The translations under genes and the position numbers were made by a program. Below the pieces are notes generated by a model. The model made no database searches and had not been told where the DNA came from. It saw only the letters and a list, made by a program, of their open reading frames with translations. From Meiothermus sp. (GTDB taxonomy: Bacteria > Deinococcota > Deinococci > Deinococcales > Thermaceae), in assembly GCA_040290005.1 (NCBI GenBank), contig PSMF01000002.1, positions 12,542 through 76,541 of the forward strand: a stretch of 64,000 nt of DNA, given 5' to 3'. Below, piece by piece: positions 1 through 64,000 of the stretch; positions within the stretch are counted from its first letter, which is position 1, and every line of letters begins with the position of its first letter.

Positions 1-433
1 CGGCATTGTAGAAAAACACCGGCACGGAAAGGCCGATAGGAAGGCCATAAGTCTTGCCTGCTAAACGGCCTGTCTGCAAGTAGCCGGGATAAAAATCGTT
101 GGGGATGGTACCTAAATACTCGTCCAGGGGCAGCGCGATGCCGTCTTGCACCATCCGGCCCAGGAAGGAAATCTCAGCATGGAACACGTTGGGAGCCCCA
201 CCCGAACGCAGCGCCGCCAGCAGCTTGAGCCCGCCCTCGCGAAAATCGCCCACGTATTTATAGTTGATTTTGTAATCCTTCTGTGACGCGTTGAAGTCGT
301 TGAGCATAGACTCTAGCGGCTCCTGACCGGGAGGCCCGGCGGTGTGCCAGAAGGTAATTTCAACGGGTTTTTGAGCCAGAGCCAGGCCAAACAGGGCCGC
401 AGCGGCGAAGAGAACAGCGCGCATAAACTTCAT
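1..433 (-). CDS. ABC transporter substrate-binding protein (carbohydrate type), N-terminal part only; C-terminus lies outside the window
   Basis: Own translation from ATG at 433: MKFMRAVLFAAAALFGLALAQKPVEITFWHTAGPPGQEPLESMLNDF... This is a signal peptide plus a family-1 solute-binding N-terminus. It sits downstream of two permease genes on the same strand. Confidence 0.8.
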   Translation of the reverse strand, partial: MKFMRAVLFAAAALFGLALAQKPVEITFWHTAGPPGQEPLESMLNDFNASQKDYKINYKYVGDFREGGLKLLAALRSGGAPNVFHAEISFLGRMVQDGIALPLDEYLGTIPNDFYPGYLQTGRLAGKTYGLPIGLSVPVFFYNA

Positions 434-729
434 TATCCTCCGTGGGTGTCAGGGCAAACCCTGAGCCATCCCAGTCTGACACACCGACGATGAGAAGATT
501 GCTTGGAGGGGTAAACAAGCAATGAGCAAGTAGCGCTGAGCAATGAGCTAGGACAGACCCCCCGACGTTGACAGCTCTCCCGCAATTTCGTACACAGAGA
601 CCTCTTCACCCTGCCCCCCGCTAGCGGGGGGGGGAGGAGAGGCAATAGGGCCATCACCAAGTTACTGACGGCCACGGCACGCGCGGGGGCCGCTTTTGCC
701 TTAGCTCAACGCTTATTGCTCATCGCTGC

Positions 730-1524
730 CTACCCCTTCAACCCTTCCTCAAACGTCTCCACGATACGCCGCTCGTAGATCAGATAGAGGATAACCAAGG
801 GCAAAGTCGCCGCCAGCGCCGCCGCCGAAAGCGGTCCCCAGTCCGCCGGGTTTTGCCGCTGTAGGTCGGTGATCCAGGTTTGCACGGTTTTGAGGCCGGG
901 TTCCCCCGCCACGATACGTGGATAAAGCACCAAGTTCCAGTGGGCGGCGAAGGCCAAAACCCCCGCCGCGATGAGCTGCGAGCGCAGCAGCGGGAACAAA
1001 ATCCACCCGAGCAGGACACGGTGTCCGGCCCCGTCCAAGCGGGCAGCCTCGAGCAGCTCCTCCGGCACCGTGCGCATCCCCTGGTACAACAAGTAGACGA
1101 TATAAGGACTGGCCGCAAACGGCAGAATCAACGCCCAGACCGTATCCAGTATCCGCAGCCCTTGAAGCAGCCCGTACAGCGGCACCAGCAGCAGCTCCAC
1201 CGGAATCGCCAGCATCACCAGAAAAAAGGGCAGCAGCCTGGCCCCTTCGCGGATCGAATAGGCCGCTAGAAAACCGGTGGTGAGTTGTAAAACGGTGGTA
1301 AACCCCGTAACCAACAGCGAGAACACCAACCGGCCCCAGAACCCTTCCCAGAAGCCGTCCTTTGCCAGCACCGCGAAGTTCGCTAAGCTAAAACCGAAAT
1401 GCCCGAAGATATTGCCGGTGAACACCTGCTCCGGCGGAATAAACGCCGCGTAAGCCATCCACAAGAAGGGAAGGCCGACCAGCAAGGCGACCGTCCAGAC
1501 GAAGGCGTGGCGAATAATATTCAC
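730..1524 (-). CDS. ABC transporter permease (carbohydrate, MalG/UgpE-like)
   Basis: 264-aa hydrophobic ORF with the EAA loop 'EELLEAARLDGAGHRVLLGWILFPLL'. Confidence 0.9.
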   Translation of the reverse strand: MNIIRHAFVWTVALLVGLPFLWMAYAAFIPPEQVFTGNIFGHFGFSLANFAVLAKDGFWEGFWGRLVFSLLVTGFTTVLQLTTGFLAAYSIREGARLLPFFLVMLAIPVELLLVPLYGLLQGLRILDTVWALILPFAASPYIVYLLYQGMRTVPEELLEAARLDGAGHRVLLGWILFPLLRSQLIAAGVLAFAAHWNLVLYPRIVAGEPGLKTVQTWITDLQRQNPADWGPLSAAALAATLPLVILYLIYERRIVETFEEGLKG

Positions 1525-1692
1525 CCGGACCTCCTCGAGCCGCCAAAGCCGACCCCCCTCTGCTGAAAGCCGCCCTGTGATTTTGTAAACACCGAGGTTC
1601 TCGCGGTTCCCCCCTGCGTGCAGGGGGGAACCGTGCGCCGCCTGTCAACACACCAAACTCTGCCGGACGCGCCGACTCCGGGGGGTCGCCTT

Positions 1693-2577
1693 TTAGCCGT
1701 TCGCATCGTTGCTCCTCAGCAGCCTGGCCTGCGCCAAAGCGAACAGCAAAGTGAGAATCAGGATGATCACCGTGAGGGCCGCGGCGTAGCCCAAGCGTCC
1801 GATCTCGAAGCCGGTTTTGTACAGGTAATAACCCAGCACCTCGGTTCCACCAAAGGGACCGCCCCTGGTGAGCAGAAACACCGCCGTGTACGACTGAAGC
1901 GTGAGCACCGTGCCGATCACCACCAGAAAGGTGATGGCCGGGCGCAACAGCGGCAGGGTGATGTGGCGAAAGATTTGTGCAGGGGTGGCCCCGTCCACCG
2001 CCGCGGCCTCGGCGAGCGCCTTGGGAATCGCCTTGAGCCGCGCCGAAACTACCAGCACGCCGTAGCCGATGTGCCGCCACAAGGTAAACAGCATGATCAG
2101 CACCAGCGCCCAGAACGCACTCTGGTCCCAGCGGGGGACCGGAAGTACTGCCGCTAGCGCACCATATTCAGGTGAAAACAGGGTGTACCACGCTACAGCC
2201 GCCCCGCCCAGCGTGACCAGCCCCGGCAGAAACAGCAGGGCTTTGATGCCCCGCTCGTAGCGCTGCCCGTCGAGGGCCAAAGCCAGCAGCACCGAGAGCA
2301 AGATGAAGGGCGGCAAGGTCATCAGGGCGAAGATGAGCGTGGTGCGCAGGCTCCGGCCAAAGTCGGGGTCTTGCAGAATTTGGCTGTAATTCTCTAAGCC
2401 GATGGGCTTGGGGGCCGAGAGCCCCGACCAGTCCCAGGTGGAGAAGCGCAGCACATCGAGAAACGGGTACAGCAAAAATAACCCCAGCAGCAGGCCTGCC
2501 GGGAGGGCAAACCACTGGGCAGATGATCGCGGGCCAAACCAGGCCCGCGTCCTAGAAGGTGGTGCGGCACGCTGCAT
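1693..2577 (-). CDS. ABC transporter permease (carbohydrate, MalF/UgpA-like)
   Basis: 294-aa multi-TM ORF with the EAA loop 'LAEAAAVDGATPAQIFRHITLPLLRP'. Confidence 0.9.
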   Translation of the reverse strand: MQRAAPPSRTRAWFGPRSSAQWFALPAGLLLGLFLLYPFLDVLRFSTWDWSGLSAPKPIGLENYSQILQDPDFGRSLRTTLIFALMTLPPFILLSVLLALALDGQRYERGIKALLFLPGLVTLGGAAVAWYTLFSPEYGALAAVLPVPRWDQSAFWALVLIMLFTLWRHIGYGVLVVSARLKAIPKALAEAAAVDGATPAQIFRHITLPLLRPAITFLVVIGTVLTLQSYTAVFLLTRGGPFGGTEVLGYYLYKTGFEIGRLGYAAALTVIILILTLLFALAQARLLRSNDANG

Positions 2578-2597
2578 AGAGGAGTTCTGGGGTCAAC

Positions 2598-3113
2598 CTA
2601 CCACAAGTACAGCACCGACAGCTTGAGCGGATAGCGGTCGGAGAGGGCCACCTCTAAGGCCACCGGGTCGAGGTAAAGCCGCCCGCCTAGACCGTAAGCC
2701 AGGTTGAATCCGGCTTCGTAACCGAGTCCCAAATAGCCAGAGATAGCCCCGCCGGGAATCTCCACCGTCGCCACTGTGCCAAGATGCGTCCCAAACACGC
2801 TGCTAAGGCTGTTATAACTCGCGTCCAGACCTAACCCCACCGAAAACGGCAGGTCGCCCAGAGTGAGCGCGGGCAATAGGTTGGCCTTGAACAAAGCCCA
2901 CACCTCAGCGCCGTTAAACGCGGTAGGAACGATCACTTCTGCATCCAAGCCGGTGTCTATACCGAGCGGGCTAAAGGGTAAGCTGGTGCTGCCCTGCAGC
3001 ACGATTCCCCTGCCAATACCAAACCCGATTCCGGCAGTGTTTTCGGGGTAGGCCGGAACCTGGGCGAAGGCCAGGCCAGCGAAGAGCGTCAGGAGTGCGA
3101 ACAGTCGTTTCAT
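2598..3113 (-). CDS. small secreted beta-barrel-like (outer-membrane type) protein, unknown function
   Basis: Signal peptide MKRLFALLTLFAGLAFAQ (ATG at 3113 chosen inside the 2598..3140 ORF). Gly/aromatic-rich alternating pattern and a C-terminal 'LSVLYLW'. Confidence 0.5.
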   Translation of the reverse strand: MKRLFALLTLFAGLAFAQVPAYPENTAGIGFGIGRGIVLQGSTSLPFSPLGIDTGLDAEVIVPTAFNGAEVWALFKANLLPALTLGDLPFSVGLGLDASYNSLSSVFGTHLGTVATVEIPGGAISGYLGLGYEAGFNLAYGLGGRLYLDPVALEVALSDRYPLKLSVLYLW

Positions 3114-3250
3114 GCGGGCCTCCAAAACCGGCCCCATCATAGCAAGGGTTTCCTGAGGCTAGAGTGTGAGACGTAACTCGCGCAGGGGCCTGGGCAAAAG
3201 CTCGAGGTACGACGTTCACTTGTCGCACCTCGCTTCTCTTGGGCAAAGCC

Positions 3251-4372
3251 CTACTTTTTAGAGTGATACTTCTTTAGGTAATCCGCCAACTTCAGGGTTT
3301 GGCCCCCGGCCAAAGCAATGGTCAAGTCATCGCCGATGTAGCCGTCCTTATTGGTGTCCTGAGTAGACCCGCTGAACTTCACGGTCTTGCCGTCCACAGT
3401 GAGGGTGCTATCGGTGAAGACGATGTAGGAGGGATTTTGCGAGAACTTGTTGGCCCCCACCATGAAGTTTAGGGTGTGCTTACCCGTACCCGTGTTCAGG
3501 GTACCGCTGAGGGTGGTTGCAGGAATCCCCCCGTACTGGCCGCATTTCGCACGGAGGACAGTGCCGGTGGTCGTCAGGTCCCAAGCGGCGGTGATGGCTT
3601 CGGTAGAAGTACTGGCGGCGATGTCGCCCTTGGTCGTTATGCTGTTGTCGCCGATGGTGGTTTCGAAGCTTTTAACGTTGAGGATGTTGGAACCATCCGC
3701 CCGTTTGAGGCTGAGTACCAGTCGTTGGCTGTCGGGTACGTCTATCACATAGCTGTTGCTGACGCACTTGCTCTTGGGGTAGCTCACCACACGGCTTAGG
3801 TCCATGATCTTGGCGCCGTCGAGTTTCAGGTAGCCGATGAGCTTGGTCGGGGCCTCAACGCCGGAGCTGGGGTCAGCGGCAGGGTGACCGGTCACAGTAG
3901 GCGAAGCCGGGGGTACGCTCGAGCCGTCCCAGTCTAAGTAAATCTCTGCAGTTTTGCCGCTGCTGGTTTTCCAAACCACGTTGTAGTCATCGCTGGCGGT
4001 AGACACACAGGTCCCAGAAGTGCAATCCCATTTACCTCTTGGCAAGGTGCTGTTGGCCTGGGCAGCTACCCCTTGAGCTCCAATCAGCCCTCCGACCTGG
4101 CTGAAAAAGTCGGGCAGGCCCAAGAAATCGGCCAGTTTGAGGGTGAAGGGTGCGTTCAAGGCGGTTAGGTAGCCCGCTATATCAGCGTTCATAGCATCCC
4201 TAACCGTGCTAGCGCTAGCGTCATAACTCTTGGTGGCTGTGCTCAAGTCAGCCTCGGCAGCGGTGGCCCCTCCAGAAGACGGAGGGTTTTGACCCCCGCC
4301 ATTGCTCGGGGCGGCCTTGTTACAAGCCACCAAGGCCAAGGCTAAAAGAGCAAAACGATAAACACGGTCCAT
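3251..4372 (-). CDS. lipoprotein, unknown function
   Basis: 373-aa ORF with an N-terminal lipobox 'LALALVAC' followed by a Gly/Ser/Pro linker. No recognisable catalytic motif. Confidence 0.6.
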   Translation of the reverse strand: MDRVYRFALLALALVACNKAAPSNGGGQNPPSSGGATAAEADLSTATKSYDASASTVRDAMNADIAGYLTALNAPFTLKLADFLGLPDFFSQVGGLIGAQGVAAQANSTLPRGKWDCTSGTCVSTASDDYNVVWKTSSGKTAEIYLDWDGSSVPPASPTVTGHPAADPSSGVEAPTKLIGYLKLDGAKIMDLSRVVSYPKSKCVSNSYVIDVPDSQRLVLSLKRADGSNILNVKSFETTIGDNSITTKGDIAASTSTEAITAAWDLTTTGTVLRAKCGQYGGIPATTLSGTLNTGTGKHTLNFMVGANKFSQNPSYIVFTDSTLTVDGKTVKFSGSTQDTNKDGYIGDDLTIALAGGQTLKLADYLKKYHSKK

Positions 4373-4491
4373 GGCAACACCTCTTGGGCAGACAATACCG
4401 AATTCCTCAACCGCTTAGATAGTGGGAAACCTTAGCGCTACCTTAAGAACTGCTTAGCTAGATTAGGTTGTATGAGGTGGTGTATGTATTA

Positions 4492-4518
4492 GGTAGACCA
4501 CACAAAAAGCTGTGTACC
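4492..4518. promoter_or_regulatory. imperfect inverted repeat in the AT-richer divergent promoter region upstream of aceA
   Basis: 'ggtagaccacacaaaaagctgtgtacc' pairs GGTA..CACA with TGTGTACC. It lies about 100 nt upstream of the aceA ATG in a visibly lower-GC stretch. Confidence 0.3.
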
Positions 4519-4619
4519 TTCTTCTATAAACACCCCGCTCGAGGTGTCCATCTCCACCGCTTACACCCGAACTCTCTATCCACCCTCCACCCATACTGGG
4601 GCCAGCAGGAGGGCAATCC

Positions 4620-5915
4620 ATGTATAAGCTTACCCCGGAGATGAAGCTCGAGGCCGATAAGCTCGCTAAGGAATGGGACTTACACCCGCGCTGGAGAGGC
4701 ATTCAGCGGGATTACACCGCGGAGGACGTGGTGCGCCTGCGACCCTCAGTGCTGCCGGAGCAGACCTTGGCGAAGGTTGGGGCGGAGCGGCTGTGGCATC
4801 TGCTGCACGAGCGGCCTTATATCAACACCTTCGGGGCCTACACCGGAGCACAGGCCGTGCAGATGGTGAAAGCAGGTCTGGAGGCCATCTACCTCTCCGG
4901 CTGGCAGGTCGCGGGCGATGCGAACTTATCGGGTCATACCTATCCCGACCAGTCGCTTTACCCCGCCAACTCGGTGCCCCAGGTGGTCAAGCGCATCAAC
5001 AACGCCTTGCAACGAGCTGACCAGATCGAGCGTTCGGAGGGCAAAAGCGAGCGGTATTGGTACGCGCCCATCGTGGCCGATGCCGAGGCTGGGTTTGGCG
5101 GCCCCCTGAATGCTTTTGAGTTGATGAAAGGCATGATCGAGGCGGGAGCCGCTGGGGTCCACTGGGAAGACCAGCTCAGCAGCGAGAAAAAGTGTGGGCA
5201 TTTGGGCGGCAAAGTGCTGATTCCAACACAGCAGCACATCCGCACCCTCAACGCGGCCCGCCTCGCCGCTGACGTGATGGGCGTGCCGAGCGTGATCATC
5301 AGCCGCACCGATGCCGAGGCCGCCACCCTGCTGACGAGCGACATTGACGAGCGAGATAAACCCTTTGTGAAGCCGGGCGAACGGACTCCAGAAGGCTTTT
5401 ATCGCATCAGGAACGGGATTGAACCGTGCATCGCTCGAGCCCTGGCCTACGCGCCTTACTCGGACCTCCTTTGGATGGAGACCAGCACACCGGATTTAGA
5501 GGTTGCTAGGAAGTTCGCCGAAGCCGTTCACGCCGCGTTCCCCGGCAAGATGCTGGCCTACAACTGCTCGCCCAGCTTCAACTGGCGCAAGAACCTCGAT
5601 GACCTCACGATTGCTCACTTCCAAAAAGAGCTGGGTGCGATGGGCTACAAGTTCCAGTTCATCACCTTGGCCGGCTGGCACAACCTCAACTACCGCACCT
5701 TCGAGCTGGCAAAAGGCTACAAGGAACGCGGGATGAGCGCTTTCGTGGAGTTGCAGAGCCTCGAGTTCGCCGCCGAAAAGGATGGTTTCACTGCGGTGAA
5801 GCACCAGCACGAGGTGGGCGCAGGCTACTTTGACAAGGTGCTGATGGCGATTACGGCAGGCCAAGCCTCAACCGCAGCGTTGGTCGGCTCGACCGAAGAG
5901 GCTCAGTTTCATTGA
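4620..5915 (+). CDS. aceA: isocitrate lyase
   Basis: 431 aa with the ICL signature '[11 protein letters not shown]' and '[10 protein letters not shown]'. Confidence 0.95.
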
Positions 5916-5985
5916 TTACGTCTAGCACTGTGGAATTTTCATGCAGAAAAGCTCATGTCTAACGCAAGCCTGTAAGGGAGGAACC

Positions 5986-6138
5986 GTGAATCCCAACCCT
6001 AAAGACTCTGTGACCACTGAACCCTCGGCCCCATCGGTCTTGACCAAAGAACAAACCCAGCTTATCGGTCATCCGGTGGCCCATAGCCATGCCTGGGACG
6101 AACTTACAGAGTTTTACGACTTACCGTCCGAAGAGTAG
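5986..6138 (+). CDS. small hypothetical protein (50 aa)
   Basis: GTG at 5986 is preceded by a strong SD 'aagggagga'. GC-rich third codon positions. A perfect 11-bp hairpin follows. Confidence 0.35.
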   Translation: MNPNPKDSVTTEPSAPSVLTKEQTQLIGHPVAHSHAWDELTEFYDLPSEE

Positions 6139-6151
6139 TTCACCGCTTTTC

Positions 6152-6185
6152 AAGGTCGGTGGCTGAGGTTATCACCACCGACCTT
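6152..6185 (+). terminator. stem-loop after aceA and the small ORF (no U-tract)
   Basis: 'aaggtcggtgg ctgaggttatca ccaccgacctt' forms an 11-bp perfect stem. Confidence 0.4.
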
Positions 6186-6195
6186 CGCTGTTCGA

Positions 6196-9006
6196 GTGTA
6201 TAGTGTAGTCACTGTGGGCGAAGTTAGTACACACCAGGCGACGCCTAGCGTCGGGCGCTATGCGCCTAACCTGTGGCAAACCCACCTCGAGACCCTCCGC
6301 CCCAAGCTTTCCGGGCGCGACCACCGCGGCAAAAAGGGCAGCTTAAGGTGGCTCGAGGCCGCCGTGGCCGAGCGCGGCGGGCGGGCCGGGACGGTGCGCA
6401 ACATCCTCTACAAAGATTTGGGGAGCCCCGAGGAGAAGCTGCGCCTCTTCGACGTATTGGCTGACCTTTACACCGATGCCGGTCTGGAGGCTCCATCGCT
6501 ACCCTCCGAACTGGCGCTCGAGTCGGCGCGAAGGGCACTGGGACGGGATAAACGACGGCTATTTAGAAGATTCGTGCGGGGGCTCGAGGCCGGGGAAAAG
6601 CCGCAGATGGTGATGGTTGGCGGCGCAGTTACGGGAAAAGGAGTGCTGCTGGCAGCGGTAGAACGAGCCATCCCCGAAAGCCTGACGGTGAATCTGGGCG
6701 GTGAGCTGGCCCAGCATCTTTACCCACTGGCGGAAAAACTCGGCGTGGAGCTGGAAGAGAACCTTGCTCAGCTCTCCCCTACCCAGCCTTACGCCCTGCA
6801 AGCGGCCCTCCAGGACGAGCTTCGCAACGATTTGGCTCGAGCCCTTAACGCTTACGGCAAGCCGCTTCTGCTCCGAGCCGAGAAGGACGGACAAATCGGC
6901 GGCTTGAGTTTGCGCGACCCGCAGGGCAACCCGGTGGGGCTGGCGGCCTGGCTCGAGCCCCTCCTCCGCCGCCTGACCGTTCCTTTCCTGGCTGGTCTTT
7001 CCGAGGCCCCGCCCAACCTCGCTTGGAGCCCGCTTTCGGCCCCCAGCCGGGCCGAGGCACGGCGCTACGTTAAGGACCGCCTGCCCGACCTGGCTCCTGA
7101 GCGGGTGGAAGCCTTGGTTAACCAGGCCGGGCGGAACTTCGCTGAGTTATCTAGATTGGTGCTGCTCGAGGCCGCACAAACTCAGGGCAGTTCGCCAAAT
7201 TTAGCGCAAGATTCCACGCTACGACCCGTATTGCAGGCGCTGAGCGTGCTTTCCCCCGATGCCGACCCCGCCGTGCCGGTCCCATTGCTAGAGAAAGCGC
7301 TTGGCAAAGGTTTGGATAAACTCTCGCAGGCCGAGCGCACCCTTCTGGCCCCGATGGGCGAGAGCAAGGTGCGCCCTGCCCTGCGTTCGCTGCTGCCCGA
7401 AGTGCCTGAGCGGGAGGCCAGGAAACTACACGCTCTGGCCCTGGAATTCTTCAAAGACGATGTGTTCCGCCAGCTTCACCACGCCTTAGGTGCGCGGCGG
7501 CTGGAACGGCTGCTCGAGCTCCTTTCGCAAGACCCCAGCCGCCTTTCGCTGCTGCCCAATCTCTGGCCCAACTCTGCCGGTTGGCCGCGTCCTGAACGAG
7601 AAAAGCTGGCGATGGCGGTGGTGCGCTACCGCGCGGTGCTGGGCCAATATGCCCACCCCGAGGCGCTCGAGGCGCTCGAGTTACTCTCCGGGTCGCCGGA
7701 CGCAGATACTCAGGCTTGGGCGCGGGTCAAGTCGGCGGAGGCCAAAGTGGACGCGGGCGATTTCCACGCCGCGCTGCGGTTGCTCCCGCCTCCTGAAACC
7801 CTTCAGGGCGAGGTGGGGGCCGAAGGACTCCTGGTCTGGGCCGCGGTGGAGCGCTGGCAAGGTGACTATGCTCAGGCCGAAGAATACGTCCAGCAAGCCC
7901 TGGCCCTACCAACCCCGCCCTTCCTGGCCGACCGGGTGCGGCTATGGCAGGGTCTGGTGGCAAAGGATGCCGGGCGCTTCCCCGAAGCCCTGGACGCGCT
8001 CAAAGAGGTCGCCCACGACCCGCTTCTGGTGGGCCGTGCCCGTTATCAGTCGGGTGATTTGCTGCTGCGTTTAGGACGGGTCTACGAGGCCGAGGAGCAG
8101 ATGGGGCTGGGCTTGGAAGCCCTCGAGGCCGCCGGAGCTCCCACCGAGGAAGTGGCACGGGTGCGAGCCCGGTTTGGCACGGTGCTGCGGCGCTTGGCGA
8201 AGTTCGCGGCCTCTGAGAAACACCTCTACCGCGCGGTGCACGAGACCCCAGACCCATTTATCAGAGCAAGGGCGCAGAGTGAGGCGAGCATCTTAGAAGC
8301 TGCGCGGGGACGGCCTATCGAAGCCCTAGCCCAAGCTGCCGAGGCCGAGGCGTATTTCCGCGAGGTGAAAGAACGCCCTGAGGAAGCCCATTACCGCCAC
8401 CGCCGCACCCTGTTCCGCATGGCCGTGGCCTACTGGGTGAGGGACACCGGCCTGCCCTATCTGGCTCCCTTTCCCGGCGGGCAAAACTCCGTACAGGCCG
8501 GGCGAATTTTGGGGGCCTTGCAAGCCGAACTTCGCGCTCACAAGCTCCCCGGAGACCGCTACGCGGCACTCGAGCTGGACGTGGCGCTCCTCCTCTCGCT
8601 GCTGATCCCCGCTAGGGACGCGGAAAAACTTCTCAAGCCGCAGCTCAAGCAGAACGACCCGTATTTTCAGGCCCAGGCTCGGCTCGGCTATGCGGAGGCT
8701 TTAGCGCGGCAGGGCAAGTGGGGCGAAGCCCTGGCCCAGACGGTACAAATCGGCGACCTGCCCGACCCCGGTGTGGTGAGCGGAAAGCTGGGTTTAGAGG
8801 TTCAAGCCCTGCTCGGCTTAGGCCAAGAAGAGGCGGCCTGGGCCAAGCTCGCCGCCCCCAGCACCTTACCCGAGCCCTACCGCGCTCAACTGGGCCGGGT
8901 GCTGGGCAAGTTGTGGTCAGAAGAAGACCTAACGAAACGCTTGGGGAACAGCTCTCCTTTAGCCTCGGAGGATACTTTGGCGCTATGGCTCAGCGCATCA
9001 GGCTGA
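6196..9006 (+). CDS. large TPR-repeat protein with a degenerate P-loop (STAND/AAA-like?) N-terminal region
   Basis: 936-aa ORF. 'MVMVGGAVTGKGVLLAAV' resembles Walker A but lacks the Ser/Thr. The C-terminal ~500 aa are Ala/Leu-rich TPR-like helical repeats. The GTG start is uncertain. Confidence 0.7.
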   Translation: MYSVVTVGEVSTHQATPSVGRYAPNLWQTHLETLRPKLSGRDHRGKKGSLRWLEAAVAERGGRAGTVRNILYKDLGSPEEKLRLFDVLADLYTDAGLEAPSLPSELALESARRALGRDKRRLFRRFVRGLEAGEKPQMVMVGGAVTGKGVLLAAVERAIPESLTVNLGGELAQHLYPLAEKLGVELEENLAQLSPTQPYALQAALQDELRNDLARALNAYGKPLLLRAEKDGQIGGLSLRDPQGNPVGLAAWLEPLLRRLTVPFLAGLSEAPPNLAWSPLSAPSRAEARRYVKDRLPDLAPERVEALVNQAGRNFAELSRLVLLEAAQTQGSSPNLAQDSTLRPVLQALSVLSPDADPAVPVPLLEKALGKGLDKLSQAERTLLAPMGESKVRPALRSLLPEVPEREARKLHALALEFFKDDVFRQLHHALGARRLERLLELLSQDPSRLSLLPNLWPNSAGWPRPEREKLAMAVVRYRAVLGQYAHPEALEALELLSGSPDADTQAWARVKSAEAKVDAGDFHAALRLLPPPETLQGEVGAEGLLVWAAVERWQGDYAQAEEYVQQALALPTPPFLADRVRLWQGLVAKDAGRFPEALDALKEVAHDPLLVGRARYQSGDLLLRLGRVYEAEEQMGLGLEALEAAGAPTEEVARVRARFGTVLRRLAKFAASEKHLYRAVHETPDPFIRARAQSEASILEAARGRPIEALAQAAEAEAYFREVKERPEEAHYRHRRTLFRMAVAYWVRDTGLPYLAPFPGGQNSVQAGRILGALQAELRAHKLPGDRYAALELDVALLLSLLIPARDAEKLLKPQLKQNDPYFQAQARLGYAEALARQGKWGEALAQTVQIGDLPDPGVVSGKLGLEVQALLGLGQEEAAWAKLAAPSTLPEPYRAQLGRVLGKLWSEEDLTKRLGNSSPLASEDTLALWLSASG

Positions 9007-9031
9007 ATACTCTACTCGCCAACGTCCTCTA

Positions 9032-9187
9032 AAAATCGTTGTCATGCCCCGCGATGGCAAAACATCCCCCACGCGCGTCAACACTCGAGTACTCGGGCAG
9101 AAAAAGACGTACTTGAATACCCGAGCAGTTCGGTACGGACGCGCGTGGGGGATTCTTCGGCTTACACCTCACAATGACAACGGTTTT
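9032..9187. repeat. ~155-bp imperfect palindrome
   Basis: Outer arms 'aaaatcgttgtcat...cccccacgcgcgtc' and 'gacgcgcgtggggg...atgacaacggtttt'. Inner arms 'gagtactcgggc' and 'acccgagcagttc'. Confidence 0.7.
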
Positions 9188-9220
9188 GAATTTGTGGCTT
9201 TGGGCAGTTTGGAAACTTGG

Positions 9221-9937
9221 TCATCGCCCCAGCTCGGCTAAAAACCCCAGCAGCGCGGTGTTGAAGGCTTTGGGGTTCTCGAGGTTGCTCATATGCCCCG
9301 CTTCAGGAATCACCAGCATTCGGCTGTCCTGGATTCCGTGGGCCATCTGTCGCGCGTCGGCGAGCGGGGTGATGGTGTCTTCCTCGCCGACCAGAACGAG
9401 CGCAGGGACGCTGATTTCCCTCAACATCGGCATCGAATCAGGGCGTGTGCTGAGGGCCTCGAGGCTTCGTGCGGTCTTTTCCGGGTCGGCGGCGAGTTGA
9501 AAGCGTCGCACCTGCTCGACCACTTTAGAACGGCTCTCCCGCGTAGTTTTCCCTAGGTGACTCGGTATCAATACATCGGGATAAAACCCCATTCCTTCGC
9601 CCCGGATTCGCGCGGCCTGTTCGGCTCTGGTGGCCTTGCCCTCGGGTGAATCTGGCGTGGCCCGTGTGTCGGCTAGCGCCATCCCGGCAAAGCGCTCAGA
9701 AGCCAGGTTCCACAGCCGAAAAATGGTGTATCCCCCCATCGAGAGCCCGACGAACACGGCTTTATCCCAGCCTTGGTCGTCCATCTGCAAAAGGACTTCG
9801 GCGGCGGCAGCCTCGAGGCTCGGATATCCCAAAATATCCGGCACCAGCACAGGATGGCGGCTTACCAACTCGACCTGCTCAGCCCACATCGCCGGGCTGT
9901 AGGGGAAGGCGTGGAGAAATACGATTGGCAGGGGCAT
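9221..9937 (-). CDS. alpha/beta hydrolase
   Basis: 238 aa with the nucleophile elbow 'GLSMGG' and a C-terminal 'GHMSNLE' His motif. Confidence 0.85.
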   Translation of the reverse strand: MPLPIVFLHAFPYSPAMWAEQVELVSRHPVLVPDILGYPSLEAAAAEVLLQMDDQGWDKAVFVGLSMGGYTIFRLWNLASERFAGMALADTRATPDSPEGKATRAEQAARIRGEGMGFYPDVLIPSHLGKTTRESRSKVVEQVRRFQLAADPEKTARSLEALSTRPDSMPMLREISVPALVLVGEEDTITPLADARQMAHGIQDSRMLVIPEAGHMSNLENPKAFNTALLGFLAELGR

Positions 9938-9950
9938 AGCACAAGGTTAG

Positions 9951-10092
9951 CAGAGGGCAAAGAGACGAGGGCAAAAAGCCAAAAAATCGGCTCCTGTCTA
10001 GGGCGATAAGCTCTATGCAGCAAGATTCTCCGTTCTGGGCACAAAAGGTTTGAGTCTAACCCTCTGCCCTCTGCCCTTTGCCCTCTGCCCTC
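9951..10092. repeat. heptad-periodic inverted repeat (word AGGGCAA/CCCTCTG)
   Basis: Left arm 'agggcaa agagacg agggcaa' (9954-9974). Right arm 'ccctctg ccctctg ccctttg ccctctg ccctc' (10060-10092). The loop contains 'gattctccgttctgggcac'. Confidence 0.85.
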
Positions 10093-11348
10093 ACCGCCGC
10101 CTGATACAGCCGCTCCACATCGGTCTCGCCGGTCTCGAGCTGGTACTCGAACGCCGCGTTCAATAGCCGCTTGAACTCTGGCCCCGGCTTGTGTCCGCGC
10201 TCGATGAGGTGGCGACCTAGCAATACCGGCTGAACGGGAACCGGCTGGGGCTCGAAAAACTTCCAAGCGCTCGGCTCGCGGCGGTTTCCGGCATCGGCGC
10301 GGCAGAGCAGCTCGAGGGCGTGCAGATGCGGCCCGGCCTCGGCCTGGAACTTTCTTATGGCCTTGGGCGTAGGCTTGGTGAAGGCCGGGACCATATGTAA
10401 CCGCGTGGTGATGATGAGTTCGTCGCGCAGGTCGTTGGGCAGCCGCAAATCACGGGCGATTCGCGGGATTAACTCAGCCCCCACGGTTTCGTGGCCATGA
10501 AAGCTGTACCAGCCCTCGGATTTCCATTTCGCGGTGTCGTGCTTGCCGATGTCGTGCAGCAGCGCGTGCCAACGCACCTCCACGGGGGCGCGGTCTACCA
10601 CTTGCAAAACGTGGGTGAGTACATCCCCCTCGGGATGCCAGCGCGGGTTTTGCAGCAATAAGTCGGCATCCTCGAACTCCGGGATGAGGCGCTGGAGAAT
10701 CCCTAAGTCATATAAATAGCGCAGGAATCGGCCTGGCATCCCGTTTTGGAAAGCCTTATCCAGCTCCGCCGTGACCCGCTCGATGGCGACGTGAGAAAGT
10801 ACGTCAGGGGCAGCCTCGCGGGCGGCCTCGAGGGTCTCCTTCTCGATCTCCAGGCCATACCTTGCCGCGAACCGTCCGGCCCGGATCACCCGCAAATAAT
10901 CTTCCTTGAAGCGCTGCCGAGGGTCGCCCACCGCGCGGAGGATTCCAGCTTCCAAATCGCTCTGCCCGCCGTAGGGGTCAATCACTTTGCCAGATGCATC
11001 CATCGCAATCGCCCCGACCGTGAAATCGCGCCGGGCCAGGTCTTCCTCAATCGTCCGGCCCCACTCGACCTTGGCCTTGCGCCCGTAGGTCTCCACGTCG
11101 CGGCGGAAGGTGGTGACTTCGTAGGGGTGATGGTCTATCAGTACGGTGATTGTGCCGTGCTCGAGGCCCGTCGGAACAGCCCCCAAGCCGTGCTCCTTCG
11201 CCAGCCGCATGGTTTCTTCGGGCGGGGCGGAGGTGGCGAAGTCCAGGTCTTCAGGTTCGCGCCCCAGCAGGATGTCGCGCACCGCACCGCCAACTAAATG
11301 CAGGTCAGGGAGGAAGGAAAGTAGTTGTAAAACCTGCTTAGGTGACAT
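10056..11348 (-). CDS. cca: CCA-adding tRNA nucleotidyltransferase with HD domain
   Basis: 'LVGGAVRDILLGREPEDLDFAT' polymerase-beta nucleotidyltransferase motif plus 'ALLHDIGK' HD motif. 430 aa. The last ~12 codons are encoded by a repeat arm. Confidence 0.9.
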   Translation of the reverse strand: MSPKQVLQLLSFLPDLHLVGGAVRDILLGREPEDLDFATSAPPEETMRLAKEHGLGAVPTGLEHGTITVLIDHHPYEVTTFRRDVETYGRKAKVEWGRTIEEDLARRDFTVGAIAMDASGKVIDPYGGQSDLEAGILRAVGDPRQRFKEDYLRVIRAGRFAARYGLEIEKETLEAAREAAPDVLSHVAIERVTAELDKAFQNGMPGRFLRYLYDLGILQRLIPEFEDADLLLQNPRWHPEGDVLTHVLQVVDRAPVEVRWHALLHDIGKHDTAKWKSEGWYSFHGHETVGAELIPRIARDLRLPNDLRDELIITTRLHMVPAFTKPTPKAIRKFQAEAGPHLHALELLCRADAGNRREPSAWKFFEPQPVPVQPVLLGRHLIERGHKPGPEFKRLLNAAFEYQLETGETDVERLYQAAVRAEGKGQRAEG

Positions 11349-11440
11349 CAGTTATAAGTAATTTCCCGGTATTGAGTGCTTTTGTATAGAAACTCGCACT
11401 TGCCATTTTCGCAGTCATAAACGCTATATGTGCGCTTTAC

Positions 11441-12112
11441 CTAGTTAACCTGGCTGTCTAGTTCGTCAACATTATGCACGATGTTTTCAATATTGCCGTT
11501 ACTTAATGTGTCTTCTTCGATAAGGTTATCTGCCTCATCATATCTGTAAGTTAGTTCTTTCAGTTCATCATTGGGCACGTTGGAAAATATAGTTATTTGG
11601 GTCAACCTGCCTTTGGCATCATATGAATATTTGGTCTCACCACTAGGAGTAATGGTGTTTAAGCGTTTTCCTTGGGCATCGAAGTTCGTTATTGACTTTG
11701 GCTTGTCAGGATTATTAGCTACAGATTCTACTTTGGTTCCTATAGAAACGTATGTAAAGGTTTCTTTACTCTCCACCTTATTGTCTATATACCAAGTCAT
11801 AGAAATAGGTTTCTCTGTGGAGCCATACGCCCACTCGTATCGAAATACTTTCCCGCCGTCACCTATGATTTGAGACACGATATTGCCTTTCGTATCGAAC
11901 TCAGCCCGGTAAACTCTTTCCTTTTCACCGGAGTCAATACGAGTAGAAAGCAGCGTAATAGATTTGACAGCACCTCGAAATCTAATGCCCGCCGTAAAAA
12001 CTGGCGGCTGCACTTGTGCCCAGCAAGTAGTAGAGAAAATAGCTAACAAGAAGAAAAGACAAGCAAGCTGCCTCATAAGGGTTGCCGAAAGTATATTTGA
12101 AAGGACATCCAA
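11441..12112 (-). CDS. secreted protein with YD/RHS-like repeats, in a low-GC islet
   Basis: Signal-like 'MRQLACLFFLLAIFSTTCWAQ'. Repeats 'YSYDAKGRLTQI', 'YRYDEADNLIEE', 'AEFDTKGNIVSQ', 'TNFDAQGKRLNTI'. The DNA is visibly AT-rich compared with its flanks. Confidence 0.65.
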   Translation of the reverse strand: MDVLSNILSATLMRQLACLFFLLAIFSTTCWAQVQPPVFTAGIRFRGAVKSITLLSTRIDSGEKERVYRAEFDTKGNIVSQIIGDGGKVFRYEWAYGSTEKPISMTWYIDNKVESKETFTYVSIGTKVESVANNPDKPKSITNFDAQGKRLNTITPSGETKYSYDAKGRLTQITIFSNVPNDELKELTYRYDEADNLIEEDTLSNGNIENIVHNVDELDSQVN

Positions 12113-12149
12113 GTGCGAATCTAAAAAATTCTCAACCCTTATAACACGT

Positions 12150-12443
12150 TCACCGCGTTATTTGGCCTTCCAGCCAGCGCTGTAGTGACTTTGGGCTTTC
12201 TCCTGAGGGCTTGCCCAGCAGCAGGTTCTCGACACTGATGTCTTCCTTGAGGTCGGGCCAGTGGATTCCCTGTCCACTGCCAATTAAGCGCCAGTTAGCC
12301 CGCTCGCTTGTTGAGCCGTGCAGCAAACGCGGATACCAAACCAGCGGCACGGAAATGCTGCGCCCATCTGCGGGTTCGGCGGTGAGGACGTTTTCGTCTA
12401 TTTGAACTGTAACCGCTCGAGCCGCACACACTAAAGAATTCAT
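12150..12443 (-). CDS. DUF2442-like small protein
   Basis: 97 aa. 'VQIDENVLTAEPADGRSISVPLVWYPRL...W.LIGSGQGIHWPDLDEDISVENLL'-type pattern is typical of DUF2442. Paired with an upstream DUF4160-like gene. Confidence 0.7.
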   Translation of the reverse strand: MNSLVCAARAVTVQIDENVLTAEPADGRSISVPLVWYPRLLHGSTSERANWRLIGSGQGIHWPDLKEDISVENLLLGKPSGESPKSLQRWLEGQITR

Positions 12444-12666
12444 CCCATGCCTCCAACAGCGCCGCTTGATTTTCCTCTACCAGCCCTTGAATCTCCCTGA
12501 GCTCATTTCCCTTGAAACCGCCGCTATTCTCCAAACGCACTGGGTTCAACCAAAAATTTGCCACCGCGTCGTCCCACTCAATATGGACGTGGGGCGGTTC
12601 GCCACGGTCGCCAGAATAGAAGAAAAAACGGTAAGGGCCGATGCGGAGGACCGTAGGCATGAACAA
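12295..12666 (-). CDS. DUF4160-like small protein (long 3' tail overlapping the next gene)
   Basis: 'MPTVLRIGPYRFFFYSGDRGEPPHVHIE...FWLNPVRLENSGGF' is a DUF4160 hallmark. The frame runs on 149 nt past the ATG of the DUF2442-like gene. Confidence 0.65.
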   Translation of the reverse strand: MFMPTVLRIGPYRFFFYSGDRGEPPHVHIEWDDAVANFWLNPVRLENSGGFKGNELREIQGLVEENQAALLEAWDEFFSVCGSSGYSSNRRKRPHRRTRRWAQHFRAAGLVSAFAARLNKRAG

Positions 12667-12684
12667 CTTCAGTGTAACAAACGC

Positions 12685-13719
12685 CTAGACCGCCCCCTCA
12701 AACCCCAGCAACACGTTCACCGCGTTCATCCCAATCTCCTCTACCGCGTATCCACCCTCCATCACGAACAGCGTAGAGAGCCCGAGCCGAGCAATCCGCT
12801 CTCCGATGCGCAGGTAGTCAGGACTGTCTAGCTTGAACTGCGAGATCGGGTCGCCCTTAAAAGTATCCACTCCCAGCGAGACGACGAGAACATCAGGCGC
12901 GTAGCTCTGGATGTGCTTGCAGGCATCCTCGAGCGCCTCCATCCACGCTGCAAATTCCGTTCCCCATGGCATCGGATAGTTAAGGTTACAGCCTTCTCCC
13001 GCTCCAGCGCCCTTTTCGTCGGCGTAGCCCAGATAGTACGGATACTCGACCTTGGGATCGCCGTGTAGGTTGGCGACCAGCACGTCGGCGCGGTCATAAA
13101 AGATGACCTGAGTCCCGTTCCCGTGGTGATAATCCACGTCCAGGACGGCGACCCGCCCGGCGCCGTGGTCGCGGACATACTGCGCGGCAATCGCGGCGTT
13201 GTTGAGGAAGCAGTAGCCGCCCATATAGTCCTGTGCGGCGTGGTGGCCGGGCGGGCGGCAGAGGGCGAAGGCGGCTCTCAAGCCCTCCTTCACCTGTTCC
13301 GCCGCCGTCAAGGCCACGTTCGCGCTGCTGGTGACGGCCTTCCAGGTTCCCGGCCCGATAGGCGAGCCCCCGTCAAAGGAGAAAAAGCCCAGCCGCGCGT
13401 CGAACTGCTCGGGCTCTCGAGTGTGGTTCATATATCGCACCGGCCAGGCATACGGGAGCGCGTCGTGGGTGCGGCCCAGCTTGCTCCACTCGTCCCAGGC
13501 GGTTTGTAAAAAGCGGACATAGTTCGGCTTGTGGACGCGGAGGAGGGGCTCGAGACCAAAATCTCTCGGCTCGATCACATCCCCGAGCTTGACCTCTCGC
13601 ACCCGGTTGATGATGATTTCGGCTCGCTTGGGCATCTCGAAGACCGGCACGAGTTTTCCGGGCATCAGCTCATTGCGCCCATGCTGAAGCTTGTGGAGTT
13701 CGCTGTAGACGGTAAGCAT
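12685..13719 (-). CDS. histone-deacetylase-family amidohydrolase (acetylpolyamine amidohydrolase-like)
   Basis: 'RPPGHHA' and 'DVDYHHGNGTQ' HDAC-fold Zn motifs. Last gene after potABCD on the same strand. Confidence 0.85.
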   Translation of the reverse strand: MLTVYSELHKLQHGRNELMPGKLVPVFEMPKRAEIIINRVREVKLGDVIEPRDFGLEPLLRVHKPNYVRFLQTAWDEWSKLGRTHDALPYAWPVRYMNHTREPEQFDARLGFFSFDGGSPIGPGTWKAVTSSANVALTAAEQVKEGLRAAFALCRPPGHHAAQDYMGGYCFLNNAAIAAQYVRDHGAGRVAVLDVDYHHGNGTQVIFYDRADVLVANLHGDPKVEYPYYLGYADEKGAGAGEGCNLNYPMPWGTEFAAWMEALEDACKHIQSYAPDVLVVSLGVDTFKGDPISQFKLDSPDYLRIGERIARLGLSTLFVMEGGYAVEEIGMNAVNVLLGFEGAV

Positions 13720-13737
13720 TCACTCTCCCAAAAAGTT

Positions 13738-13926
13738 CCCTCTCCCCTGGTGGGAGAGGGTTAGCACTAGGCCCAATGGGCCGGGCTTTACCCGTGCGAG
13801 GGTGAGGGGTCGAAAGCGAAGCTTTCGTGATGGCTGCGAAAAGAAAAGCATTCGCCAAAAGAGGGGAACGCTTCGCGTCATCCGGCTCACCCCCCTCACC
13901 CGGCTTCTCCCACGAGGGGAGAGGAG
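13738..13926. repeat. G-tract ('GGGAGAGG/CCTCTCCC') composite hairpin element
   Basis: 'ccctctcccctggtgggagaggg...gggccgggctttacccgtgcgagggtgagggg' pairs with 'ctcacccccctcacccggcttctcccacgaggggagaggag'. Lies between potD and the amidohydrolase gene. Confidence 0.8.
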
Positions 13927-13933
13927 TTAAGAC

Positions 13934-14968
13934 CTAGCGCTTCAGCCTCGTCCACACCTTGTCACGCAGGTCGGTGGCCTTCTGCGAGCAAATTTTGTTG
14001 GGCCGGAACCGGCTCGTCAGGTTGGCAGGCGTGTTCACGGCGGGGTCGGATTTGAGCGCCGCATCAAAGTAGGCCGAGGAGCCCTTGATGCTGTTATTGT
14101 AGCCGGTGAAATTCGAGGCCACGGCGATGTTTTTGGGGTCCATCATCCAGTTGATGAACTTGACCGCACCCTCCTTGTTCTTGGCCCCCTTCGGCACGGC
14201 AAAGTTGTCGTTCCAGAAGGGCAAACCCTCCTTTGGATAGACGAAGACGGCGGTCTTCAGCTTCTCCTTGGTGCGGTGGGCCGCGCCGTTCCACTGGTGG
14301 TGCATGATGACCTCCTTGGCCTGCATCCGCTCGATGGTCCCGTCGGAGTTGTAGGCGGCCAGGAAAGGTTTTTGCTTTTGCAGGACTTCAAGAATCTTCT
14401 CGGCCTGTTTGGGGTCTTCGGTGCATTGGTCGTAGCCCAAGTAATAGGCGGCAGCGCTATACATGTCATTGGGATCGTTCAGCGCGACGATCTGGCCCTT
14501 GAGTGCGGCGGGCGGCTCGAAGAAGGACTTCCAGCTATCCTCGAGCTTGCCGCCGGGGACTCGAGCCGAATCGTAGGTAAAGCCCGTCACACCCCACATA
14601 TAGGGCGCGCTGTACTCTCGCTTAGGGTCGAACGGCGGCTTGATCGAAAAGTCGGCCACGTTTTTGAAGTTGGGCATCTTGTAAGTGTCAATCTTCTCGA
14701 GTAATCCCTCGTCAATCATGATCTTGACCATATAATCGCTGGGCACGATCACGTCGTAGCCGGTGGCCCCGGCCTTGAGCTTGGCGAGCAGCGACTCGTT
14801 GGAGTCGTAGACATCGAGGTTAACGCGGATTCCAGTCTCCTTCTCGAAGGTCTTGAGGAGTTCAGGCGGGATATAGTTCGACCAGTTGTAGAGGTTGATG
14901 CTCTGGCCCTGGGCGAGCGCCAGCGAGGCGGTGAGGGCGGCGATAATTCCGAACAGCAGCTTCTTCAT
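13934..14968 (-). CDS. potD: spermidine/putrescine ABC transporter substrate-binding protein
   Basis: ATG at 14968 with SD 'gaaaggagaa' gives MKKLLFGIIAALTASLALAQ. PotD/PotF-like body. The longer ORF to 15088 runs through a repeat. Confidence 0.88.
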   Translation of the reverse strand: MKKLLFGIIAALTASLALAQGQSINLYNWSNYIPPELLKTFEKETGIRVNLDVYDSNESLLAKLKAGATGYDVIVPSDYMVKIMIDEGLLEKIDTYKMPNFKNVADFSIKPPFDPKREYSAPYMWGVTGFTYDSARVPGGKLEDSWKSFFEPPAALKGQIVALNDPNDMYSAAAYYLGYDQCTEDPKQAEKILEVLQKQKPFLAAYNSDGTIERMQAKEVIMHHQWNGAAHRTKEKLKTAVFVYPKEGLPFWNDNFAVPKGAKNKEGAVKFINWMMDPKNIAVASNFTGYNNSIKGSSAYFDAALKSDPAVNTPANLTSRFRPNKICSQKATDLRDKVWTRLKR

Positions 14969-14984
14969 GGTTCTCCTTTCGGAA

Positions 14985-15106
14985 AGCGATGAGCGATGAG
15001 CTAAAACCGGGCTTGGAGCGCGTGGCTCGTAGCCTGTGGAGGTTTTTACCACTTGCCACAAGCTACAGGCCACTGGCACTTGGCTCATGACTCATCGCTC
15101 ATTGCT
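14985..15106. repeat. heptad-periodic inverted repeat (word GAGCGAT/GCTCAT)
   Basis: 'agcgatgagcgatgagctaaaa' pairs with 'tggctca tgactca tcgctca ttgct'. Lies at the potC/potD junction. Confidence 0.85.
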
Positions 15107-15893
15107 ATCTCCTCTGTCCGATCAAAAACGAAACCGTCACAAACAGCACCGAAACCGCCAGCAGCAGTGTAGAAATCGCGTTCACCTCGGGGGTTATCCC
15201 GATGCGAATCATACCGAAAATGTAGACCGGCAGGGTAGTGGCCCCGGCTCCCGCGACAAAAAAGGTGATCACGAAATCGTCCATCGAGGTGATGAAGGCC
15301 AGCATCGCGCCGGAAACGATGCCGGGGACGAGCAGGGGCAGCGTGACGCGGCGGAAGGTGCGCCATGGGTTCGCGTAGAGGTCGGCGCTAGCTTCCATCA
15401 GCTTCGGGTCGAGGCCCTCGAGCCTCGCCCGAATCGGCAGGTACGCGAAGGGGATGCAGAAAACCGTGTGCGCGATGATGACCGTAAGCAGCCCCAGTTG
15501 GATGCCGATGGCGAGGAAGAATAAAAGCGATGCGACTGCGGTGACGATTTCCGGCACCAGGAGTGGCAAACCGACCAGGCCATTAAACACATTCTGGCCG
15601 CGAAACTTGCGTCCTGCCATGCCCACTGCGGCGGCGGTGGCGACGACGGTGGAAATAATCGTCGAGATGCTGGCGACCACCAGCGAGTTTTGCGTAGCCC
15701 GCAGGATGTTGGGGTTGTTCAGGACCACGTTATACCAATCCAGGCTGAACCCCGTCCAGATGGTCGCCACCTGATTCGCGTTGAAAGAAAGTGCCACCAG
15801 CACGAAAATCGGCACGTACAAGAAGGCGAAGAAGAACACCATCACCCAGAACAGGCCGGGGAAGCGCCAGAGGGGGTTGCGAGGGTTAACCAT
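15105..15893 (-). CDS. potC: spermidine/putrescine ABC transporter permease
   Basis: ATG at 15893 (MVNPRNPLWRFPGLFWVMVFF...). Multi-TM protein with the EAA-like loop 'LMEASADLYANPWRTFRRVTLPLLVPGI'. Confidence 0.88.
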   Translation of the reverse strand: MVNPRNPLWRFPGLFWVMVFFFAFLYVPIFVLVALSFNANQVATIWTGFSLDWYNVVLNNPNILRATQNSLVVASISTIISTVVATAAAVGMAGRKFRGQNVFNGLVGLPLLVPEIVTAVASLLFFLAIGIQLGLLTVIIAHTVFCIPFAYLPIRARLEGLDPKLMEASADLYANPWRTFRRVTLPLLVPGIVSGAMLAFITSMDDFVITFFVAGAGATTLPVYIFGMIRIGITPEVNAISTLLLAVSVLFVTVSFLIGQRR

Positions 15894-15907
15894 GCGAAAC
15901 CCCTTGG

Positions 15908-16008
15908 CGCAGGTCGCAGGTCGCAAGCGGGCAGTCGAAGGTCGAAAGTCTAAGGTCGAAGGCCAAAACCTCGTTCTGACTTTTGACCTTAGACCTTTGT
16001 CCTTCGAC
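15908..16008. repeat. heptad-periodic inverted repeat (words GTCGCAG/GTCGAAG)
   Basis: 'gtcgaag gtcgaaa gtctaag gtcgaag' (15934-15961) pairs with 'ttttgac cttagac ctttgtc cttcgac' (15981-16008). Lies at the potB/potC junction. Confidence 0.9.
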
Positions 16009-16016
16009 ACAACTTC

Positions 16017-16963
16017 TCACGTCAGGCTCCCCTTGCCCCGGAAGCGCAGGGCGTAGACCAGCATGAACAGCAGCACGACAGCCAGCAGCGCGAAAGAGAG
16101 CGCTGCGCCGAAGGGCCAGTCCCTCGAGACCCCGAACTGCTGCTGGATGAGGTTTCCAATCATCAGGCTCTTGGCCCCGCCCAGCAGCTCGGGGATAAAA
16201 TACGTCCCCAGCGCGGGAACGAAGACCAGGATACAGCCCGCCACCATCCCCGGCGCGGCCAGCGGCAGGATGATGCGCCGGAGCGCCTTCCAGCGATTGG
16301 CGTAGAGATCGAAGGCGGCCTCCATCAAGCGCCAATCGAGCTTTTCCAGGCTGGTGTAAATCGGCAGTACCATGAACGGCAAGAAGGCGTAGACCAGGCC
16401 AATTTGCACCGCGACGGGGGTGTACATCAGCTCGAGCGACCCGTTCAGCACGCCCACTTTCTTCAACCCGTCCTCGATCAAACCGCCGTTCCTGAGCAGC
16501 AGAATCCAGGCGTAAGTACGTACCAGCAGGTTCGTCCAGAACGGGATGGTGACGAGGAAGATAAGCCACTGACGGCGGTGCGGGGTTTGCAGGGCGATGT
16601 ACAGCGAGGCCGGGAAGCCGATCAGGAGCGTGATAATCATCGTGACGAAGGCCAAGCCAAAGGACCTCGAGAAAATCGAGAGATAGTCGGTGTTGAGCGT
16701 CAGGGAGTCGCCGAGGTTGCGGTCGAAGAGGAACTTGATATATGCCTCGGGCGTGTAGTGGCCCCACCGCACGCCGCCGAAGTTGCCAGGCTCGAGCCAG
16801 GACATCAGCGCCATCAATAGCATCGGCAGCAGCATGAACACGAAGATAATCACTCCTGCCGGGAGAATCAGCGACCAGCGCGTTACTAAATCGCGGCGTT
16901 CTACCGCGCGTTTGCTCGAGCCATCGGCGGCGGAAATAGATTTCTGCGAAGGGTTTGCCATCC

Positions 16964-16967
<4 letters not shown>
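16017..16967 (-). CDS. potB: spermidine/putrescine ABC transporter permease
   Basis: 316-aa multi-TM ORF with '[28 protein letters not shown]'. Overlaps potA by 4 nt. Confidence 0.9.
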
Positions 16968-18049
<1,082 letters not shown>

Positions 18050-18080
18050 TGCTTCCTCCGAGGAATGTCAAAGGCTAACA

Positions 18081-18290
18081 CAGCGATGAGCTATGAGCAA
18101 TGAGCGATGAGCTAAAAGCGTCTTAGGTCGTACGTCTTACGCTTTACGCCAAAACCACCTCATGTCCAGAACGAGGATTCTCAAACCTTGATTTCAACGT
18201 CCCAGAGGTGAGCTAGGTTTTTAGCCTTTAGCGTACGATGTTGGACCTAAGACGTACGATTGCCCTGGCTCATGGCTAGTTGCTCATGGC
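18081..18290. repeat. triple-nested heptad/loop-motif hairpin element (~210 bp)
   Basis: Outer shell: 'cagcgat gagctat gagcaat gagcgat gagctaa' / 'ggctcat ggctagt tgctcat ggc'. Middle shell: 'gtcttag gtcgtac gtcttac gctttac' / 'gcgtacg atgttgg acctaag acgtacg'. Core: 'ctcatgtccagaacgaggattc ... gatttcaacgtcccagaggtgag'. Confidence 0.9.
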
Positions 18291-18727
18291 TATCGGTGAT
18301 ACGGTTCGCCCCGCTTCAAGGTTTCGACGCGATATAACTGCTCAAGCAGCACCACCAGCGCCAACTCGTGCTGCAAGGTCAGCTTGGAGAGGGATAAAAC
18401 CCAGTCCGCCGCGTCCCTCACCGCCTGCGAATGCCCCTCCGCACCGCCGATGAGGAAGGCCGCTCCCTTCTCGCCGCGCATCTCCCAGGACTCGAGCTTA
18501 GTTTTCAAAGTCGTCGTATCCACCGATTCGCCGCGCTCATCCATCGTCACACGCAAATACCCTTCTGAAGCTTGTAAAAGCCGCTCGCCTTCCTGCGCTT
18601 GCGTGCCTTCTTTGAGGTAGAGAAGCTCGAGCCGCGTGTACCGCTCCAAACGCCCGGCATACTCACTCAAACCCGCCTTGGCGTAGGCCAGTTTGGGCTT
18701 CCCGATGGCGCAAACCTTGATACGCAT
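18290..18727 (-). CDS. rlmH: 23S rRNA (pseudouridine1915-N3)-methyltransferase
   Basis: ATG at 18727 gives MRIKVCAIGKPKLAYAKAGLSEYAGRLERY... Typical SPOUT RlmH, ~145 aa. Confidence 0.85.
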   Translation of the reverse strand: MRIKVCAIGKPKLAYAKAGLSEYAGRLERYTRLELLYLKEGTQAQEGERLLQASEGYLRVTMDERGESVDTTTLKTKLESWEMRGEKGAAFLIGGAEGHSQAVRDAADWVLSLSKLTLQHELALVVLLEQLYRVETLKRGEPYHR

Positions 18728-18905
18728 TTCCGTTCCCAGTCTACAAAACGTTGTAGACAGCACAGCCGCCCTCGCGTACCCTCACCGAATGAGGTGGGGC
18801 ACATGTGCCTCTAGTCCGATGCGCTATACTCAGAGCTATCAGGGGGTCTGCGTGAGAAGCCTAGAGACAGCTCTAGTCGTCATTATCGGCTCTCCCACCC
18901 CCGAA

Positions 18906-18937
18906 GCCCGGTATACCAAACCGGGCGTTTTTGTTTT
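18906..18937 (+). terminator. canonical intrinsic terminator on the + strand, ~100 nt upstream of the E1-alpha start
   Basis: 'gcccgg tataccaaa ccgggc gtttttgtttt' has a GC stem plus a T-run. The reverse strand has no T-run. Confidence 0.65.
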
Positions 18938-18998
18938 CCCCGCGCCCGCCTTTACCCAAGGGGGCACGGACACTTCACGGCTCTTACCAGGGGCCTAG

Positions 18999-20147
<1,149 letters not shown>

Positions 20148-20228
20148 AAGCGTCGCAAGTCTCGAGTCTCAGGTCTCAGGCCAACGCCAAGGCTTTTGAC
20201 ATGCGACATGAGACCTGTAACCTGCGAC
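20148..20228. repeat. heptad-periodic inverted repeat (word GTCTCAG)
   Basis: 'aagtctc gagtctc aggtctc' (20157-20177) pairs with 'ttttgac atgcgac atgagac ctgtaac ctgcgac'. Lies at the E1a/E1b junction. Confidence 0.88.
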
Positions 20229-20240
20229 AGAGGTGTTGAA

Positions 20241-21215
20241 ATGCCGACATTGACCATGATTGGGGCCATCAACACGGCCCTCAGCGAAGAGATGAGCCGG
20301 GACGAAAGAGTTGTCCTGTTCGGCGAGGACGTGGGAAAGCGCGGCGGGGTCTTCCTCGCCACCGAGGGTTTGCAGCAGAAGTTCGGCCCCGACCGGGTTC
20401 TCGACTCTCCCCTCTCTGAAGCCGCGATTATCGGCGCGGCGGTGGGGATGGCCGCGCATGGATTGCGACCGGTGGCCGAGGTCCAGTTCGCCGACTACGT
20501 TTTCCCCGGTATAGACCAGCTTTTCTCGCAGGCCGCCAAGCTGCGCTACCGCAGCGGCGGGCAGTTTACCGCGCCGATGGTGGTGCGGATGCCCACCGGG
20601 GGCGGGGTGAAGGGCGGGCATCACCACTCGCAGAGCCCCGAGGCGCATTTCGCTCATACCGGCGGGCTCAAAGTGGTGGTCGTCTCCACCCCATACGACA
20701 CCAAGGGTTTGCTGAAAAGCGCCGTCCGCGACGACGATCCAGTGATCTTCATGGAGCCCAAGCGGCTCTACCGGGCGGTGAAGGAAGAGGTTCCCGAGGA
20801 CGATTACCTCATCCCCATCGGCAAAGCGGCCCTGCGCCGGGAGGGCACGGACATCACGCTGGTTTCCTACGGCGGGAGCATGGTGGAGACCCTGAAAGCC
20901 GCCGAGGAGATGGCTTCAGCAGGGATTAATCCCGAAGTGATTGACCTGCGCTCGGTGATGCCCTGGGACAAGGAAGCCGTGCTGAACTCGGTCGCTAAAA
21001 CCGGTCGCCTGCTGATGATTTCCGAGGCTCCGCATACCGCCAGCATCGCCAGCGAGGTCACGGCGACGGTTTCGGAGGAACTTTTTGACCAGTTGCTCGC
21101 GCCTGCCACCCGCGTCACCGGCTTCGACATCCCCTACCCCTACGCCCAGGACAAGCTCTATATGCCTACCGTGACGCGAATCCTGAACGCTGCCAAGCGG
21201 GTGTTAGATTATTAG
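20241..21215 (+). CDS. 2-oxo-acid dehydrogenase E1 beta subunit
   Basis: ATG at 20241 ([18 protein letters not shown]...) gives a transketolase-like pyrimidine-binding fold. The upstream part of the ORF is repeat-derived. Confidence 0.92.
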
Positions 21216-21222
21216 GAGCGAT

Positions 21223-22683
21223 ATGCCCAAAGAAATCGTCCTGCCCGAACTCGCCGAATCCGTTGTAGAAGGCGAAATCCTCAAGTGGCTGGTGGAGGAA
21301 GGCCAGCCGCTCAAGAAGGACCAGCCCTTTGTTGAGGTGATGACCGATAAGGTCACAGTGGAGCTACCTAGCCCCTACGAAGGCGTGCTGCTGCAAAAGC
21401 TGGTGAAGGAGGGCGATGTGGTGGCGGTTCACGCGCCCATCGCCACCGTCGCCGAACCCGGCGAGGTCACCGGAACCATCAGCGACCGGAATCACGCCTC
21501 GCCCATCAGCGACAAGAACCCTGAGCCCGCTCCAGCACCCAATCTTCAAGCCCAAGAAGAACGCAGCATCGTGGAGCCCGGCAACATCGCCGAGGACGAC
21601 GGGGCGAACCTTTCCTTGTTCAAGCCGGACGGCAAACAGGAGCAGGTGAAGAACCCGTTCGCGGCTCGGGCCTCCTCCACCGCGGTCGCTGAGCCTCCTA
21701 AAGCGGCAACCAATCCTCATGGGCGCGTCATCGCCGTTCCCGCCGCGCGGAAGATGGCTCGAGACTTAGGTCTTGAAATCACCCAAATTCCGGGCAGCGG
21801 CCCCAACGGTCGGATTCGGGTAGACGACGTAAAAGCCTTCGCACAGAACCCCCAATCCGCCGCTCACCCCGTAGGGACGACAGGCCCGTCGTCCCTACAA
21901 ACTCCGCAGGCTAAAGCACCGACCCCTTCGGGCTTCCCTGCGCCAGTCCAGTACAAATCCCCTAAAGGCTACCAAACCCAGGAAGCCCGCGTCCCTCTGC
22001 GCGGTCTGCGACGGGCGATTGCGAACCAGATGATCGCCTCGCACCTCTATACGGTGCGCACCCTCAGCGTGGACGAGGCCGATTTGACCGACCTTGTGGC
22101 GATGCGCGGCAGGCTCAAACCTGCTGCCGAAGCACAGGGAGTCAAACTCTCGTATCTACCGTTCATCTTCAAGGCCCTCGCTATCGCGCTGAAGAAGTTC
22201 CCGGCTGTCAACTCCTCGATGGATGAGGCAAAACAAGAAATCGTGTTGAAGGGCTATTACAACATCGGCATGGCGGTGGCGACGGAGGCCGGTTTGGTCG
22301 TGCCGGTGATCAAGGACGTGGATAAGAAGTCCATCTTACAGATTGCTCGAGAAATCAATGAACTCGCGGAGAAAGCCAGAAACAACAAACTCGCCCCCGA
22401 GGACATGACCGGCTCCACCTTCAGCGTCACTAATATCGGCTCGATTGGTGCCTTATTCAGCTTCCCCATCATCAACGTCCCGGACGCAGCAATTCTCGGT
22501 GTACACAGCATTCAAAAGCGCCCGATGGTGATGGAAAACGACGAAATCAAAGTTCGGCAGATGATGTACCTGTCGCTCAGCTTCGACCACCGTTTGGTGG
22601 ACGGGGCGGAGGCAGCAATGTTCTGCAAAGAGGTCATTCGGCTGCTGGAAAAACCGGATTTGATTCTGCTTGAGGCGGTTTAG
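21223..22683 (+). CDS. dihydrolipoamide acyltransferase E2
   Basis: Lipoyl site 'VMTDKVTVELPSP', subunit-binding domain 'AVPAARKMARDLGLEITQIPGSGPNGRI', catalytic 'SLSFDHRLVDGAEAA'. Confidence 0.95.
   Translation: MPKEIVLPELAESVVEGEILKWLVEEGQPLKKDQPFVEVMTDKVTVELPSPYEGVLLQKLVKEGDVVAVHAPIATVAEPGEVTGTISDRNHASPISDKNPEPAPAPNLQAQEERSIVEPGNIAEDDGANLSLFKPDGKQEQVKNPFAARASSTAVAEPPKAATNPHGRVIAVPAARKMARDLGLEITQIPGSGPNGRIRVDDVKAFAQNPQSAAHPVGTTGPSSLQTPQAKAPTPSGFPAPVQYKSPKGYQTQEARVPLRGLRRAIANQMIASHLYTVRTLSVDEADLTDLVAMRGRLKPAAEAQGVKLSYLPFIFKALAIALKKFPAVNSSMDEAKQEIVLKGYYNIGMAVATEAGLVVPVIKDVDKKSILQIAREINELAEKARNNKLAPEDMTGSTFSVTNIGSIGALFSFPIINVPDAAILGVHSIQKRPMVMENDEIKVRQMMYLSLSFDHRLVDGAEAAMFCKEVIRLLEKPDLILLEAV
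21871..21898. repeat. REP-like 28-nt palindrome inside the E2 linker
   Basis: 'gtagggacgac aggccc gtcgtccctac' is a perfect 11-bp inverted repeat. It is translated as ..PVGTTGPSSLQ.. Confidence 0.85.
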
Positions 22684-22713
22684 TCTTACGTCGTACGTCC
22701 TACGTCTTACGCC
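22683..22713. repeat. heptad arm (word GTCNTAC), left bracket of the four-helix-bundle gene
   Basis: 'gtcttac gtcgtac gtcctac gtcttac gcc'. The arm starts in the last base of the E2 TAG. Confidence 0.9.
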
Positions 22714-22714
22714 T

Positions 22715-23092
22715 ATGGCTGAGCCCTACACGAGCTACTTCGGCTTTGAGAATCTCGAAGTGTATCAGCTCGGCCTCGAGTTCATAGCAGAGATTTACCA
22801 GCTCACCAAAAGGTTTCCTAAATCCGAGCAGTTCGGTTTGACCAATCAGATTCAGCGAGCCGCAGTTTCTGTCTGCCTGAACATTGCCGAGGGGCGGGGC
22901 CGAGATGGCGATAAGGACTTTGTGCGGTTTTTGGGTATAGCCCGTGGCTCGCTGTTTGAGGTGGTGAGCGGTTTATATGCGGCGATAAAGCTCGAGTACC
23001 TGTCCGAGGCCCAGATTCAGTCGCCCCTGGCGAACGCCAGCCGCATCAAGGCCAAACTCAACCCCCTAGCCAACGCGGTGAGCAAAGATTGA
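22715..23092 (+). CDS. four-helix-bundle protein (23S rRNA intervening-sequence protein / Avd-like family)
   Basis: 'FENLEVYQLGLEFIAEIYQLTKRFPKSEQFGLTNQIQRAAVSVCLNIAEGRGR...FLGIARGSLFEV' is the hallmark pattern. ATG at 22715. Confidence 0.85.
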   Translation: MAEPYTSYFGFENLEVYQLGLEFIAEIYQLTKRFPKSEQFGLTNQIQRAAVSVCLNIAEGRGRDGDKDFVRFLGIARGSLFEVVSGLYAAIKLEYLSEAQIQSPLANASRIKAKLNPLANAVSKD

Positions 23093-23123
23093 GCGTACGA
23101 CGTTAGACGTACGACGTACGACC
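23093..23123. repeat. heptad arm (word ACGTACG), right bracket of the four-helix-bundle gene
   Basis: 'gcgtacg acgttag acgtacg acgtacg acc' is the inverted complement of 22683-22713. It starts directly after the stop codon. Confidence 0.9.
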
Positions 23124-23141
23124 ACCCATAATAGGAGCGGT

Positions 23142-24533
23142 ATGGCGACTTACGACGTGATTGTGATCGGCACCGGCCCTGGCGGCTACCACGCGGCGAT
23201 CCGCGCCGCCCAGCTCGGCAAAAAGGTTCTGGCGGTGGAGGCGGAGTTCGTGGGCGGGGTCTGCCTAAACATCGGCTGCATCCCCACCAAAGCCCTGCTG
23301 CACGCGGCGGAGGAACTCGAGTCTACCCGTCACAGCTCGGACTTCGGCCTCGAGGTCAAGGAGGCCAAGCTCGATTTCAAGAAACTGGGCGGCTGGCGCG
23401 ACAGCGTGGTCAAAAAGCTCACCGGCGGCGTGGGGCAACTGTTCAAGGGCAACAAGATTGACCTCAAAACCGGTTTCGCCAAGTTCGTCGGGCCGAAGAC
23501 GATTGAGGTGAACGGCGAACGCATCGAGGGCAATACCTTTATCGTCGCCACCGGCTCCGAACCCAACACCTTGGCGGGGTTCGAGGTGGACGGGAAGGAC
23601 ATCATTGACTCGACGGGCGCCCTGCGCGTCGAGGACAAGTTCCCCAAGCGGATGCTGTGCATCGGCGGGGGGGCGATTGGCTTAGAGTTCGCCCAGGTCT
23701 ACAAGCGGATGGGCGCGGAGGTCACCGTTATCGAGTTCATGGGCCAAATCCTGCCCGCCGCCGACCCCGAGACTGCGAATCTGCTGGCGAAAGTTCTGAC
23801 CAAGCAAGGCATCAATATCCGCACCGGCATCAAGGGTGTGCGTCAGGAGCGTAAGAAAGACGGCATCCACGTTACGCTTGAGGACGTAAAGACGGCCAAG
23901 CAGGAAGAGATCGTGGTGGACAAGATTCTCGTCGCCACGGGCCGCCGCCCGCGCGGGAAGGGGCTGGGGCTCGAGGCCATCGGCGTAAAGGTGGACGAGC
24001 GCGGGTACATCCCCACCAACGAGAAGATGGAGACCGGCGTCCCCGGCATTTATGCCATCGGGGACGTAACCCGTCCGCCGCTGCTGGCCCACAAAGCCAT
24101 GAAAGAAGGCCTGATCGCCGCCGAGAACGCGAGCGGTGGCAATGCAGTAATGGATTACCAGGTTCCCAACGTGGTCTACACCTCGCCCGAGTGGGCCGCC
24201 GTGGGCATGACCGAGGAGGAAGCGACAAAGGCCGGGTATAAGGTGAAGGTGGGCAAGTTCCCGCTCTCGGCCTCGGGCCGAGCGATGACCCTGAATGCTA
24301 CCGATGGAATGATTAAGCTCATCGGGGACGCAGAAACTGACTTGCTTTTGGGGGCGCACATCTTCTCCCCGAACGCCTCGGACATGATCGCGGAGATGGC
24401 GCTGGGGCTCGAGATGGGAGCTACCGTGACGGATATTGGCCTCACCGTCCACGCCCACCCGACCCTGAGCGAGGGCATTATGGAAGCAGCAGAGAACCTG
24501 CACAAGATGGCGATTCACATCGCCAATCGGTAG
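23142..24533 (+). CDS. lpd: dihydrolipoyl dehydrogenase E3
   Basis: 'GGVCLNIGCIPTKALL' redox disulfide, FAD/NAD GxGxxG motifs, C-terminal 'HAHPTLSE'. Confidence 0.95.
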   Translation: MATYDVIVIGTGPGGYHAAIRAAQLGKKVLAVEAEFVGGVCLNIGCIPTKALLHAAEELESTRHSSDFGLEVKEAKLDFKKLGGWRDSVVKKLTGGVGQLFKGNKIDLKTGFAKFVGPKTIEVNGERIEGNTFIVATGSEPNTLAGFEVDGKDIIDSTGALRVEDKFPKRMLCIGGGAIGLEFAQVYKRMGAEVTVIEFMGQILPAADPETANLLAKVLTKQGINIRTGIKGVRQERKKDGIHVTLEDVKTAKQEEIVVDKILVATGRRPRGKGLGLEAIGVKVDERGYIPTNEKMETGVPGIYAIGDVTRPPLLAHKAMKEGLIAAENASGGNAVMDYQVPNVVYTSPEWAAVGMTEEEATKAGYKVKVGKFPLSASGRAMTLNATDGMIKLIGDAETDLLLGAHIFSPNASDMIAEMALGLEMGATVTDIGLTVHAHPTLSEGIMEAAENLHKMAIHIANR

Positions 24534-24543
24534 CAACAAAAGC

Positions 24544-24577
24544 AAAAGAGGTGGTGTAAAGCCACCTCTTCTCTTTT
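24544..24577. terminator. bidirectional intrinsic terminator between convergent lpd and the comZ-like gene
   Basis: 'aaaagaggtgg tgtaaag ccacctcttctctttt' is a stem flanked by an A-run and a T-run. Confidence 0.7.
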
Positions 24578-24584
24578 ACAGAGT

Positions 24585-26441
24585 CTATTGTTGCTCGAAC
24601 TGACGTACGAACAGCTCTTGTTTGAGGTAAACGAAGCGCGGGGACAGCGGAGGTAAGTTGGCAGCATTGTTGAAGCGGGTTTCGTAGCTCCAAACGCGGC
24701 GGGGGGGCGTGTAGAACGGATTTTGATTAATCCAGGTTCCGTTTACATGAAGGGGGACACCCAAGCTTACAAATGAACCTTGATAAGTAAACGTTTGGCG
24801 CGACCAGTTTTCATGAAACCGAGGATAGTTTTCTACTCCACCGTTATAGATGCTTTGGCTTTGATTAAGTTTGGTCCCTTCGCTCCCACCCGTTGAGTCT
24901 GTACCTGATAGGAAGGCCGAGTATATCGAGGTAGGGGAAGCGCTGGGTTGTTGGTTGATCTGCGATGGGGTTCCCTCAAGCGTGTTATCCCAAGCGTTGG
25001 ACAAAACATTGATTGAGTCCGCCATAATCGCGGCAGGCTTCCAGTTGTTGGTGTTGTAATCGCCTTGAATGTACGCGGCTTGGTCGGTCACTAGGGTCAA
25101 GCCTCTGATCTGGGTCGAACCTGAAGAAGGGCCTAAAGTTGCGCCATTGCGTATACGAACTCCATAGTTGTTAATGCCAGCCTTGTTTGGGCCGTCCACT
25201 GAAAGGTGCCAGACCAACCCACCATTAGTAGTATCGTCGAGCGCCTTGCCACCATCCAGGATTTGACCGGGATTATTCCGGATGCAGTCCATTACTGCCT
25301 GTTCGTCTACCTCGAGCATCTGGATGTTAACAGCGGTCCCTCTGGTAGCCGTCTCGCGGTTGTTACGAAACCGGTTGGTGAAGCCTACAGCTTTATTACC
25401 GGGCATAGCCGTCCTACCTGAGGTGGTGCTAGGACAGTTATTGAGAAGCGTGGTTGCGTTGGTGTTTACACTGTTATCCTGGTTGCGCACCTCGACCTTG
25501 CCGGTAGCGATGTTAAGCACCAGCCGCAAATCGGCGTTATCCCAGTACATAGCGCCCGGTGTTGGAGCGAAGGTCTCAGGCGTAGGGACCGTCACCCTAT
25601 CCACCCTGATCTTAATACTTCCATTAAATGGGCTCAAATCGCTGGCCTGAAGCGCGTTTTGGTTTGAGCAGGGCGAGCCTCCATAAGTAAGCTGTCGGAG
25701 TGTACTGGGGTCGGCCACACGAACCGGATTATTCTGGTCACACCCGATTTGATATTTCCTCCCTAGGTATAGGTCTCCTGCGGTAGTCACACGGCCCTGG
25801 ATATCTAAGGAGTTACCTGCCGACAAGAAAAGGTTGCCGTTGGTGTGAACCGGCCCCGTAAGGGTCATGGGGGGCGAGGGGGCAAACTCTAAATCCTTGT
25901 TGTAAAAGATGGCGAACTGGAACAGAGGCACCAGACGGCTTTTGAATCGCATTTGCAGGATGGCCTCGGTCTCATTCTTGCTGTTTTGAGCTTTGGAATA
26001 TAAATCGTAACGATACTCCTGGGCACTCAGCCCTGCGTATGTATCCGGCGGTGGGATTGGGTCAACGGTCTGCAATCCCAGGTATTGCACGTAGGTGGCT
26101 GCGTTACGGCCCTGTAAAGAATAGCCTTTGCATTGAAAGTCTCCAGTGCCCACAGAACCAATAAAATTGCCGTTAGCATCGGTGAGGCAGGCCTGGCTCG
26201 GGTTGGCCGCGGTGGGGCTCGTTCCGGTAGGAACATTGTACCCTTGGAACTTTGCTCGGACTTCTTGAGCCCGCAGGTTCAGCCCTGCCTCTGCAGCATA
26301 AAAGCCTTTAGTGCTGTTGGCGCTCTGACTGGTGGTGGAGATTTCGAGGTTGGTGATTACGAAGTAGGAAGCCAGCAGCACCCCCATCACCACCACCATC
26401 ATGAGAACTGTCGCTACCGCAAAACCACTGGGTCTATTCAT
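24585..26441 (-). CDS. comZ: large pilus-associated protein with PilX-like N-terminus (ComZ-like competence protein)
   Basis: N-terminal hydrophobic helix 'FAVATVLMMVVVMGVLLASYFV', 618 aa. Positioned directly after three minor-pilin genes, as in the Thermus pilA1-3/comZ locus. Confidence 0.65.
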   Translation of the reverse strand: MNRPSGFAVATVLMMVVVMGVLLASYFVITNLEISTTSQSANSTKGFYAAEAGLNLRAQEVRAKFQGYNVPTGTSPTAANPSQACLTDANGNFIGSVGTGDFQCKGYSLQGRNAATYVQYLGLQTVDPIPPPDTYAGLSAQEYRYDLYSKAQNSKNETEAILQMRFKSRLVPLFQFAIFYNKDLEFAPSPPMTLTGPVHTNGNLFLSAGNSLDIQGRVTTAGDLYLGRKYQIGCDQNNPVRVADPSTLRQLTYGGSPCSNQNALQASDLSPFNGSIKIRVDRVTVPTPETFAPTPGAMYWDNADLRLVLNIATGKVEVRNQDNSVNTNATTLLNNCPSTTSGRTAMPGNKAVGFTNRFRNNRETATRGTAVNIQMLEVDEQAVMDCIRNNPGQILDGGKALDDTTNGGLVWHLSVDGPNKAGINNYGVRIRNGATLGPSSGSTQIRGLTLVTDQAAYIQGDYNTNNWKPAAIMADSINVLSNAWDNTLEGTPSQINQQPSASPTSIYSAFLSGTDSTGGSEGTKLNQSQSIYNGGVENYPRFHENWSRQTFTYQGSFVSLGVPLHVNGTWINQNPFYTPPRRVWSYETRFNNAANLPPLSPRFVYLKQELFVRQFEQQ

Positions 26442-26450
26442 GGTGGCACC

Positions 26451-27452
26451 TCACTGCGAAAGCATGTTTCTGGGAAAGAGCCTGTCGGATAGGCTACGGG
26501 TGACAGTTCGGCCTTGGACGGTCGCGGAGCCGGTCAGGGTGATATTCACGGCAGTTAGGTATTGCCATGCGACCAGGGTTGTTCCCTGCGTCGTCCAGGT
26601 GGTGGTGGGGCCTAAGGTGTCTAGAGTGGTGGTGGTGGTTACGCTGTTCTTTGTATAGGTTAGAGTGGCCTGAATCTGGAAATCGGATACCCGGTCAATG
26701 ATTTGGTCAGGGTTGGACACGACCCCATTTTTGACAACCTGAAGAATCCCGTTATTGACGCTATAGCGCTTTTCCTCGAGGAGATACACCACCGGTTGAT
26801 TTGCTCTGGGATAGGCGTATGTCAAGTTGACATTGTTTTTGGTGATCGCTGTGGGGGTCTCGCCGGTGTACGTGAAGAACTCCCCTTGTTTGAGCACCGG
26901 GTCCCAGATAAACGCCCTGGTCCCACCGGTCTGCGCCAGCCTATAGGTTCGCCAATCGTCTACGTTATCGGCGGTACCGTTGGGAGCCGTAGGGTTGGTA
27001 GGGCTACCGTTGTCCTTAAACACGCACTCAGCAGGGGTGGTGTTGGGAGAACCGGGGGCAAATGCTACGGTGATGCTCGTAGCATTGGTAGCCACATCAG
27101 CACAGACCGGAAGAATCGTATCGCTCAGATTTCGGCGGATAACCAGGGTTTCAGGAGTAGCGCCTGCGGCGTTGATGACCTCGAGCAGAGGTAAGGTTCC
27201 GCTGACGCTCAACCTCTCGCCTGCCTGGCGCACATCTGCGGCGAGAATATCCATTCCAGAGCGGAGATTTTGGTTGATGGCGGTACGGCTTTGGTCAATC
27301 TGGTAGATTCTTCGGTTGGAGATCACCAGTGAGAAGCTCGCTCCCAAAATGATTGCCAGAATGCCCATCGTAACCAAAAGCTCAATAATCGTCAGACCCT
27401 TAGGGCGTGATGACCGGCGCGTTGAGCTGCGTATAGGCTGTCTCGGCTGCAT
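26451..27452 (-). CDS. type IV minor pilin (PilW/PilA3-like)
   Basis: Prepilin cleavage/methylation motif 'KGLTIIELLVTMGILAIILG'. ATG at 27452 was chosen. The longer ORF to 27656 overlaps the upstream gene. Confidence 0.8.
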   Translation of the reverse strand: MQPRQPIRSSTRRSSRPKGLTIIELLVTMGILAIILGASFSLVISNRRIYQIDQSRTAINQNLRSGMDILAADVRQAGERLSVSGTLPLLEVINAAGATPETLVIRRNLSDTILPVCADVATNATSITVAFAPGSPNTTPAECVFKDNGSPTNPTAPNGTADNVDDWRTYRLAQTGGTRAFIWDPVLKQGEFFTYTGETPTAITKNNVNLTYAYPRANQPVVYLLEEKRYSVNNGILQVVKNGVVSNPDQIIDRVSDFQIQATLTYTKNSVTTTTTLDTLGPTTTWTTQGTTLVAWQYLTAVNITLTGSATVQGRTVTRSLSDRLFPRNMLSQ

Positions 27453-27795
27453 AAACCACCCCCCCTCCATAGATAATGTCCACACGGACAAATCGGCACG
27501 ATACCGTGCAAGAATTTGTCGCGTCTTCACGATAGGTGACGACATAGGTGAAGGTGCGACCACCTGCCGATATGGTTTGTGCTGGGTCAGACCCACTACG
27601 GGGCATGGTGTTTGGATCAACGGTCCTTTTCTCTTCCAAAACCCGTTGGGCAGCAATCACCGCTTGCGAGCGAACCTCCTGGTTATTATTGACATTGAAG
27701 TAACCTATGAATCCTGGGACTATAGCCGCCAGGGCGATCCCGAGAATCACCAGAGCCACGAGCGCTTCAATTAGGCTGAATCCAGAGGTCTTCAT
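27400..27795 (-). CDS. type IV minor pilin (PilV/PilA2-like)
   Basis: 'MKTSGFSLIEALVALVILGIALA' prepilin N-terminus. Confidence 0.85.
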   Translation of the reverse strand: MKTSGFSLIEALVALVILGIALAAIVPGFIGYFNVNNNQEVRSQAVIAAQRVLEEKRTVDPNTMPRSGSDPAQTISAGGRTFTYVVTYREDATNSCTVSCRFVRVDIIYGGGVVYAAETAYTQLNAPVITP

Positions 27796-28259
27796 TGCTG
27801 ACGCACCCCCCCTCCAAGCAGTACCTGCACGGAGCGCTGTTGGTTTTTATTGTCTATAAGGGCAATGGTGACACTGGCGGGATTGCCCGAGTTGTTGTAG
27901 GCAGCGCCCCGGCTGTTGAAGCAAACGCTGGTCCACGCGGTGCCGTTGAGCGTTACATTATCCGGCAGTTGTAGGGTCCTGACTGGATTATCATCGGTCC
28001 AAGTATTGCCCGAGTTGCAATTATTGGCGTATTGAAGCTTAAGCGTCGTGACCGAGGAAGGAACTGGAACCACGCGGTAGGCTCGAGTAGTAGCGATGGC
28101 TCTGAGCCGCGCTTGCTTGAGGAAGGACTCGAGTTGTGCAGCGCCGTTTTGTAGCGGCGCTCCTAAGGGACGGAAGTTGAGCGCCGCTATACCGATCAAG
28201 ACGGCAAGAATCGCTATCACAACCAACATTTCGATAAGGGTAAATCCGCGTTTGCTCAT
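27792..28259 (-). CDS. type IV minor pilin (GspH/FimT/PilA1-like)
   Basis: ATG at 28259 gives 'MSKRGFTLIEMLVVIAILAVLIGIA'. Confidence 0.85.
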   Translation of the reverse strand: MSKRGFTLIEMLVVIAILAVLIGIAALNFRPLGAPLQNGAAQLESFLKQARLRAIATTRAYRVVPVPSSVTTLKLQYANNCNSGNTWTDDNPVRTLQLPDNVTLNGTAWTSVCFNSRGAAYNNSGNPASVTIALIDNKNQQRSVQVLLGGGVRQQ

Positions 28260-28391
28260 ATATCCTTTTATAGCTTCCGCTCTTTGAGGTGCCTCAATGA
28301 TGGTAGTCATAAGGGATACGCCAAAGCAATCCCTCAATGGGGGTAGAACCCAGCCCCTTTTGGGGGTAGCCAGCGTGGTATAACTGGCCTG

Positions 28392-28937
28392 ATGCGAATC
28401 CGCGCCACCCTCAACGCCCTCTCAGTCCGGCTCGACGGCAACGAAACGCCCGAAATCCTCCGCAAAGCCCTAGCCGACCTCCCCGAGTCACCCTTGGAGG
28501 TCGAAGTCAGCGGCCCGGTGACGAAGGATGTCTTAGAGGCTCTCCTCGAGATCGGCCAGAACCGGGGGTTGCAACTGCGCCCTCAACGCGGCGAAAAACT
28601 CATCCCCTATACCGAAGTGATTGACCAAAATCTGCGGGCTGGGAGCCGGATCGAGTCTCCCGGAACGGTGGTGATCCTGGGAGATGTCAACCCTGGAGCG
28701 GAGATCATCGCGGCGGGAGATATCATCGTGGTGGGCAAGCTGCGGGGCTTAGCCCACGCCGGGGCCGACGGGCAGGAGGAGGCGGCCATCTGGGCGATGA
28801 GCCTAGAAGCCAAGCAGATTCGTATTGCGGGCATGGTGGCCCAAGCCCCCACCGAAGACAAAGGCGGGCGTGGCCCGGAGCGGGCCAGGGTGGTGGACGG
28901 GAGAATCGTGCTCGAGAGCTGGGGAAAGAAGCAATGA
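28392..28937 (+). CDS. minC: septum site-determining protein MinC
   Basis: C-terminal beta-helix 'GTVVILGDVNPGAEIIAAGDIIVVGKLRGLAHAG'. Confidence 0.85.
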   Translation: MRIRATLNALSVRLDGNETPEILRKALADLPESPLEVEVSGPVTKDVLEALLEIGQNRGLQLRPQRGEKLIPYTEVIDQNLRAGSRIESPGTVVILGDVNPGAEIIAAGDIIVVGKLRGLAHAGADGQEEAAIWAMSLEAKQIRIAGMVAQAPTEDKGGRGPERARVVDGRIVLESWGKKQ

Positions 28938-29093
28938 GCAACTAGCCATGAGCGATGAGCCAAAAACCAAAGGCCAAGGACTTTCTCTCCATAAGAGAGA
29001 ATCTCGAGTCCCTTTTTTACCGTCCCAGACATGAGCTTGTTTTTGGCTATCGGCGTTTTGCTCTTGCTCATCGCTCATTACTCATCACTCATG
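28931..29093. repeat. nested heptad-periodic inverted repeat (words GAGCNAT and CCAAAAG)
   Basis: 'gcaatgagcaactagccatgagcgatgagc caaaaaccaaaggccaagg' pairs with 'cttgtttttggctatcggcgttttg ctcttgctcatcgctcattactcatcactcatgg'. The minC TGA lies inside the first word. Confidence 0.88.
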
Positions 29094-29095
29094 GT

Positions 29096-29581
29096 TCAAA
29101 ACCGGATGCTCCCCGTGCTCTCACCATAGCGCCGGAGCACCAAGTCAATCACCCAGCCGGTCACCGCCACATAAAGCCAGATGGGGACCGTCCAGCGGGC
29201 CCAGGGCTTATGGACGTTGAAGCGTCCTTTGACCGCGTTGTAGATGAGCCAGACCACCAGCGGGCCGTTCACCGCCGCCAGCAGGGTGTGACTGACCAGC
29301 AGGGCATAATAGGCCCCTTTCCATTCCTCCGGGCCGACGTAGCGGGTCGTCCCGTACAGCCCCCACTTAAGCAGATAGAACACCAGGAATAAGGCTGCCA
29401 ATGCGGTGGCGGTGAGCATCATCCGGGGGTGCCAAACCCGGTCCCCACGGCGAATAAAGATGACTCCGATGATGACCGCCACCCCCGAAAGGGCGATGAG
29501 GGCGGCGGCGATGTCGCCGAGCGTCTGACCCATACTCTGCAATTCCTCCAGACTCAAGGGTACAAAATCCCCGCGGGGCAT
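29096..29581 (-). CDS. DUF420-type membrane protein
   Basis: 161 aa with 4 TM segments. 'HPRMMLTATALAALFLVFYL...LLVSHTLLAAVNGPLV' pattern. Confidence 0.75.
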   Translation of the reverse strand: MPRGDFVPLSLEELQSMGQTLGDIAAALIALSGVAVIIGVIFIRRGDRVWHPRMMLTATALAALFLVFYLLKWGLYGTTRYVGPEEWKGAYYALLVSHTLLAAVNGPLVVWLIYNAVKGRFNVHKPWARWTVPIWLYVAVTGWVIDLVLRRYGESTGSIRF

Positions 29582-29881
29582 TTATCCCGTCAGTTCCTCA
29601 CCCAGTCTTTCGGCCAGGCGGCGCACCCGTTCTTCCCTCGAGGTGCGCGCATAGCTATAGCCCAGCATGTAGGAGCGCTCGGCTTCTTTAGTCTTCCCTT
29701 CCTTGCGCTGGACCTGGGAGAGCCGTAGGTAGGCCAGGGCCATCATCCCATCGCGCTCCCTGCCGGGTGGGACAGCCTCGAGCAAGGCTACCGCCTCCTG
29801 GAAACCCCGCCCCGCCTGTTCGGGGGGTTGTTCCCTGGCATCACGGATGAGGAGCGCGGCTTGGTCGAGCAGACGTTGCAT
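29582..29881 (-). CDS. small hypothetical protein (helical, TPR-like)
   Basis: 99-aa ORF abutting the DUF420 gene. GC-rich third codon positions. Confidence 0.5.
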   Translation of the reverse strand: MQRLLDQAALLIRDAREQPPEQAGRGFQEAVALLEAVPPGRERDGMMALAYLRLSQVQRKEGKTKEAERSYMLGYSYARTSREERVRRLAERLGEELTG

Positions 29882-29893
29882 GGGGATGAGTAT

Positions 29894-30020
29894 AGCAATG
29901 AGCGACTAGCGATGAGCCACGAGCCTAAAAGCAGAGCGCTGAGAGCTGAGGGCACAGAGCCGAGGGCCTTTGACTTTGCTGCCCTCTGCCCCTTTAGCTC
30001 ATTGCTCACCGCTCACCGCT
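29894..30020. repeat. nested heptad-periodic inverted repeat
   Basis: 'agcaatgagcgactagcgatgagccacgagcctaaaagc' pairs with 'cctttagctcattgctcaccgctcaccgct'. The inner arm 'agagcgc tgagagc tgagggc acagagc cgagggc' pairs with 'gctgccctctgcccc'. Confidence 0.85.
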
Positions 30021-30037
30021 AAAGTTATCCTTTCCCC

Positions 30038-30367
30038 ATGACCCCCCTCGAGGCTTTCGAACTCCTAGACCTGCGCGTCGGGCGCATTACTAAAGCTAAG
30101 CCGAACGAGAAGGCCAGAAAGCCCTCTTACAAGCTGTGGGTGGATTTGGGTGAGCTGGGGACCAAACAGAGCAGCGCCCAACTCACCGAGTTGTATACCC
30201 CCGAAGCCCTAGTGGGGCGGCAGGTGATCTGCGCGGTGAACCTGGGCGAGCGCAACATCGCTGGGTTTGTCTCCCAAGTGCTGGTGCTGGGGCTACCGGA
30301 CGCGGAAGGCCGAGTGGTGCTGCTCGCCGCCGAACGCGAGGTTCCGCTCGGAGGGCGGGTGTATTAG
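30038..30367 (+). CDS. tRNA-binding domain protein (CsaA/EMAP-like)
   Basis: 'LDLRVGRITKAKPNEKARKPSYKLWVDLGELGTKQSSAQL' OB-fold pattern. Confidence 0.85.
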   Translation: MTPLEAFELLDLRVGRITKAKPNEKARKPSYKLWVDLGELGTKQSSAQLTELYTPEALVGRQVICAVNLGERNIAGFVSQVLVLGLPDAEGRVVLLAAEREVPLGGRVY

Positions 30368-30412
30368 CACGCAGATTTCTATTTCGTACCTAGCGACAGG
30401 GGTTGGACGCAC

Positions 30413-30440
30413 GGAGGGGCGCAGGGCCCTGCGCCCCTAC
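30413..30440. repeat. REP-like palindrome
   Basis: 'ggaggggcgc agggccct gcgcccctac'. Confidence 0.8.
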
Positions 30441-30463
30441 ATACGCCATCAATGGACATCGGT

Positions 30464-30811
30464 TCAGGCCGGGCTCTTGGCCTTACCACCATCCATCGGG
30501 CGGACCACCTCGCTCATCACCGCGTAGTGAACCCGGTGGGCGGGCACTAAAAACACATTTCCGCTGTTCATCTCCACCCGAATGGGCTGGTTCCCTTCGA
30601 GCTGCACCCCTAGATTCATCAGCGCCTCTTCGGCTTGGCCTTTATCGTCGTACACCCCGTAGACCAGCCGGGTCGAAGCCGGAGGCTCGGTCACGCCGGT
30701 CTTGGCGCCCGGCAGTTGGGGGCGGCGTTTATCCAGCATCTCCCGTGCTTCTTCCTCGTCGGTTTGCGGGCCGGGGTTGACCAACCAGAGCATTACCGTG
30801 TACGCCATCAT
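30464..30811 (-). CDS. hypothetical protein
   Basis: 115-aa ORF with coding-like GC3. No recognisable motif. Confidence 0.5.
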   Translation of the reverse strand: MMAYTVMLWLVNPGPQTDEEEAREMLDKRRPQLPGAKTGVTEPPASTRLVYGVYDDKGQAEEALMNLGVQLEGNQPIRVEMNSGNVFLVPAHRVHYAVMSEVVRPMDGGKAKSPA

Positions 30812-30916
30812 CTGCCTCCAATGGGTTAAGGATTAAGTAGATAGCTGAGTCCGTGCCCAGCGCAGAGACATCTGCACCTACTCTACCGCGCTCCACAGTC
30901 ATACGCTCAAGCTGAG

Positions 30917-31366
30917 GTGGTTCATATGACAGTCAAGGAATATATGACCCCCAACCCGGTCACGGTCGCCCCCGAAACCTCGGTTCCCGAAGCCGCGGCG
31001 CTGATGAAAAAAGGCGGATTTCGCCGCCTGCCGGTGCTACAAGAGGGCGAGCTGGTGGGCATCGTCACCGACCGCGATCTCAAAGAGGCCATGCCCTCCG
31101 ATGCCAACGCGCTCTCGGTCTGGGAGATCAACTATCTGATCGCCCGGCTCAAAGTGGCCGAGATCATGACCGAGCATCCTGTGACCGTTGCGGATACTTT
31201 GCCGCTACAGGCCGCCGCGAAAACCATGCTCGAGGCCAAGGTGGGCGGCCTACCCGTCACCCACGAGGGGAAACTGGTAGGCGTCATCACCGTGACCGAC
31301 GTGCTGCGGGCCTTCCTGCACCGCGAGGCCGAGCTACTGGTGGGTGCCGAGGAAACTAAGGCCTAA
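30917..31366 (+). CDS. CBS-domain pair protein
   Basis: Two CBS repeats: 'VKEYMTPNPVTVAPETSVPEAAALMKKGGFRRLPVL..GELVGIVTDRDL' and 'VAEIMTEHPVTV...GGLPVTHEGKLVGVITVTDV'. Confidence 0.88.
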   Translation: MVHMTVKEYMTPNPVTVAPETSVPEAAALMKKGGFRRLPVLQEGELVGIVTDRDLKEAMPSDANALSVWEINYLIARLKVAEIMTEHPVTVADTLPLQAAAKTMLEAKVGGLPVTHEGKLVGVITVTDVLRAFLHREAELLVGAEETKA

Positions 31367-32972
31367 GCGCGTGGCTCACCTCCATGAGCTGCTCTGCCGT
31401 CCAGGTGTTGGCGACTTGCTCTGGTCTCAGGCCGCATTTATGGGCATACAGCAGGCCGTAGCCGATGTCGGCGAGGCCATTTACGCTGTGGCAGTCAGGG
31501 CCGAGCGAGAAGTTGAGCCGGTCACGCCACCGTAAAACCAACCGCCAGTCTAGGTCGAGACGGTAGGGGTTGCAGTTGAACTCGACGATTTTGCCATACC
31601 TCGAGGCGTGCTCGAGGATGCGCTCCCAGTCGGCATCCACGCCCCGTCGCCGCAGCAAAAGCCGTCCAGTGGGATGTCCGAGAATCGTCAGATAGGGGTT
31701 TTCTAAAACCCTCAAGAAACGGGCGGTCTGGTCGTCTCTGGAGAGGTTGAATCCCGAGTGCAGGCTGCCGATGATCATATCGAACCGCGCCAGAACCTCG
31801 TCGGGATAGTCCAGCGAGCCGTCGGTGAGAATGTCGGATTCGATGCCCTTGAGGATACGGAAGGGCTTTAGCTCGGCGTTTAGGGCGTCCACCTCGGCCC
31901 ACTGGCGCTCTAAGTCCTCAGCGGTCAACCCCCCCGCGTAGGCCGCTGTCTGGGAATGGTCGGAAAGCACCATGTACTCGTACCCGGCGGCAATCGCGGC
32001 CTCGGCCATCTCGCGGATTGTGCCGGTGGCATCGGAATAAGTGGTGTGAATATGAATCAGGCCGCGCAGTTGCTCGGGGCGCAGGCCATCGTCGGGGGCG
32101 GGTAAACCGATGTGCTCCGGTTCGCGCCAGTGCGGGGGAACATAGGCTGCGTTGGCAGCGGCGAAAACGGCTTCTTCGGTGGGTTGGGCGGATAGCTCAT
32201 AGCCCTTAGCCGATAGCCACTCCCCAGAGCCCGTCGCCTGAAACAGCACTGTCCCGAAGTTCTCCGGCGTGGCACAGAAAATCCGGAGTGACAAACCTTC
32301 CACCTGGCCCTGAACGCGGTCAAGCAGGGTTTTTTCGGCGTGTTCCCCAATCGCCACCGCGACCTGCTCGGGGCTACCCACCGCCACCAAGTCCAAGTTC
32401 CCCACCGTTTCCAATCCGCGCCGCACGCTCCCGGCAAGTTCGGCTTGGATTCCGGCGTTTGCTAAATCCTTGAGCAGCAACCTCCCCGCTGCGATTCCTA
32501 CAGGTAAAAGTACGCGCCGCAGGTTGGCAAGGGCAAAACGGGCAGCCTCTAAAATCCCTGCCTCGCTCTTGGCTCCAAAGCCGGGCAGAGCACGGATTTT
32601 GCCCTCCTCGGCGTGGCGAATGACCTCTTCTAGGCTGTCCATCCCGTTATCCCACAGGGCCCGGATACGCTTGGGGCCGAGCCCCTGCACCCGGAACAGC
32701 TCGAGCACCCCCGGCGGGATTTGGGACTCGAGCTCACCCAGATAGGGAAACTCGCCGGTCTGCACGATCTCAGTCAAAACAGGGGCCAAGGACGGCCCAA
32801 CTCCGAACACACCGCGGAAGCCGTTTGCGGCCAGTTCATCTAAGTCCCGCTCGAGCTTCTCAATATTGCGGGCGGCTTTGCGGTACGCCCCGACGCGGAA
32901 ATCGCCCTCACCGAGGACTTCCATCAGGTCGGCGGCGTATTCGAGCATTCCCGCGAGTTCTTTGCGGTTCAT
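31356..32972 (-). CDS. polX: family X DNA polymerase-like protein with PHP domain (polymerase catalytic Asp residues substituted)
   Basis: N-terminal HhH/8-kDa-like region 'FRVGAYRKAARNIE', 'GSVRRGLETVGNLDLV', and C-terminal PHP motifs 'IHIHTTYSD', 'SDHS', 'GSLH', 'LGHPTGR'. Confidence 0.85.
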   Translation of the reverse strand: MNRKELAGMLEYAADLMEVLGEGDFRVGAYRKAARNIEKLERDLDELAANGFRGVFGVGPSLAPVLTEIVQTGEFPYLGELESQIPPGVLELFRVQGLGPKRIRALWDNGMDSLEEVIRHAEEGKIRALPGFGAKSEAGILEAARFALANLRRVLLPVGIAAGRLLLKDLANAGIQAELAGSVRRGLETVGNLDLVAVGSPEQVAVAIGEHAEKTLLDRVQGQVEGLSLRIFCATPENFGTVLFQATGSGEWLSAKGYELSAQPTEEAVFAAANAAYVPPHWREPEHIGLPAPDDGLRPEQLRGLIHIHTTYSDATGTIREMAEAAIAAGYEYMVLSDHSQTAAYAGGLTAEDLERQWAEVDALNAELKPFRILKGIESDILTDGSLDYPDEVLARFDMIIGSLHSGFNLSRDDQTARFLRVLENPYLTILGHPTGRLLLRRRGVDADWERILEHASRYGKIVEFNCNPYRLDLDWRLVLRWRDRLNFSLGPDCHSVNGLADIGYGLLYAHKCGLRPEQVANTWTAEQLMEVSHALRP

Positions 32973-32979
32973 AAGGACA

Positions 32980-33009
32980 GCCTAAAGCTAAAGGCCAAAA
33001 GCCGAAGGC
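32980..33009. repeat. single heptad-word arm (word GCCAAAA)
   Basis: 'gcctaaa gctaaag gccaaaa gccgaag gc' lies between polX and the PHP phosphatase gene. Confidence 0.6.
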
Positions 33010-33016
33010 GGGGAGT

Positions 33017-33805
33017 TCACAGTGAATATCGTTCGGCGCGTCCTTCGCGAAATACCCTCGCCTCGGCGTATCCCACGGATTTCAGCACGCTTGCTGCCTC
33101 CTGGAACCGGTAGCCGACCTCTTCAGGTTTGTGGGCATCGGAGCCCAGAACGACAGGAATCTCAAGCTCAAAAGCTCGAGCCAACACCGCTTTCGACGGG
33201 TAAATCTCCCCGACCTTCTTCCGCCAGCCCGCGGTGTTCACGTCGAGCGAGAGCCCTTCGCCCGCAATGACCTGCAAAGCTTCTTCGGCCAAATCCAGAT
33301 AGCCTTCTGCCGGTACGTGGCCGAACTTCTTGGGCAAATCGAGATGGCCGATGCTGTGGAAAAGCCCAGTTCTCGCAGCTTGGGTGACAAGTTTGAAATA
33401 CTCAGCGTAGACCTCGCGCAAATCGCGCTCCTCGAACTCGGCGGCGAACTCCGGGTTGTCGAAGGGCCAAGCCCCGATGTAGTGCACCGAGCCGATGATG
33501 TAGTCGTAGGGATAGGCGGAAACCAGCTTGTGGACGAAGGATTCCGCGCCGGGGTGAAAGTCGGCCTCGAGGCCTATCCCGACGTAAAAATCTCCGGCTT
33601 GGGCGCGGGTTTTCTCTAGCATCGCGTGATAGAAAGGCAATTCCTCTAAACTCATCCGCACGTCGGCGTCAAACCAGGGCGGCATGGGGCTATGGTCGGT
33701 CATCACGATGCCCTTCAGACCGGCTTTCTTGGCGGCTTGGACGTACTCGGCGGGCGTTCCGGCGGCGTGACGGCACAGCGGGGTATGCATGTGGGAGTCG
33801 TACAT
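33017..33805 (-). CDS. histidinol-phosphatase, PHP (HisJ/HisK) family
   Basis: 'MYDSHMHTPLCRHAAGTPAEYV' plus later His/Asp PHP motifs. Confidence 0.85.
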   Translation of the reverse strand: MYDSHMHTPLCRHAAGTPAEYVQAAKKAGLKGIVMTDHSPMPPWFDADVRMSLEELPFYHAMLEKTRAQAGDFYVGIGLEADFHPGAESFVHKLVSAYPYDYIIGSVHYIGAWPFDNPEFAAEFEERDLREVYAEYFKLVTQAARTGLFHSIGHLDLPKKFGHVPAEGYLDLAEEALQVIAGEGLSLDVNTAGWRKKVGEIYPSKAVLARAFELEIPVVLGSDAHKPEEVGYRFQEAASVLKSVGYAEARVFREGRAERYSL

Positions 33806-33814
33806 AGTCGCCTC

Positions 33815-33912
33815 ACGCTAAACGCAAAACGCAAGGCGCTCAAGCCCGATTTGATACCTCACATCTGGGACGAAGAAATCTCGCGTTAGGAAATCACGTC
33901 CTGAACGCGATG
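33815..33912. repeat. heptad words plus loop-motif hairpin
   Basis: 'ctaaacg caaaacg caaggcg', then 'cacatctgggacgaagaaatc tcgcgttag gaaatcacgtcctgaacgcg'. Confidence 0.7.
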
Positions 33913-33916
33913 ACGA

Positions 33917-34519
33917 TTACAACAGTTGCTGCTTCAAAGTCTCGGCCAGCCAGTTTTCGTACTCGTCGGGGGTCCAGCCGTATTCTCGGACCAGCTCGAG
34001 GTAGACCTCCGGCAGGGTCAGGGCGTTGTAAAGGGCCACAGCCCGCTTCGGGTCCAGGCCAGGGCGGAAGCTCGAGACCCAGCCTTCCAGGACATGACCA
34101 AGGTGGGTCCGGCGACCCGTGCGGGCGGCTTTCAGCTCGGCAGCCGCCTCCGGGTCTACGGCGGCAGCGCTGTTGTAGATCGCCATCATGGTCGCGCTCG
34201 CCTCCCACTGGCGGCGAGTGGCGTGGGCCGCTATTTCCACCCGGCGCTTAGAGTCAGGTTCCTTGGAGGCTTGCTGGAGGATGTCTTTGGCCTGCGAGAC
34301 CTGATGCCAGGCCTCACGGATGGCCTTGAGGATTCCGCGTTTGCTGCCGAAGACCGCGTAGACCGTGCTCACCGCCACCCCGGCCCGCTCGGCGATGGCT
34401 TCGATGGTGGCGACGCCATAACCCACGTCCAAAAACAGCTTCTCGGCGGCCTTAATAATGAGTTGCTGGGTGGCTTGGGCCTGCCGCTGGCGGTGGGTAA
34501 GTCGGGGCTTGACAGTCAT
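33917..34519 (-). CDS. TetR-family transcriptional regulator
   Basis: HTH 'ATIEAIAERAGVAVSTVYAVFGSKRGIL'. Confidence 0.9.
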   Translation of the reverse strand: MTVKPRLTHRQRQAQATQQLIIKAAEKLFLDVGYGVATIEAIAERAGVAVSTVYAVFGSKRGILKAIREAWHQVSQAKDILQQASKEPDSKRRVEIAAHATRRQWEASATMMAIYNSAAAVDPEAAAELKAARTGRRTHLGHVLEGWVSSFRPGLDPKRAVALYNALTLPEVYLELVREYGWTPDEYENWLAETLKQQLL

Positions 34520-34520
34520 A

Positions 34521-34555
34521 AGTTAAAGTATAACAACATTCGTTGTAGTTTAACT
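34521..34555. promoter_or_regulatory. 35-bp imperfect palindrome, probable TetR operator in the divergent promoter
   Basis: 'AGTTAAAgtataacaacattcgttgtagTTTAACT' lies in the 43-bp gap between the TetR gene and the ester-cyclase gene. Confidence 0.5.
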
Positions 34556-34562
34556 ACAATAA

Positions 34563-35018
34563 ATGGAGGTGGGATATATGTCGGCCGAACTCAACCTGAA
34601 GTTGACAATGGAAACCCTCGAGCGGGCCTTCAACCAGGGGGATGTCTCGGTCTTCGATGAGGTGATAGCTCCTAACGGCGTAGACCACCAGGAGGCTCCC
34701 GGAACCGACATGCTGCAACACCTCAAAGAAGTCGTCCCTATGATGCGCCGGGCCTTCCCCGACCTGCATTTCGAGGTGCACCACGCGCTCGCCGAGGGCG
34801 ATATCGTGGCCTTCCACTCCACCATGACCGGGACCCACCTGGGCGTCTTCGAGCAGGGGCCTTTCCGCAACCTGCCGCCCACCGGCAAGAAGATCAAGAT
34901 GCGCCACATGCACTTTCTGCGCTGGCAGGACGGCAAAAACACCGACCTCTGGCACCTGATGGACTCGCTCAGCCTGATGCGCCAGTTGGGCATGGTGGCT
35001 CAGGGTGCGCCGACTTGA
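34563..35018 (+). CDS. SnoaL-like ester cyclase family protein
   Basis: 'FNQGDVSVFDEVIAPNGVDH...GTHLGVF...PPTGKKIKMRHMHFLRWQDGKNTDLWHLMD'. Confidence 0.8.
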   Translation: MEVGYMSAELNLKLTMETLERAFNQGDVSVFDEVIAPNGVDHQEAPGTDMLQHLKEVVPMMRRAFPDLHFEVHHALAEGDIVAFHSTMTGTHLGVFEQGPFRNLPPTGKKIKMRHMHFLRWQDGKNTDLWHLMDSLSLMRQLGMVAQGAPT

Positions 35019-35075
35019 ACGGCGATGGAGGTTATCCGCCCGCACCCTTCAGCACTTGTATAAAGGAGCCACATT

Positions 35076-35500
35076 ATGTCAGAAGCGCAAAACCAAGCGG
35101 TCTTTCGCCGGCTAATTGAGGAAGGCTTCAACAAAGGCAACCTCGAGGCTCTGGATGATATCTTTCCCCCGACCTTCACCGAGCATCAGTTCGATTTACA
35201 CCCCACGCTCGAGGGGTTCAAGCGGTCCATCAGCTATCTTCGCCGTAATTTCGCCCCGTTCAGCCTCACCATCGAGGACATAGTTGCCGACGGGGATAAG
35301 GTCTGGGTGCGGATGATCGGGCGCGGCACCGACAACACCCAAGGGCTGATGGGAAACCCCCCCACGGGTAAATCCTTCGAGATCACCGTATTGGACATAT
35401 GCCGCTTCGAGAACGGGAAAATCGTCGAACACTGGGGGTTCCCGACCGCTTTCACCAACTGGCGCAACTCGGTCTTCTCCCCAAACCCCAGCCAACTTAG
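35076..35500 (+). pseudogene. second SnoaL-like ester cyclase, frameshifted in a G5 run (or a sequencing error)
   Basis: Frame 0 reads ...KIVEHWG, then nonsense. Shifting -1 at GGGGG (35434-35438) gives 'VPDRFHQLAQLGLLPKPQPT*' ending at 35500. This parallels the paralog C-terminus '...SLMRQLGMVAQGAPT*'. Confidence 0.7.
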
Positions 35501-35516
35501 CACCGATGATGCGGGG

Positions 35517-36122
35517 TTACGCCACCCGCACCACTCGCCCGCCGCTCGCCCAGACCCGCACCTCTTCGCCGAGAACCTGGAAAGCCCGTTCGGAAAGGAC
35601 TTCGTCGGGTTCCAGCTCCGCCCCCACCGCTTGAATCAGGCTCGAGACTTCAGGCGGAGCCAGCTCGGGAGCACGGTCTAGCACAGCGTCTACCTGCCAA
35701 CGGCTGGCCCACAACCGCTTCAAGGCCCACAACGCTTCTTGTTTGCTGGGCTCGAGGCTGAATGGAGCCTCACCCGCGTAGCGCACCAGCAACCTCCCAC
35801 CCGGGAGCGCCACCTTCACCTCGTCGGACCGCTCGGGGAGCATGTACGATTCGCGCAATAGGCGCTCGGCCTGGGCGCTGGCGGCCTCGAGCTTTTCCTC
35901 GTCCAGCCGTGCCCCGAACACGCCCGAGAAGGTGTGCCGGAGCTGCTCGGCGAGGTTTCCCAGTTGGTAGAACTCGGTTTCCAGACCGGATAAAACGATG
36001 GTGTCTACCACATCAATTCCAGCGGCTTTCAACTGTTGTAACTGACCAACTTCGCCCACGGCAGGGGCTTTCTCGAGCGGAAAAATCACGTTTCCCAGTC
36101 TAGCCGCAAACAATATAATCAC
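35517..36122 (-). CDS. hypothetical protein (weak resemblance to a PEP-utilising-enzyme N-terminal domain)
   Basis: 201-aa ORF. 'ALKRLWASRWQVDAVL' resembles the PPDK_N motif. Otherwise unassigned. Confidence 0.5.
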   Translation of the reverse strand: MIILFAARLGNVIFPLEKAPAVGEVGQLQQLKAAGIDVVDTIVLSGLETEFYQLGNLAEQLRHTFSGVFGARLDEEKLEAASAQAERLLRESYMLPERSDEVKVALPGGRLLVRYAGEAPFSLEPSKQEALWALKRLWASRWQVDAVLDRAPELAPPEVSSLIQAVGAELEPDEVLSERAFQVLGEEVRVWASGGRVVRVA

Positions 36123-36128
36123 AACCCT

Positions 36129-36821
36129 ATGCGAGCTTGGGACAAGACCTATCCGAGCAAGGCTCAGCTTCGGCTCGAGACTGCGGCGATGCGGCAGAGT
36201 ATCCTCCAGACCCTCCTGGAATTCGTGAAGGCCGACAACCTTGAAGGTGTGTATGCCAAAGGTTCCTCGCTCAAACCCTGGGATAGCCCGCTGGACTACG
36301 TGCCCGAGCTCTCCGACGTGGATGTGCAGGTGCTGCTCAAGGATGATTCTCCGCTCCAGGACCCGCCCAACGCCTTAGCGTTTGCAGACCGGATGGAACG
36401 ACGATTCCACCGGCAGATCGCCAAGCCTTTGCATCTGCCCCGCCCGCAGATTCAGCTTTTGAGCTCGCGTGTGGAGAGCTACGGCCCCAAGTCTCGGCGT
36501 TCAGACCCTCCACGGGCTGCCCTACGAGGCGCTTGCGCCGCGTTTCGGTAGACCCAACGGTCCAGAGAGTGACCGCGAGATACTTGTTAAGCCAGAAAAC
36601 TTGCCCACCGGACTATCCGAATCAGTTTTAGACCGGCACCGGGCGGTATCTGTTCGATGCGCTGCGTCAACCATCCTGAGCTAGCCGAAAACTACGCGAG
36701 CTTTTACCTAAACGCCTGGAACTTCTACCGCTCGGGCTACCACGACACCGATGCCGCCCGAAAAGCGGTGCTGAGCGGGGTGCAGGTGCTCGAGCTGGGC
36801 CTGGAAATCGGAAACCAATAA
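36129..36821 (+). pseudogene. nucleotidyltransferase-domain gene broken by several frameshifts
   Basis: Frame 0 carries 'KGSSLKPWDSPLDYVPELSDVDVQV' (GS...DxD) and stops at 36551. Coding-like segments continue in frames 1 and 2, then return to frame 0 ('NHPELAENYASFYLNAWNFYRSGYHDTDAARKAVLSGVQVLELGLEIGNQ*'). Confidence 0.55.
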
Positions 36822-37065
36822 AAAGACGCTGTCGGGGAGGCTCGGCAGCGTCGGTGGGTAGAAGTCGGGCTGGAAATGGAATCGGTGGTATCAGTGCACC
36901 CAACTTCTACAGCTCTCACTTTAGAACAGTTTTGAGTAGGGTTTGGGTTATTTGACCAAGGCCCTTTCGGTATGCGAGAGGGGTGAGAAACTCCTTCCCT
37001 CGCCGCACAGATCAAAGCTTCCAGCGGTTGCTTTGGGTTTCACCCTCGAGCGCTAAACTGGGCAT

Positions 37066-37656
37066 ATGATTGAGACCCCCGAAATCCCCCGCCAGGCCGA
37101 GGTAGCACTCCCCGCCAAAGAGACCGCACTCATCGTGGTGGACATGCAAAACGACTTTGTGGAACCGGAGGGCACCCTGTTCGTGCCGGATGCCGAGGCC
37201 ACCGTGCCCCACATCCGGCGGCTTCTAGAGAAAGCTAGGGGCGCAGGGGTGAAGGTGGTGTACACCCAAGACTGGCACCCCGAGGGCGACCCCGAGTTCA
37301 ACATCTGGCCCCGGCACGTGGTCCAAGGCACTTGGGGGGCCCAAATCATTGACGAGCTAAAGCCGCGACCTGAGGACACTGTGCTGCAAAAAGCTCGCTA
37401 TGACGGGTTTTACGGGACCCAACTCGAGCACCTCCTGCATTTGTGGGGCATTAAGAGCGTGGTGATCGTGGGAACGGTCGCCAACATCTGCGTGCTACAC
37501 ACCGCCGGGAGCGCCGCGCTGCGCTGGTACAACGTGGTGCTGCCCGAAGACGGGACCTCGGCCCTGACGCCGTTTGACAAAGAGAGTGCCTTGCGACAGG
37601 TGACGTTTTTGTATTTGGGCAAGGTGACGACCTGCGACGGGGTGAAGTTTGAATAA
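37066..37656 (+). CDS. isochorismatase-family cysteine hydrolase (nicotinamidase-like)
   Basis: 'ALIVVDMQNDFVEPEGTLFVPDAEA', 'YTQDWHP', 'VGTVANICVLHTA' (Asp-Lys-Cys triad context). Confidence 0.85.
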   Translation: MIETPEIPRQAEVALPAKETALIVVDMQNDFVEPEGTLFVPDAEATVPHIRRLLEKARGAGVKVVYTQDWHPEGDPEFNIWPRHVVQGTWGAQIIDELKPRPEDTVLQKARYDGFYGTQLEHLLHLWGIKSVVIVGTVANICVLHTAGSAALRWYNVVLPEDGTSALTPFDKESALRQVTFLYLGKVTTCDGVKFE

Positions 37657-37789
37657 CGTCAAACGTCGAACATCGAAGGTCAAACGCCCAAAAAAGGCGG
37701 AAAGCCGGAAGCCAGAAGCTAAACGCGCAGAACAGACCCCTGTAGGGACGACGGGCCCAGTATCAAACGTCAGGGCCGAAACTCAAACC
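37655..37789. repeat. run of heptad words plus a half REP-like site
   Basis: 'aacgtca aacgtcg aacatcg aaggtca aacgccc', then 'ggaaagc cggaagc cagaagc taaacgc', then 'gtagggacgacgggccc'. Confidence 0.7.
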
Positions 37790-37828
37790 GGCGGCGCGGT
37801 TTTCGGAGGTCGTCCCCAGCGCAAAATC

Positions 37829-38413
37829 GTGCAGACCTCAGGCAACGGCGTAGCCTTCGCGGACCCGCACATGCAAGCCCTGCTCGATCTGCACGGCCCC
37901 GCGCCGTTTTATCCGAACCCGGTGAAGATCGAGCCGCCGTACCGCACGCTGGTGAGTTCCATCATCGGGCAGCAGCTTTCCGGCAAGGCCGCCGAGACCA
38001 TTTGGAAGAGGCTCGAGGCCCGTTTTCCCATCCAGCCCGAGATACTTTTGGCCGCCGACCCCCAGGAACTCCGGGCTCTGGGGCTATCCCATGCCAAGGC
38101 GGCTTACGTCCGAGACCTGTCACGGTTCGCCCTCGAGGGTGGCCTCGAGAACGTCGAACACCTGCCCGACGAGGAAATTATCGCGCGGCTGGTTGCGGTG
38201 AAGGGCCTTGGGGTGTGGTCGGTGCAGATGTATCTGATGTTCGGTCTGGGCAGGCCAGACGTGTGGCCGGCGCTGGATTTGGGGATTCGCAGGGGGGCCG
38301 AAAAGCTCTACGGGCCGATGGATAAAAAGGGGCTCGAGGCCCTCGGGGAGCGGTTCCGGCCCCACCGCAGCCATGCCGCCTGGTATTTGTGGCGGGCCAC
38401 CGAAAACAAATAA
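37829..38413 (+). CDS. HhH-GPD DNA glycosylase (3-methyladenine glycosylase II-like)
   Basis: 'LVSSIIGQQLSGKAAETIWKRL', 'VKGLGVWSVQMYLMF'. The start is uncertain (GTG 37829 or ATG 37871). The ORF's 5' 180 nt (37649-37828) is repeat-derived. Confidence 0.8.
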   Translation: MQTSGNGVAFADPHMQALLDLHGPAPFYPNPVKIEPPYRTLVSSIIGQQLSGKAAETIWKRLEARFPIQPEILLAADPQELRALGLSHAKAAYVRDLSRFALEGGLENVEHLPDEEIIARLVAVKGLGVWSVQMYLMFGLGRPDVWPALDLGIRRGAEKLYGPMDKKGLEALGERFRPHRSHAAWYLWRATENK

Positions 38414-38416
38414 CCC

Positions 38417-39544
38417 CTACGGTTTGCCGAATGCCAACACCATTCCGTTGTGGTCATCGGTGAGGTAAATCCTGTCCCCCATGGGCCGAACGTCCACCGG
38501 AGCGCCCAGCCTGCCACCGGATAAAACCCAGTTTTTGACCAGTTCGACCTTTTGTCCACCTGGAATGCCTTTTTCATTCACTTGAAAAGCCACCAAGCGG
38601 TGTCCGCTGGCCCGGTAGCCGTGATAGCCCACCACCAGCCAACCGCTATACTCACCCGGCCCGTCGCTCCAGTACGCCATTCCTAAAGGTGCAGCATGGG
38701 CGGGCAGCAGGACGGTAGGCTTCTCCGTTTCGGAACAGTCGTACTTGGGGAACTCAGGGGCGTTTTTGCCGTCTTCGTAGCAGTAGGGCCAGCCGTAGTT
38801 TTTACCGCCGAGCACTATGTTCAGCTCGTCGTTGGGATGGGTCTCGTCGGAAATTTTGGGGTCGGCCAGGTTGATCGCGTCCCTCGAGTTCTCCCCCTGC
38901 AAGAGCGTCCCTGACGAGTGAACGGCCAGCGCCATCGAGTTGCGCAAGCCTGTGGCGTACACGCTCTGCCCCGTCACCTTTCCCGCAGGCCAGGCGAAGG
39001 TGTATCTGCGAATCTGCCCTCTGGTAGCAGCCTCTGCACAGGTCGCCTTCCCCTTATCCCCATCGCAGTTATCCGAGGCTGAGCCGATGTTGAGGAATAG
39101 GTTACCCGCGCGGTCAAAAACCATCGTCTTGAGCGGATGCCGCCCGGTGGCGGGCAGGTCGCGGATGACATATTCCTTCTGCGGCGTGGTGGGGTCAAAA
39201 CGAAAGACGCGGCTGGCCTCGCCTACGTAGACCTTCTGGTCCGGCCCGAGGGTGATACCATTGGGGCGGTCCAGACCGGTAAATATCCTCTGTAGGACGT
39301 ATTTCCCGTTTTGCTTGCGTAGCCTCGAGAGCGAGCCTTTTCCTGGCGTCCAGCCGCCCATTTCCACCACCAACAAGTCGCCGTTTCCCATAGGCAAGAT
39401 GCCTCTGGGCATCTTGAGGCCGCGCTGAACGATGCCCACACAGTACCCGGTGGGGGTAGCGACGGGGAGTTTGGGCAGTCCAGCACAAGTTTGGGCCAGA
39501 GAGAAGGTCAGCAAAGCAAAGAAACCGAGGACGGCGGAGCGCAT
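38417..39544 (-). CDS. PQQ-dependent sugar dehydrogenase (soluble aldose dehydrogenase-like), secreted
   Basis: ATG at 39544 gives the signal MRSAVLGFFALLTFSLAQ. 'GLRNSMALAVH' and 'GKNYGWPYCY' are beta-propeller motifs. Confidence 0.85.
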   Translation of the reverse strand: MRSAVLGFFALLTFSLAQTCAGLPKLPVATPTGYCVGIVQRGLKMPRGILPMGNGDLLVVEMGGWTPGKGSLSRLRKQNGKYVLQRIFTGLDRPNGITLGPDQKVYVGEASRVFRFDPTTPQKEYVIRDLPATGRHPLKTMVFDRAGNLFLNIGSASDNCDGDKGKATCAEAATRGQIRRYTFAWPAGKVTGQSVYATGLRNSMALAVHSSGTLLQGENSRDAINLADPKISDETHPNDELNIVLGGKNYGWPYCYEDGKNAPEFPKYDCSETEKPTVLLPAHAAPLGMAYWSDGPGEYSGWLVVGYHGYRASGHRLVAFQVNEKGIPGGQKVELVKNWVLSGGRLGAPVDVRPMGDRIYLTDDHNGMVLAFGKP

Positions 39545-39653
39545 AGTCCCATTGTGCGGCACACGCCCCCGGAACGGATGAATTGACACCGCTGGGTCAT
39601 CTGACCCGGCTTCCTGACAAACTCGTTCTACACTCACTCTTATAGAGGAATTT

Positions 39654-40388
39654 ATGCTCGAGTTCATCGCCTTCGACGCCGACGACACCCTGTGGCACAA
39701 CGAGACCTATTTCTGTGAGGCGCAGGAGCGGTTCAAGCGGTTAATGCACCGGTATTTGGATGACAGCTACGACGGCAATCATCTGTACGAGACCGAGATT
39801 CGTAACCTCGGACATTATGGCTACGGGGTCAAGAGCTTCGGTCTCTCAATGGTCGAGACCGCGATTGAACTCACCCACGGACGTATTTCCGCCAGGGACA
39901 TTCACGCTCTGATCCAGCTCACCAAGGAGATGCTCTGCGCCCCGGTCGAGGTGTTGCCCGAGGTCGAGGCCGTGCTGGACGAGCTTTCCGGCGACTACCC
40001 GCTGCTGCTCATCACCAAGGGCGACCTGCTCGACCAGGAGAGCAAGATTCTGCGCTCAGGTCTGGCCGAATACTTCCGCCACATCGAGGTGGTGAGCGAG
40101 AAAGACGCAGCCACCTACAGCAGAATTCTGCGCCGCCACCGCATCCGGTCGGAGGAGTTTTTGATGGTGGGCAACAGCCTGCGCTCGGACGTCTTGCCGG
40201 TGCTCGAGCTCGGTGGACATGCCGTCCACATTCCCTACCCCCACACCTGGGCTCACGAACACGTTCAGCTTGATAACTCAAGGCCCAAACCCTACACCCA
40301 GCTTGGGAGCATCGGGGAACTACCGGAATGGCTCGAGGCCCAGCTAATCAGCCCCGGCGAAGTTCAAGACGAACGCCGGTCTGCATAG
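39654..40388 (+). CDS. HAD-superfamily hydrolase
   Basis: 'FIAFDADDTLWHNE' DxDxT motif, 'LLLITKGD', 'MVGNSLRSDV'. Confidence 0.88.
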   Translation: MLEFIAFDADDTLWHNETYFCEAQERFKRLMHRYLDDSYDGNHLYETEIRNLGHYGYGVKSFGLSMVETAIELTHGRISARDIHALIQLTKEMLCAPVEVLPEVEAVLDELSGDYPLLLITKGDLLDQESKILRSGLAEYFRHIEVVSEKDAATYSRILRRHRIRSEEFLMVGNSLRSDVLPVLELGGHAVHIPYPHTWAHEHVQLDNSRPKPYTQLGSIGELPEWLEAQLISPGEVQDERRSA

Positions 40389-40433
40389 AGCGCAAAAACG
40401 CTTTGCGTCCAGGAAAGTGCCCGTTTACAAAAA

Positions 40434-40913
40434 TTGTCTTTCGCCACCGGGCGAGAGCTAGGTCTACCCCACTACCGCTTGCATCTGCTCGATTGCGGAG
40501 CCTATCTGCACGACCTGGGCAAGGTGAAGGTTCCGCTCGAGATTCTCAACAAACCTGCTAGGCTGACCCCAGAAGAGTTCGCGGTGATCCAGCGCCACCC
40601 CAGCTTCGGGCGGGAGATGCTCGAGGGGACTTGGATGAAACCCAGCGGCCTGATCGTCGAGCAGCACCACGAGCGACTCGACGGCAGCGGGTATCCCTTT
40701 GGCCTCGCTGGGGATGAAATCTTGGTGGAATCGTATATCGTCGCCGTCGCGGACACCTACGATGCCATGACCACCGACCGGCCTTACCGCAAAGCTCTAA
40801 CCCCAGAAGAGGCTTTCGCCGAGCTGAATAAATACGCCGGAACGCACCATCTAAAGGAAGTCGTCAAAGCTTTCTTCTCGGCGATTCGACAAGTGGAATC
40901 CCGTACCCTGTAA
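40434..40913 (+). CDS. HD-GYP domain protein, short (N-terminal helix with the first His absent)
   Basis: 'LHDLGKVKVP', 'HHERLDGSGYPFGL', 'VADTYDAMTTDRPYR'. The only start is TTG at 40434, in frame with and 45 nt after the HAD stop. Confidence 0.65.
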   Translation: MSFATGRELGLPHYRLHLLDCGAYLHDLGKVKVPLEILNKPARLTPEEFAVIQRHPSFGREMLEGTWMKPSGLIVEQHHERLDGSGYPFGLAGDEILVESYIVAVADTYDAMTTDRPYRKALTPEEAFAELNKYAGTHHLKEVVKAFFSAIRQVESRTL

Positions 40914-41012
40914 CGGTACACCCGTAAGTAACGGTTGGCTTGGGGCGTTGGTCATTCCTGTGTGCTGCGCCATAGCGGTATACGGAGCAAATCCGTAAGG
41001 AAAGGAGAAACT

Positions 41013-41327
41013 GTGAAGGTTGTCAGAGGCTTTTTGTTGGTCTCGGCCCTAGGTTTGGGAGGGGCAGCGCTGGCCCAAAAGACGGACTCAGGCGATTCTA
41101 AACCCGGTCAAGCCAAATCCGGCGATGTGGTGGTCAACGTGAACGTTCCAGCGGTGGGTGGTATAACCCAGGCTTTGCCGATTAATCCCCTGGGGCAAGC
41201 GGCCTATTCGGCACAGGAGAAGATTCTCACACCGGTAAGCAGTGCCACCGGAACCCAACGTTATTACGTCTGGGTGGGAGTAGGTGGGCAATACGTCCCG
41301 GTTGACCCGATGCGAGTCACTAAGTAA
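41013..41327 (+). CDS. small secreted hypothetical protein
   Basis: GTG at 41013 after SD 'aaggagaaa' gives the signal VKVVRGFLLVSALGLGGAALAQ. A terminator follows. Confidence 0.55.
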   Translation: MKVVRGFLLVSALGLGGAALAQKTDSGDSKPGQAKSGDVVVNVNVPAVGGITQALPINPLGQAAYSAQEKILTPVSSATGTQRYYVWVGVGGQYVPVDPMRVTK

Positions 41328-41345
41328 TAGCGCTTTTGAGAAGCT

Positions 41346-41372
41346 CGAGGCGACGGTCGCCTCGGGTTTTTT
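41346..41372 (+). terminator. intrinsic terminator
   Basis: 'cgaggcgacggtcgcctcg ggtttttt'. Confidence 0.75.
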
Positions 41373-41458
41373 GTCCTTCCTTAAGCCTTGTTTCAGGTAT
41401 CAAGGGTATTCAATTTCAGTGACCCAGCGGACAATGCGGGCTATGAAAGGAATCCCCC

Positions 41459-42667
41459 ATGGCTAGAACCCTCAGTTATCAGGATGCTACACATCTGCTG
41501 CGCCGCGCCGCCGCACGGGGACGCAAGGAGGAGGCGCAGCATCTCGTGGAGATGGGCTTGGAGGCCGCCGTGGACTCTCTCCTGCAAGACCCGGCCCCCG
41601 CACCACCCTTCCACACCGAGGTCTCCAGCAACGAGCGCGGCGACCAGCACCGCCAGATGATCCAGGCCTGGCTCACCCACTGGCTCACCACGACCACGCC
41701 CACCGCCGAGCGGCTGGTGCTGTTCTGGCATGGCCACCTCACCTCGGAGTTTCGCAGCACGATGGGGGCACAGTCGAGCGATGCCTGGACCCAGTTTGAA
41801 GTTTTCCGGCAGAACGCCTACGGGCCATTCAGCAAGTTGCTGAAGGCGGTCGCCCACAACCCGATGATGCTGCTCTACCTCAACAATGCCGAAAGCCGCA
41901 AGGAGCACCCCAACGAAAACTGGGCACGCGAGCTGATGGAGCTGTACACCGTCGGGCCCGGCTTCTACACGGAAAAAGACATCCAGGAGTCGGCCAGGGC
42001 TTTTACCGGCTGGACGGTGCGGCTGGCGAGCGGCAACGGCGGCAAGATGCGCGACCCCAACGAAGCCTTCGAGTATTTCTTCCGCAAAAACTGGCACGAT
42101 GGCGAACCCAAAACCTTCATGGGGCGGCAAATCGGGAGTGGCGAGGAGGTGCTGGATATCCTCAGCAACCACCCTCAGACTTATCTTTTCGTAGGCCGCA
42201 AGCTGCTGGCCTATTACCTCACCCCCACGCCTCCCGAAACACTCGTCCAGGAGGGCGCGAAGGTGCTGCAAAGCGGCGGAACCCGCGAGATGCTGCGCTG
42301 GCTGTTCACCCGCGGTGATTTTTACGCGCCGCAGTACCGAGGCACGATTGTGAAGAGCCCGCTCGAGTACGTCATCGGCCTGCTCTACGCTGCCTCGCAA
42401 ACGAAGCCGGTCATCGGCAAGGATGACGAAAAAGCCCCCAACCGCCTGCTCAACGCCTTCGCCGCGATGGGCCAAATTCCCTTCGACCCGCCCACCGTCA
42501 AAGGCTGGGACGGCGGCATGAGCTGGCTGGCCGAGTCTCCCCTGCTCACCCGCCTGAACCTTATCAGCAACTTTGCGGGCAAAGAGAAAACCCTCGATCT
42601 GGAGGTGTTCATGGACGGGGCCAACGGGCCGCTCGCGCTGGTCAAGCCGGAGGCACAACTGCTTTGA
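41459..42667 (+). CDS. DUF1800-family protein
   Basis: 'ATHLLRRAA', 'FWHGHLTSE', 'ARELMELYTVG', 'FTGW' are DUF1800 hallmarks. Confidence 0.85.
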   Translation: MARTLSYQDATHLLRRAAARGRKEEAQHLVEMGLEAAVDSLLQDPAPAPPFHTEVSSNERGDQHRQMIQAWLTHWLTTTTPTAERLVLFWHGHLTSEFRSTMGAQSSDAWTQFEVFRQNAYGPFSKLLKAVAHNPMMLLYLNNAESRKEHPNENWARELMELYTVGPGFYTEKDIQESARAFTGWTVRLASGNGGKMRDPNEAFEYFFRKNWHDGEPKTFMGRQIGSGEEVLDILSNHPQTYLFVGRKLLAYYLTPTPPETLVQEGAKVLQSGGTREMLRWLFTRGDFYAPQYRGTIVKSPLEYVIGLLYAASQTKPVIGKDDEKAPNRLLNAFAAMGQIPFDPPTVKGWDGGMSWLAESPLLTRLNLISNFAGKEKTLDLEVFMDGANGPLALVKPEAQLL

Positions 42668-42721
42668 ACCGTTGACCGTCAACCGAAAAGGCGCGTTTAC
42701 GGTCAACCGTAAACGGTTAAC
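42666..42721. repeat. heptad-periodic palindrome (word GTCAACC)
   Basis: 'gaaccgttgaccgtcaaccgaaaaggcgcgtttacggtcaaccgtaaacggttaac' lies between the DUF1800 and DUF1501 genes. Confidence 0.85.
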
Positions 42722-42737
42722 AGAATCGGAGGTTCCC

Positions 42738-43910
42738 ATGGACCGACGCGATTTCATCAAAAAATCCCTGCTCACCCTGGCTTTGGGCCAGGCGGCTCCT
42801 TCGCTGCTCGCCAGGACCGCCCTCGCCGCCCAATCGAAAGACAAAATCCTGGTGGTGGTCAACCTGTTCGGCGGGAACGACCAGCTCAACACGCTCGTTC
42901 CCTTCCGCAATGACCTTTATTACCGCAACCGGCCCAGCATTGCCATTGCTAAAGAACAGGTGCTGGACCTGGGCCAGAACGGGCAACGTCTCGGCCTGCA
43001 CCCAGAATTGCGCCCGCTGATGGCGATGTGGGACTCAGGGGAGCTGGCCCTGATTCCCCAAGTCGGCTACCCCAACCCCAACCGCAGCCACTTTATCTCG
43101 ACCTCGATCTGGCACACCGCCGACCCCACCCACCACGAGCCGACCGGCTGGCTGGGGCGCTGGGGCGACGGCCAGGACGACCCTTTCTGCGACACCTTCA
43201 TCGGCGGTGCCACACCCCAAGCACTCCAGGGCAAAGAGCGTAGCGCACCCGCCATCAGCAGCGTGGACGGCTTCACCGTTCGGATGCCCAAGCCCTTCGA
43301 GGACGCGCTCGAGCAAGAAATGAACCTCAAACGCCAAGGGAGGGCCGAAGAGGTGCGCCAGGCCATGCTGAGCTTGCGCGGGGCGCTCGATAAGGTCGGG
43401 CGGATTCGCGCTTTTACCAACAAGGTGCAGTACCCCGACAACGGTTTCGGCAAGAGTATGGCCGATGTCGCCCGGATGATTGCCGGTGGGCTGGGCTCCT
43501 CGGTGTACTACACGACGGTCGGTGGCTGGGACACCCACGCCGCGCAGGGGCCGCGCCAGGCCGAGCTTTTAGGCTATCTGGGCCAGACCCTGAGCGCCTT
43601 CCGCGCCGACCTGAAGGCCATAGGCCGCGATAAAGACGTGCTGATCATGGCCTTTAGCGAGTTCGGGCGGCGGGTGCAGGAGAATGCCTCGCACGGAACC
43701 GACCACGGCAAGGGCGGGCTGATGATGGTGCTGGGCGGCGGGGTGAAGGGTGGAATGTATGGCGGGGAGCCTGATTTGGAGGATTTGGACGACGGCGACC
43801 TCAAATATCAGACCGACTTTAGAAACGTGTATGCCTCGAGCCTGACCTGGATTTCCGCCAACACAAAACAGGTGTTGGGGCAGGATTTCAAGCCGCTCGA
43901 GCTGATTTAG
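42738..43910 (+). CDS. DUF1501-family (sulfatase-fold) protein with Tat signal
   Basis: ATG at 42738 after 'ggagg' gives 'MDRRDFIKKSLLTLALGQAAPSLLARTALA', a twin-arginine signal. Confidence 0.85.
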   Translation: MDRRDFIKKSLLTLALGQAAPSLLARTALAAQSKDKILVVVNLFGGNDQLNTLVPFRNDLYYRNRPSIAIAKEQVLDLGQNGQRLGLHPELRPLMAMWDSGELALIPQVGYPNPNRSHFISTSIWHTADPTHHEPTGWLGRWGDGQDDPFCDTFIGGATPQALQGKERSAPAISSVDGFTVRMPKPFEDALEQEMNLKRQGRAEEVRQAMLSLRGALDKVGRIRAFTNKVQYPDNGFGKSMADVARMIAGGLGSSVYYTTVGGWDTHAAQGPRQAELLGYLGQTLSAFRADLKAIGRDKDVLIMAFSEFGRRVQENASHGTDHGKGGLMMVLGGGVKGGMYGGEPDLEDLDDGDLKYQTDFRNVYASSLTWISANTKQVLGQDFKPLELI

Positions 43911-43951
43911 TGCAGATGTGCCCCTTTGAGTTAGGTGCGTTTCTTGGGAGC

Positions 43952-44034
43952 GGAACCGCCGTCAGAGGACGTGAGGGAAGAGCGTTGCACGCCCTTCCCT
44001 TCTCGCCCTCCGACACCTCCCTCAACCCTTCCCC
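43952..44034. repeat. G-tract family element, left inverted copy
   Basis: 'ggaaccgccgtcagaggacgtgagggaagagcgttgcacgcccttcccttctcgccctccgacacctccctcaacccttcccc'. Confidence 0.8.
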
Positions 44035-44175
44035 AGCAACCACCACAGCCCGGCTTAAGATGCCTACACACGAGATGTTGACGAGCAGAATTGCCGAGGG
44101 CAGGTAATGTTTCGGGGTGCAAAAGGCTGGGGCTCGAGGTAACAAAGGGCGCTATAGCAAATAGCTAAAAACAAG

Positions 44176-44230
44176 CTCACGTCTGGGACGGGGAAATCGC
44201 AATCCAAGATTTCTCGTTCTGGACCTGAGG
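44176..44230. repeat. loop-motif hairpin
   Basis: 'ctcacgtctgggacggggaaatc gcaatccaa gatttctcgttctggacctgagg'. Confidence 0.85.
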
Positions 44231-44286
44231 TTCCAAATCGAGTCTTTTGACCCGGCTTTGACCTCCTGCTCGATTAGCCTGAAGGG

Positions 44287-44715
44287 ATGAAACGGGTTCT
44301 CCTTCTTTTGGTCATGGCCCTGAGCCTTTCGGCGTTCGCCCAAACCTTGGTCGAAGTCACCACCGTAGCCGCGATTTCCTCCACGCTCGACTCTGGGCTT
44401 TCCCTTCCCAGTGGGACTTTCCGCGCGGGCAAGGGCAGCGACGCCATCATCGCCCGGCTGCCCGATGCGAGCAAGTTCAACCTCGAGGTCTACGGCGTGC
44501 GCGGCGTGACCGCCAACCTACAACCCGCCTTTGTCCAGCAAATCCTGACCAACTTCGCCTCGGCAGGCTATCTGCTCAATAACCAACAGCAAGACGTAGT
44601 GAGCGGCGAAACCCGCACCCGCTACAACTTGAGCGATGACAGCGGCAAGGCAGCGGTATTGTTCGTGGTGCGTAAGGGCAGCGAACTGGTTTACGCGTTT
44701 GGCAAAGCGAGATAG
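44287..44715 (+). CDS. secreted hypothetical protein
   Basis: Signal MKRVLLLLVMALSLSAFAQ. 142 aa. Confidence 0.6.
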   Translation: MKRVLLLLVMALSLSAFAQTLVEVTTVAAISSTLDSGLSLPSGTFRAGKGSDAIIARLPDASKFNLEVYGVRGVTANLQPAFVQQILTNFASAGYLLNNQQQDVVSGETRTRYNLSDDSGKAAVLFVVRKGSELVYAFGKAR

Positions 44716-44826
44716 GGTTTATGGGGTCGGGAAAAGCAAAAATCAAAAACCTGACCGCGCATCCTTCTCCCGTGAGCACGGGATTGCTCTCGCGCTGGTC
44801 TTCTCCAGCTGTGAATTCCGCGTTGC

Positions 44827-44992
44827 GAGGGAAGGGTAAGGGAGGTGTCGGGCACTAGGCCCACCAGCTTAGCTCGGTAAGGGCTATAGCCCGAGCCCGT
44901 GCCATAGCGCAAACCCTTGGGGCCGGGCTTTGCCCGTGCGGGCGGGGAAGATGATTGCATCAGCTTCCTCTACATCCTCTGACGGCGGAGCC
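44827..44992. repeat. G-tract family element, right inverted copy with an 89-bp internal insertion
   Basis: The ends 'gagggaagggtaagggaggtgtcgg' and 'ggcggggaagatgattgcatcagcttcctctacatcctctgacggcggagcc' are the reverse complement of 43952-44034. The insert resembles 13764-13800. Confidence 0.8.
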
Positions 44993-45027
44993 ATCCTCGC
45001 CAAATGAATTGACGGTGCACCGCGACA

Positions 45028-45052
45028 CGGGCGCAAAGCCTTGCGCCCCTAC
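45028..45052. repeat. REP-like palindrome
   Basis: 'cgggcgca aagcct tgcgcccctac'. Confidence 0.75.
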
Positions 45053-45085
45053 GAGCTGCCAATACACGTTGCGCTAAGCTAAGCC

Positions 45086-45328
45086 ATGGTCCGCTGGTCC
45101 CAGCTCGAGTCCAAAATAGACCTCAACGAGCTTCCCGCCTTCCACCGAGCGTTCCTCAAGCTCAACCGCCCCGAGTTGGAAGCCGATACGCTCCCCCTGC
45201 GGCGGATGCAACAATACGTGTCCCAGACCTTGCACTCGCTCGTCCAGCAAGGTAAAGCACGACACCTCGAAGAAGACTACGAGGTCCAGCCAGAGACCAT
45301 CCCCGAGGCGTATCAAAAGCTACTTTAG
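45086..45328 (+). CDS. small hypothetical protein (80 aa)
   Basis: The + frame has GC-rich third positions and a plausible sequence. The mirror ORF on the minus strand looks antisense-like. Confidence 0.45.
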   Translation: MVRWSQLESKIDLNELPAFHRAFLKLNRPELEADTLPLRRMQQYVSQTLHSLVQQGKARHLEEDYEVQPETIPEAYQKLL

Positions 45329-45342
45329 CCCCTGACGTTTGC

Positions 45343-45452
45343 GGGTAGGGGCCGATAGGCCCTGAGTACCGGCGCAGCTCTAGCCGTGATGTAGCGGTCG
45401 CCGATGGCGATACGAGCCGGGCCGCAGGGCGGCTTCACTGTCGCCCCTACCC
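45343..45452. repeat. REP-like arms enclosing a ~90-nt nested-helix insert
   Basis: 'gggtaggggc' ... 'gcccctaccc', with inner pairs gccctg/cagggc, ccggc/gccgg and tcgcc/ggcga. Confidence 0.5.
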
Positions 45453-45469
45453 ACCCGGTGGCTCGAGAG

Positions 45470-45727
45470 CTACCTCTCCCAGCGAATCGAAACGTCTTCG
45501 CGGCCCGCCAGAGCCTTGTTCAGCAGATCAATCAAGGCCGGGTCTGCGCCCGCTTCCTTCCAGGTCTGCACCAAGTCGGCGTTGATGTAGTAATCCTGGT
45601 CGTCGGCAGACTCCTCTTCCATCTGGTCTTCCAGAAACTGAAGCTGGGCCTCGCTGATCTCGCCGAGGTGGTCGCCGGTGTCGGCGTTGAAGAGTTGGAT
45701 CATGGGTTCATAGTAAACGCTGGGCAT
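45470..45727 (-). CDS. small acidic hypothetical protein (85 aa)
   Basis: ORF with coding-like GC3. 'EISEAQLQFLEDQMEEESADDQDYYI'. Confidence 0.55.
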   Translation of the reverse strand: MPSVYYEPMIQLFNADTGDHLGEISEAQLQFLEDQMEEESADDQDYYINADLVQTWKEAGADPALIDLLNKALAGREDVSIRWER

Positions 45728-45795
45728 AGGCTAAGCAAAAGCTCTGCCTTAGCTTCACTATTCGGGAGTCGGAAACCTGTTATACTCTGCCCTTT

Positions 45796-46851
45796 GTGGA
45801 GAAGACCCTCACCCCCAAAGCCTTAGGCTTCGCCATGCCCGCCGAGTGGGCCCCCCACGCCGCGACCTGGACTGCTTGGCCCTACGACGACGAGAAGTGG
45901 TTGGGCTATTTAGAGCCCGTACGCCAGGAATTCGCCGCTTTCGTCAATACTTTGGCGCGGTTCGAGTCGGTAAATCTCGTCGTCAACGACGAGGAATCCG
46001 AAGCCGACGCCAAAGCACGGCTCAGCGGTGGCAACATCAGCTTCTACCGCATCCCTCACAACGACTCCTGGCTGCGCGATAGCGGGGCCATCTTCGTAAA
46101 GAAAAACGGCAGCGTCGCCCCTGTAAAATGGGAATTCAACGGCTGGGGCGGGAAATACCCAGCGGACCTCGACAACCATATGCCCCAGCACATGGCCCGC
46201 ATCCTGGGCGCAAAGCTGTTTAACGCCGGAATCGTGATGGAGGGCGGCTCCTTGGAGGTGAATGGGCAGGGCATCTGCATCACCACCCGGCAGTGCCTGC
46301 TCTCACCCAAACGCAATCCAGGGCTGAACGAAGAAGACCTCGAGACTTACCTGCGCGACTACTTAGCCATAGATAACGTGATCTGGCTGGGAGACGGACT
46401 CGAGGGTGACCACACCGACGGGCACGTGGATACCATCACCCGCTTCACCGGTGAGTCCACCATCGTCACCGCCGTCTGCGAGGACGAAAGCGACCCCAAT
46501 CACCGTACCTTACAGGATAATTGGGAGATTCTGGAGAGCCTGGGGGCCTTTCGCATCGTCAGGCTGCCCTTGCCCAAGAACCCGCTCTGGCTCGACCAGG
46601 AAACCCGCCTCCCCCTCACCTACGCCAACTTTTATATCGCCAACGGAGCCGTCCTCGTCCCCACCTACGGCGACCCCAACGATGCTCGAGCCCTTGAAAT
46701 CCTGCGCCCGCTGTTCCCAGGCCGCGAGATGATCGGCCTCAGCAGCCGCGCCCTGATTACGGGCGGGGGCAGCTTTCACTGCGTCACCCAGCAGCAACCG
46801 GAAGGTATCCTCTTTCAGCAGCCCGCAGGCGAGGTTTGGAGGGGGGAATAA
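45796..46851 (+). CDS. aguA: agmatine deiminase
   Basis: 'MPAEWAPHAATWTAWP', 'GGGSFHCVTQQQP' (catalytic Cys). 351 aa. Confidence 0.9.
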   Translation: MEKTLTPKALGFAMPAEWAPHAATWTAWPYDDEKWLGYLEPVRQEFAAFVNTLARFESVNLVVNDEESEADAKARLSGGNISFYRIPHNDSWLRDSGAIFVKKNGSVAPVKWEFNGWGGKYPADLDNHMPQHMARILGAKLFNAGIVMEGGSLEVNGQGICITTRQCLLSPKRNPGLNEEDLETYLRDYLAIDNVIWLGDGLEGDHTDGHVDTITRFTGESTIVTAVCEDESDPNHRTLQDNWEILESLGAFRIVRLPLPKNPLWLDQETRLPLTYANFYIANGAVLVPTYGDPNDARALEILRPLFPGREMIGLSSRALITGGGSFHCVTQQQPEGILFQQPAGEVWRGE

Positions 46852-47729
46852 TGGCGGTCAAGCTCGCGGTCGTCCAGATGAGCATGTCGGGGGTGCGCGA
46901 CGAGAACGTGGAGAAGGCCACCCGGTTGGTCTGCGAAGCCGCGGGAAAGGGGGCCAACCTCATCCTATTGCCTGAACTTTTTGAGAACCTATACTGGTGC
47001 CAGGCCGAGCGCGAGGAATACTTCTCCTGGGCCAATCCGGTCGAAAATCACCCTTTCCTACCGCATTTCCAGTCGCTGGCAAAGGAACTGGGCGTGGTGC
47101 TGCCGCTCTCTTTCTTCGAGAAGGCAGGTCAGGCGCACTACAACAGCCTCGCCATGATTGACCGGAGCGGCGAGATTCTGGGTGTGTACCGCAAATCCCA
47201 CATCCCAGACGGCCCCGGCTACGAGGAGAAGTATTACTTCAACCCCGGCGATACCGGGTTTAAGGCGTTCGGGACAGGGCTGGGCACGGTGGGCGCGGGC
47301 ATCTGCTGGGACCAGTGGTATCCCGAGAGTGCCCGCAGCATGGCCCTCTTGGGTGCGGAAATCCTGCTTTATCCCACTGCCATCGGCACCGAGCCACCGG
47401 AATCGGGCGGGGTGGATACCAAGGACATGTGGCAGCGGGTGATGATCGGGCACGCCGTCGCCAACTTGTGCTACTTAGGGGCCGCGAACCGCGTGGGGAC
47501 CGAGACCGTCGAGGGAAAGACCCAGACTTATTACGGCAGCTCGTTCATCTGCGACTACATGGGCAATAAGCTTGCCGAGGCGGGGCGCGAGGAGGAAACG
47601 GTGCTCTACGCCGACTTAGATTTGGCCGATGCGCGGAGCTTCCGGGCCGGGTTCGGGTTTTTCCGTGACCGCAGGCCGGAGCTCTATGGACCGATTATGA
47701 CCCTGGACGGGAAGACGCGTCGCCCGTAG
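46851..47729 (+). CDS. aguB: N-carbamoylputrescine amidase (CN-hydrolase)
   Basis: TAATG overlap with aguA. 'LPELF', 'HYRKSHIPDGPGYEEKYYF', 'GICWDQWYPE' (Glu-Lys-Cys triad). Confidence 0.9.
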   Translation: MAVKLAVVQMSMSGVRDENVEKATRLVCEAAGKGANLILLPELFENLYWCQAEREEYFSWANPVENHPFLPHFQSLAKELGVVLPLSFFEKAGQAHYNSLAMIDRSGEILGVYRKSHIPDGPGYEEKYYFNPGDTGFKAFGTGLGTVGAGICWDQWYPESARSMALLGAEILLYPTAIGTEPPESGGVDTKDMWQRVMIGHAVANLCYLGAANRVGTETVEGKTQTYYGSSFICDYMGNKLAEAGREEETVLYADLDLADARSFRAGFGFFRDRRPELYGPIMTLDGKTRRP

Positions 47730-48246
47730 GGTTTTTCGCTGTCTTCGTCCCAGCCGAGCGGGTTGAGGAAGATGTACTCGCGGATGGCTTGGAGTTTCTC
47801 CTCGCCGCGGATGACCCTTTCGTAATAATTGCGCTGCCACACAGAAACACTGGGTGTACCCCGCACGGCATTAATCTGTCTCGTGATGGTTGATTTGATG
47901 CCACCCAAAACCGAGGCCAGCGAATCTGGTTGACGCTGACGACCCCGTAGGGGCGCAATGCATTGCGCCCCTACACCGCGTTCAAACCCCACGATTCCAT
48001 GAATATGGTTGGACATAATTACAAATGCATCTAGGACCGGCTCGGGCCGCATTAGCTCCGACCAATACCACTCGGTCTGCACTATATAACCAAAGTCGCT
48101 CAGCTCCATCTTCCCATCAATTATTTCCCCGAAAAGGCTCTCGCGGTTCGCCGTACAGAAGGTGACGAAATACAGCGCTGAGCCACTATAGTTGTGCTCG
48201 GTAAGCCGAATCGAGCGGCGCTAGTGACGGTCAGAATCGTAGGACA
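47684..48246 (-). pseudogene. REP-associated tyrosine transposase (RAYT/IS200-like, COG1943-type) with an in-frame stop at codon 9
   Basis: Own translation from GTG 48246: VSYDSDRH*RRSIRLTEHNYSGSALYFVTFCTANRESLFGEIIDGKMELSDFGYIV...VIMSNHIHGIV...WQRNYYERVIRGEEKLQAIREYIFLNP. The TAG is at 48220-48222. Confidence 0.75.
47947..47974. repeat. REP-like palindrome inside the RAYT pseudogene
   Basis: 'gtaggggcgca atgcat tgcgcccctac' is perfect. It is translated as ..VGAQCIAPL.. Confidence 0.85.
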
Positions 48247-48296
48247 CAAGAGTTCATTATCGGTCTGAGCGGTGGGCTGCGGTGTACATTTAGCCC

Positions 48297-48734
48297 ATGA
48301 ACCGCGCCTGGGTCAGCTTTGCTCTAGCCGCCGTGATGCTGGTCGGTTTCTTGTATTTGCGGCAGAACTCGAGCCCCGCAACTCCCCCCCCACCGGCGCA
48401 AGCCTCGAGCCCCAGCCAATCCCCATCCAACCTCGTAATTCACAATGTCAAAATCTACGACCTAAACGGCAACCTAGCTTATCAAGGTGATGTCAACCTA
48501 AAGCCCATTCTGGACAGGATTGCCAGGGGTGAACGTGACCCCCACAGCAATGACGGCACGGTGTTCTCCAACCGCGAAGGGCAGCTTCCCCGGCAGCCTA
48601 GGGGCTATTACCGGGAATACGTGGTGCGAACGCCGGGGTTGAGTTCGGTAGGGCCGCAGCGCCTGATTATTGGCCAGAAAGGCGAAAGCTATTACACCCC
48701 CGACCATTACCGCTCCTTCATCCGGGTACGGTAG
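48297..48734 (+). CDS. secreted/membrane-anchored guanyl-specific ribonuclease (barnase/RNase Sa family)
   Basis: N-terminal TM 'VSFALAAVMLVGFLYL'. C-terminal 'YYREYVVRTPGLSSVGPQRLIIGQKGESYYTPDHYRSFIRV'. Confidence 0.8.
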   Translation: MNRAWVSFALAAVMLVGFLYLRQNSSPATPPPPAQASSPSQSPSNLVIHNVKIYDLNGNLAYQGDVNLKPILDRIARGERDPHSNDGTVFSNREGQLPRQPRGYYREYVVRTPGLSSVGPQRLIIGQKGESYYTPDHYRSFIRVR

Positions 48735-48737
48735 ACT

Positions 48738-49154
48738 ATGCGCGACCTGGACGCAGTTTTCAACAAGGTCACAAGCGCTGATGGGGATGCGGTGCTGCAC
48801 GTTCCCGCTTCTCTACTCTCCGAGCTACAGCGGAGGCTCGAGCTGCAAAACTATTTCGTCACCGTCGTAGACCGTGCCCCGGTGTTCGACAAAACCACCC
48901 TGTTGCACGCGCTCTACCAAAGCTGCGAGATGCCCGCCTACTTCGGCTTCAACTGGGACGCGCTGCAAGACAGCCTGAATGACTTCTCCTGGAAAAGCGC
49001 CAGCGGTTACGTGCTGGTGTTCAAAAACTTCGAGCTGCTTCAGACCCGCGCCCCCGAGGACGCAAAGGTTTTTCTCGAGATCGTGCGCGACGTGAGCGCT
49101 GGGAGGCTGGAAGACCATGCACCACCGCTAAAACTGCTTATCTTGCAGCAATAG
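48738..49154 (+). CDS. barstar-family RNase inhibitor
   Basis: 'LLHALYQSCEMPAYFGFNWDALQDSLNDF'. Starts 4 nt after the RNase stop. Confidence 0.8.
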   Translation: MRDLDAVFNKVTSADGDAVLHVPASLLSELQRRLELQNYFVTVVDRAPVFDKTTLLHALYQSCEMPAYFGFNWDALQDSLNDFSWKSASGYVLVFKNFELLQTRAPEDAKVFLEIVRDVSAGRLEDHAPPLKLLILQQ

Positions 49155-49209
49155 CCCTGAGTTCCTTGGGGATAAGCGGTCCTAAAACTTTTGGCGGAGG
49201 GAATGAGCT

Positions 49210-49611
49210 TTGGCTCTGCGCTACTATTGGGGCATGGAGACCTTACCCGCCACCACCGAACTTCCCCCTAAAGAGGACCGCAACATCGCCGTCGCGGCTC
49301 ACTTAGCCCCCATCGCGGGTTATCTCATCGCCATCGGGCAAATTCTGTTGCCGCTGGCCATCCTCGTCTTCGGCCCCGACCGCCCCTTCGTAAAGGAACA
49401 GGCCAAGGAAGCCCTCAACGCACAGATTAGCTTCACGCTGTACTGGATCGCGGTGGTGTTTTTGTACGTCACCATCATCGGCATCCCGCTCGCCATCCTG
49501 GCTACCATCGCGCTGGGGATTTTCGTTGTCGCCACCATGATTTTGGCCGCCGTTGCGGTCTCCGACGGCAAGCCCTATCGCTATCCGCTTATCTTCCGTC
49601 TCGTTCGGTAG
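49210..49611 (+). CDS. DUF4870-like membrane protein
   Basis: 'EDRNIAVAAHLAPIAGYLI...FVKEQAKEALNAQISFTLYW'. The start may instead be the ATG at 49234. Confidence 0.7.
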   Translation: MALRYYWGMETLPATTELPPKEDRNIAVAAHLAPIAGYLIAIGQILLPLAILVFGPDRPFVKEQAKEALNAQISFTLYWIAVVFLYVTIIGIPLAILATIALGIFVVATMILAAVAVSDGKPYRYPLIFRLVR

Positions 49612-50617
49612 GCAGGGTAGGCGGAAACATCAGCAGGCTGAGGAAGAACCCCACCACCCCGGCGATAAACACCATCCCCCCGACCATGTGAGGGCTCCAG
49701 TTGAAAGGCAGTATCAGCCGACCCAGGGCGAAATACAGGGCCATCAGAAGGGAGGAGGCCAGCACTGCAAAGAGCCGCATGGACCCGACCTGCCCAGGCT
49801 CGGGGTTTAGCCAGCGATACAGCCCGTCCAGCAAGGCTCCGGCGAGTAGATAAATCGTCACCCAAGCCAGTGGATAGCTATCATCCAGAAACCCCATCGC
49901 AAAGGCGTTGAGGCCAAGCACCAGGGTGAAGGCCCCGGCCCCCAGCCGCCAGCGGCGCATACTGATGAGTAAAGCCCCGACCACTAAGGCGTTAATGAGG
50001 ATAAAACCGGTCACCCCGAGGGCCTGATATACCCCCGGTACGGGTGCGTAGCCAAAGCCCCAGCGGTTGGTGACAGGGTGGGCGAACTGGACGAAGAAGG
50101 TCAGGGCCGAGAGCGAAGCGGCGAGCGAAAGCAGCATCGGGAGCTGAACAACGAGTGCAGAGGTCGAGCCGGGCCGCGTCCACATCGCCCGCCAGGGGCC
50201 AGAGGCGGCCAGTACCAGGCCTGTCGCCAGCAGCAGGTGGGTCGGACTATACAGCGCGTTGATATCCTCCTCGATGCCAAACAGGGTGTGCCAGACCAGA
50301 TCACCAGGGCCGCCCAGCAGCCATAGGCTCATCCCCAGGAGCGAAAGGCCGTAACCCTCCGGCAGCGCCTCGCTCCAGGAATAGCCCCGGCTCCGGTTCA
50401 GCCCGGCCACACCCAGCAGGCTCAGGAAGTTGAGGGCGAAACCTGAGTACAAAACCGCGTGCCAGGGGGTGAAAAACGACTGGTCCACCTTGCCGTGGGT
50501 GTGGGCCCAGCCGTCTAGAAACAACCCAGCCACGAAGGCCACGCTCAAGGCGGCCATCGCCCAGTCCAAGCTGGGCCCGGCGATTCGTTCTTTGGGCATT
50601 CGGGCGAGGGTGCGCAT
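49589..50617 (-). CDS. polytopic membrane protein, unknown function
   Basis: 342 aa with about 9 hydrophobic segments. Confidence 0.6.
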   Translation of the reverse strand: MRTLARMPKERIAGPSLDWAMAALSVAFVAGLFLDGWAHTHGKVDQSFFTPWHAVLYSGFALNFLSLLGVAGLNRSRGYSWSEALPEGYGLSLLGMSLWLLGGPGDLVWHTLFGIEEDINALYSPTHLLLATGLVLAASGPWRAMWTRPGSTSALVVQLPMLLSLAASLSALTFFVQFAHPVTNRWGFGYAPVPGVYQALGVTGFILINALVVGALLISMRRWRLGAGAFTLVLGLNAFAMGFLDDSYPLAWVTIYLLAGALLDGLYRWLNPEPGQVGSMRLFAVLASSLLMALYFALGRLILPFNWSPHMVGGMVFIAGVVGFFLSLLMFPPTLPTERDGR

Positions 50618-50700
50618 ACCTGCGAGTATAGGCCGGTATCGCTCGAGCGCGGTTAACCCGCCGTCCTCATGAGGATGGGGCGGCAGCGTAAACTTCTAGC

Positions 50701-51483
50701 ATGTTCCAACCGTACGGCGAGATGAGAGACAAAGTGGTACTGGTGACCGGGGCGGCCACCGGCATCGGGCGCGCCATAGCCGAGACCTTCGCTCAGGAGG
50801 CAGCGATGCTGGTGATCTGCGATGTCCAGGCCGAAGGGGCCGAGGTCGCCAAGCGGCTGGGCGCCCTGTTCGTCTATGCCGACATTGCCCAACCCTACCA
50901 CCGCGAGCGCTTTATAAAAGAGGCCAATAAGCAGTGGGGCGGGATTCATGTGCTGGTGAACAACGCCGCGGTCTCCGCTCCCGGCTCCGCACTCAAAGTC
51001 CCCCTAGAGGAGTGGCAGCGGGTGCTGGACGTGAACCTCACCGCCCCCATGCATCTTTCGGCGCTGGCCGCGCGGGAGATGGTCAAAAACGGCGGGGGTG
51101 CCATCGTCAACATCGCCAGCGTGCAGGGGCTCTTCGCCGAGCAAAACAACGCTGCCTACACTGCCTCCAAGGGTGGGCTGGTCAACCTCACTCGCTCGCT
51201 GGCGCTGGACTTGGCCCCGATGAACGTCCGGGTGAATGCGGTGGCTCCCGGTGCTATAGCGACTTCGGGTCTGCTCGAGGCCATCGCCATGTCCGAAGAC
51301 CCCGAGCGCACCCGGGCCGATTGGGAAGACCTGCACGCCTTGCGCCGCTTAGGGAGGCCGGAGGAGGTGGCTCAGGCGGTACTGTTTCTGGCTTCGGAGC
51401 GGGCCAGTTTCGTCACCGGGGCCATCCTTCCGGTGGACGGCGGGATGACCGCCAGCTTCGGGACCGCGGGCCGCCCGGTATAA
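50701..51483 (+). CDS. short-chain dehydrogenase/reductase
   Basis: 'VLVTGAATGIGRAIA', 'NNAAV', 'YTASKGG'. Confidence 0.9.
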   Translation: MFQPYGEMRDKVVLVTGAATGIGRAIAETFAQEAAMLVICDVQAEGAEVAKRLGALFVYADIAQPYHRERFIKEANKQWGGIHVLVNNAAVSAPGSALKVPLEEWQRVLDVNLTAPMHLSALAAREMVKNGGGAIVNIASVQGLFAEQNNAAYTASKGGLVNLTRSLALDLAPMNVRVNAVAPGAIATSGLLEAIAMSEDPERTRADWEDLHALRRLGRPEEVAQAVLFLASERASFVTGAILPVDGGMTASFGTAGRPV

Positions 51484-51490
51484 AACAATC

Positions 51491-51515
51491 GGGGGCGCAA
51501 TCTAGGTTGCGCCCC
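51491..51515. repeat. REP-like palindrome
   Basis: 'gggggcgcaa tctag gttgcgcccc'. Confidence 0.75.
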
Positions 51516-51528
51516 TGACAGGGCTCTT

Positions 51529-51807
51529 CTAATCTTCTACGTTGAGCAGCGACTTGCTGACCACCACGGTTTTATCTTCCGAGCGGTTGGCCCAGTGCTG
51601 TAGTAGTAAGTCCCGGGCATCGCTCACCGCCTGTTGAAGACGGCCAATCTCGGTGCGCGAGAATCCCTGGTTGCTTTGTAGCGCCACCGGCTTGAGGGAG
51701 AACTTAGCGGTGTGTCCCTCGTGCTTGACATAGATGTAGGGCGACTCTTGGGTGTAGCCAGAGTTCACGTAGAAGCGGTATTGTCCAGAACGGTGCAGCG
51801 TAATCAT
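51529..51807 (-). CDS. DUF4160-like small protein (orphan, no DUF2442 partner)
   Basis: 'YRFYVNSGYTQESPYIYVKHEGHTAKFSLKPVAL..NQGF' resembles the 12295-12666 product. Confidence 0.6.
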   Translation of the reverse strand: MITLHRSGQYRFYVNSGYTQESPYIYVKHEGHTAKFSLKPVALQSNQGFSRTEIGRLQQAVSDARDLLLQHWANRSEDKTVVVSKSLLNVED

Positions 51808-52100
51808 CAGGCCTCCGAATGTGTGAGATATAAACGTGAACCCATAGAAAACGTAACGCTTTGTATGCTACCACGACCCTCGCAAAGCGTGATGAGACAA
51901 GCAATTCACGTCTAGGACTACGTTAAACCTTGTGAGAAAGTGGGCTGTTGGTTAGGTCACGCAGCGGCGCCACCCACCTCCCGAAGATGTGGGGTTCTCC
52001 GCAGGGAGGCCTCGAGAAGCTCCTCCGTCTGGGACAATGTTTATAGGTGCAGCACCCGACCCAGCGGAGCTGGGCTGAGTTAGGGTTTGATTAAGACTGC

Positions 52101-54977
52101 TTAAATCGCGACGCAACGTGCTGCATCGCCGGTGATGCTGAACGCCGACCAGTAATAGGGGTTGGGGTGTATCTCGCGCAGGGTCTGCTGGGCCTTCCGC
52201 AGGGCCACGCCCACCGGCAAACCGGTTTGCAGGGCGCGGTAGAACTCGGCCATGAGCTGGGCGGTGGTGTCGTCTTTGACCGGCCACAAGCTGGCGACCA
52301 AACAGGGGGTGCCCGCATAGAGGAAGCCTCGAGCCAGCCCCAGCAGTTCATCCCCACCGGCCTGCTGCGACAGGCCGGTCTCACACGCCGAGAGCACCAC
52401 CAGCTCGGCCTTCAGCCGCAGTTGGTAGAGGTCTCGAGCCGCCAGCCAGCCGTCGGCGAGCCGCAACCCCGAGAACATCGGATTGTCCGGGCGGAAGGCA
52501 CCGTGGGTCGCCAGATGCAGCACCTGAGCCTGCCCGGCATGGGCGAAGAAATTCCCACTGGTGGCGGCTTCCTCGACAAATTTGTGCGCCTGGTGGGCGA
52601 TGGCGGTGATGGCCTCGACCTCGTGCAAGACCTGCGGGATGTTTTCTAGCGGCACCCCGAACGCCACCAGCGGCCCCTCGCGGTGGACGGGGCGCTGGCG
52701 GCAAAAGGCGTATACCGCCGCGCTAGGGGCTAAAGAGACCTCGGCTCGATCGAGCAGATACCCGTCCTCGCCGAGCAGTGCCGCGAAAGGAACTTTATGC
52801 AAAACCCCGTGGGGGACAAGAACCAGATTGCGGCCTGCTAGGTCTAAAGACAGGGGCTCGAGCAGGAGGCCGTGCAGTGCCTTGAGCTGTTCGTCCACCG
52901 CCTGCCGCAACACCCCTTCGCCGTAGATACGGGCAAAAACCTCGCCCCCGGCGACGCGCCCCAGGAAAAACTCCAGCCGCTCGAGCACCCCCTCAACCTG
53001 CGCCAGCTCACCTGAAAGCCGTACCGCCCTTAGCGTGGGCCCATCCAGCACAAAGGCCACCAACCCCCGCGCGGTGCTAAAGTATTCCAGCAGCACCGCC
53101 CCCGCCGGGAGTGCCGCCTGGATTTCCGTTAACTCTACCTGGAAACTTTGCGCCAGCCCGCCGTCCTGGGCGCGCTCGAGTTCACGCTGCAAGCGGGTCA
53201 CCAGGGCTTCCCCCTCGGTGATTCGGGCTCGCCAGACGGCCCTGGAGGCGTCCTCGGTTTGGGCCTCGAGGGCTAAGAAATAACCGTCCAGCTCGGCTCG
53301 GGCGCGGTCGAGGTCACACTTTAGGGTCCGGGCTTCGGCGGATTGACCCGTCTGCTCCCCCCTACCGGCCAGCAGTTCCAGCAGCGCCCGCGACTTGGCC
53401 CGCTCGGTGTAGGCGAAGGCTTCGTGGACCCGACCGCCCTCCAGCAGGAGGTCCACCAGGAGGCCGTACACGTCCAGCTTGTCGCCCAGATAGGCGGTCT
53501 TGAACTCGTCCACCGCCAGGCTGGAGCGCACCTCTTCCAGGAGTTCTATAGCCCGCTTGAAATGGGTTTCGGCCACCGGTGCCTCGGGTAGGGCGGCCCG
53601 ACCCAGCAGACCCTCGAGCTGGATGCGCAAACTGGGGAACTCCAGCCCAGCCAGGGCGGCTTGGGCCTGTTCCAGCCGGTGTCTAGCCTCGACCGGGTTG
53701 CCCAGTTCCAGCAGCGCTTCGGCCAACACGCTCAGGGCCAGCGCCCTGGCTGAGGGCATCTCGGCTAGGTTCTCGGCAGCCTTGGCGCTTTGCAGCACCG
53801 CCCCTTCGAGCTGTGGGAGCGTACCCTTGCGCCCCTCCTGCAACAGCAAGTTGGCGATATACGCTTCGACTAGGGCGGCCTGAAGTGGGTTGTCTAAGGC
53901 CCTCCAGAGGGCTTGGGCTTGGCCCAGCGTGCTGCGGGCCTCCTCGAGCTTCCCGGCCTTGGCCTGGGCTGAGCCCAGGGTCATCAGCGATTCGGCCTGT
54001 TCCAGACCCATCCCCCGGCCCGCAAACACCTCCGAGAGTTCCTGCGAGAGCCGCTCGGCCTCGCCCAACAGGTTCAAGTCCAGATACACCCTGGCCTCCT
54101 CCAGCCCCACGAAAGCCGCATCGGGATGGGTTTTCAGGTCGCCGTAGGCGGCGCGCACCCGGCTCAGCAGTTCCAGGGCATCCCGCAGGCGGCCCCCCTT
54201 ACGGCAGAGCAGCACCAGGCTGAGGCTGGTCCCGGCCACAAACTGGGTCTGAGCGTGACGGCGGAAAACCTCCAGCGCCGCCTCGAGCTGGGCTGCGGCC
54301 TCGTCAAACCGGTCCTGCTGCTGGTATAGCTGGCCCAAGTTGCTGTGGGCCTTGGCGGCCCCAGTCTCATCCCCGGCCCCCTCGAGCTGCGCCAGGGCTT
54401 GCAGAAACATCGCCTCAGCCTCGGCGATCCGTCCCATCCTGGAGTGGATGATGCCCAGGTTGATCCCCACCGTAGCCGCGTCCTGGTGCAATCCCAGCCG
54501 GACAAACGCCTCGCGCGACCACTCGGCCAGGTCCCGCGCGCCGGGCAAATCTCCCATCATGGCCAGGGCTTGTACCTGCCGCACGGCGGTCCGTGCGGCC
54601 TCTTCGGGTAGACCCAAAGCCAAAAAACCCTCTCTCGCGTTGTTGTAGTGCTCGAGCGCCGCGCTGTAGTCGCCCCCCACGGTGAGCCCTAAGGCGTAGG
54701 CCCAGGAGGCCAGCGGCCCGGCTCTGGGGTCGTCCACCCAGAGCGCGGCTTCTAAAGCCCGCGCCCCGGCGCGGCGGGCCAGGGCGATATCGGCCCCTTT
54801 GTGGCGGTCTACCTGGGCCTTGAGCGCTTCGATGAGGGTTAAGTCGGGGCGATGCTGACCAAGCAGACAGGTCCTCGCTTGGGGGTCGGTTTCCTCGAGC
54901 AGCGCCTGGGCCAAGGCCTCGGGATTCCCCGCGCCCTGTGGGTTGGGGGTCAGGGAGGTTTGCTCGGGGTTGGGCAT
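52101..54977 (-). CDS. TPR-repeat CHAT-domain (caspase-like protease) protein
   Basis: 958 aa. About 600 aa of TPR-like repeats, then a CHAT core with 'VLHLATHGAF' (His) and 'VVLSACETG' (Cys). Confidence 0.88.
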   Translation of the reverse strand: MPNPEQTSLTPNPQGAGNPEALAQALLEETDPQARTCLLGQHRPDLTLIEALKAQVDRHKGADIALARRAGARALEAALWVDDPRAGPLASWAYALGLTVGGDYSAALEHYNNAREGFLALGLPEEAARTAVRQVQALAMMGDLPGARDLAEWSREAFVRLGLHQDAATVGINLGIIHSRMGRIAEAEAMFLQALAQLEGAGDETGAAKAHSNLGQLYQQQDRFDEAAAQLEAALEVFRRHAQTQFVAGTSLSLVLLCRKGGRLRDALELLSRVRAAYGDLKTHPDAAFVGLEEARVYLDLNLLGEAERLSQELSEVFAGRGMGLEQAESLMTLGSAQAKAGKLEEARSTLGQAQALWRALDNPLQAALVEAYIANLLLQEGRKGTLPQLEGAVLQSAKAAENLAEMPSARALALSVLAEALLELGNPVEARHRLEQAQAALAGLEFPSLRIQLEGLLGRAALPEAPVAETHFKRAIELLEEVRSSLAVDEFKTAYLGDKLDVYGLLVDLLLEGGRVHEAFAYTERAKSRALLELLAGRGEQTGQSAEARTLKCDLDRARAELDGYFLALEAQTEDASRAVWRARITEGEALVTRLQRELERAQDGGLAQSFQVELTEIQAALPAGAVLLEYFSTARGLVAFVLDGPTLRAVRLSGELAQVEGVLERLEFFLGRVAGGEVFARIYGEGVLRQAVDEQLKALHGLLLEPLSLDLAGRNLVLVPHGVLHKVPFAALLGEDGYLLDRAEVSLAPSAAVYAFCRQRPVHREGPLVAFGVPLENIPQVLHEVEAITAIAHQAHKFVEEAATSGNFFAHAGQAQVLHLATHGAFRPDNPMFSGLRLADGWLAARDLYQLRLKAELVVLSACETGLSQQAGGDELLGLARGFLYAGTPCLVASLWPVKDDTTAQLMAEFYRALQTGLPVGVALRKAQQTLREIHPNPYYWSAFSITGDAARCVAI

Positions 54978-55111
54978 CGAGGCATCCTTGGGAAAACGGC
55001 GAATGGGGGGTGAGGACCCACGAATATGGCGACGAGTAAGCGGTCTACCGGAGGGCTCCTTCTATACCCCACAATACTATCGTCCAGAACAGAACTTTGT
55101 TTATCCGCCGC

Positions 55112-57091
55112 TCAGGCCGCGGGGTCTTCTAGACCCAGCTCGTTTTTGAGCCGGAGCAGGAGGTCCACCAGCTCGGGGTCAAACCTGGAGCCCGCTTCGG
55201 CCTCGATCAGCCCCAGCGTCTCCTCAAGCGAATGGGCGGGGTGACCCTCCCCCGGACGCACCCGCGAAACCAGACGCTGGGCCAATTGGAGGATGCGGGT
55301 GGCCTTAGGGATGCGCTCACCGGAAGCGGCAGGCTCCCCACTCCCGTCCCAGCGCGTGCCCATAAAGGTCAGAACCCGCGCAGCCTGATTGCGCACACCC
55401 TCGGGCAGTGAGGTCGGCACAACCTTCCCGCCCCCCTCGAGCAAAAAACAGCTCGCCATCAGCACGTCTATCTCTTCGCCCAGCAGCCCCCAGGCATAGC
55501 CTAAGCGGCGGGCGACCCGAGCCAACGGGCTATTCAGGGTGGGGAGGATGCTCTCGCGGCCCTGGGGCAAAACGAACAGCGGCGACTGGTTTTTGCGCAC
55601 CGCCTTGTCGCGGTACATGGCGTCATCCGCTTCGCGCCACAAGCCGTGCAGGTCGGAGCTGTCCTGGGGCACCGCCCAGCCCAGGCTAGCCTGGAGGTAT
55701 TCGCTGTCCGATACCCGGATTTCCTCGACCAGAGCACGATAACGCTCCGCGGTGCGGGAGGGGTTGAGGCTCTGCGGCCCCTCGATGATCAAGGCGAACT
55801 CGTCCCCCCCCAGCCGGTAGGCCCGGTCCCCAGCCCTGGCCTTAGCCCGCAGCGCCCCCCCCAGCCGCACCAGCACGTGGTCGGCGTGGACGTGGCCGTA
55901 GGTGTCGTTCATCCGCTTGAAACCGTCGAGGTCTAAGAGCACCAGCACCACCGTGCGTCCGGGGGGTTTGCTGGCGAGGTATTCCAGGTCGCGCTCGAAG
56001 GCCCGGCGGTTGCCCAACCCGGTAAGCGGGTCGGTGTAGGCAGCCCAGGCCAGCTCGCGTTGGAGTTTCCACTCGCGCCGCACCACCCCAATCGCCGCCG
56101 CCATATCGGAGAGCAGGGTCTGGGTCTGGCTATCGGGGAGCCAGTGGTGACGGGTGCTAAAGAGCATCAGGACGCTGGTCTCGTCCCGCTCGCGCTGGAT
56201 CGGCAGCAAGAACAGGCTGCGTAGCCCGGCTTTGGTGAGCTCATCGCGGTGATCGGGGTAGAGGTCGTAGCGGGGAATGCTGACCTGCTCCCCGCGCTGT
56301 GCGCGCTCGGCGAGCTGCCGGCCGATGGCGGTTTCTACCGGCAGCCCCGAGCCCCAGCCCGCCCCGGCCACGGTGTGCAGCGCACCGCCCCCGAGCACCA
56401 CCAGCCGCGCCCCTTCTGCTCCGGAGAGCCGGGTGATCTCCTCGAGGGCGTCGCCCAGCGTGACCTCCAAGGCCTGATCGCGTGGGGCGCGGAGCAGGGT
56501 GTTGATCGCCGAGAGCCACAGGGCCTGCCGCTCGGCGCTCTCGCGCAGGTGGAACTCCCGCAGGATGGGCGAGATTTGCAGCAGATACTGCGTCGCCCAC
56601 TCGGTCTCACGCTCGTCAAAGGGGTCCGAGGCCAAAAGCTGTACCACCGCCCAAACCTCGCCGTGGGCTTTGAGCGGCAGGGTGAACACCGTAGCGGGTT
56701 CTAACCCTTCCAGCCCAGGCGGCAGGCGGTCACCCAGCAGCTTGGGCAGGGGATGGGGGGCCTGGTCCAGCACCACCGGCGCGGCATCGGGCCAGCCCGA
56801 GCCCGCGTAGCCCGAGCGCAGGGTGGCCTCAGGCACGCCTTCCAGACCGCGCACCATCTCGGCGGCGATCCCCCGAGCCGCGGTCAACTGAAAGCGGCGG
56901 TGGCTGTCTTTAACCCACACCAGGGCCTGTTCAGCCCCCTTGAGACCCCCCTCGAGATGCTCCAGCACCTGCTCGTAGAGCTGCTCGCTGCCCTTCGAGG
57001 CCAGCAGGGTCTGCACCCCTTCAAGGGTCAAGTCCTCCCCCGAGGGCTGGCTCAGGCGGAGGGGACGGCGGGAGGGGTGACGGCCCGGCAC
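55112..57091 (-). CDS. GAF-domain diguanylate cyclase (GGDEF, I-site present) with a degenerate HD-GYP-like C-terminal domain
   Basis: 'DPLTGLGNRRAF', 'RAGDRAYRLGGDEFALI'. The C-terminus has 'ASCFLLEGGGK' where HDxGK is expected and 'RWDGSGEP' where HHERxDGSGYP is expected. GTG start. Confidence 0.85.
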   Translation of the reverse strand: MPGRHPSRRPLRLSQPSGEDLTLEGVQTLLASKGSEQLYEQVLEHLEGGLKGAEQALVWVKDSHRRFQLTAARGIAAEMVRGLEGVPEATLRSGYAGSGWPDAAPVVLDQAPHPLPKLLGDRLPPGLEGLEPATVFTLPLKAHGEVWAVVQLLASDPFDERETEWATQYLLQISPILREFHLRESAERQALWLSAINTLLRAPRDQALEVTLGDALEEITRLSGAEGARLVVLGGGALHTVAGAGWGSGLPVETAIGRQLAERAQRGEQVSIPRYDLYPDHRDELTKAGLRSLFLLPIQRERDETSVLMLFSTRHHWLPDSQTQTLLSDMAAAIGVVRREWKLQRELAWAAYTDPLTGLGNRRAFERDLEYLASKPPGRTVVLVLLDLDGFKRMNDTYGHVHADHVLVRLGGALRAKARAGDRAYRLGGDEFALIIEGPQSLNPSRTAERYRALVEEIRVSDSEYLQASLGWAVPQDSSDLHGLWREADDAMYRDKAVRKNQSPLFVLPQGRESILPTLNSPLARVARRLGYAWGLLGEEIDVLMASCFLLEGGGKVVPTSLPEGVRNQAARVLTFMGTRWDGSGEPAASGERIPKATRILQLAQRLVSRVRPGEGHPAHSLEETLGLIEAEAGSRFDPELVDLLLRLKNELGLEDPAA

Positions 57092-57101
57092 AAATACGCC
57101 C

Positions 57102-57479
57102 CTACAGCCCCAGGTCTACCGGTGATACCACAAACCGTTCGGTTCCCAGCTCGAGTTCAAGGCCAAAACTCCCGCTCAGCAGAGTGGGCAGCCGAAACAT
57201 GCCGGAAGACTGTAGTGGGGCCGTCTCTAAACGTTCCCCCCCAGCTCCCAGCAGGTGAACCGCGCCCGTAGAACGCTCTACCGTACCCACCACCTTGCCC
57301 AGCAGCAAAGAATACCCGGCCTCCGGCTTGAGGCTCAAATCAAGATAGCAACTGCCCACGCTGTACAGCTTATTCCATCCCCCATTAAATCCCTGATGGC
57401 GAAGTGAAGACCCCGCCTGGCGTGAACCTACTAGCAGAATGGCTTTGCCTGAAATAGCCTGCGCCGTCGGTTGCGACAT
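57102..57479 (-). CDS. small hypothetical protein, paralog A
   Basis: 125 aa. 'WNKLYSVGSCYLDLSLKPEAGYSLLLGKVV' aligns with paralog B. Confidence 0.65.
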   Translation of the reverse strand: MSQPTAQAISGKAILLVGSRQAGSSLRHQGFNGGWNKLYSVGSCYLDLSLKPEAGYSLLLGKVVGTVERSTGAVHLLGAGGERLETAPLQSSGMFRLPTLLSGSFGLELELGTERFVVSPVDLGL

Positions 57480-57487
57480 AATGCTTT

Positions 57488-57862
57488 TTAAAACACCTCA
57501 AGCCCGTCCAGCTTGAATGTTTCGCTCCCTAGGTTAAATTCCAGTGAGCAGTCCCCCTTGGTTTTTAGCTCGAGGCGAAACCCGCCGTATTCATTAACCA
57601 TCCCCGTGGCGAGGGTATCGCCTTCCCCTCCACGTAAGGTTAGGCTGCGCACCTTGGGCAGCTTGGATTCGGCGATCACCTGCCCCAGCAAAACCGCTCC
57701 GTTCCCCTCGGACTTGAGGGAAAGGTCCAGATAAACTCCCCCGGCCTTGTAGAGCTTAGACCACGATGAGCTAAAGCTGGAACTGCGGACCCCACTGGGG
57801 GTGCTGCGCGAGTCCATGATGAGGATCGCCTCTTTGCTGTAGGAAGCCACGCCTCTTGGCAT
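57488..57862 (-). CDS. small hypothetical protein, paralog B
   Basis: ATG at 57862 was chosen by alignment with paralog A. 'WSKLYKAGGVYLDLSLKSEGNGAVLLGQVI'. Confidence 0.65.
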   Translation of the reverse strand: MPRGVASYSKEAILIMDSRSTPSGVRSSSFSSSWSKLYKAGGVYLDLSLKSEGNGAVLLGQVIAESKLPKVRSLTLRGGEGDTLATGMVNEYGGFRLELKTKGDCSLEFNLGSETFKLDGLEVF

Positions 57863-58195
57863 AGCTAACTCACGCTCCCAATGTTTCCCAGGCACTCGCA
57901 CGACGTGATTCTCGACTCTTTCACTATGCACCATCCTTAGGGGGACTCCAGGGACTACTTTCCAACTGCCAGGATAGGAGGCGGAAAGACTCTCAAGGGG
58001 CGCAAATGACCGTTACGTACTGGTCAAATATCTTAATCAAAAAGGGGGCGCGGATGTCAATTAGCTGACGCGTTACCTAGGATTTATGGCTTCTGCTTCG
58101 GCTTATCAGAGGTAACGTGACCAAGTTATAAAAATACGCGGTTACAGCTCACAACTTTTTTACGGTCTTACGCAACTCCTTCGCAATTGCAGCTC

Positions 58196-58216
58196 AATGC
58201 AGTCCAGGACTGCATT
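58196..58216. promoter_or_regulatory. perfect 21-bp palindrome in an AT-richer 500-bp non-coding region
   Basis: 'AATGCAGTCC A GGACTGCATT'. Nearby are three GGTAACG-type boxes (58063-58080, 58109-58123, 58134-58148). Confidence 0.45.
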
Positions 58217-58318
58217 CTTATAGATTGGTCTAACTGTAGGTTATTTGGACGTGGGACCAAGGGGGCTCGAGCACGGACGAGGTGCGGCCACTAGATTTCC
58301 GGCGAAAGTCCGGGTTAA

Positions 58319-58403
58319 CCTCACCCTGGCCCTCCCCACAAAACGGGAAGGGGGCAGGGTTCAGTCTTCCCTCCGCTTATGGGGGAGTTAGAGCGGGGTG
58401 AAG
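58319..58403. repeat. G-tract family element
   Basis: 'cctcaccctggccctcccc acaaaac gggaagggggcagggt ... gggggagttagagcggggtgaagg'. Confidence 0.65.
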
Positions 58404-58452
58404 GCTGCATCAGGACGACGAATCTCGTTTACTTTCGCCGGAGGTCTGCTGA

Positions 58453-58860
58453 GTTGAAAGTTTCGTTCCGGACAGAAGTAGTCTTCGGTTCAAGCGGATT
58501 TGCTCCCTGCCCTACCCAGCCCTCAAGCTGTTTTGCCGCGGTTTGCTGACGCTGTAAGAAAAATGGGTGCTTTTTATCGTCTGGGAGTTGATGAACGGGC
58601 CGATTGGCTTCAACGAACTCACCCGCCGCTCCCCCGTCAACCCCACCACCCTGGCGCAGCGCCTGGATTTGCTCGAGGAAGCGGGCATCGTCACCCGCAC
58701 AGTGCATTCGGCCATCCCACCTAAAACCAGCTACGCCCTAACCGAGAAGGGTTTGGCGCTACGGGGCGTGCCCCGAGGCCCTCCGGACCTGGACCGATGC
58801 CTATGCATCCTCAAGATGCGAATTGCATGGCTCCGGAAAAGCCCGAATACACCGTGAGCT
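58453..58860 (+). pseudogene. HxlR-type winged-helix regulator, disrupted
   Basis: '...CSLPYPALKLFCRGLLTL*EKWVLFIVWELMNGPIGFNELTRR...LEEAGIVTRTVHSAIPPKTSYALTEKG' has an in-frame TAA at 58555-58557. The expected C-terminus 'EALRTWTDAY' is in another frame. Confidence 0.5.
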
Positions 58861-58902
58861 ACTAGGGTTTGTGACTGCCGCCCGACCCGGTAAAGTAGGC
58901 CA

Positions 58903-61080
58903 GTGCAAGTCTTGAAGGTAGCGCTGCCGCTGCCCTTAGAGCCGATGTCCTACCTGCCCCCGCATGGCGACGCGCGGGAGGCGCTGGGCCGCCGTGTCGC
59001 CGTTCCCTGGCGCGGAGAGTTGCGCATCGGCGTGGTGGCGGGCCTCGAGCAGGATGAGCGCAAGAGTTTTGCCCTGCGCGAAGCGGTGGCCTATTTGGAC
59101 GAGGGCTGCTGGCTGCGGGCCGAGGAGATCGCCTTCTTGTACGCCGCAGCAAAGGATAGCTTTAGCCCGCTGGGGTGCGTGCTGGACGACCTGATTCCTT
59201 TTCTGGAGCCGCCCCTTGAACACCGCATTCGCCTCCTCTCGAACGCCGCCCCCAGCATCCTGCCCAAGGGTCTGGAAGCGCTTGGCGAGGGCTGGCAGGA
59301 GGCCAGAGGTTTTGACCCCAAGCTGCTCGACTATCTGCGCGAGGCCGGGGTTTTGGAGGAGGAGGTCGCCGAGCGCCGCACCGTGCGGCAGGTCCTGGTG
59401 GCACTCAAGCCGCCCGACGAGACCCTGACCATCAAGGCCCGTTCAGCCCTCGAGACCCTCGCCGAGCTGAAATCCGCCGACAGCATGGCCGAGCTGGCGC
59501 GGGCCGCCGGGGTGGGGGCGGGCGTGGTGAAAGGACTGATGGACAAGGGTTACGCCGGTTTTACCGGGCAGAAGGCTGAGCCGGAAAGACGGTTGTCGCA
59601 GCCCATAGCACCGCTCGAGCTGGAAACCATTCCCACCCGGCTGGACGGCGGACGACTCACCGAGCGGGTTCGCGCCCTGGCCGGGATGGCCCAGCAAGAA
59701 CGCGTGCTGGCCCTATTCCCCGAGGTCTCGCTGCTACGGCGGTTCGCGGCCCATTTCCCGCAAGCCACGCTGCTCCACGGGGAGATGAAGCCCGAGGAGC
59801 GGCGCGAGGTCTGGACGAAGCTGGGAACCGACCCATCGGGAATTCCAGGCCCTGTTCTGGCGACCTACCAGGGATTGCTGCTCCCCTTCACCCCCGAGCG
59901 CATCGTGGTGGTGGAAGAATCCTCCGAAGCCTACAAACTCTCGGCGGGGAGCCGGGCTTTTATCCCACGCCTGGCGGCGCTACGGGCACAGCTGCTGAAG
60001 GTTCCGATTACGTACCTGTCAGGGGTCTCGAGCGTCGAAGTTTGGGCCGAGCCCAGCCACACCCTGCCCACTGCTAAGCCCAGACTGCACCTGCTGGACA
60101 TGCGCCAGGAACAGGGCTGGCCGCTGTGTGGCGCTGCCGTCGCGTTGTTGCAACAGGTCGCCGAGAGGGGGCGGCAGGCCATCGTGCTCTCCGGGCGGCG
60201 CGGCTATAGCGCTCTGTTGCGCTGCAAGAACTGTGACTGGAAGGCGATGTGCCCCAACTGTGCCCTGCCCTTGCGCTACCACAAGGGCGGGCGGGCCGGG
60301 CTCCTGCAGTGCCACCAGTGCGGCCACGAGGAGAAGGCCCCGCAAGTCTGCCCCAACTGCCAGTCCGATATTTTTGACCCCAAAGGGCCGGGGGTGGAAT
60401 GGCTGGTGGAGAGCTTGGCCGGGCGCGTCCCCGAGCTGCCGCGCTACCGTTACACCGCCCAGGCCAAGGACGACCTGAGCAAGTTACTCAGCGGCGAACC
60501 GGGGGTGCTGGTGGGCACGACTGCCATCCTGCGCGGCCCCACCTTGCCCGAACTGGCCCTCGTGGTGCTGCCCTACGCGGATGGCTTCGTGCTGGAATCG
60601 GATTTCCGCGCCTCCGAGCGCTACCACCGCCTGCTCTGGAGCCTGGCAGACCTGCACCCGCGCCGCAAGCCGCTCTTAGCGCTGCAAACCTTCGAGCCCG
60701 CCCACGCTGCGCACCGCTCACTCGAGGCCGCGGATGCAGAGGGTTTTGTGGAGTTCGAGCTGGCTCTGCGCCGGAGCCTGGGTTACCCGCCCGCCACCCG
60801 GATGGTCAAGCTCGAGGTCTCCCACCCCAAAGAACCCGTCGCCCGCGACGGGGCTGAGCGGCTAGCCGAAGTTCTCCGCACCAAAGTCCAGCCGGGCGAG
60901 CTCCTCGGCCCAGCCCCGGCCCCGGTCGCCAAGGTGCGGGGCCAGTTTGTGTTTCACTTGCTGCTCAAGGCCAAAGAGGAACGGCTGAACGAGTTGATGA
61001 CCGCTCTGCCGCCCGTGCGGGGCGCAAAGCTGCGGGTAGACCCCGACCCGCAGAGCTTTGTGGGGCTGCTCGAGGACTAG
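58903..61080 (+). CDS. priA: primosomal protein N' (PriA) homolog lacking Walker A/DExH motifs
   Basis: Cys-rich region 'CKNCDWKAMCPNCALPLRYHKGGRAGLLQCHQCGHEEKAPQVCPNCQS'. C-terminal 'GYPPATRMVKLE'. No GxGKT motif, and 'VVVEESSE' where DExH is expected. Confidence 0.85.
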   Translation: MQVLKVALPLPLEPMSYLPPHGDAREALGRRVAVPWRGELRIGVVAGLEQDERKSFALREAVAYLDEGCWLRAEEIAFLYAAAKDSFSPLGCVLDDLIPFLEPPLEHRIRLLSNAAPSILPKGLEALGEGWQEARGFDPKLLDYLREAGVLEEEVAERRTVRQVLVALKPPDETLTIKARSALETLAELKSADSMAELARAAGVGAGVVKGLMDKGYAGFTGQKAEPERRLSQPIAPLELETIPTRLDGGRLTERVRALAGMAQQERVLALFPEVSLLRRFAAHFPQATLLHGEMKPEERREVWTKLGTDPSGIPGPVLATYQGLLLPFTPERIVVVEESSEAYKLSAGSRAFIPRLAALRAQLLKVPITYLSGVSSVEVWAEPSHTLPTAKPRLHLLDMRQEQGWPLCGAAVALLQQVAERGRQAIVLSGRRGYSALLRCKNCDWKAMCPNCALPLRYHKGGRAGLLQCHQCGHEEKAPQVCPNCQSDIFDPKGPGVEWLVESLAGRVPELPRYRYTAQAKDDLSKLLSGEPGVLVGTTAILRGPTLPELALVVLPYADGFVLESDFRASERYHRLLWSLADLHPRRKPLLALQTFEPAHAAHRSLEAADAEGFVEFELALRRSLGYPPATRMVKLEVSHPKEPVARDGAERLAEVLRTKVQPGELLGPAPAPVAKVRGQFVFHLLLKAKEERLNELMTALPPVRGAKLRVDPDPQSFVGLLED

Positions 61081-61688
61081 CGCTGAACCACCTGAGTCCT
61101 CCCTTCAGCGCACGGGTATGCCTCTGCCAATACGGGTTGTGCGTCTGCCGCACCTTTCCGGCGCAACCCGATAAAGCTCATTGGCCCTCGAGATAAGCAC
61201 CGGCTTTTTGCAGCGCCCGGATAATAAATAAGACCGGCAATACTCCATTAGGGGCGAGTTGCTGGGGCTACGCGGAAGGAGTTAAGCCGTACCCGCCGTC
61301 ACGATAAGGCCCTTTTTCTGTGGTATGAACCTATGGCGGGGCATCGCTCTTAATGGCGCCTCAAACCCTAAGGCTATAGATGTAGCCGCGCTCCTTAAAC
61401 CTTTGAACGAGGGTTTCGCTCGGCAATACCGCATCCATACAGCATTTCACCACCCAGCAGACAGGCCAGCAACCGCGAAGCTCACTCAGCCCGCGGTCAG
61501 AAAGCACTAAGCCTTCACTAAGTCCTTCTGCCTAAGTTTGAGTTCGCTCGCTCGGCCTGCCCGCTCAGGCGGGACGCCAAACTTCTGGGGATGGAAGATG
61601 GCCAGTTGCTCATTGCTTCCGAAGGAGTTGCTGTGACCCAGAGACCTCGAGCCTCCCGAATGCACCGCAAGGAAGCTATGGCCGGAAC

Positions 61689-61853
61689 TTATTTATCCTG
61701 CCCTGGCTGATCCCGCAGTTCATCCTGTTCTCCAAGCTGCACTGGGTCGGGACGTATCTGCCCCTGGTGGTTCCTGCCTTTTTTGCCGGGCCATTTTTCA
61801 CCTTCATGCTGCGGCAGTTCTACATTAGGCATCCCCAACGAACTGCTCGAGGC
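61689..61853 (+). pseudogene. relic of an ABC sugar permease (about 55 codons, with frameshift)
   Basis: 'LFILPWLIPQFILFSKLHWVGTYLPLVVPAFFAGPFFTFMLRQFYI', then an extra 'a' in 'attAggcatcccc', then 'GIPNELLEA' in the next frame. No start and no remainder of the gene. Confidence 0.55.
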
Positions 61854-62062
61854 CCTCTCCACCGGCAAACCCTTTCGCACCGCGCTGAAGGGGCTGTTCC
61901 GCGAGCCCTTAGCGGCCCATCTGCGCGCCCTGTTTCCACTCCTGCTCTTGGCTCTGGGGCTGGTCTTCAAAACCTTGGTTCCGTTGGTGCTGGTCGCGCT
62001 GTACCTGCTCTATGCCGCGCTGTGCGTGAAGCCGATGCACGTCCCCGCCCTGCCAAAGGAGC

Positions 62063-62902
62063 GTGAAGGTGTTCGGAGTTAGGGGCATCCTCGAGGGCTT
62101 CCATGGGCGGCCCTGGCCGTGGGCAGAGCGCCACCAGATGGTCAAGTGGGGGGTAGCATAAGGCTTCAACACCTACGTCTACACGCCCAAAAACGACCCC
62201 CTGCACCGCAATCGCTGGTGCGAGCCGTATCTGCCGCTCGAGATGCGTTGGTTCAGCGAGCTGGTTCATAGGTGCCGCGATTTAGGGATGCGATTTGTGT
62301 TTGGGGTGAGCCCGCTCGAGCTCTGCTACTTGGATACAGCCTGTGAAGGCATCGTGCTGAACGGGGCTTTGCAGGCCGAGGCGGGCAAGTTTGCGTTCAA
62401 CACCGCCGCGCAGTACATGCGTGACCCGCAGAGCTACGACCCGGAAAAGGCTTGGGGAAAGGCATTGCTCGAGGTCTGCGGCGACTCGGAAGATGCCGAG
62501 GCCGTCAAAGCCCTGGCAGATTTGGCCCGGCGCTCGCCGCTTTTGCCCGGCCACGAACACAAAACCGTATGGCGGCCCGTGCTCGAGGGCTTCTGGCAGA
62601 ATCCTTCTGCCGAAGCAGCCAAGGATTTGAGAGCGCGACTCAGGCGACTTCTCGAGGATGCCCGGCGGCCCCAGCATTTCAAAAACTCGGCGCTGGCTCG
62701 AGATTTAAGGCCCTGGAGCACCAAGCTCGGCGGGTGGGCTAAAGTCGGGCTAATGGGATTGGCGGCGCTCCAATCGCCCTCAGAAGCAAGGATCACGGAT
62801 TTGCTCGAGGAAATCTACCGCGTGCGGGAGAACTTCGCCTGGGTCGGCGGGGATTTGTTTGAGCTGTTTGCAAGGCGGTGCGCCGCTCAATCCTGCTGCT
62901 GA
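62063..62902 (+). pseudogene. GH84 (O-GlcNAcase/NagJ-like) glycosidase relic with a nonsense codon and deletion of the catalytic core
   Basis: 'FGVRGILEGFHGRPW...KWGVA*GFNTYVYTPKNDPLHRNRWCEPY...MRFVFGVSP' (TAA at 62159-62161). It jumps straight to the late-barrel segment 'FNTAAQYMRDPQSYDPEKAWGKAL'. The DD catalytic region is absent. Confidence 0.65.
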
Positions 62903-63132
62903 CGAAGTTCGTACACCACACGGTTCTTCACCCCGTCGGCGAAGAACGCTAAACCGCTATTTACAACGGTCAAGCCGAGCGTGCCCAGCCAAAACCAGGG
63001 CTCACCTTGCGATTTCAGATACGCGGCGTGGTCGGTGAGGGAAAGGCCCAAGCCTACCAGGACGAGGCCCAGCGGCGAGAAAATCTGCCATTTGCGCTTT
63101 GGGGTCATGAAGAAATTGTAGGGGCGATTCAT
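62887..63132 (-). CDS. small 2-TM membrane protein
   Basis: 81 aa. 'WQIFSPLGLVLVGLGLSL' and 'WFWLGTLGLTVVNSGLAFF'. The ATG lies in the loop of a REP-like hairpin. Confidence 0.5.
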   Translation of the reverse strand: MNRPYNFFMTPKRKWQIFSPLGLVLVGLGLSLTDHAAYLKSQGEPWFWLGTLGLTVVNSGLAFFADGVKNRVVYELRQQQD

Positions 63133-63145
63133 GAATTGCCCCTAC
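63118..63145. repeat. REP-like palindrome
   Basis: 'gtaggggc gattcatgaatt gcccctac'. Confidence 0.75.
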
Positions 63146-63159
63146 CGGAGGGGACACAT

Positions 63160-64000
63160 TTACACCAGCCCGTATTCTTTGGACTTGCCACGTAAAAACG
63201 CCAGCCCATCGCGTACGAGTGCTTCCGGGTCGCCTACCACGTCGCGCCACATGCAGGTCGCGCGGGCGATGTCGGGGTTTAGCGCGACAAACGACTCCAT
63301 CACCAAATCCCCGTCGAAACCGACCTTTTTGAGCCCAGAGAACACCTCGTCCCAGTGGACATTTCCGCTGCCCGGTGTTCCCCGGTCCGATTCAGAGAGA
63401 TGGATATAGCCCAGATATTTTCCTACACCGACGATGGGCTTCTCGAACCCCTTTTCTTCGATGTTCATGTGATAGGTGTCGAGGTGAACGAAAACGTTGG
63501 GTTCGCCGATGCGGTTAATCAGGTCTACAGCCTGCGAACCAAGGTTGATTAGATACGTTTCATAGCGGTTGACCGGCTCGAGGCCCAGCCGCATCCCCAA
63601 GCTCGCCGCGTGGCGGGCTACGGGTTTGAGGGCCTTGGCAATCGCCTCGTAATCGGCCTCGGTGGGAGCACGCCCGGAGAGTGCGCCGAGCGTCGCATAC
63701 GTCACGCCGGAGAGCACCTCACTGCCAGTCTGGTGGGCCACGTCGAAGGCGTGGGTCAGAAACCGCGTTGCGGCCTCGGGGTTCTCGGGCAGGCTCGCCT
63801 CGACGGGCAACCCGAGCGAGCACGTACAGCCTAAGTTGTGGCGCTCCAAGAGTCCCTTGGTCAGCCCCACATCGAACTCGGCAGGACGCAGCAAGGGAAT
63901 TTCTACGAAGTCGAGCCCGACAGCGGCGGCGCTACGGATGACCCTCTCCGCGGCCTCAGGATTCCACTCCGCCGACCAGATAAACGCGTGTGCTCCAAAT
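63160..64000 (-). CDS. sugar-phosphate isomerase/epimerase TIM-barrel protein (ketose 3-epimerase-like); N-terminus lies outside the window
   Basis: 'VFVHLDTYHMNIEEKGF', 'GYIHLSESDRGTPGSGNVHW'. The frame stays open to base 64000 (..GAHAFIWSAEWNPEAAERVIRSAAAVGLDFVEIPLLRPAEF..). Confidence 0.85.
   Translation of the reverse strand, partial: FGAHAFIWSAEWNPEAAERVIRSAAAVGLDFVEIPLLRPAEFDVGLTKGLLERHNLGCTCSLGLPVEASLPENPEAATRFLTHAFDVAHQTGSEVLSGVTYATLGALSGRAPTEADYEAIAKALKPVARHAASLGMRLGLEPVNRYETYLINLGSQAVDLINRIGEPNVFVHLDTYHMNIEEKGFEKPIVGVGKYLGYIHLSESDRGTPGSGNVHWDEVFSGLKKVGFDGDLVMESFVALNPDIARATCMWRDVVGDPEALVRDGLAFLRGKSKEYGLV

What the first reader, a model, noticed from the sequence alone, without database searches (positions are those of the whole stretch)
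517..42721. Family of hairpin elements whose arms are tandem 7-nt words, with a different word at each locus
At 13 or more loci, the non-coding DNA directly after a stop codon or before an RBS has the same architecture. It consists of 2-5 tandem 7-nt words, a short loop, and then the reverse-complement words. The result is an imperfect hairpin with heptad-periodic arms. Examples read directly from the sequence:
- 'gtcgaag gtcgaaa gtctaag gtcgaag' (15934-15961) pairs with 'ttttgac cttagac ctttgtc cttcgac' (15981-16008).
- 'gtcttac gtcgtac gtcctac gtcttac' (22683-22710).
- 'aagtctc gagtctc aggtctc' (20157-20177).
- 'agggcaa agagacg agggcaa' (9954-9974) pairs with 'ccctctg ccctctg ccctttg ccctctg' (10060-10087).
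- 'cagcgat gagctat gagcaat gagcgat gagctaa' (18081-18115).
Other members lie at 517-728, 14985-15106, 28931-29093, 29894-30020, 32980-33009, 33815-33838, 37655-37728 and 42666-42721. The word changes from locus to locus (GAGCRAT, GTCGAAG, GTCTCAG, CGTACGA, CCCTCTG, GCCAAAA, AACGTCA, GTCAACC). The period, the arm pairing and the placement stay constant. A 7-nt period cycles through all three reading frames, and many words contain TGA, TAG or TAA. I do not know of a described repeat class with this architecture. Two possibilities are an RNA-level operon punctuation, processing or stabiliser hairpin, or a MITE-like family whose arms diversify by heptad slippage.
Basis: partly seen in the sequence, partly recalled or inferred. 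Interest (0 to 1): 0.8.

Follow-up and report, generated by a model that had tools for sequence, protein, structure and literature searches.

The report
Heptamer-armed foldback elements, PF05635 cassettes
The hairpins with 7-base-periodic arms are real, and they are the ends (often without the gene) of a widespread bacterial cassette that carries a small Avd-like four-helix-bundle gene, which gives a candidate protein partner for the long-unexplained heptamer repeats of bacteria.

Summary
Period-7 tandem runs occur 16 times in the window against 0 expected, and no other period is enriched. Fifteen of the 16 are non-coding, and about ten of them form long imperfect hairpins. Three listed loci are not hairpins, and the words recur between loci rather than being unique to each.

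The organism is a Thermaceae (Calidithermus/Meiothermus-like). One element (22683-23122) carries a 125-aa PF05635/TIGR02436 gene ("23S rRNA intervening-sequence protein", Avd-like) between the E2 and E3 genes of a 2-oxoacid (pyruvate-type) dehydrogenase operon.

This pairing is general. In 71 unrelated metagenomic PF05635 loci, 53 have period-7 arrays beside the gene. Their density is 26 times that of the rest of the same contigs. In Xanthomonas the flanking arrays are the published GGGAATC repeats.

Arms covary at orthologous junctions. Cassettes are present or absent between species. Arm families recur at non-orthologous sites. There is no sense-strand G·U excess.

My reading is that these are foldback-type hitchhiking elements, related to cyanobacterial STRR and Xanthomonas GGGAATC repeats and to IVS cassettes. 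The arrays are probably periodic binding sites for the pentameric protein, which is inference. I found no paper linking heptamer repeats to PF05635.

The parts
517..551 (.). E1, 5' arm: AGCAATG-type heptads x5
   Evidence: I8/I12
697..728 (.). E1, 3' arm (CATTGCT-type). It abuts the stop codon (730-732) of the minus-strand gene 730-1524.
9950..9975 (.). E2, 5' arm: GAGGGCA-type heptads
   Evidence: (I7)
10060..10092 (.). E2, 3' arm: (CCCTCTG)4.7. The ORF 10056-11348(-) reads through it.
14982..15109 (.). E3, nested hairpin. Outer AGCGATG arms are 14982-15004 and 15080-15109. Inner CCACWWG-type arms are 15020-15078.
   Evidence: I24/I25; z -7.4/-8.6
15905..15928 (.). Solo array (CGCAGGT)2.6 next to E4
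15934..16008 (.). E4, compact hairpin. GTCGAAG arms are 15934-15969 and 15973-16008. It lies between two minus-strand ABC-transporter genes.
   Evidence: I1; z -7.5; the same arm occurs in L013
18081..18292 (.). E5, doubly nested element between an ABC ATPase gene and rlmH. Outer AGCNATG arms are 18081-18115 and 18262-18292. Inner GTCTTAC arms are 18119-18154 and 18219-18254 and are homologous to the cassette arms. The 70-nt core is 18157-18229.
   Evidence: (I2)
20152..20228 (.). E6, hairpin with GTCTCAG / CTGAGAC arms between the dehydrogenase E1-alpha stop and the E1-beta start. The 3' arm overlaps the E1-beta start at 20208.
   Evidence: covariation across 7 genomes
22683..22712 (+). E7, 5' arm of the gene-bearing cassette: (GTCNTAC)4. 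It starts inside the TAG stop codon of the dehydrogenase E2 gene.
   Evidence: (I4)
22715..23092 (+). E7 cargo: a 125-aa PF05635 / TIGR02436 four-helix-bundle protein ("23S rRNA IVS protein", Avd-like)
   Evidence: 2GSC, E 5.5e-20; pLDDT 94; TM 0.89 to 2GSC, 0.78 to Avd 4DWL
23093..23122 (+). E7, 3' arm (GTACGAC-type, with one GTTAGAC unit), 19 nt before the E3 (lpd) start. It is 90-97% identical across species.
28931..29093 (.). E8, nested hairpin between convergent genes. Outer AGCNATG arms are 28931-28960 and 29063-29093. An inner GCCAAAA-type unit is present. The 70-nt core is 28980-29050.
   Evidence: (I9)
29894..30022 (.). E9, nested hairpin between divergent genes. Outer AGCNATG arms are 29894-29925 and 29995-30022. 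Inner GAGGGCA / CCCTCTG arms are 29940-29992.
   Evidence: z -3.7
32975..33009 (.). E10, solo array (GCCAAAA-type, about 4-5 units) filling a 44-nt intercistronic spacer
33814..33910 (.). E11, solo array (ACGCAAA)2.9 at 33814-33838 plus a 70-nt core copy at 33841-33910 (minus orientation)
37655..37728 (.). E12, two adjacent direct arrays (AACGTCA-type, then GAAGCC-type). It is not a hairpin.
   Evidence: z about 0
42666..42721 (.). E13, short weak hairpin with GTCAACC / GGTTGAC units
   Evidence: z -2.1
44150..44270 (.). It has a 70-nt core copy (44159-44231, minus orientation) with AGCNAAT-type heptads on one side.

Best explanation
**What the elements are.** They are foldback-type genetic elements whose two arms are inverted arrays of about 4-5 tandem heptamers.

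- The complete form is a small cassette: 5' array, then a PF05635 gene (an Avd-like, pentamer-forming four-helix-bundle protein, the same family as the ORF of 23S rRNA intervening sequences), then the complementary 3' array.
- The cassette is inserted co-directionally between the stop codon of one gene and the ribosome-binding site of the next.
- The window holds one complete cassette (22683-23122, between the E2 and E3 genes of a 2-oxoacid dehydrogenase operon).
- It also holds about 12 gene-less relatives. Some are nested inside one another, and some carry a 70-nt genome-specific repeat at the apex.

**Shown here.**
- The architecture.
- The cross-phylum linkage of PF05635 genes to period-7 inverted arrays.
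- Presence/absence polymorphism and cassette replacement at one junction.
- Recurrence of arm families at non-orthologous sites.
- Covariation of the two arms.
- Sequence-level conservation of an arm above that of its neighbours.

**Inferred.**
1. The elements spread or are copied as DNA. They persist because they sit in transcribed spacers, where the arms pair and loop the insert out. This may involve RNase III cutting, as is proven for the homologous 23S IVS.
2. Arm complementarity is kept mainly by DNA-level processes, namely slippage plus template switching between arms of a quasi-palindrome. It is not kept by selection on a sense-strand RNA helix.
3. The heptad arrays (shared core R-G-T-Y plus three free positions) are periodic binding sites for the PF05635 pentamer, one heptad per subunit, in the way the TRAP ring reads spaced triplets. 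The protein would then regulate itself, and possibly neighbouring genes, or help to propagate the arrays.

The confidence of 0.6 is for the identity and the PF05635 link. Step 3 alone I put at about 0.3.
For: **Period-7 specificity in the window.**
- 16 runs against 0 expected.

**Hairpin folds.**
- z -3.3 to -8.6.

**The gene inside 22683-23122.**
- PF05635.
- TIGR02436.
- 2GSC E 5.5e-20, with 5 chains per entry.
- The model matches 2GSC, 2RLD, Avd 4DWL and the Avd chains of the DGR ribonucleoprotein 8UB7.

**Generality of the gene-array linkage.**
- Omnitrophica, Luteolibacter and Deinococcus loci have flanking heptad arrays with other words.
- Of 71 metagenome PF05635 loci, 53 have a period-7 run within 100 nt of the ORF. 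Other periods give 0-2 and shuffled flanks 0-1.
- 39 of the 71 have complementary flanks, against 0 in shuffles.
- Run density is 45.6 per 10 kb beside the ORF and 1.77 per 10 kb elsewhere in the same contigs.
- Arrays start about 1.5 nt after the stop codon and end about 13 nt before the start codon, with about 5 units per arm.
- The ORF is co-oriented with its downstream gene 47:9 and its upstream gene 46:18.
- The Xanthomonas homologue of the solved XCC0516 sits between accB and accC, flanked by (CGGGAAT)4.4 and (CCCATTC)4.3. These are the GGGAATC repeats of PMC4692102.

**Turnover.**
- The cassette is present at the E2/E3 junction in the window, L001, L002, L004, L006 and L025. It is absent in ten Meiothermus-type loci and in all Thermus loci.
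- Two cassette types (GTCNTAC and ACGCAAA) are distributed against the host tree.

**Dispersal.**
- E4 and E6 arms recur at other positions in L013.
- The inner arms of E5 are homologous to the cassette arms.

**Covariation.**
- 89.7% of cells are paired against 77.7% in shuffles, with 0 of 500 shuffles as high.
- Nine pairs changed on both sides. Slid controls give 27-49%.

**Sequence-level constraint.**
- The 3' arm is 90-97% identical between species. The cassette ORF is 63-88% and the flanking genes 76-92%.

**Shared core.**
- R-G-T-Y core in 42 distinct words: 3.82 bits against 3.01 +/- 0.10 in the null.
Against: - No enzyme for mobility is encoded. No target-site duplication or fixed termini were found.
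- PF05635 binding to heptads is untested. Avd is reported to bind nucleic acid without marked sequence specificity (my own knowledge).
- One genome carries at least 8 words but, in this window, only one PF05635 gene. Thermaceae words such as AGCNATG and AAAACGC fit the R-G-T-Y core and the G+T-rich 5' arm rule poorly.
- The short elements show no detectable remnant of the PF05635 ORF (z <= 2.9).
- None of about 75 sampled PF05635 loci lay in 23S rRNA. The identity with classical IVS stems therefore rests on the protein family and on a reported 28-bp stem (PMC4990558), not on a test of period 7 in an rRNA IVS.
- Conservation of the 3' arm could instead reflect a promoter-like element for lpd.
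- The 25% of PF05635 loci without arrays show that the link is not obligatory.
Confidence: 0.6

Rival explanations
1. Host-selected RNA elements. The hairpins would be operon punctuation: processing sites (RNase III), stabilisers or translational couplers in polycistronic mRNA. They would be kept because the host benefits, and the PF05635 gene would be an occasional passenger.
For: - Placement is exact, between stop codon and ribosome-binding site, in co-directional gene pairs.
- Folds are strong.
- Arms covary at the E1-alpha/E1-beta junction across seven genomes.
- A hairpin has been kept at that junction through most of the Meiothermus/Calidithermus loci although the word changed.
- 23S IVS stems with the same ORF family are cut by RNase III (PMC4990558).
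- Most Xanthomonas repeats are transcribed (PMC4692102).
Against: - There is no excess of G·U over A·C mispairs on the sense strand: 33 vs 33 in 48 cassette stems and 10 vs 13 in the window.
- Both strands fold about equally, and for E6 the antisense strand folds better.
- Elements also lie between convergent (E8) and divergent (E9) genes.
- They are absent from Thermus and several Meiothermus loci that have the same operons.
- Pairing alone does not explain a 7-nt period.
Confidence: 0.2
2. Ordinary simple-sequence repeats. Heptamer arrays would arise by polymerase slippage in non-coding DNA and have no function. The hairpins and the gene association would be by-products.
For: - Heptanucleotide repeats are the commonest long SSR class in many prokaryotic genomes, and slippage was proposed as the cause (summarised in PMC4679880).
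- Copy number varies between orthologous arrays.
Against: - Slippage does not create a complementary array of the same word on the other side of a gene.
- It does not explain the 26-fold concentration beside one gene family in unrelated phyla.
- It does not explain the covariation, the conserved 3' arm or the shared R-G-T-Y core.
Confidence: 0.05
3. Copies of a conventional MITE or IS with conserved terminal inverted repeats, or REP/REPIN-type elements served by a RAYT transposase.
For: - The elements are dispersed, mostly intergenic and palindromic.
- A single gene is flanked by inverted copies of the repeat, as RAYT genes are (my own knowledge).
- Arm families are shared between species.
Against: - No transposase or RAYT lies in or next to the elements. 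The cassette's neighbours are the dehydrogenase E2 and E3 genes.
- Termini are not conserved between elements.
- The arms are tandem arrays of variable length, not unique sequence.
- There are no Rfam or other known-family matches.
Confidence: 0.08
4. Intrinsic terminators or G-quadruplex-forming regulatory repeats.
For: - They are hairpins after stop codons.
- The Xanthomonas and Nostoc heptamers were characterised as quadruplex-forming (PMC4692102).
Against: - No T-tract follows the arms, and none of the elements was called terminator-like. Terminator-like sites overall are at chance level (22 vs 20.8).
- Several elements sit inside operons for one enzyme complex.
- Most window words (AGCNATG, GTCNTAC, GTCGAAG) have no G-runs.
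Confidence: 0.04

Closest known systems
GGGNATC heptamer repeats of Xanthomonas and Nostoc (Rehm et al. 2015, PMC4692102)
   Same: - 7-nt unit, with about 4 units preferred.
- Non-coding, between co-oriented genes, close to stop or start codons.
- 70-75 convergent inverted pairs per Xanthomonas genome that can form stem-loops.
- Mostly transcribed.
- I show that one such pair flanks the Xanthomonas PF05635 gene between accB and accC.
   Different: - There the genome is dominated by one G-rich word, which was interpreted as quadruplex-forming.
- Here one genome holds many non-G-rich words and nested arms.
- The paper did not link the repeats to PF05635.
Cyanobacterial STRR (short tandemly repeated repetitive) heptamers, including those extending a helix of RNase P RNA (Mazel 1990 and Vioque 1997, my own knowledge; mentioned in papers listed)
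   Same: - Tandem heptamers of several word families.
- Dispersed and intergenic.
- Can form the two sides of a helix inside a transcribed RNA.
   Different: - Described in heterocystous cyanobacteria, mostly as direct arrays.
- No gene cargo was described.
- Membership of the window's elements was not tested against cyanobacterial genomes.
23S rRNA intervening sequences carrying an S23p/PF05635 ORF (Coxiella, Leptospira; PMC4990558)
   Same: - Same protein family in the loop.
- Terminal inverted repeats form a stem of about 28 bp (4 x 7).
- Sporadic distribution, regarded as selfish and horizontally moved.
- The stem is cut by RNase III.
   Different: - Those sit in helices 9, 25 or 45 of 23S rRNA. 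These sit in mRNA spacers of protein operons.
- None of about 75 sampled loci was in rRNA.
- Period 7 has not been checked in the rRNA IVS stems.
REPIN-RAYT systems and eukaryotic Foldback transposons (my own knowledge)
   Same: - REPIN-RAYT: one gene flanked by inverted copies of a repeat that is also dispersed in many gene-less hairpin copies.
- Foldback elements: long inverted arms that are themselves built of short tandem repeats of variable number, and only a few copies carry coding sequence.
   Different: - PF05635 is not a known transposase or nuclease.
- The arm words differ between families within one genome.
- No transposition has been demonstrated.
TRAP / trp leader of Bacillus (working analogy only, my own knowledge) and Avd in DGR ribonucleoproteins (8UB7)
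   Same: - An oligomeric ring or barrel protein that contacts RNA.
- TRAP reads one short motif per subunit in a periodic array just upstream of a start codon.
- Here there are about 4-5 heptads per arm, 13 nt before the start codon, and the protein family forms pentamers.
   Different: - Binding of PF05635 to heptads is entirely untested.
- No reverse transcriptase or template/variable repeats lie next to the cassette, so this is not a DGR.

Membership tests
Bacterial heptamer tandem-repeat elements (STRR / GGGNATC-type) | Tandem unit of exactly 7 nt, enriched over chance | tested here: met
   16 runs at lag 7 against 0 expected. Other periods give about 0.
Bacterial heptamer tandem-repeat elements (STRR / GGGNATC-type) | About four units per array, non-coding, close to stop or start codons of co-oriented genes | tested here: met
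   TRF gives 4.1-4.7 copies. Fifteen of 16 runs are non-coding. The arms abut stop codons.
Bacterial heptamer tandem-repeat elements (STRR / GGGNATC-type) | Convergent inverted pairs able to form stem-loops | tested here: met
   Compare PMC4692102.
Bacterial heptamer tandem-repeat elements (STRR / GGGNATC-type) | G-tracts able to form quadruplexes (GGGNATC subtype only) | tested here: not met
   Window words AGCNATG, GTCNTAC, GTCGAAG and GTCTCAG lack G-runs. Only the GAGGGCA arms have GGG.
IVS-type PF05635 cassette | ORF of the PF05635/TIGR02436 family in the loop | tested here: met
   22715-23092. This holds for one element only. The other 12 or so have no such ORF.
IVS-type PF05635 cassette | Terminal inverted repeats forming a stem of about 28-30 bp around the ORF | tested here: met
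   30-nt arms, 87% complementary (I4).
IVS-type PF05635 cassette | Location in helix 9, 25 or 45 of 23S rRNA | tested here: not met
   The cassette lies between the dehydrogenase E2 and E3 genes. No 23S motifs lie next to any sampled locus.
IVS-type PF05635 cassette | Excision from the transcript by RNase III | not testable with these tools
   This needs RNA end mapping. It has been shown only for rRNA IVSs (PMC4990558).
MITE / IS derivative | Conserved terminal inverted repeats shared with an autonomous transposase-encoding element, plus target-site duplication | tested here: not met
   No transposase lies in or next to the elements. Termini differ between elements. Filled and empty junctions are not alignable, so target duplication is undetermined.
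REP/REPIN-RAYT | A RAYT (Y1 transposase) gene flanked by the repeat | tested here: not met
   The flanked gene is PF05635, a four-helix bundle.
Diversity-generating retroelement | avd next to a reverse transcriptase and template/variable repeats | tested here: not met
   The neighbours are the dehydrogenase E2 and E3 genes. The match to the DGR Avd model is far below its cut-off (20.8 vs 80 bits).
Intrinsic terminator | GC-rich stem followed by a T-tract | tested here: not met
   none of the heptad hairpins was called. Counts are at chance level.
Any curated RNA family (Rfam 15) | Covariance-model match | tested here: not met
   There are 0 hits at gathering score. At E <= 5 none of the hits overlaps an element.

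The most novel reading that the evidence does not exclude
PF05635 proteins are the missing partner of bacterial heptamer repeats. A pentameric Avd-like protein would read arrays of about five 7-nt units (core R-G-T-Y) on RNA or single-stranded DNA. Gene and arrays would form a self-propagating, RAYT/REPIN-like unit that seeds gene-less hairpins through operons (and, as IVSs, into 23S rRNA). This would explain why 7 is the over-represented long repeat unit in prokaryotic genomes, and it would place neighbouring genes under the protein's control.
Probability: 0.3. Interest if true: 0.85.

Novelty: new variant of a known kind. Interest (0 to 1): 0.7.

Why it matters
**An old question.**
- Tandem heptamers have been noted in bacteria for 35 years: cyanobacterial STRR, Xanthomonas GGGAATC, Beggiatoa TAACTGA and Geobacter elements.
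- They still have no accepted origin, partner or function.

**A large family of unknown role.**
- PF05635 is a very large family. One search returned more than 7,000 clusters.
- It has two crystal structures and a famous relative, Avd.
- Outside DGRs it has no known role.

**What the link makes possible.**
- Three quarters of sampled PF05635 genes are bracketed by inverted heptamer arrays. The solved Xanthomonas protein sits inside the published repeats.
- Both problems therefore become testable with one binding experiment.
- It also reframes 23S rRNA intervening sequences as a special case of a cassette that mostly lives in mRNA operons.

**Practical consequences.**
- These elements break assemblies.
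- They mislead gene callers, because ORFs run into the arms.
- They may alter expression of core operons such as the 2-oxoacid dehydrogenase and acetyl-CoA carboxylase operons.

Tried and rejected
1. **Gene-less elements as internally deleted PF05635 genes.** Local alignment of each element to the cassette ORF gave z <= 2.9. An apparent GAGAATCTCGA match was not significant. Rejected.
2. **Heptads as all-frame stop insulators.** 37% observed against 24% expected. This is too weak to be the function.
3. **One hypervariable position per heptad** (visible in AGCNATG and GTCNTAC). It is not general: 0.36 against a null of 0.38.
4. **Sense-strand wobble bias as a sign of RNA selection.** None was found. 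An apparent 15:4 bias in the RNAalifold table is method-biased, and I do not rely on it.
5. **Known RNA families.** None.
6. **Terminators.** None.
7. **A fold for the 70-nt core.** No consensus structure on either strand. It has no relatives outside this genome.
8. **23S rRNA context among the fetched loci.** None.
9. **Genome-specific word shared by cassette and gene-less hairpins.** This looked true for the rlmH junction. However, C. chliarophilus carries both words there, so it is not established.
10. **A metagenome scan with the 22-sequence alignment.** It failed for lack of a conserved stretch. A 4-sequence alignment worked.
11. **Literature searches linking heptamers to S23p, PF05635 or four-helix bundles.** Nothing was found.

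Full report
**1. The observation**

I also ran a sliding test that needs at least 16 of 21 positions to be identical at lag k.
- It gives 16 runs at k=7, against 0.0 in Markov-1 shuffles.
- Periods 4-6, 8, 10, 11, 13 and 15 give none. Period 9 gives one, periods 3 and 12 give three each, and the harmonic 14 gives six.
- Fifteen of the 16 runs lie outside my GC3-based gene calls.

The inverted-repeat scan finds the matching arms. RNA folding gives long imperfect hairpins for these loci:
- 15934-16008: z -7.5.
- 14982-15109: z -7.4 / -8.6.
- 9950-10092: z -5.7.
- 29894-30022: z -3.7.
- 20152-20228: z -3.3 / -5.1.

Three listed loci fail the hairpin description.
- 37655-37728 is two adjacent direct arrays (z about 0).
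- 32980-33009 and 33815-33838 are solo arrays.
- 42666-42721 is only marginal (z -2.1).

The words are not unique to each locus.
- AGCNATG arms occur at five loci, always outermost.
- GTCNTAC, GAGGGCA and a GCCAAAA unit recur.
- Several elements are nested: 18081-18292, 14982-15109, 28931-29093 and 29894-30022.

**2. Organism and the key gene**

A protein-based scan puts the window in Thermaceae. The nearest hit is a Thermaceae MAG at 86% amino-acid identity in the E2 protein, followed by Calidithermus chliarophilus at 78%.

The arrays at 22683-22712 and 23093-23122 are the two arms of one inverted repeat, 30 nt long and 87% complementary. Between them lies a 125-aa ORF, 22715-23092.
- It matches PF05635, "23S rRNA intervening sequence protein".
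- It matches TIGR02436, "four helix bundle protein".
- It matches the solved structure 2GSC (Xanthomonas XCC0516, E 5.5e-20, five chains) and 2RLD (five chains).
- An AlphaFold model (pLDDT 94) superposes on 2GSC (TM 0.89), 2RLD, phage Avd 4DWL (TM 0.78) and the Avd chains of the DGR ribonucleoprotein 8UB7.

The cassette sits between the E2 and E3 genes of a 2-oxoacid (pyruvate-type) dehydrogenase operon. It begins inside the E2 stop codon and ends 19 nt before the E3 start codon. It is the only PF05635 gene in the window.

**3. The gene-array pairing is general**

PF05635 genes fetched from other phyla have the same layout.
- An Omnitrophica contig has GTCNATA / ACTATNG arms.
- A Luteolibacter contig has GGTTGAT / CCATCAA arms, between two ABC ATPase genes.
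- Deinococcus koreensis has GCCATCT units downstream of the gene.

I then analysed 71 metagenomic PF05635 loci that have at least 100 nt of flank on each side.
- 53 have a period-7 run within 100 nt of the ORF, and 30 have one on both sides.
- Periods 5, 6, 8, 9 and 10 give 0, 0, 1, 2 and 0. Shuffled flanks give 0-1.
- 39 have complementary upstream and downstream flanks, against 0 in shuffles.
- Period-7 run density is 45.6 per 10 kb within 120 nt of the ORF ends and 1.77 per 10 kb elsewhere in the same contigs.
- Arrays begin a median of 1.5 nt after the stop codon, end 13 nt before the start codon, and have about 5 units.
- The ORF is co-oriented with its downstream neighbour 47:9 and its upstream neighbour 46:18.

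The Xanthomonas homologues of the crystallised XCC0516 lie between accB and accC. They are flanked by (CGGGAAT)4.4 and (CCCATTC)4.3. These are the GGGAATC heptamer repeats that Rehm et al. described as abundant, preferring four units, lying between aligned ORFs, mostly transcribed, and forming 70-75 convergent inverted pairs per genome (PMC4692102). That paper did not connect the repeats to this gene.

**4. Comparative behaviour in Thermaceae**

Period-7 runs occur in Calidithermus (10 in 21 kb in L002) and in some Meiothermus/Deinococcota MAGs. None occurs in any Thermus locus or in four Meiothermus species.

*E2/E3 junction.*
- The cassette is present in the window, L001, L002, L004, L006 and L025. 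In L025 it is frameshifted, and a second PF05635 gene lies between E1-beta and E2.
- It is absent in ten Meiothermus-type loci and in all Thermus loci.
- Two cassette types share this site. Type A has GTCNTAC arms (window, L004, L006, L025). Type B has ACGCAAA arms (L001, L002).
- The closest host, L001, carries the other type, with only 58% protein identity to the window's copy. Arms and gene therefore travel together and have been exchanged at this site.
- Within type A the 3' arm is 90-97% identical between species. The cassette ORF is 63-88% identical and the flanking E2 and E3 segments 76-92%.

*E1-alpha/E1-beta junction.*
- Almost every Meiothermus/Calidithermus locus has a gene-less heptad hairpin here.
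- The words form a graded series, from GTCTCAG through GTCTTAG to GTCTTAC, plus GAGTCAA and GGTGAAA. The 3' arm follows the 5' arm.
- On a seven-genome alignment, 89.7% of cells pair, against 77.7% in shuffles (0 of 500 as high) and 27-49% for slid partners. Nine pairs changed on both sides.

*Recurrence elsewhere.*
- The window's E4 arm recurs at two other positions in L013 (34/37 and 28/30 identical).
- The E6 3' arm recurs at a third position in L013.
- The inner arms of E5 are homologous to the cassette arms, including the odd GTTRGAC unit.

**5. At what level do they act?**

If a sense-strand RNA helix were under selection, G·U mispairs should outnumber A·C mispairs. They do not.
- 33 vs 33 in 48 cassette stems.
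- 10 vs 13 in the window's operon-embedded hairpins.

Other observations point the same way.
- Both strands fold about equally.
- Some elements lie between convergent or divergent genes.
- The elements are not terminators.
- They match no Rfam family.

These results fit maintenance of complementarity at the DNA level. The likely processes are slippage within arrays and template switching between the arms of a quasi-palindrome, which is an established mutational mechanism (my own knowledge). RNA-level processing is not excluded. In Coxiella, the 28-bp stem of the homologous 23S IVS is cut by RNase III in vitro, and the mapped IVS ends lie in the middle of that stem (PMC4990558).

**6. Why seven?**

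This remains unexplained.
- Stops in all three frames are only modestly enriched, 37% against 24%.
- A single degenerate column per unit is not general.

Three leads remain.
- After optimal rotation, 42 distinct words share an R-G-T-Y core (3.82 bits, against 3.01 +/- 0.10 for letter-shuffled words).
- The 5' arm is G+T-rich in 39 of 41 arrays and the 3' arm is A+C-rich in 45 of 46. This polarity reads the same from either DNA strand. Some Thermaceae words do not obey it.
- There are four to five units per arm, and the protein family crystallises as five chains. Its relative Avd is a pentamer that contacts RNA in the DGR ribonucleoprotein.

From these I infer, at about 30%, that the arrays are periodic binding sites with one heptad per subunit. 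This is analogous to the TRAP ring reading spaced triplets.

**7. Comparison with what is known, and novelty**

The kind is known.
- Heptamer repeats have been described as cyanobacterial STRR, Xanthomonas/Nostoc GGGNATC including inverted pairs, Beggiatoaceae TAACTGA (PMC4679880) and Geobacter elements (PMC2700814).
- IVS elements with a PF05635 ORF and terminal inverted repeats have also been described.

The following appear to be undescribed in the library I could search.
- The heptamer inverted arrays are the termini of PF05635 cassettes across phyla.
- These cassettes live mainly in protein operons.
- The words share a core.
- In Thermaceae they form many-word, nested families.

I file the window's elements as a new variant of a known kind.

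**8. Limits**
- I could not scan whole genomes, so co-occurrence of PF05635 genes and heptamer arrays per genome is untested.
- No classical rRNA IVS was examined for period 7.
- Protein binding, RNase III cutting and mobility are all inferences.

Noticed in passing
window 18157-18229(+), 28980-29050(+), 9975-10045(-), 33841-33910(-), 44159-44231(-): There are five copies of a ~70-nt repeat (GTCCAGAACGAG.AATCT...CGTCCCAGA..TGAGCT.GTTTTT). Each sits at the apex of, or beside, heptad arms and is bounded by GCCAAAA(C)C ... GTTTTTGGC. It has no copy in any fetched locus, no Rfam match and no consensus fold. It may be a small element that targets heptad hairpins.
   Followed up: partly
window 32191-32219: A period-7 run (GATAGCT CATAGCC CTTAGCC GATAGCC) lies inside the 538-aa ORF 31356-32972(-). 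It is the only run inside a called gene.
   Followed up: no
window 23104-23132: A promoter-like site (TAGACG-N17-CATAAT) uses the irregular GTTAGAC unit of the cassette's 3' arm as its -35. The ATAAT(A/G)GGAG stretch before lpd is conserved in L001, L002, L004, L006 and L025. This could contribute to the 90-97% conservation of that arm.
   Followed up: partly
window 10056-10092; 28935-28937; 15105-15107; 18290-18292; 22681-22683: Coding regions run into the arms. The ORF 10056-11348(-) ends with about 12 codons made of CAGAGGG heptads. The stop codons of four other genes lie inside the first heptad of an arm.
   Followed up: no
L025 3026-3418 and 4967-5339: This Meiothermus MAG has two PF05635 genes in one 2-oxoacid dehydrogenase operon. 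One, with GCCTATC-type arms, lies between E1-beta and E2. The other, between E2 and E3, is frameshifted.
   Followed up: partly
L002 6837-6990: Downstream of rlmH, C. chliarophilus has five different heptad arrays in a row, including (TTTTGCG)x8-9 and a GCGTACGAC fragment. This is a concatenation of direct arrays rather than a hairpin.
   Followed up: partly
L117 4858-5327: A 97-bp tandem repeat, 4.9 copies at 90% identity, lies downstream of accC in Xanthomonas campestris.
   Followed up: no
window 52101-54977(-), 6196-9006(+): There are large TPR proteins, one with a CHAT domain. They are unrelated to the finding.
   Followed up: no

Follow-up and report, generated by a model that had tools for sequence, protein, structure and literature searches.

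We found that the spacer between the E2 and E3 genes of a 2-oxo-acid dehydrogenase operon contains a four-helix-bundle (4HB) gene enclosed by inverted arrays of heptanucleotide repeats. We propose that this cassette is probably of one type with the intervening sequences (IVSs) of 23S rRNA that bear an open reading frame (ORF), although it has lodged here between protein-coding genes of an operon.

Anatomy of the cassette and its protein

The sequence analyzed was a stretch of 64,000 nucleotides, termed the window, and all of the features of the cassette are located on its plus strand. The E2 (dihydrolipoamide acyltransferase) gene (21223 to 22683; PF00198, PF00364, and PF02817) ends with a TAG codon at 22681 to 22683, the final base of which is also base 1 of the left arm (22683 to 22713). 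Sequence inspection and repeat finding resolved this arm into four tandem heptads (GTCTTAC, GTCGTAC, GTCCTAC, and GTCTTAC) followed by GCC. After a single T, the 4HB gene starts with an ATG at 22715 and extends to 23092 (378 nt, corresponding to 125 aa plus a TGA codon), and the right arm (23093 to 23123; GCGTACG, ACGTTAG, ACGTACG, ACGTACG, and ACC) begins directly after this stop codon as the reverse complement of the left arm. Outside the stem lies host sequence that is kept in filled and empty sites (23124 to 23141) and that holds a -10-like CATAAT (23127 to 23132), which may act as a promoter for E3, and an AGGAG (23133 to 23137). The E3 (dihydrolipoamide dehydrogenase) gene (PF07992 and PF02852) follows from its ATG at 23142 to 24533. 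Domain matches identified the neighbors of the 4HB gene as E1a, E1b, E2, and E3 of a 2-oxo-acid dehydrogenase, and the whole unit of arms and ORF fits exactly between the upstream stop codon and the downstream ribosome-binding site. The original prediction had placed a 378-nt 4HB gene between E2 and E3, the left arm from the last base of the E2 TAG to 1 nt before the ATG, and the right arm immediately after the TGA, all of which proved exact to the base. The absence of a visible Shine-Dalgarno sequence was also borne out, as no GGAG-like word occurs in the 20 nt preceding the ATG.

An inverted-repeat finder returned arms at 22683 to 22712 and 23093 to 23122 (30 nt, 87% complementary, 380 nt apart), in agreement with the claim that they are mutually reverse-complementary, together with alternative pairings offset by 7 nt, and Tandem Repeats Finder described each arm as 4.1 copies of a period of 7. 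The flanking inverted-repeat score of the 4HB gene was 20, i.e., 12 to 14 standard deviations over shuffles, which excludes chance, and none of the other ORFs among the 64 nonoverlapping ones of the window scored above 9. Pairing between the arms was present in the minimum-free-energy and centroid folds of the RNA and was predicted to persist at 65°C (pair probability of 0.82, duplex energy of -22 kcal/mol). No reverse-transcriptase domain was found in the genes within 6 kb on either side of the 4HB gene, and no catalytic domain, recombinase, integrase, transposase, or RAYT gene was seen near it. Comparison of filled and empty sites revealed no direct repeat at the arm boundaries that would represent a target-site duplication. 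An Rfam search of the whole window yielded zero families, rRNA included, and PADLOC (anti-phage defense) gave no match.

The protein matched PF05635 (E value of 1.6e-35, 122 bits, cutoff of 33.8) and TIGR02436 (E value of 6e-33, 113 bits, cutoff of 24), in accordance with the predicted family. Its AlphaFold2 model (pLDDT of 92) consists of four long helices, and the nearest folds were those of XCC0516, BT_0352, and Avd, with TM scores of 0.89/0.95 against XCC0516 (2GSC), 0.74 to 0.77/0.80 to 0.86 against 2RLD, and 0.77/0.89 against Avd. The score with NF033474, the Avd equivalog model, was 20.8 bits, below the cutoff of 80. PF05635 is a large family, with more than 7,000 database clusters matching the 4HB query of the window at an E value of ≤1e-5; to our knowledge, two crystal structures exist and no function is known. 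Among the closest site-orthologues (loci L018, L020, and L084), dN/dS values of 0.07 to 0.09 point to strong purifying selection on the 4HB gene, and we propose for this reason that the protein is made and matters.

Gene-less heptad hairpins and mobility

The window also contains heptad hairpins that enclose no gene. One of them (18119 to 18254, with arms at 18119 to 18154 and 18219 to 18254) is nested within an outer AGCGATG-type hairpin (18081 to 18290) and carries GTCTTAG/GTCGTAC words as in the cassette, so the claimed sharing of words with the 18081-18290 element holds for its inner shell. This hairpin matched type-A cassette arms at 18/21 positions (null maximum of 14), and a hairpin at 33815 matched type-B cassette arms equally well (18/21, null maxima of 14 to 15). 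Another one (20152 to 20235; GTCGCAA, GTCTCGA, GTCTCAG, GTCTCAG, and the inverse) fills the spacer between E1a and E1b in the cassette's operon, and its words showed a weak match (16/21) to the arms of the L089 4HB cassette. The loops of the gene-less hairpins in the window range from 3 to 162 nt, which corrects the earlier figure of 10 to 60 nt. We also considered whether a conserved core of about 80 nt in these loops derives from the 3' end of a 4HB gene and rejected the idea, because the similarity was too weak and tblastn gave no match. In total, heptad arrays are present in at least 5/39 window spacers.

These shared words (types A and B) would suit an autonomous/nonautonomous pair, in which the 4HB pentamer recognizes heptads and promotes the insertion or maintenance of hairpins, the gene-less hairpins being MITE-like dependants or deletion derivatives. 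Several further observations are consistent with such a pair. Arms usually comprise four or five heptads, and the XCC0516 family is homopentameric according to work cited in PMC4990558, which also cites Ralph and McClelland as having proposed a role in mobility for the IVS ORF. Avd, whose homology to the 4HB family is acknowledged in the literature, is an RNA-binding retroelement cofactor. In Xanthomonas, GGGAATC arrays number about 186, most of them with 4 units, and include 70 inverted pairs (Rehm et al. 2015, PMC4692102); we found units of this sequence on both sides of its 4HB gene. We nevertheless consider this pair unlikely, given the lack of a catalytic domain, reverse transcriptase, or recombinase nearby, the presence of many heptad word types in one genome versus a single 4HB gene in the window, and the fact that the most frequent word type among the hairpins of the window, AGCNATG, had no matching cassette in the sample. 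Recent transposition was not seen either: we found no identical cassettes at differing sites (P0007 was at E2-E3 in 6/6 of the places listed), and a look-up of the exact E3 protein for filled/empty polymorphism within a species gave only the same two filled contigs. With no recent transposition and no mobility enzyme identified, the word "mobile" describes the history of the cassette and not a demonstrated activity. In this historical sense, the suggestion of a mobile cassette is supported by the joint replacement of gene and arms between sister species, as described below.

The E2-E3 site in relatives and other 4HB loci

We compared the E2-E3 junction across 80 Deinococcota genomes and found both the filled and the empty states that the original prediction had proposed to look for. 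The empty spacer measures 2 to 102 nt overall (2 to 55 in Thermus, about 71 in the M. ruber clade, and 49 in M. granaticius), and the filled one measures 457 to 533 nt and contains a 4HB gene with heptad arms (Calidithermus, several Meiothermus/Thermaceae, and one Deinococcus metagenome-assembled genome), which supports the view that the cassette is an insertion. The left-arm word type of the window recurs at the same site in L004, L018, L020, and L084, and the closest homologues with readable context (66 to 74% identical), which were sought in part by a metagenome scan with 18 closer sequences, are all at this site. Between the sister species C. chliarophilus and C. roseus, E3 is 98% identical and the cassette proteins are only 56% identical, with different heptads (ACGCAAA versus GTCTTAC). 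In detail, L007 and L018 have 93%, 98%, and 94% identity in E2, E3, and E1b, respectively, but 56% in the 4HB protein, and their heptads differ; from the E2 stop codon to the ribosome-binding site of E3, their DNA identity falls to 33 to 67%, compared with 90 to 100% in the flanks. Conserved flanks around a divergent gene and divergent arms are likewise seen when the window is compared with L006. Since the collapse of identity is confined to this interval, we conclude that the gene and its arms were swapped together. In L004, another armed 4HB gene occupies the spacer between E1b and E2 of this operon, and decay was evident as a frameshifted 4HB copy in L004 and as degenerate motifs in L032.

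The association of 4HB genes with inverted arms extends well beyond this operon. Of the metagenomic 4HB loci sampled, 38/62 were armed, compared with 8/96 controls from the same loci and 15/508 other controls (3 to 8%). This answers whether further 4HB genes are bracketed by heptad arms and supports the proposed tie of the family to stem-loops, of which the Coxiella rRNA IVS is a published case (PMC4990558). The arms had an internal period of 7 at 28 loci and of 8 at 6 loci, the median arm length was 29.5 nt, and the median distance between arms was 395 nt, this stereotyped combination of arm length and loop size holding across phyla; about 40% of the sampled family members had no detectable arms. 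Most 4HB loci lie between codirectional operon genes, some copies are adjacent to tRNAs, and the contexts are mutually unrelated (fatty-acid, rhamnose, ABC transporter, acc, and cas operons, tRNA, and rRNA). For example, the XCC0516 homologue between accB and accC in X. campestris has GGGAATC arms (30 nt, 87%, 383 nt apart), and an armed 4HB gene occupies the livG-livF spacer of Luteolibacter (29 nt, 86%, 379 nt apart). An Rfam search of 20 4HB loci returned tRNAs only, beside L128 and L124/L123, and no rRNA. The cas-operon copies were listed among CRISPR-Cas-associated functions (PMC3936711); we caution that 4HB genes should not be read as functional partners of their host operons.

Mismatches in the arms gave, on the sense strand, 23 G-U versus 36 A-C pairs (P = 0.12), and with no excess of G-U over A-C, selection on structure at the RNA level is not separated from selection at the DNA level. 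A few other ORFs were bracketed by arms; the one in L097 encodes a response-regulator receiver domain (Pfam), and those in L155, L070, and L017 had no Pfam match. In L104, heptad arrays are found in nearly every spacer and also flank a radical-SAM gene; with arrays of this type around other genes, the association may partly reflect a shared habitat.

A gene under strong purifying selection, a long stay at one site, and a stem that stops 1 nt from the ATG are what might be expected of an ordinary resident host gene, the arms then being a cis-regulatory or stabilizing stem (masking of the start codon or protection of mRNA ends) and the scatter among operons ordinary gene shuffling. The homologues at the same site indeed fit a long-resident, domesticated gene as well as they fit an IVS-type cassette, and a purely selfish passenger would not usually be under such selection. 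This explanation is nonetheless very unlikely in view of the empty sites in close relatives, the replacement of the whole unit between sister species, the unrelated contexts, the recurrent decay, and a Coxiella copy that is probably not expressed (PMC4990558). That generic heptad hairpins arise by slippage and quasi-palindrome correction, and that a small spacer gene merely lands between two arrays, is scarcely credible and was already disfavored: arrays do occupy spacers in the window and in L104, but only 1/64 window ORFs is bracketed, 61% of 4HB loci are armed versus 8% of same-locus controls, the dimensions are stereotyped across phyla, and the arms move with the gene between sister species.

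Proposed behavior of the cassette and comparison with known systems

We therefore return to the IVS-type cassette. It shows neither a promoter nor a Shine-Dalgarno sequence of its own and would be transcribed along with the host operon, and on the transcript its arms may form a duplex of about 30 bp that seals off the insert and places the two host flanks side by side. If it behaves as in rRNA IVSs, this duplex would be a substrate of RNase III, in which case the insert would be cut out or at least structurally bypassed. E3 retains its -10-like box and Shine-Dalgarno sequence outside the stem, and we propose that all of these features in combination render the insertion nearly harmless. Translation of the 4HB gene is probably coupled to termination of E2 31 nt upstream, or it may follow processing, and the product would be a pentameric, Avd-like bundle that binds nucleic acid. 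The comparisons suggest that insertion into spacers, tRNA flanks, and the tips of rRNA helices is rare and that residence is long. Gene and arms would be swapped as a unit between related genomes, probably via homologous recombination in the conserved flanking genes; these bacteria are naturally transformable. Decay may then give rise to pseudogenes and possibly to gene-less hairpins.

Several known systems share part of this layout. Like integron cassettes, the unit is a promoterless single gene that is swapped whole and expressed by host transcription; an integron-like reading was rejected because there is no attC/attI site or IntI integrase and because inverted arms flank the gene on both sides. 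MITEs and REP-BIME elements are also short, dispersed, intergenic hairpins with inverted terminal repeats and have gene-less beside gene-bearing copies, but the arms of the cassette are tandem 7-nt units that vary by locus, with no transposase/RAYT gene and no target-site duplication. The Avd protein of DGRs (bAvd, PDB 4DWL; DGR ribonucleoprotein, 8UB7) has the same four-helix-bundle fold, and both families are pentameric; a DGR reading was rejected, with no reverse transcriptase, template, or variable repeat nearby and an Avd score below the cutoff. The GGGAATC arrays of Xanthomonas are likewise intergenic heptads in inverted pairs capable of forming stem-loops, one of which brackets the XCC0516 homologue, although the heptad here is GTCNTAC. 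Rehm et al. (PMC4692102) treated them as G-quadruplex-forming simple repeats, without a link to the four-helix-bundle gene.

The closest counterpart is the IVS of 23S rRNA in Leptospira and Coxiella burnetii (S23p ORF), for which our comparison rests on the published description (PMC4990558). There, too, a PF05635 ORF of about 120 to 130 aa lies within terminal inverted repeats of about 28 to 30 bp, tandem heptamers directly precede the ATG, the Shine-Dalgarno sequence is poor or absent, and the total length is about 430 to 440 nt. The Coxiella IVS has the same design, with a heptamer stem that is cut by RNase III, and its ORF was reported as decaying and probably untranslated (PMC4990558), unlike the ORF of the window, which is under strong purifying selection. 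The two also differ in their hosts: IVSs are located in rRNA genes (helix 9, 25, or 45 of 23S, or 16S), whereas the cassette lies outside any rRNA, in the E2-E3 spacer of a polycistronic mRNA and not in 23S helix 45, in a window devoid of rRNA.

IVSs of rRNA have been recognized since 1990, and their origin and purpose are unsettled. In the literature that we searched, three lines seem unconnected: the ORF-bearing IVS in an operon-spacer setting, the structural prototype XCC0516 with its homologue in accB-accC, and the GGGAATC pairs of Xanthomonas. A bolder view, speculative and rather unlikely in its full form, is that PF05635 proteins and inverted heptad arrays constitute one widespread element class (residing in helices of rRNA, beside tRNAs, and in operon spacers), that the pentamer binds its own heptads, with about one subunit on each, and thereby protects, processes, or propagates the hairpin, and that the hundreds of gene-less hairpins per genome are nonautonomous relatives. 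If true, it would explain how rRNA IVSs arose and why, as has long been noted, bacterial genomes have an excess of heptameric repeats. X. campestris and cultured Calidithermus are tractable systems for processing and protein-repeat binding. One stereotyped architecture is common to the three lines and recurs in many phyla as well as in rRNA, and the IVSs thus look like a special case of a general and widespread cassette.

Anatomy of the cassette and its E2-E3 site

The arrangement of arms and reading frame proposed for the junction between E2 and E3 of the 2-oxo-acid dehydrogenase operon matched the sequence exactly, with all features on the forward strand. The left arm (22683 to 22713) comprises four tandem heptads, GTCTTAC GTCGTAC GTCCTAC GTCTTAC, followed by GCC; its first base is the G of the E2 stop codon (TAG, 22681 to 22683), and a single T separates it from the ATG of the four-helix-bundle (4HB) gene at 22715. 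The 125-codon 4HB ORF ends with TGA (23090 to 23092), and the right arm (GCGTACG ACGTTAG ACGTACG ACGTACG ACC, 23093 to 23123) begins at the next base. E3 starts at 23142, eighteen bases past the right arm, and is preceded by AGGAG (23133 to 23137); no Shine-Dalgarno (SD) sequence was found ahead of the 4HB ATG. The 4HB protein matched PF05635 (E value, 1.6e-35) and TIGR02436, and its gene neighbors are E1a, E1b, E2, and E3.

Tandem Repeats Finder gave a period of 7 in both arms, and a repeat finder reported them as 30 nt long, with 87% complementarity and a separation of 380 nt; alternative pairings were offset by one heptad. The bracket score was 12 to 14 standard deviations above shuffles, and the 4HB gene, with a flanking inverted-repeat score of 20, was the sole ORF above 9 among the 64 non-overlapping ORFs of the window, so the bracketing is not due to chance. 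The arms paired with each other in both the minimum-free-energy and the centroid structures predicted for the RNA, and were predicted to remain paired at 65 °C (pair probability, 0.82).

We then measured the E2-E3 junction in E2 loci fetched from 80 Deinococcota genomes. The window copy was identical in three metagenomic contigs, and the nearest genomes belong to the Meiothermus/Calidithermus group within the Thermaceae. The spacer is 2 to 55 nt long in Thermus, 49 nt in M. granaticius, and about 71 nt, without heptads, in the M. ruber-type clade, versus 457 to 533 nt in C. chliarophilus, C. roseus, three Meiothermus/Thermaceae metagenome-assembled genomes (MAGs), and one Deinococcus MAG, all six with a 4HB gene and heptad arms. 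Since the spacer is filled in some relatives and empty in others, the site is polymorphic, and the original prediction of an insertion at this junction holds. The 3' end of the M. granaticius spacer is TTTAGCTCATAATAGG, which in L006 and L007 (C. chliarophilus) spans the final heptad of the arm and the leader of E3; its retention suggests that M. granaticius lost a cassette rather than that the site was never filled.

Another Meiothermus MAG (L017) carries in this spacer (4705 to 5247) an unrelated 116-aa ORF (4731 to 5081) without Pfam match or heptad arms; small genes in general seem able to land at this junction. A Deinococcales MAG (L070) has a 324-aa ORF after E2 (4799 to 5773), with no Pfam match and a flanking inverted-repeat score of 19.

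Exchange, selection, and residence

Two cassette types, whose distribution at E2-E3 is discordant with the host tree, were distinguished: type A, with GTCNTAC arms (the window, L018 [C. roseus], L020, L084, L171 to L176, and a frameshifted copy in L004), and type B, with ACGCNNN arms (L006 and L007). The type B host C. chliarophilus and the type A host C. roseus are 93%, 98%, and 94% identical in E2, E3, and E1b, versus 56% in their 4HB proteins; for the window and L006, again one type A and one type B case, the values are 90% (E2) and 92% (E3) versus 58% (4HB). When their DNA is aligned, the two Calidithermus species are 90 to 100% identical through E2 (the last ~40 nt being somewhat more diverged), 33 to 67% between the E2 stop and the E3 ribosome-binding site, and 87 to 100% again in E3. 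Comparison of these sequences demonstrates exchange of the 4HB gene and its arms as one unit; it fits cassette replacement, which would proceed via homologous recombination in the flanks.

The dN/dS ratios of 0.07 to 0.09 among the 4HB genes of L018, L020, and L084 show that the protein is under selection, and thus that it is translated. Other copies are in decay. In L004, the type A copy at E2-E3 (4739 to 5100) carries a frameshift, tblastn having aligned it as two segments in separate frames, and its arms are still 87% complementary, which may reflect arms outliving their gene, or an assembly error. This locus also contains a second, intact 4HB gene in the E1b-E2 spacer, with a third heptad type (CGCGTAT/GCGATAG). 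The L032 copy is decaying as well, its 4HB sequence no longer having the otherwise invariant N-I-x-E-G motif. Every close homolog with readable context (66 to 74% identical) was located at the same E2-E3 site, which argues for long residence, and no sign of recent transposition was found among them.

Heptad arms across the family and gene-less hairpins

A metagenome scan yielded 80 4HB loci with GC contents of 33% to 69%. Arms were searched from -90 to +30 around the start and from -30 to +90 around the stop, and genes with a score of at least 11 were considered armed. This was the case for 38 of 62 distinct 4HB loci versus 8/96 neighboring genes of the same loci and 15/508 genes in Deinococcota loci (one alone reaching at least 14), in support of the proposed association of the family with hairpins. 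An internal period of 7 was seen in 28 loci and one of 8 in 6 loci; the arms have a median length of 29.5 nt, and the median distance between them is 395 nt (interquartile range, 382 to 433). The unit varies by locus (e.g., GTTCATA, GGAGCTG, ACGCTGT, CGTGATT, or the octad ATTAGAGG), and left and right arms always match each other.

The majority of 4HB copies have co-directional neighbors on both sides, separated from them by short gaps, in operons unrelated to one another, including acyl-CoA dehydrogenase and ETF operons, MoxR-type AAA and VWA genes, rmlA, rmlB, and rmlD, and ferredoxin and glutamate synthase genes. Other examples are the spacer between a fadB-like and a hydrolase gene in Deinococcus koreensis (GCAGATG/GCCATCT), that between two ATPase genes of a branched-chain amino-acid ABC transporter in Luteolibacter sp. 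(TTGATGG/CCATCAA; 29 nt, 86%, 379 nt apart), and the accB-accC spacer in Xanthomonas campestris (four GGGAATC plus inverse; 30 nt, 87%, 383 nt apart), which houses a homolog of XCC0516, the crystallized family prototype (2GSC). Cassettes that immediately follow a tRNA gene in the same orientation (L128, 686 to 1164; L124, 944 to 1445) represent a third kind of host transcript beside rRNA and operon mRNA.

The left arm is translated in some annotated N termini (MADGRR/MAEGRR in Deinococcus, e.g., D. koreensis L164, 2480 to 2950); in X. campestris (L167, 1927 to 1975), a GTG start lies within the GGGAATC array and matches residues 1 to 10 of crystallized XCC0516, and in L006 the right arm is read as part of the ORF. 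Starts and stops are probably often misannotated in the family. On contig L104, which has heptad arrays in every spacer, a radical-SAM/SPASM gene (375 to 1328) lies between inverted CCTAGAG-type arrays (225 to 1480; score, 27.5), so arms are able to surround other genes in some genomes.

Heptad hairpins, about ten in number, also occur in the window; their loops measure 3 to 162 nt, and most of them fill spacers of co-directional genes. One gene-less hairpin occupies the E1a-E1b spacer of the same operon. When heptad words of gene-less hairpins were compared with sampled cassette arms, the inner shell at 18119 to 18254 showed type A words (18/21), a half-array at 33815 type B words (18/21), and two further hairpins resembled the arms of the L089 cassette (16/21); AGCNATG, the commonest hairpin type, had no cassette counterpart within the sample. 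The gene-less hairpins may have arisen from cassettes by deletion, or may depend on them.

The element at 18081 to 18290 is nested, with outer AGCGATG-type arms, inner GTCTTAG/GTCGTAC arms, and a conserved core, and has the appearance of a hairpin that entered the loop of a second one. The core, of about 80 nt, consists of a small GTCCAGAACGAG hairpin, then CGTCCCAGANNTGAGCT, then GTTTTTAGC. Copies occur in the loops of four heptad elements with differing arm types (18198 to 18214 and 29021 to 29037, forward strand; 33856 to 33872 and 44174 to 44190, reverse strand), i.e., four matches in the window versus 0.16 expected. The core had no Rfam match; it might represent a small RNA or the core of a MITE.

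Proposed mechanism and relation to known systems

We propose that the cassette is co-transcribed with its host operon; no convincing promoter of its own was found, the sole promoter-like match (TAGACG-17-CATAAT) lying just before E3. The arms would pair into a roughly 30-bp duplex, possibly cleavable by RNase III as in rRNA intervening sequences (IVSs); arm mismatches had no G-U bias, and the hairpin may matter either as RNA or as DNA. Since the E2 stop overlaps the first stem base, the 4HB ORF may be translated via coupling to E2 termination, or else after processing. The SD sequence and -10-like box of E3 would stay outside the stem. This box, located 9 to 10 nt before the E3 ATG (CATAAT, at 23127 to 23132 on the forward strand of the window, TAGAAT, or GATAAT), is conserved in filled and empty sites (window 23104 to 23141; L005 to L026), and the insertion would thus not be polar. 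Its position points to an internal promoter from which the E3 transcript would be nearly leaderless; this, if true, would account for the tolerance of insertions at E2-E3.

The fold of the window protein is nearest to XCC0516 and BT_0352, followed by Avd, the pentameric RNA-binding cofactor of the diversity-generating retroelement (DGR) reverse transcriptase. Assignment as Avd was rejected by the equivalog model, and no reverse transcriptase was found near the gene.

Parts of the pattern have been reported. Rehm et al. counted about 186 GGGAATC arrays per Xanthomonas genome, mainly of four units, and 70 to 75 convergent pairs, with no mention of a four-helix-bundle gene (PMC4692102). Zhang et al. 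found 18 PF05635-type genes within cas operons (e.g., cmr3-IVP-cmr2) and counted them among CRISPR-Cas-associated functions (PMC3936711). The general cassette was not described in the searchable literature, although most subscription journals were outside this scope and a prior report is possible; the window cassette points to a family-wide rule that we did not find stated there.

The finding is real, and the interpretation given to the cassette in the original prediction is supported: the most fitting label for the element is an IVS-type cassette located outside rRNA. In CPR bacteria, members of PF05635 have also been reported from insertions in 16S and 23S rRNA (PMC11270868). [quoted passage not shown] The window cassette shares this design of a stem, a PF05635 ORF, and heptamers before the ATG.

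Follow-up and report, generated by a model that had tools for sequence, protein, structure and literature searches.

A TPR-CHAT protease locus of Thermaceae as a possible sigma-less derivative of a widespread ECF sigma factor cassette

Caspase-like TPR-CHAT proteins have been characterized in bacterial systems that also contain ECF-type sigma factors. In the type III-E Craspase arm, which comprises Csx29, Csx30 and CASP-sigma, Csx29 cleaves Csx30, and Csx30 inhibits an ECF-like sigma factor (PMC10028731). In Myxococcus xanthus, the ECF sigma factor DdvS is paired with DdvA, a transmembrane zinc anti-sigma factor whose TPR-CHAT domain is periplasmic, and DdvA is described as the only characterized anti-sigma factor with such a domain (PMC11506125). 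The anti-sigma head and the TPR-CHAT module are thus joined in one membrane protein, and the incomplete active site faces the periplasm. Separase, a eukaryotic protein with a cell-cycle function, likewise consists of a helical-repeat solenoid and a caspase-like domain and is regulated by a bound partner, securin, which inhibits it as a pseudosubstrate (PMC11506125). In addition, one preprint (bioRxiv 10.1101/2023.06.23.546230) describes CHAT proteases that act as effectors triggered by nucleotides in certain type III CRISPR systems.

The locus described here lies in a 64,000-nucleotide stretch of Meiothermus sp. DNA, which we refer to as the window. It consists of four co-directional genes on the minus strand, encoding a 124-aa protein (smallA, 57488..57862), a 125-aa protein (smallB, 57102..57479), a 659-aa GAF-GAF-GGDEF diguanylate cyclase with a degenerate HD-GYP tail (55112..57091), and a 958-aa TPR-CHAT caspase-like protease (52101..54977). 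As all four ORFs are on the minus strand, smallA is transcribed first, followed by smallB, the GGDEF gene and, last, the TPR-CHAT gene. An earlier note on this DNA had proposed this arrangement, with gaps of 8, 10 and 134 nt along the direction of transcription and an AT-richer noncoding leader, and the ORF coordinates agree with it throughout; the GC content is 0.52 at 57935-58430 compared with 0.657 for the genes. An alternative, longer smallA ORF starts at 57934, but alignments of homologs favor the start at 57862 that the note had chosen.

The last gene encodes a protease that matches Pfam CHAT (PF12770) with 222.5 bits against a cutoff of 24 (E=1e-65), together with TPR families. Its catalytic dyad region (52374..52517, minus strand) extends from HLATHG (aa 821-826, with H825) to LSACETG (aa 862-868, with C865), and the alignment columns of H825, G826 and C865 show no variation among 15 orthologs, so that the catalytic His and Cys are intact, as had been claimed. 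In a Foldseek search, the AlphaFold2 model of the protein (pLDDT 87) matched separase best (E=6e-17), followed by Csx29 (7e-16) and DdvA (2e-14, TM about 0.5). The resemblance to separase is one of architecture, the sequence identity being ~12%. Csx29 was also the top curated family match; however, its NCBIfam model, NF041237, gave 55.6 bits, below the cutoff of 300. The locus differs from Craspase, moreover, in having no Cas7-11, crRNA or CRISPR array, and we found no CRISPR-like direct repeats at 40000-64000.

The third gene product has the domains and motifs of a canonical GGDEF cyclase with GAF sensors and an I-site. It exceeds the cutoffs for both GGDEF PF00990 (115.9 versus 23.8 bits, E=2e-33) and TIGR00254 (111.5 versus 37.4 bits), and it carries two GAF regions (GAF and GAF_2, aa 35-176 and 208-336) as well as an I-site, RAGD (aa 419-422), five residues ahead of the active-site GGDEF (aa 428-432), which is the canonical spacing (55796..55837, minus strand). 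Judged from these motifs, the cyclase looks active. Unlike canonical GGDEF cyclases, it ends in a ligand-less, internally deleted HD-GYP domain (aa 506-659; 55115..55576, minus strand). The HD_5 match (PF13487) covers only profile positions 96-170 of 170, and alignment along the whole domain with full HD-GYP domains showed that HD has become EG, HHE has become MGT and GYP has become GEP, that D..DA is lost, that all metal ligands are replaced, and that ~50 aa are deleted from the middle of the domain. The description of this protein in the earlier note, an intact GGDEF motif with an RxxD I-site and two GAF-like regions followed by a degenerate HD-GYP tail, was accurate in each of these respects. 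The cyclase is further set apart from canonical enzymes by its position between X-domain genes (defined below) and a TPR-CHAT gene, and a full-text literature search found no paper on a cyclase so embedded.

We use the term X domain for the domain of the two small proteins. The note had called them paralogs of ~125 aa without a recognizable domain; they are 38% identical over 110 aa (E=1e-20), and neither has a match in Pfam, NCBIfam or PADLOC. They form a real family, whose HMM recognizes smallA at E=2.6e-37. A structure prediction had been suggested as a follow-up, and the AlphaFold2 model of smallB is a confident all-beta sandwich (mean pLDDT 85) with a low-confidence loop at aa 21-34 that holds the nearly invariant R27. 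A fold search with this model returned only generic Ig-like matches (E>=0.018), and a profile of 80 X-domain proteins matched nothing at E<=1 among PDB sequences, which include the Csx30 complex (entry 8eey). Neither profile nor fold searches thus linked the X domain to Csx30 or Csx31, and it is not homologous to securin.

The set of small, GGDEF and CHAT genes recurs in eight different versions from the heat-loving Thermaceae, namely, the window, L001 (whose sequence ends before CHAT), the L002 type, L006, L008, L015, L016 and L017, where L numbers denote individual loci. It is kept in every Thermaceae locus with enough flanking sequence, including those with differing flanking genes, so that the co-conservation on which the note had staked its proposal holds. 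The four genes might still be neighbors through recent common descent, with independent functions, since the cyclase-containing loci all come from this single family and the downstream DUF4160 and SDR genes are likewise syntenic in close relatives. We consider this very improbable, because the set persists while the upstream flank or both flanks change (window, L002, L006, L008 and L015-L017), because two of the gaps are just 8 and 10 nt, because all versions share a leader motif ahead of the first gene, and because X and CHAT are linked across at least eight phyla. The association of the small, GGDEF and CHAT genes is far beyond chance.

This wider linkage emerged from a survey of TPR-CHAT relatives, confirmed by tblastn in one genome per GTDB species (n = 572), of which the best 80 loci were analyzed. 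At these 80, the relatives are 31-58% identical to the window CHAT protein over nearly its full length. A same-strand X-domain ORF is present at 72 of the 80, an ECF-type sigma factor gene at 67 (TIGR02937 above its cutoff), a Peptidase_S8 gene at 66 and a full HD-GYP enzyme at 45, while a GGDEF gene occurs at 3, all of the Thermaceae type. Among the same best 80 of 572, the commonest gene order is sigma-CHAT-X-S8-HDGYP (33 loci), followed by sigma-X-CHAT-S8 (10 loci), and X lies between sigma and CHAT in 13; where the spacing was examined (L029, L030 and L052), X ends only 3-5 nt upstream of CHAT. Each part was verified with Pfam and NCBIfam on sampled members, and signal-like N termini are found in 69 of 75 S8 proteins. 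The sequences thus define a cassette in which an ECF sigma factor and a TPR-CHAT protein are accompanied by a zinc-anti-sigma-like X protein and a secreted S8 subtilase, to which a stand-alone HD-GYP phosphodiesterase is often added. Literature searches found no description of a sigma/TPR-CHAT/X/S8/HD-GYP cassette.

Outside Deinococcota, the X domain forms the C-terminal half of a protein of ~210–260 aa, which we regard as soluble because a hydrophobic segment passes the threshold of 1.6 in just 1 of 68 such long proteins, and there only narrowly (KD 1.67). An H-x3-4-C-xx-C motif near the N terminus is present in 59 of the 68. One long X protein reaches Pfam zf-HC2, most acidobacterial long forms fall below it, and RsrA/RseA-like matches are weak; together, the motif and the gene context suggest that the long X proteins are likely zinc anti-sigma-like. 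Short and long forms have in common L15, [MF]17, [ED]18, S19, V26, S28, L38 and Y39, as well as D47, G61, Q62 and F95, and R27 is conserved in 91% and 99% of them, respectively. SmallA also carries the MDS...GVRS motif common to the anti-sigma-like long forms. The window proteins start with the X domain itself and have no H-x3-C-xx-C zinc motif. Because the X domain elsewhere is the C-terminal half of an anti-sigma-like protein, they read, at the level of sequence, as orphaned tails of such a protein.

Relative to this cassette, the window retains a full-length TPR-CHAT relative with two same-strand X-domain genes 2 kb upstream. An HMM for the cassette sigma factor had no match across the 64-kb window, no S8 gene was matched in the window, and the only HD-GYP in the gene set is the dead tail. 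Intermediate arrangements occur in Trueperaceae (L018 and L010), with the order S8-X-CHAT-(REC-PAS-HD-GYP), and in Meiothermus hypogaeus (L017), where S8 is retained in S8-X-X-(GGDEF-HD*)-CHAT. The best match of the dead tail outside Thermaceae is the HD-GYP domain of the Trueperaceae cassette at L018 (E=4e-7), compared with E=3.3 for the other HD-GYP of the window (40434-40913). The tail thus most likely derives from the cassette phosphodiesterase, of which it would be a remnant fused to a GAF-GGDEF cyclase.

The earlier note had read the locus as a defense switch in which the cyclase product activates the protease. Its module and its conserved unit stand, but the cyclic-dinucleotide-activated protease for defense is not supported, as both a sensor domain and a defense-model match are absent. 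Apart from TPR and CHAT, Pfam recognized no PilZ, SAVED, CARF or other nucleotide-sensor domain in the protease, and PADLOC gave weak, generic BovA/TPR matches to it (E=1.4e-6 and weaker) and none to the other three proteins; CBASS and the SAVED- or CARF-CHAT type III CRISPR systems call for both a sensor and such a match. That c-di-GMP or another cyclic dinucleotide made by the GGDEF protein triggers the TPR-CHAT protein as an effector of the defense or abortive-infection kind would fit the adjacency and co-conservation of the two genes in all Thermaceae versions, the intact GGDEF motif and I-site, the nucleotide-triggered CHAT effectors cited above, and the recurrence of c-di-GMP enzymes around the cassette in other lineages. 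We nevertheless judge it quite improbable, given also that, at the best 80 of 572 loci, the enzyme of opposite activity, the phosphodiesterase, far outnumbers the cyclase, that there is no CRISPR-like array nearby, and that the chromosomal position of the locus is stable among close relatives. The pattern points to the c-di-GMP enzymes as an output or feedback arm of a protease/anti-sigma-type switch.

We therefore tentatively favor, at a little less than an even chance, the reading that the locus derives from the widespread cassette, as a form specific to Thermaceae and without a sigma factor, in which a protease/X-domain switch controls c-di-GMP. Parsimony across phyla, rather than a rooted tree, is the argument for loss as the origin of the sigma-less form. 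By analogy with the known systems, the cytoplasmic TPR-CHAT protein of the full cassette would sense a signal through its TPR solenoid and cleave or capture the anti-sigma-like protein, with the exposed conserved loop [FM]-[DE]-S-x6-G-V-R-S as a candidate cleavage site; the sigma factor, once freed, would then activate the genes for the phosphodiesterase and the secreted protease. In the window, where the sigma-binding head is gone, the interaction between protease and X domain may act posttranslationally, so that the GAF-GGDEF cyclase would be regulated by X proteins that can be cleaved or titrated. Proteolysis would thus control c-di-GMP and not the reverse, a direction of control that we take by analogy from Csx29–Csx30–sigma.

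Craspase resembles the cassette in that a cytoplasmic TPR-CHAT protein is encoded beside a soluble protein and an ECF-type sigma factor; for the Craspase arm, inhibition of the sigma factor by the soluble protein and cleavage of the latter by the protease have been demonstrated. Beyond these parts, the cassette has c-di-GMP enzymes and a secreted S8 protease, and its window version has neither the sigma factor nor the sigma-binding head. DdvS/DdvA combines the same elements, a zinc anti-sigma motif, an ECF sigma factor and a TPR-CHAT module; in the cassette, however, head and TPR-CHAT reside on two different proteins, both soluble and cytoplasmic, and the one with the anti-sigma-like head includes a beta-sandwich domain of its own. 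An ordinary ECF sigma/zinc anti-sigma (ZAS) pair does not describe the window, which has neither an adjacent sigma gene nor a zinc head. The more specific proposal that the cassette is a widespread, undescribed, CRISPR-independent "craspase-like" switch, rewired in Thermaceae for proteolytic control of c-di-GMP synthesis, is doubtful but worth stating. Here, the TPR-CHAT protease would cut the soluble zinc anti-sigma protein at the conserved loop before its beta-sandwich X domain, the released ECF sigma factor would activate the secreted subtilase and the c-di-GMP phosphodiesterase, and the X-only proteins of Thermaceae would provide a direct link between this protease and a diguanylate cyclase. 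If true, such a switch would be most frequent among soil Acidobacteriota, with at least seven further phyla also having it, and it is from the TPR-CHAT family that the type III-E Csx29/sigma arm could have been recruited.

The X domain may have other roles. X-domain genes without CHAT within 8 kb occur directly after S8 (L012 and L013) or alone (L011 and L014), and CHAT is therefore not an obligatory partner of X. In L012 and L013 the S8 and X genes overlap or are spaced by 10 nt, X adjoins S8 in the commonest cassette order, and S8 is immediately upstream of X in L017 and L018, observations that suit a role mainly as a partner of the subtilase (a pre-protease chaperone or inhibitor, or a cosecreted factor), in which case the window X proteins would have been left behind when S8 was lost and would be functionally unconnected to the cyclase and to CHAT. 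This seems distinctly unlikely, in that S8 has a signal-like N terminus and X has neither this nor a membrane segment, which would place the mature proteins in separate compartments; Thermaceae loci without S8, in addition, have kept X, in duplicate and well conserved, and X sits between sigma and CHAT, or a few nucleotides before CHAT, at the loci described above. It is also conceivable, if unlikely, that the polarity is reversed and that X is a securin-like pseudosubstrate that keeps TPR-CHAT inactive, the substrates lying elsewhere, for example, in the cyclase or unrelated proteins. The fold of the protease, closest to separase, the conserved acidic-Ser...Arg-Ser loop of the X proteins and the tight X/CHAT gene coupling, which fits a stoichiometric complex, are consistent with this, but it leaves unexplained why X is fused to an anti-sigma-type head beside a sigma factor in most lineages. 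A derivative of the sigma cassette remains our preferred reading.

The neighboring ORFs of the gene set encode a DUF4160 protein, an SDR protein, HxlR and PriA. The DUF4160 gene (51529..51807, minus strand; Pfam E=1.9e-9) is 293 nt downstream of CHAT; it is conserved at this side of CHAT in L002-L004 and L006, is absent from L008 and is not part of the wider cassette. The first strong terminator-like site past the gene set is a hairpin at 51492..51515 (minus strand) with a 9-bp stem (7 GC pairs) followed by TTGTTTT, and there is no comparable hairpin between CHAT and DUF4160. The DUF4160 gene is possibly cotranscribed with the set.

Upstream of smallA lies a conserved noncoding leader (57863..58165, minus strand) rich in GTTAC/GTAAC blocks, with long invariant blocks in DNA alignments of the window, L001, L002 and L006. 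It had no Rfam match at E<=1. Because its RNAalifold consensus is weak (-16 kcal/mol, with little covariation), the leader more likely contains protein-binding DNA sites than a structured RNA. The core motif, ACGTAACGGTCATTTGCG (58001..58018, minus strand), is an 18-mer that is exact in L001-L006 and unique in the window, and CTATCCTG, a possible -10 element, follows ~30 nt after it. All eight aligned Thermaceae leaders retain a shorter form of the core, A[CA]GTAACGGT[CT]A; in L017 it precedes the S8 gene, the first of the operon there.

The four genes at 52101-57862 of the window are read in one direction, all from the minus strand, and the earlier note had described them correctly in every detail that we checked, from coordinates and gaps to paralogy, domains and motifs. 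Two small genes, smallA (57862..57488, minus; 124 aa) and smallB (protein P0002; 57479..57102, minus; 125 aa), are followed by genes for a 659-aa GAF-GAF-GGDEF protein (57091..55112, minus) and a 958-aa TPR-CHAT protein (54977..52101, minus), with gaps of 8, 10 and 134 nt. The upstream noncoding stretch is AT richer than the genes (GC of 0.52 versus 0.657). SmallA and smallB are paralogs (38% identity, E=1e-20). For smallA, a longer ORF from 57934 exists, and homolog alignments favor the start at 57862. For smallB, the publicly called gene begins at an internal Met and is thereby cut to 85 aa, and the same kind of alignment shows that the true product is the full 125 aa, including a conserved N-terminal strand and a loop carrying the residues VRS.

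The cyclase is a genuine GGDEF family member with an intact GGDEF motif (aa 428 to 432), an RAGD I-site of the RxxD type (419 to 422) and a partial HD_5 match. Its C-terminal 154 residues could be aligned along the whole HD-GYP domain, with ~50 residues missing; neither the GYP motif nor any of the metal ligands is retained, and the tail falls outside the HD-GYP family, in keeping with its description as degenerate. The 958-aa protein matched TPR and CHAT (E=1e-65), and its catalytic His and Cys (H825 and C865) are intact and invariant in 15 orthologs. None of the four window proteins contains a membrane-like segment. A second HD-GYP gene lies ~12 kb away at 40434-40913 on the plus strand (HD_5, E=2.9e-33), with its HHE, GYP and D..DA motifs intact; the ORF as listed begins inside the HD_5 domain (profile positions 29 to 165), so the real gene is perhaps longer than this or else truncated.

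By the names of its homologs, the window belongs to the Thermaceae, near Meiothermus. Conservation of the gene neighborhood, which the earlier note had proposed as a check, was evident across the Thermaceae. Loci L002 to L004 (72% CHAT identity to the window) have the order small-(extra ORF)-small-GGDEF-CHAT, L006 (66%) and L008 (57%) have small-GGDEF-CHAT, L015 and L016 (57 to 58%) have one or two small genes and then GGDEF-CHAT, and L017 of M. hypogaeus (58%) has S8-small-small-GGDEF-CHAT. The upstream flank differs between the window (HxlR/PriA), L002 (Suf/Rieske) and L006 (another flank again), and in L008 both flanks differ. Because the same gene set is kept beside different flanks, we consider the unit to be real; the idea that the four genes are mere synteny is contradicted by this pattern and by conservation across phyla. 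The extra ORF (164 aa) sits between the two small genes in the closest relatives, L002 (7957-8451), L003, L004 and L005, and encodes a protein with a lipoprotein-like N terminus (…LVPVSPAAC…) and no Pfam match; at this position the window has only the 8-nt gap. A DUF4160 gene (51529-51807, minus) lies 293 nt downstream of the CHAT gene and is directly followed by the first strong terminator-like hairpin (51515..51492, minus), and it may be cotranscribed with CHAT. Synteny of this gene extends to the closer relatives only (L002 to L006); L008 lacks it.

The small paralogs, for which the first reading had recognized no domain, gave nothing in Pfam, NCBIfam or PADLOC beyond subthreshold CarboxypepD_reg or Ig-like matches. 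With smallB as query, a word-indexed protein search found only 3 homologs, a number that a profile raised to 16; the family became visible by an exhaustive profile (HMM) search over 1.84 billion cluster representatives, in which the small-protein profile had 217 matches (E<=0.001). Stand-alone proteins of 105 to 145 aa account for ~90 of them and share the pattern ..A.L.M[DE]S....VRS.....W..LY....Y.D........L.GQ......G.F.L; we call their domain the X domain. None of the stand-alone proteins belongs to a Pfam family, with subthreshold CarboxypepD_reg matches in 18/80. AlphaFold2 predicted an all-beta sandwich with confidence (pLDDT 85), in which the low-confidence loop at aa 21 to 34 holds a nearly invariant Arg27. 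A Foldseek comparison of this model with the PDB returned generic Ig-like sandwiches only (E>=0.018), and a PDB sequence search with the small proteins returned nothing. Since all such matches were subthreshold or generic, we rejected the transfer of any specific function. The C-terminal half of the profile also matched 4 to 19 stretches each in giant proteins of 1,000 to 6,800 aa (e.g., P0129, P0130 and P0137), suggesting that this half, the beta sandwich, is similar to an Ig-like module that is common and occurs in repeats; these proteins were set aside as unspecific because the match was limited to that half.

The small-protein alignments were too weakly conserved to gather related loci, and we therefore used the CHAT alignment. 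Relatives were drawn from a one-genome-per-species collection, and tblastn confirmed at least 572 among the first 600 pattern matches; the counts that follow refer to the best 80 of the 572 confirmed TPR-CHAT loci. Domain HMMs were built from sampled members checked against Pfam and NCBIfam and run over all loci, and the small-protein HMM was run over every ORF of the best 80. Nearly all of these 80 loci carry a cassette in which the CHAT gene has, as same-strand neighbors, an X-domain ORF (72/80), an ECF-type sigma factor (67/80), a Peptidase_S8 subtilase (66/80) and a full HD-GYP phosphodiesterase (45/80). The commonest order is sigma-CHAT-X-S8-HDGYP (33 loci, mostly Acidobacteriota), followed by sigma-X-CHAT-S8 (10 loci, from Chloroflexota, Pyrinomonadaceae, Rubrobacter and others). 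Gene junctions often overlap or are 3 to 4 nt long, and several incomplete cassettes are interrupted by contig ends.

A GGDEF gene was a same-strand neighbor in only 3/80 loci, all Thermaceae type. The earlier note had proposed that a nucleotide made by the cyclase activates the CHAT protease in a defense-like switch. With a phosphodiesterase in 45 loci versus a cyclase in 3, this model lacks comparative support; furthermore, the CHAT protein has no sensor domain, and neither a defense-model match nor a CRISPR or defense context was found. We regard it as improbable.

The same-strand X match beside CHAT, present in almost every one of the best 80 loci, mostly lies within a protein of 200 to 260 aa, of which it forms the C-terminal half. 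The N-terminal half of these long forms carries H-x3-4-C-xx-C in 59/68, and one reached Pfam zf-HC2, with weak RsrA/RseA-type matches besides. Only 1 of the 68 has a hydrophobic segment, a borderline one (KD 1.67, threshold 1.6), and we thus take the long forms to have no membrane segment. Short and long forms have conserved positions in common, including [FM]-[DE]-S-x6-G-V-R-S, and the Arg of the VRS loop is found in 91% of the short forms and 99% of the long forms. An orphan family with no Pfam, NCBIfam or PDB relative, comprising ~90 clusters of stand-alone proteins of ~105 to 145 aa and the C-terminal domains of the long forms, has thereby gained a context.

Some stand-alone X genes have no CHAT gene nearby (L011, 7787-8146; L014, 2208-2567; L012, 5007-7447; L013, 5949-8354): a solitary X gene may neighbor MazG/NUDIX genes, or X genes may flank or follow an S8 gene; L013 has the order X-S8-X, and its S8 protein carries ricin-type lectin domains. 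The S8-X pairs without CHAT in L012 and L013 would fit a role for X centered on the subtilase. However, such a role is weakened because S8 is apparently exported (69/75 S8 proteins have signal-like N termini in a crude test) whereas X is not, and because X persists where S8 has been lost.

Deinococcota bridge the forms of the cassette. Trueperaceae loci L018 and L010 have the order (lipoprotein) S8-X(131 aa)-CHAT-(REC-PAS-HD-GYP), and L017 of M. hypogaeus keeps S8 before X-X-GGDEF-CHAT. The dead HD-GYP tail of the window cyclase matched the Trueperaceae cassette HD-GYP (E=4e-7) far better than the HD-GYP at 40434-40913 of the window (E=3.3), suggesting the cassette's phosphodiesterase as the ancestor of the tail. 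L018 has a second c-di-GMP gene, PAS-GGDEF-EAL (2402-4255, minus), divergent from its S8-X-CHAT-HD-GYP cassette; derivation of the window cyclase from this gene was not supported, the similarity being a generic 32% within the GGDEF domain only. The window locus has lost the sigma factor, the zinc head and S8, and retains the phosphodiesterase only as the dead tail on the GAF-GGDEF cyclase. We conclude with high confidence that it is a derivative of the sigma/CHAT/X/S8/HD-GYP cassette.

The predicted TPR-CHAT structure is closest to separase (E=6e-17), Csx29 (7e-16) and DdvA (2e-14). Csx29 cuts Csx30, an inhibitor of an ECF-like sigma factor (PMC10028731), and DdvA is an anti-sigma factor with a TPR-CHAT domain (PMC11506125). 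By analogy with these precedents, the simplest reading of the full cassette is that a cytoplasmic TPR-CHAT protease would act on a soluble protein of anti-sigma-like type, perhaps cutting it at the exposed and conserved VRS loop, and that the freed ECF sigma factor would drive the secreted S8 and HD-GYP. In the window, X and CHAT persist and X is even duplicated, and we therefore propose the X proteins as partners of the protease, cleavable or titratable, that would now modulate the cyclase and so place proteolysis upstream of c-di-GMP. This reading as a whole, a cassette derivative in which X proteins link protease to cyclase, is tentative, and we give it slightly less than an even chance; the specific direction of control, from proteolysis to c-di-GMP, is suggested by analogy and held with low confidence. 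A securin-like X that inhibits CHAT is compatible with all but one observation, the exception being the fusion of X to an anti-sigma-type head.

The window protease is not a Csx29, scoring 55.6 bits against a cutoff of 300; unlike Craspase, the locus has no Cas7-11, CRISPR array or Csx30/31; and its proteins are separate and soluble, so the architecture is not DdvA-like. Full-text literature searches found no paper combining CHAT with zf-HC2, with diguanylate cyclase/HD-GYP or with sigma factor/subtilisin. The main text of the ECF reclassification paper makes no mention of CHAT, and the cassette's sigma group may already be listed in the ECF Hub. To our knowledge, the sole characterized sigma/anti-sigma switches controlled by a TPR-CHAT protease are Craspase and DdvA, and each has a link to phage defense. 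What we describe is a variant of protease-gated sigma/anti-sigma-type signaling built on TPR-CHAT, of which the window is a reduced, c-di-GMP-rewired form, and the logic of Craspase and DdvA probably exists as a stand-alone cassette. The cassette ties this logic to a secreted protease and to the turnover of c-di-GMP, the main bacterial lifestyle signal, and offers a testable route to bacterial CHAT roles outside CRISPR, to CHAT substrates and to the wiring between proteolysis and c-di-GMP.

The ~300 nt upstream of smallA (57863-58165, minus) are conserved as DNA across Thermaceae loci above noncoding expectation and contain four GTTAC/GTAAC-containing blocks. The core motif A[CA]GTAACGGT[CT]A (58001-58018, minus) is present in 8/8 aligned Thermaceae leaders, including that of L017, where it lies upstream of the S8 gene, and CTATCCTG follows ~30 nt after it. 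With no Rfam match at E<=1, a weak consensus fold and little covariation, we rejected a riboswitch and favor binding sites; the leader is probably a set of operator/activator sites for some DNA-binding regulator. Identity of the leader motif with a promoter of the cassette ECF sigma factor was unsupported: the acidobacterial upstream words differ (TGTGGAA, CTCTACGACC), and GTAACGG was not enriched upstream of acidobacterial sigma genes. In 60 regions of ~400 nt preceding the sigma genes of L019 to L094, TGTGGAA, TGGGAAG, [AG]CTCTAC and TACGACC were enriched 8- to 11-fold and may represent the cassette's autoregulated ECF promoter. In acidobacterial loci L021 (2382-6163) and L023 (1783-3566), oligopeptide-type ABC transporter genes directly precede the cassette. 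In L021, Pfam confirmed an SBP_bac_5 binding protein, with two ORFs with hydrophobic N termini upstream; in L023, judged by eye from ORF N termini alone, one start resembles an ABC ATPase and a hydrophobic ORF resembles a permease. Such neighbors may point to a role of the secreted S8 in nutrition, from protein to peptide.
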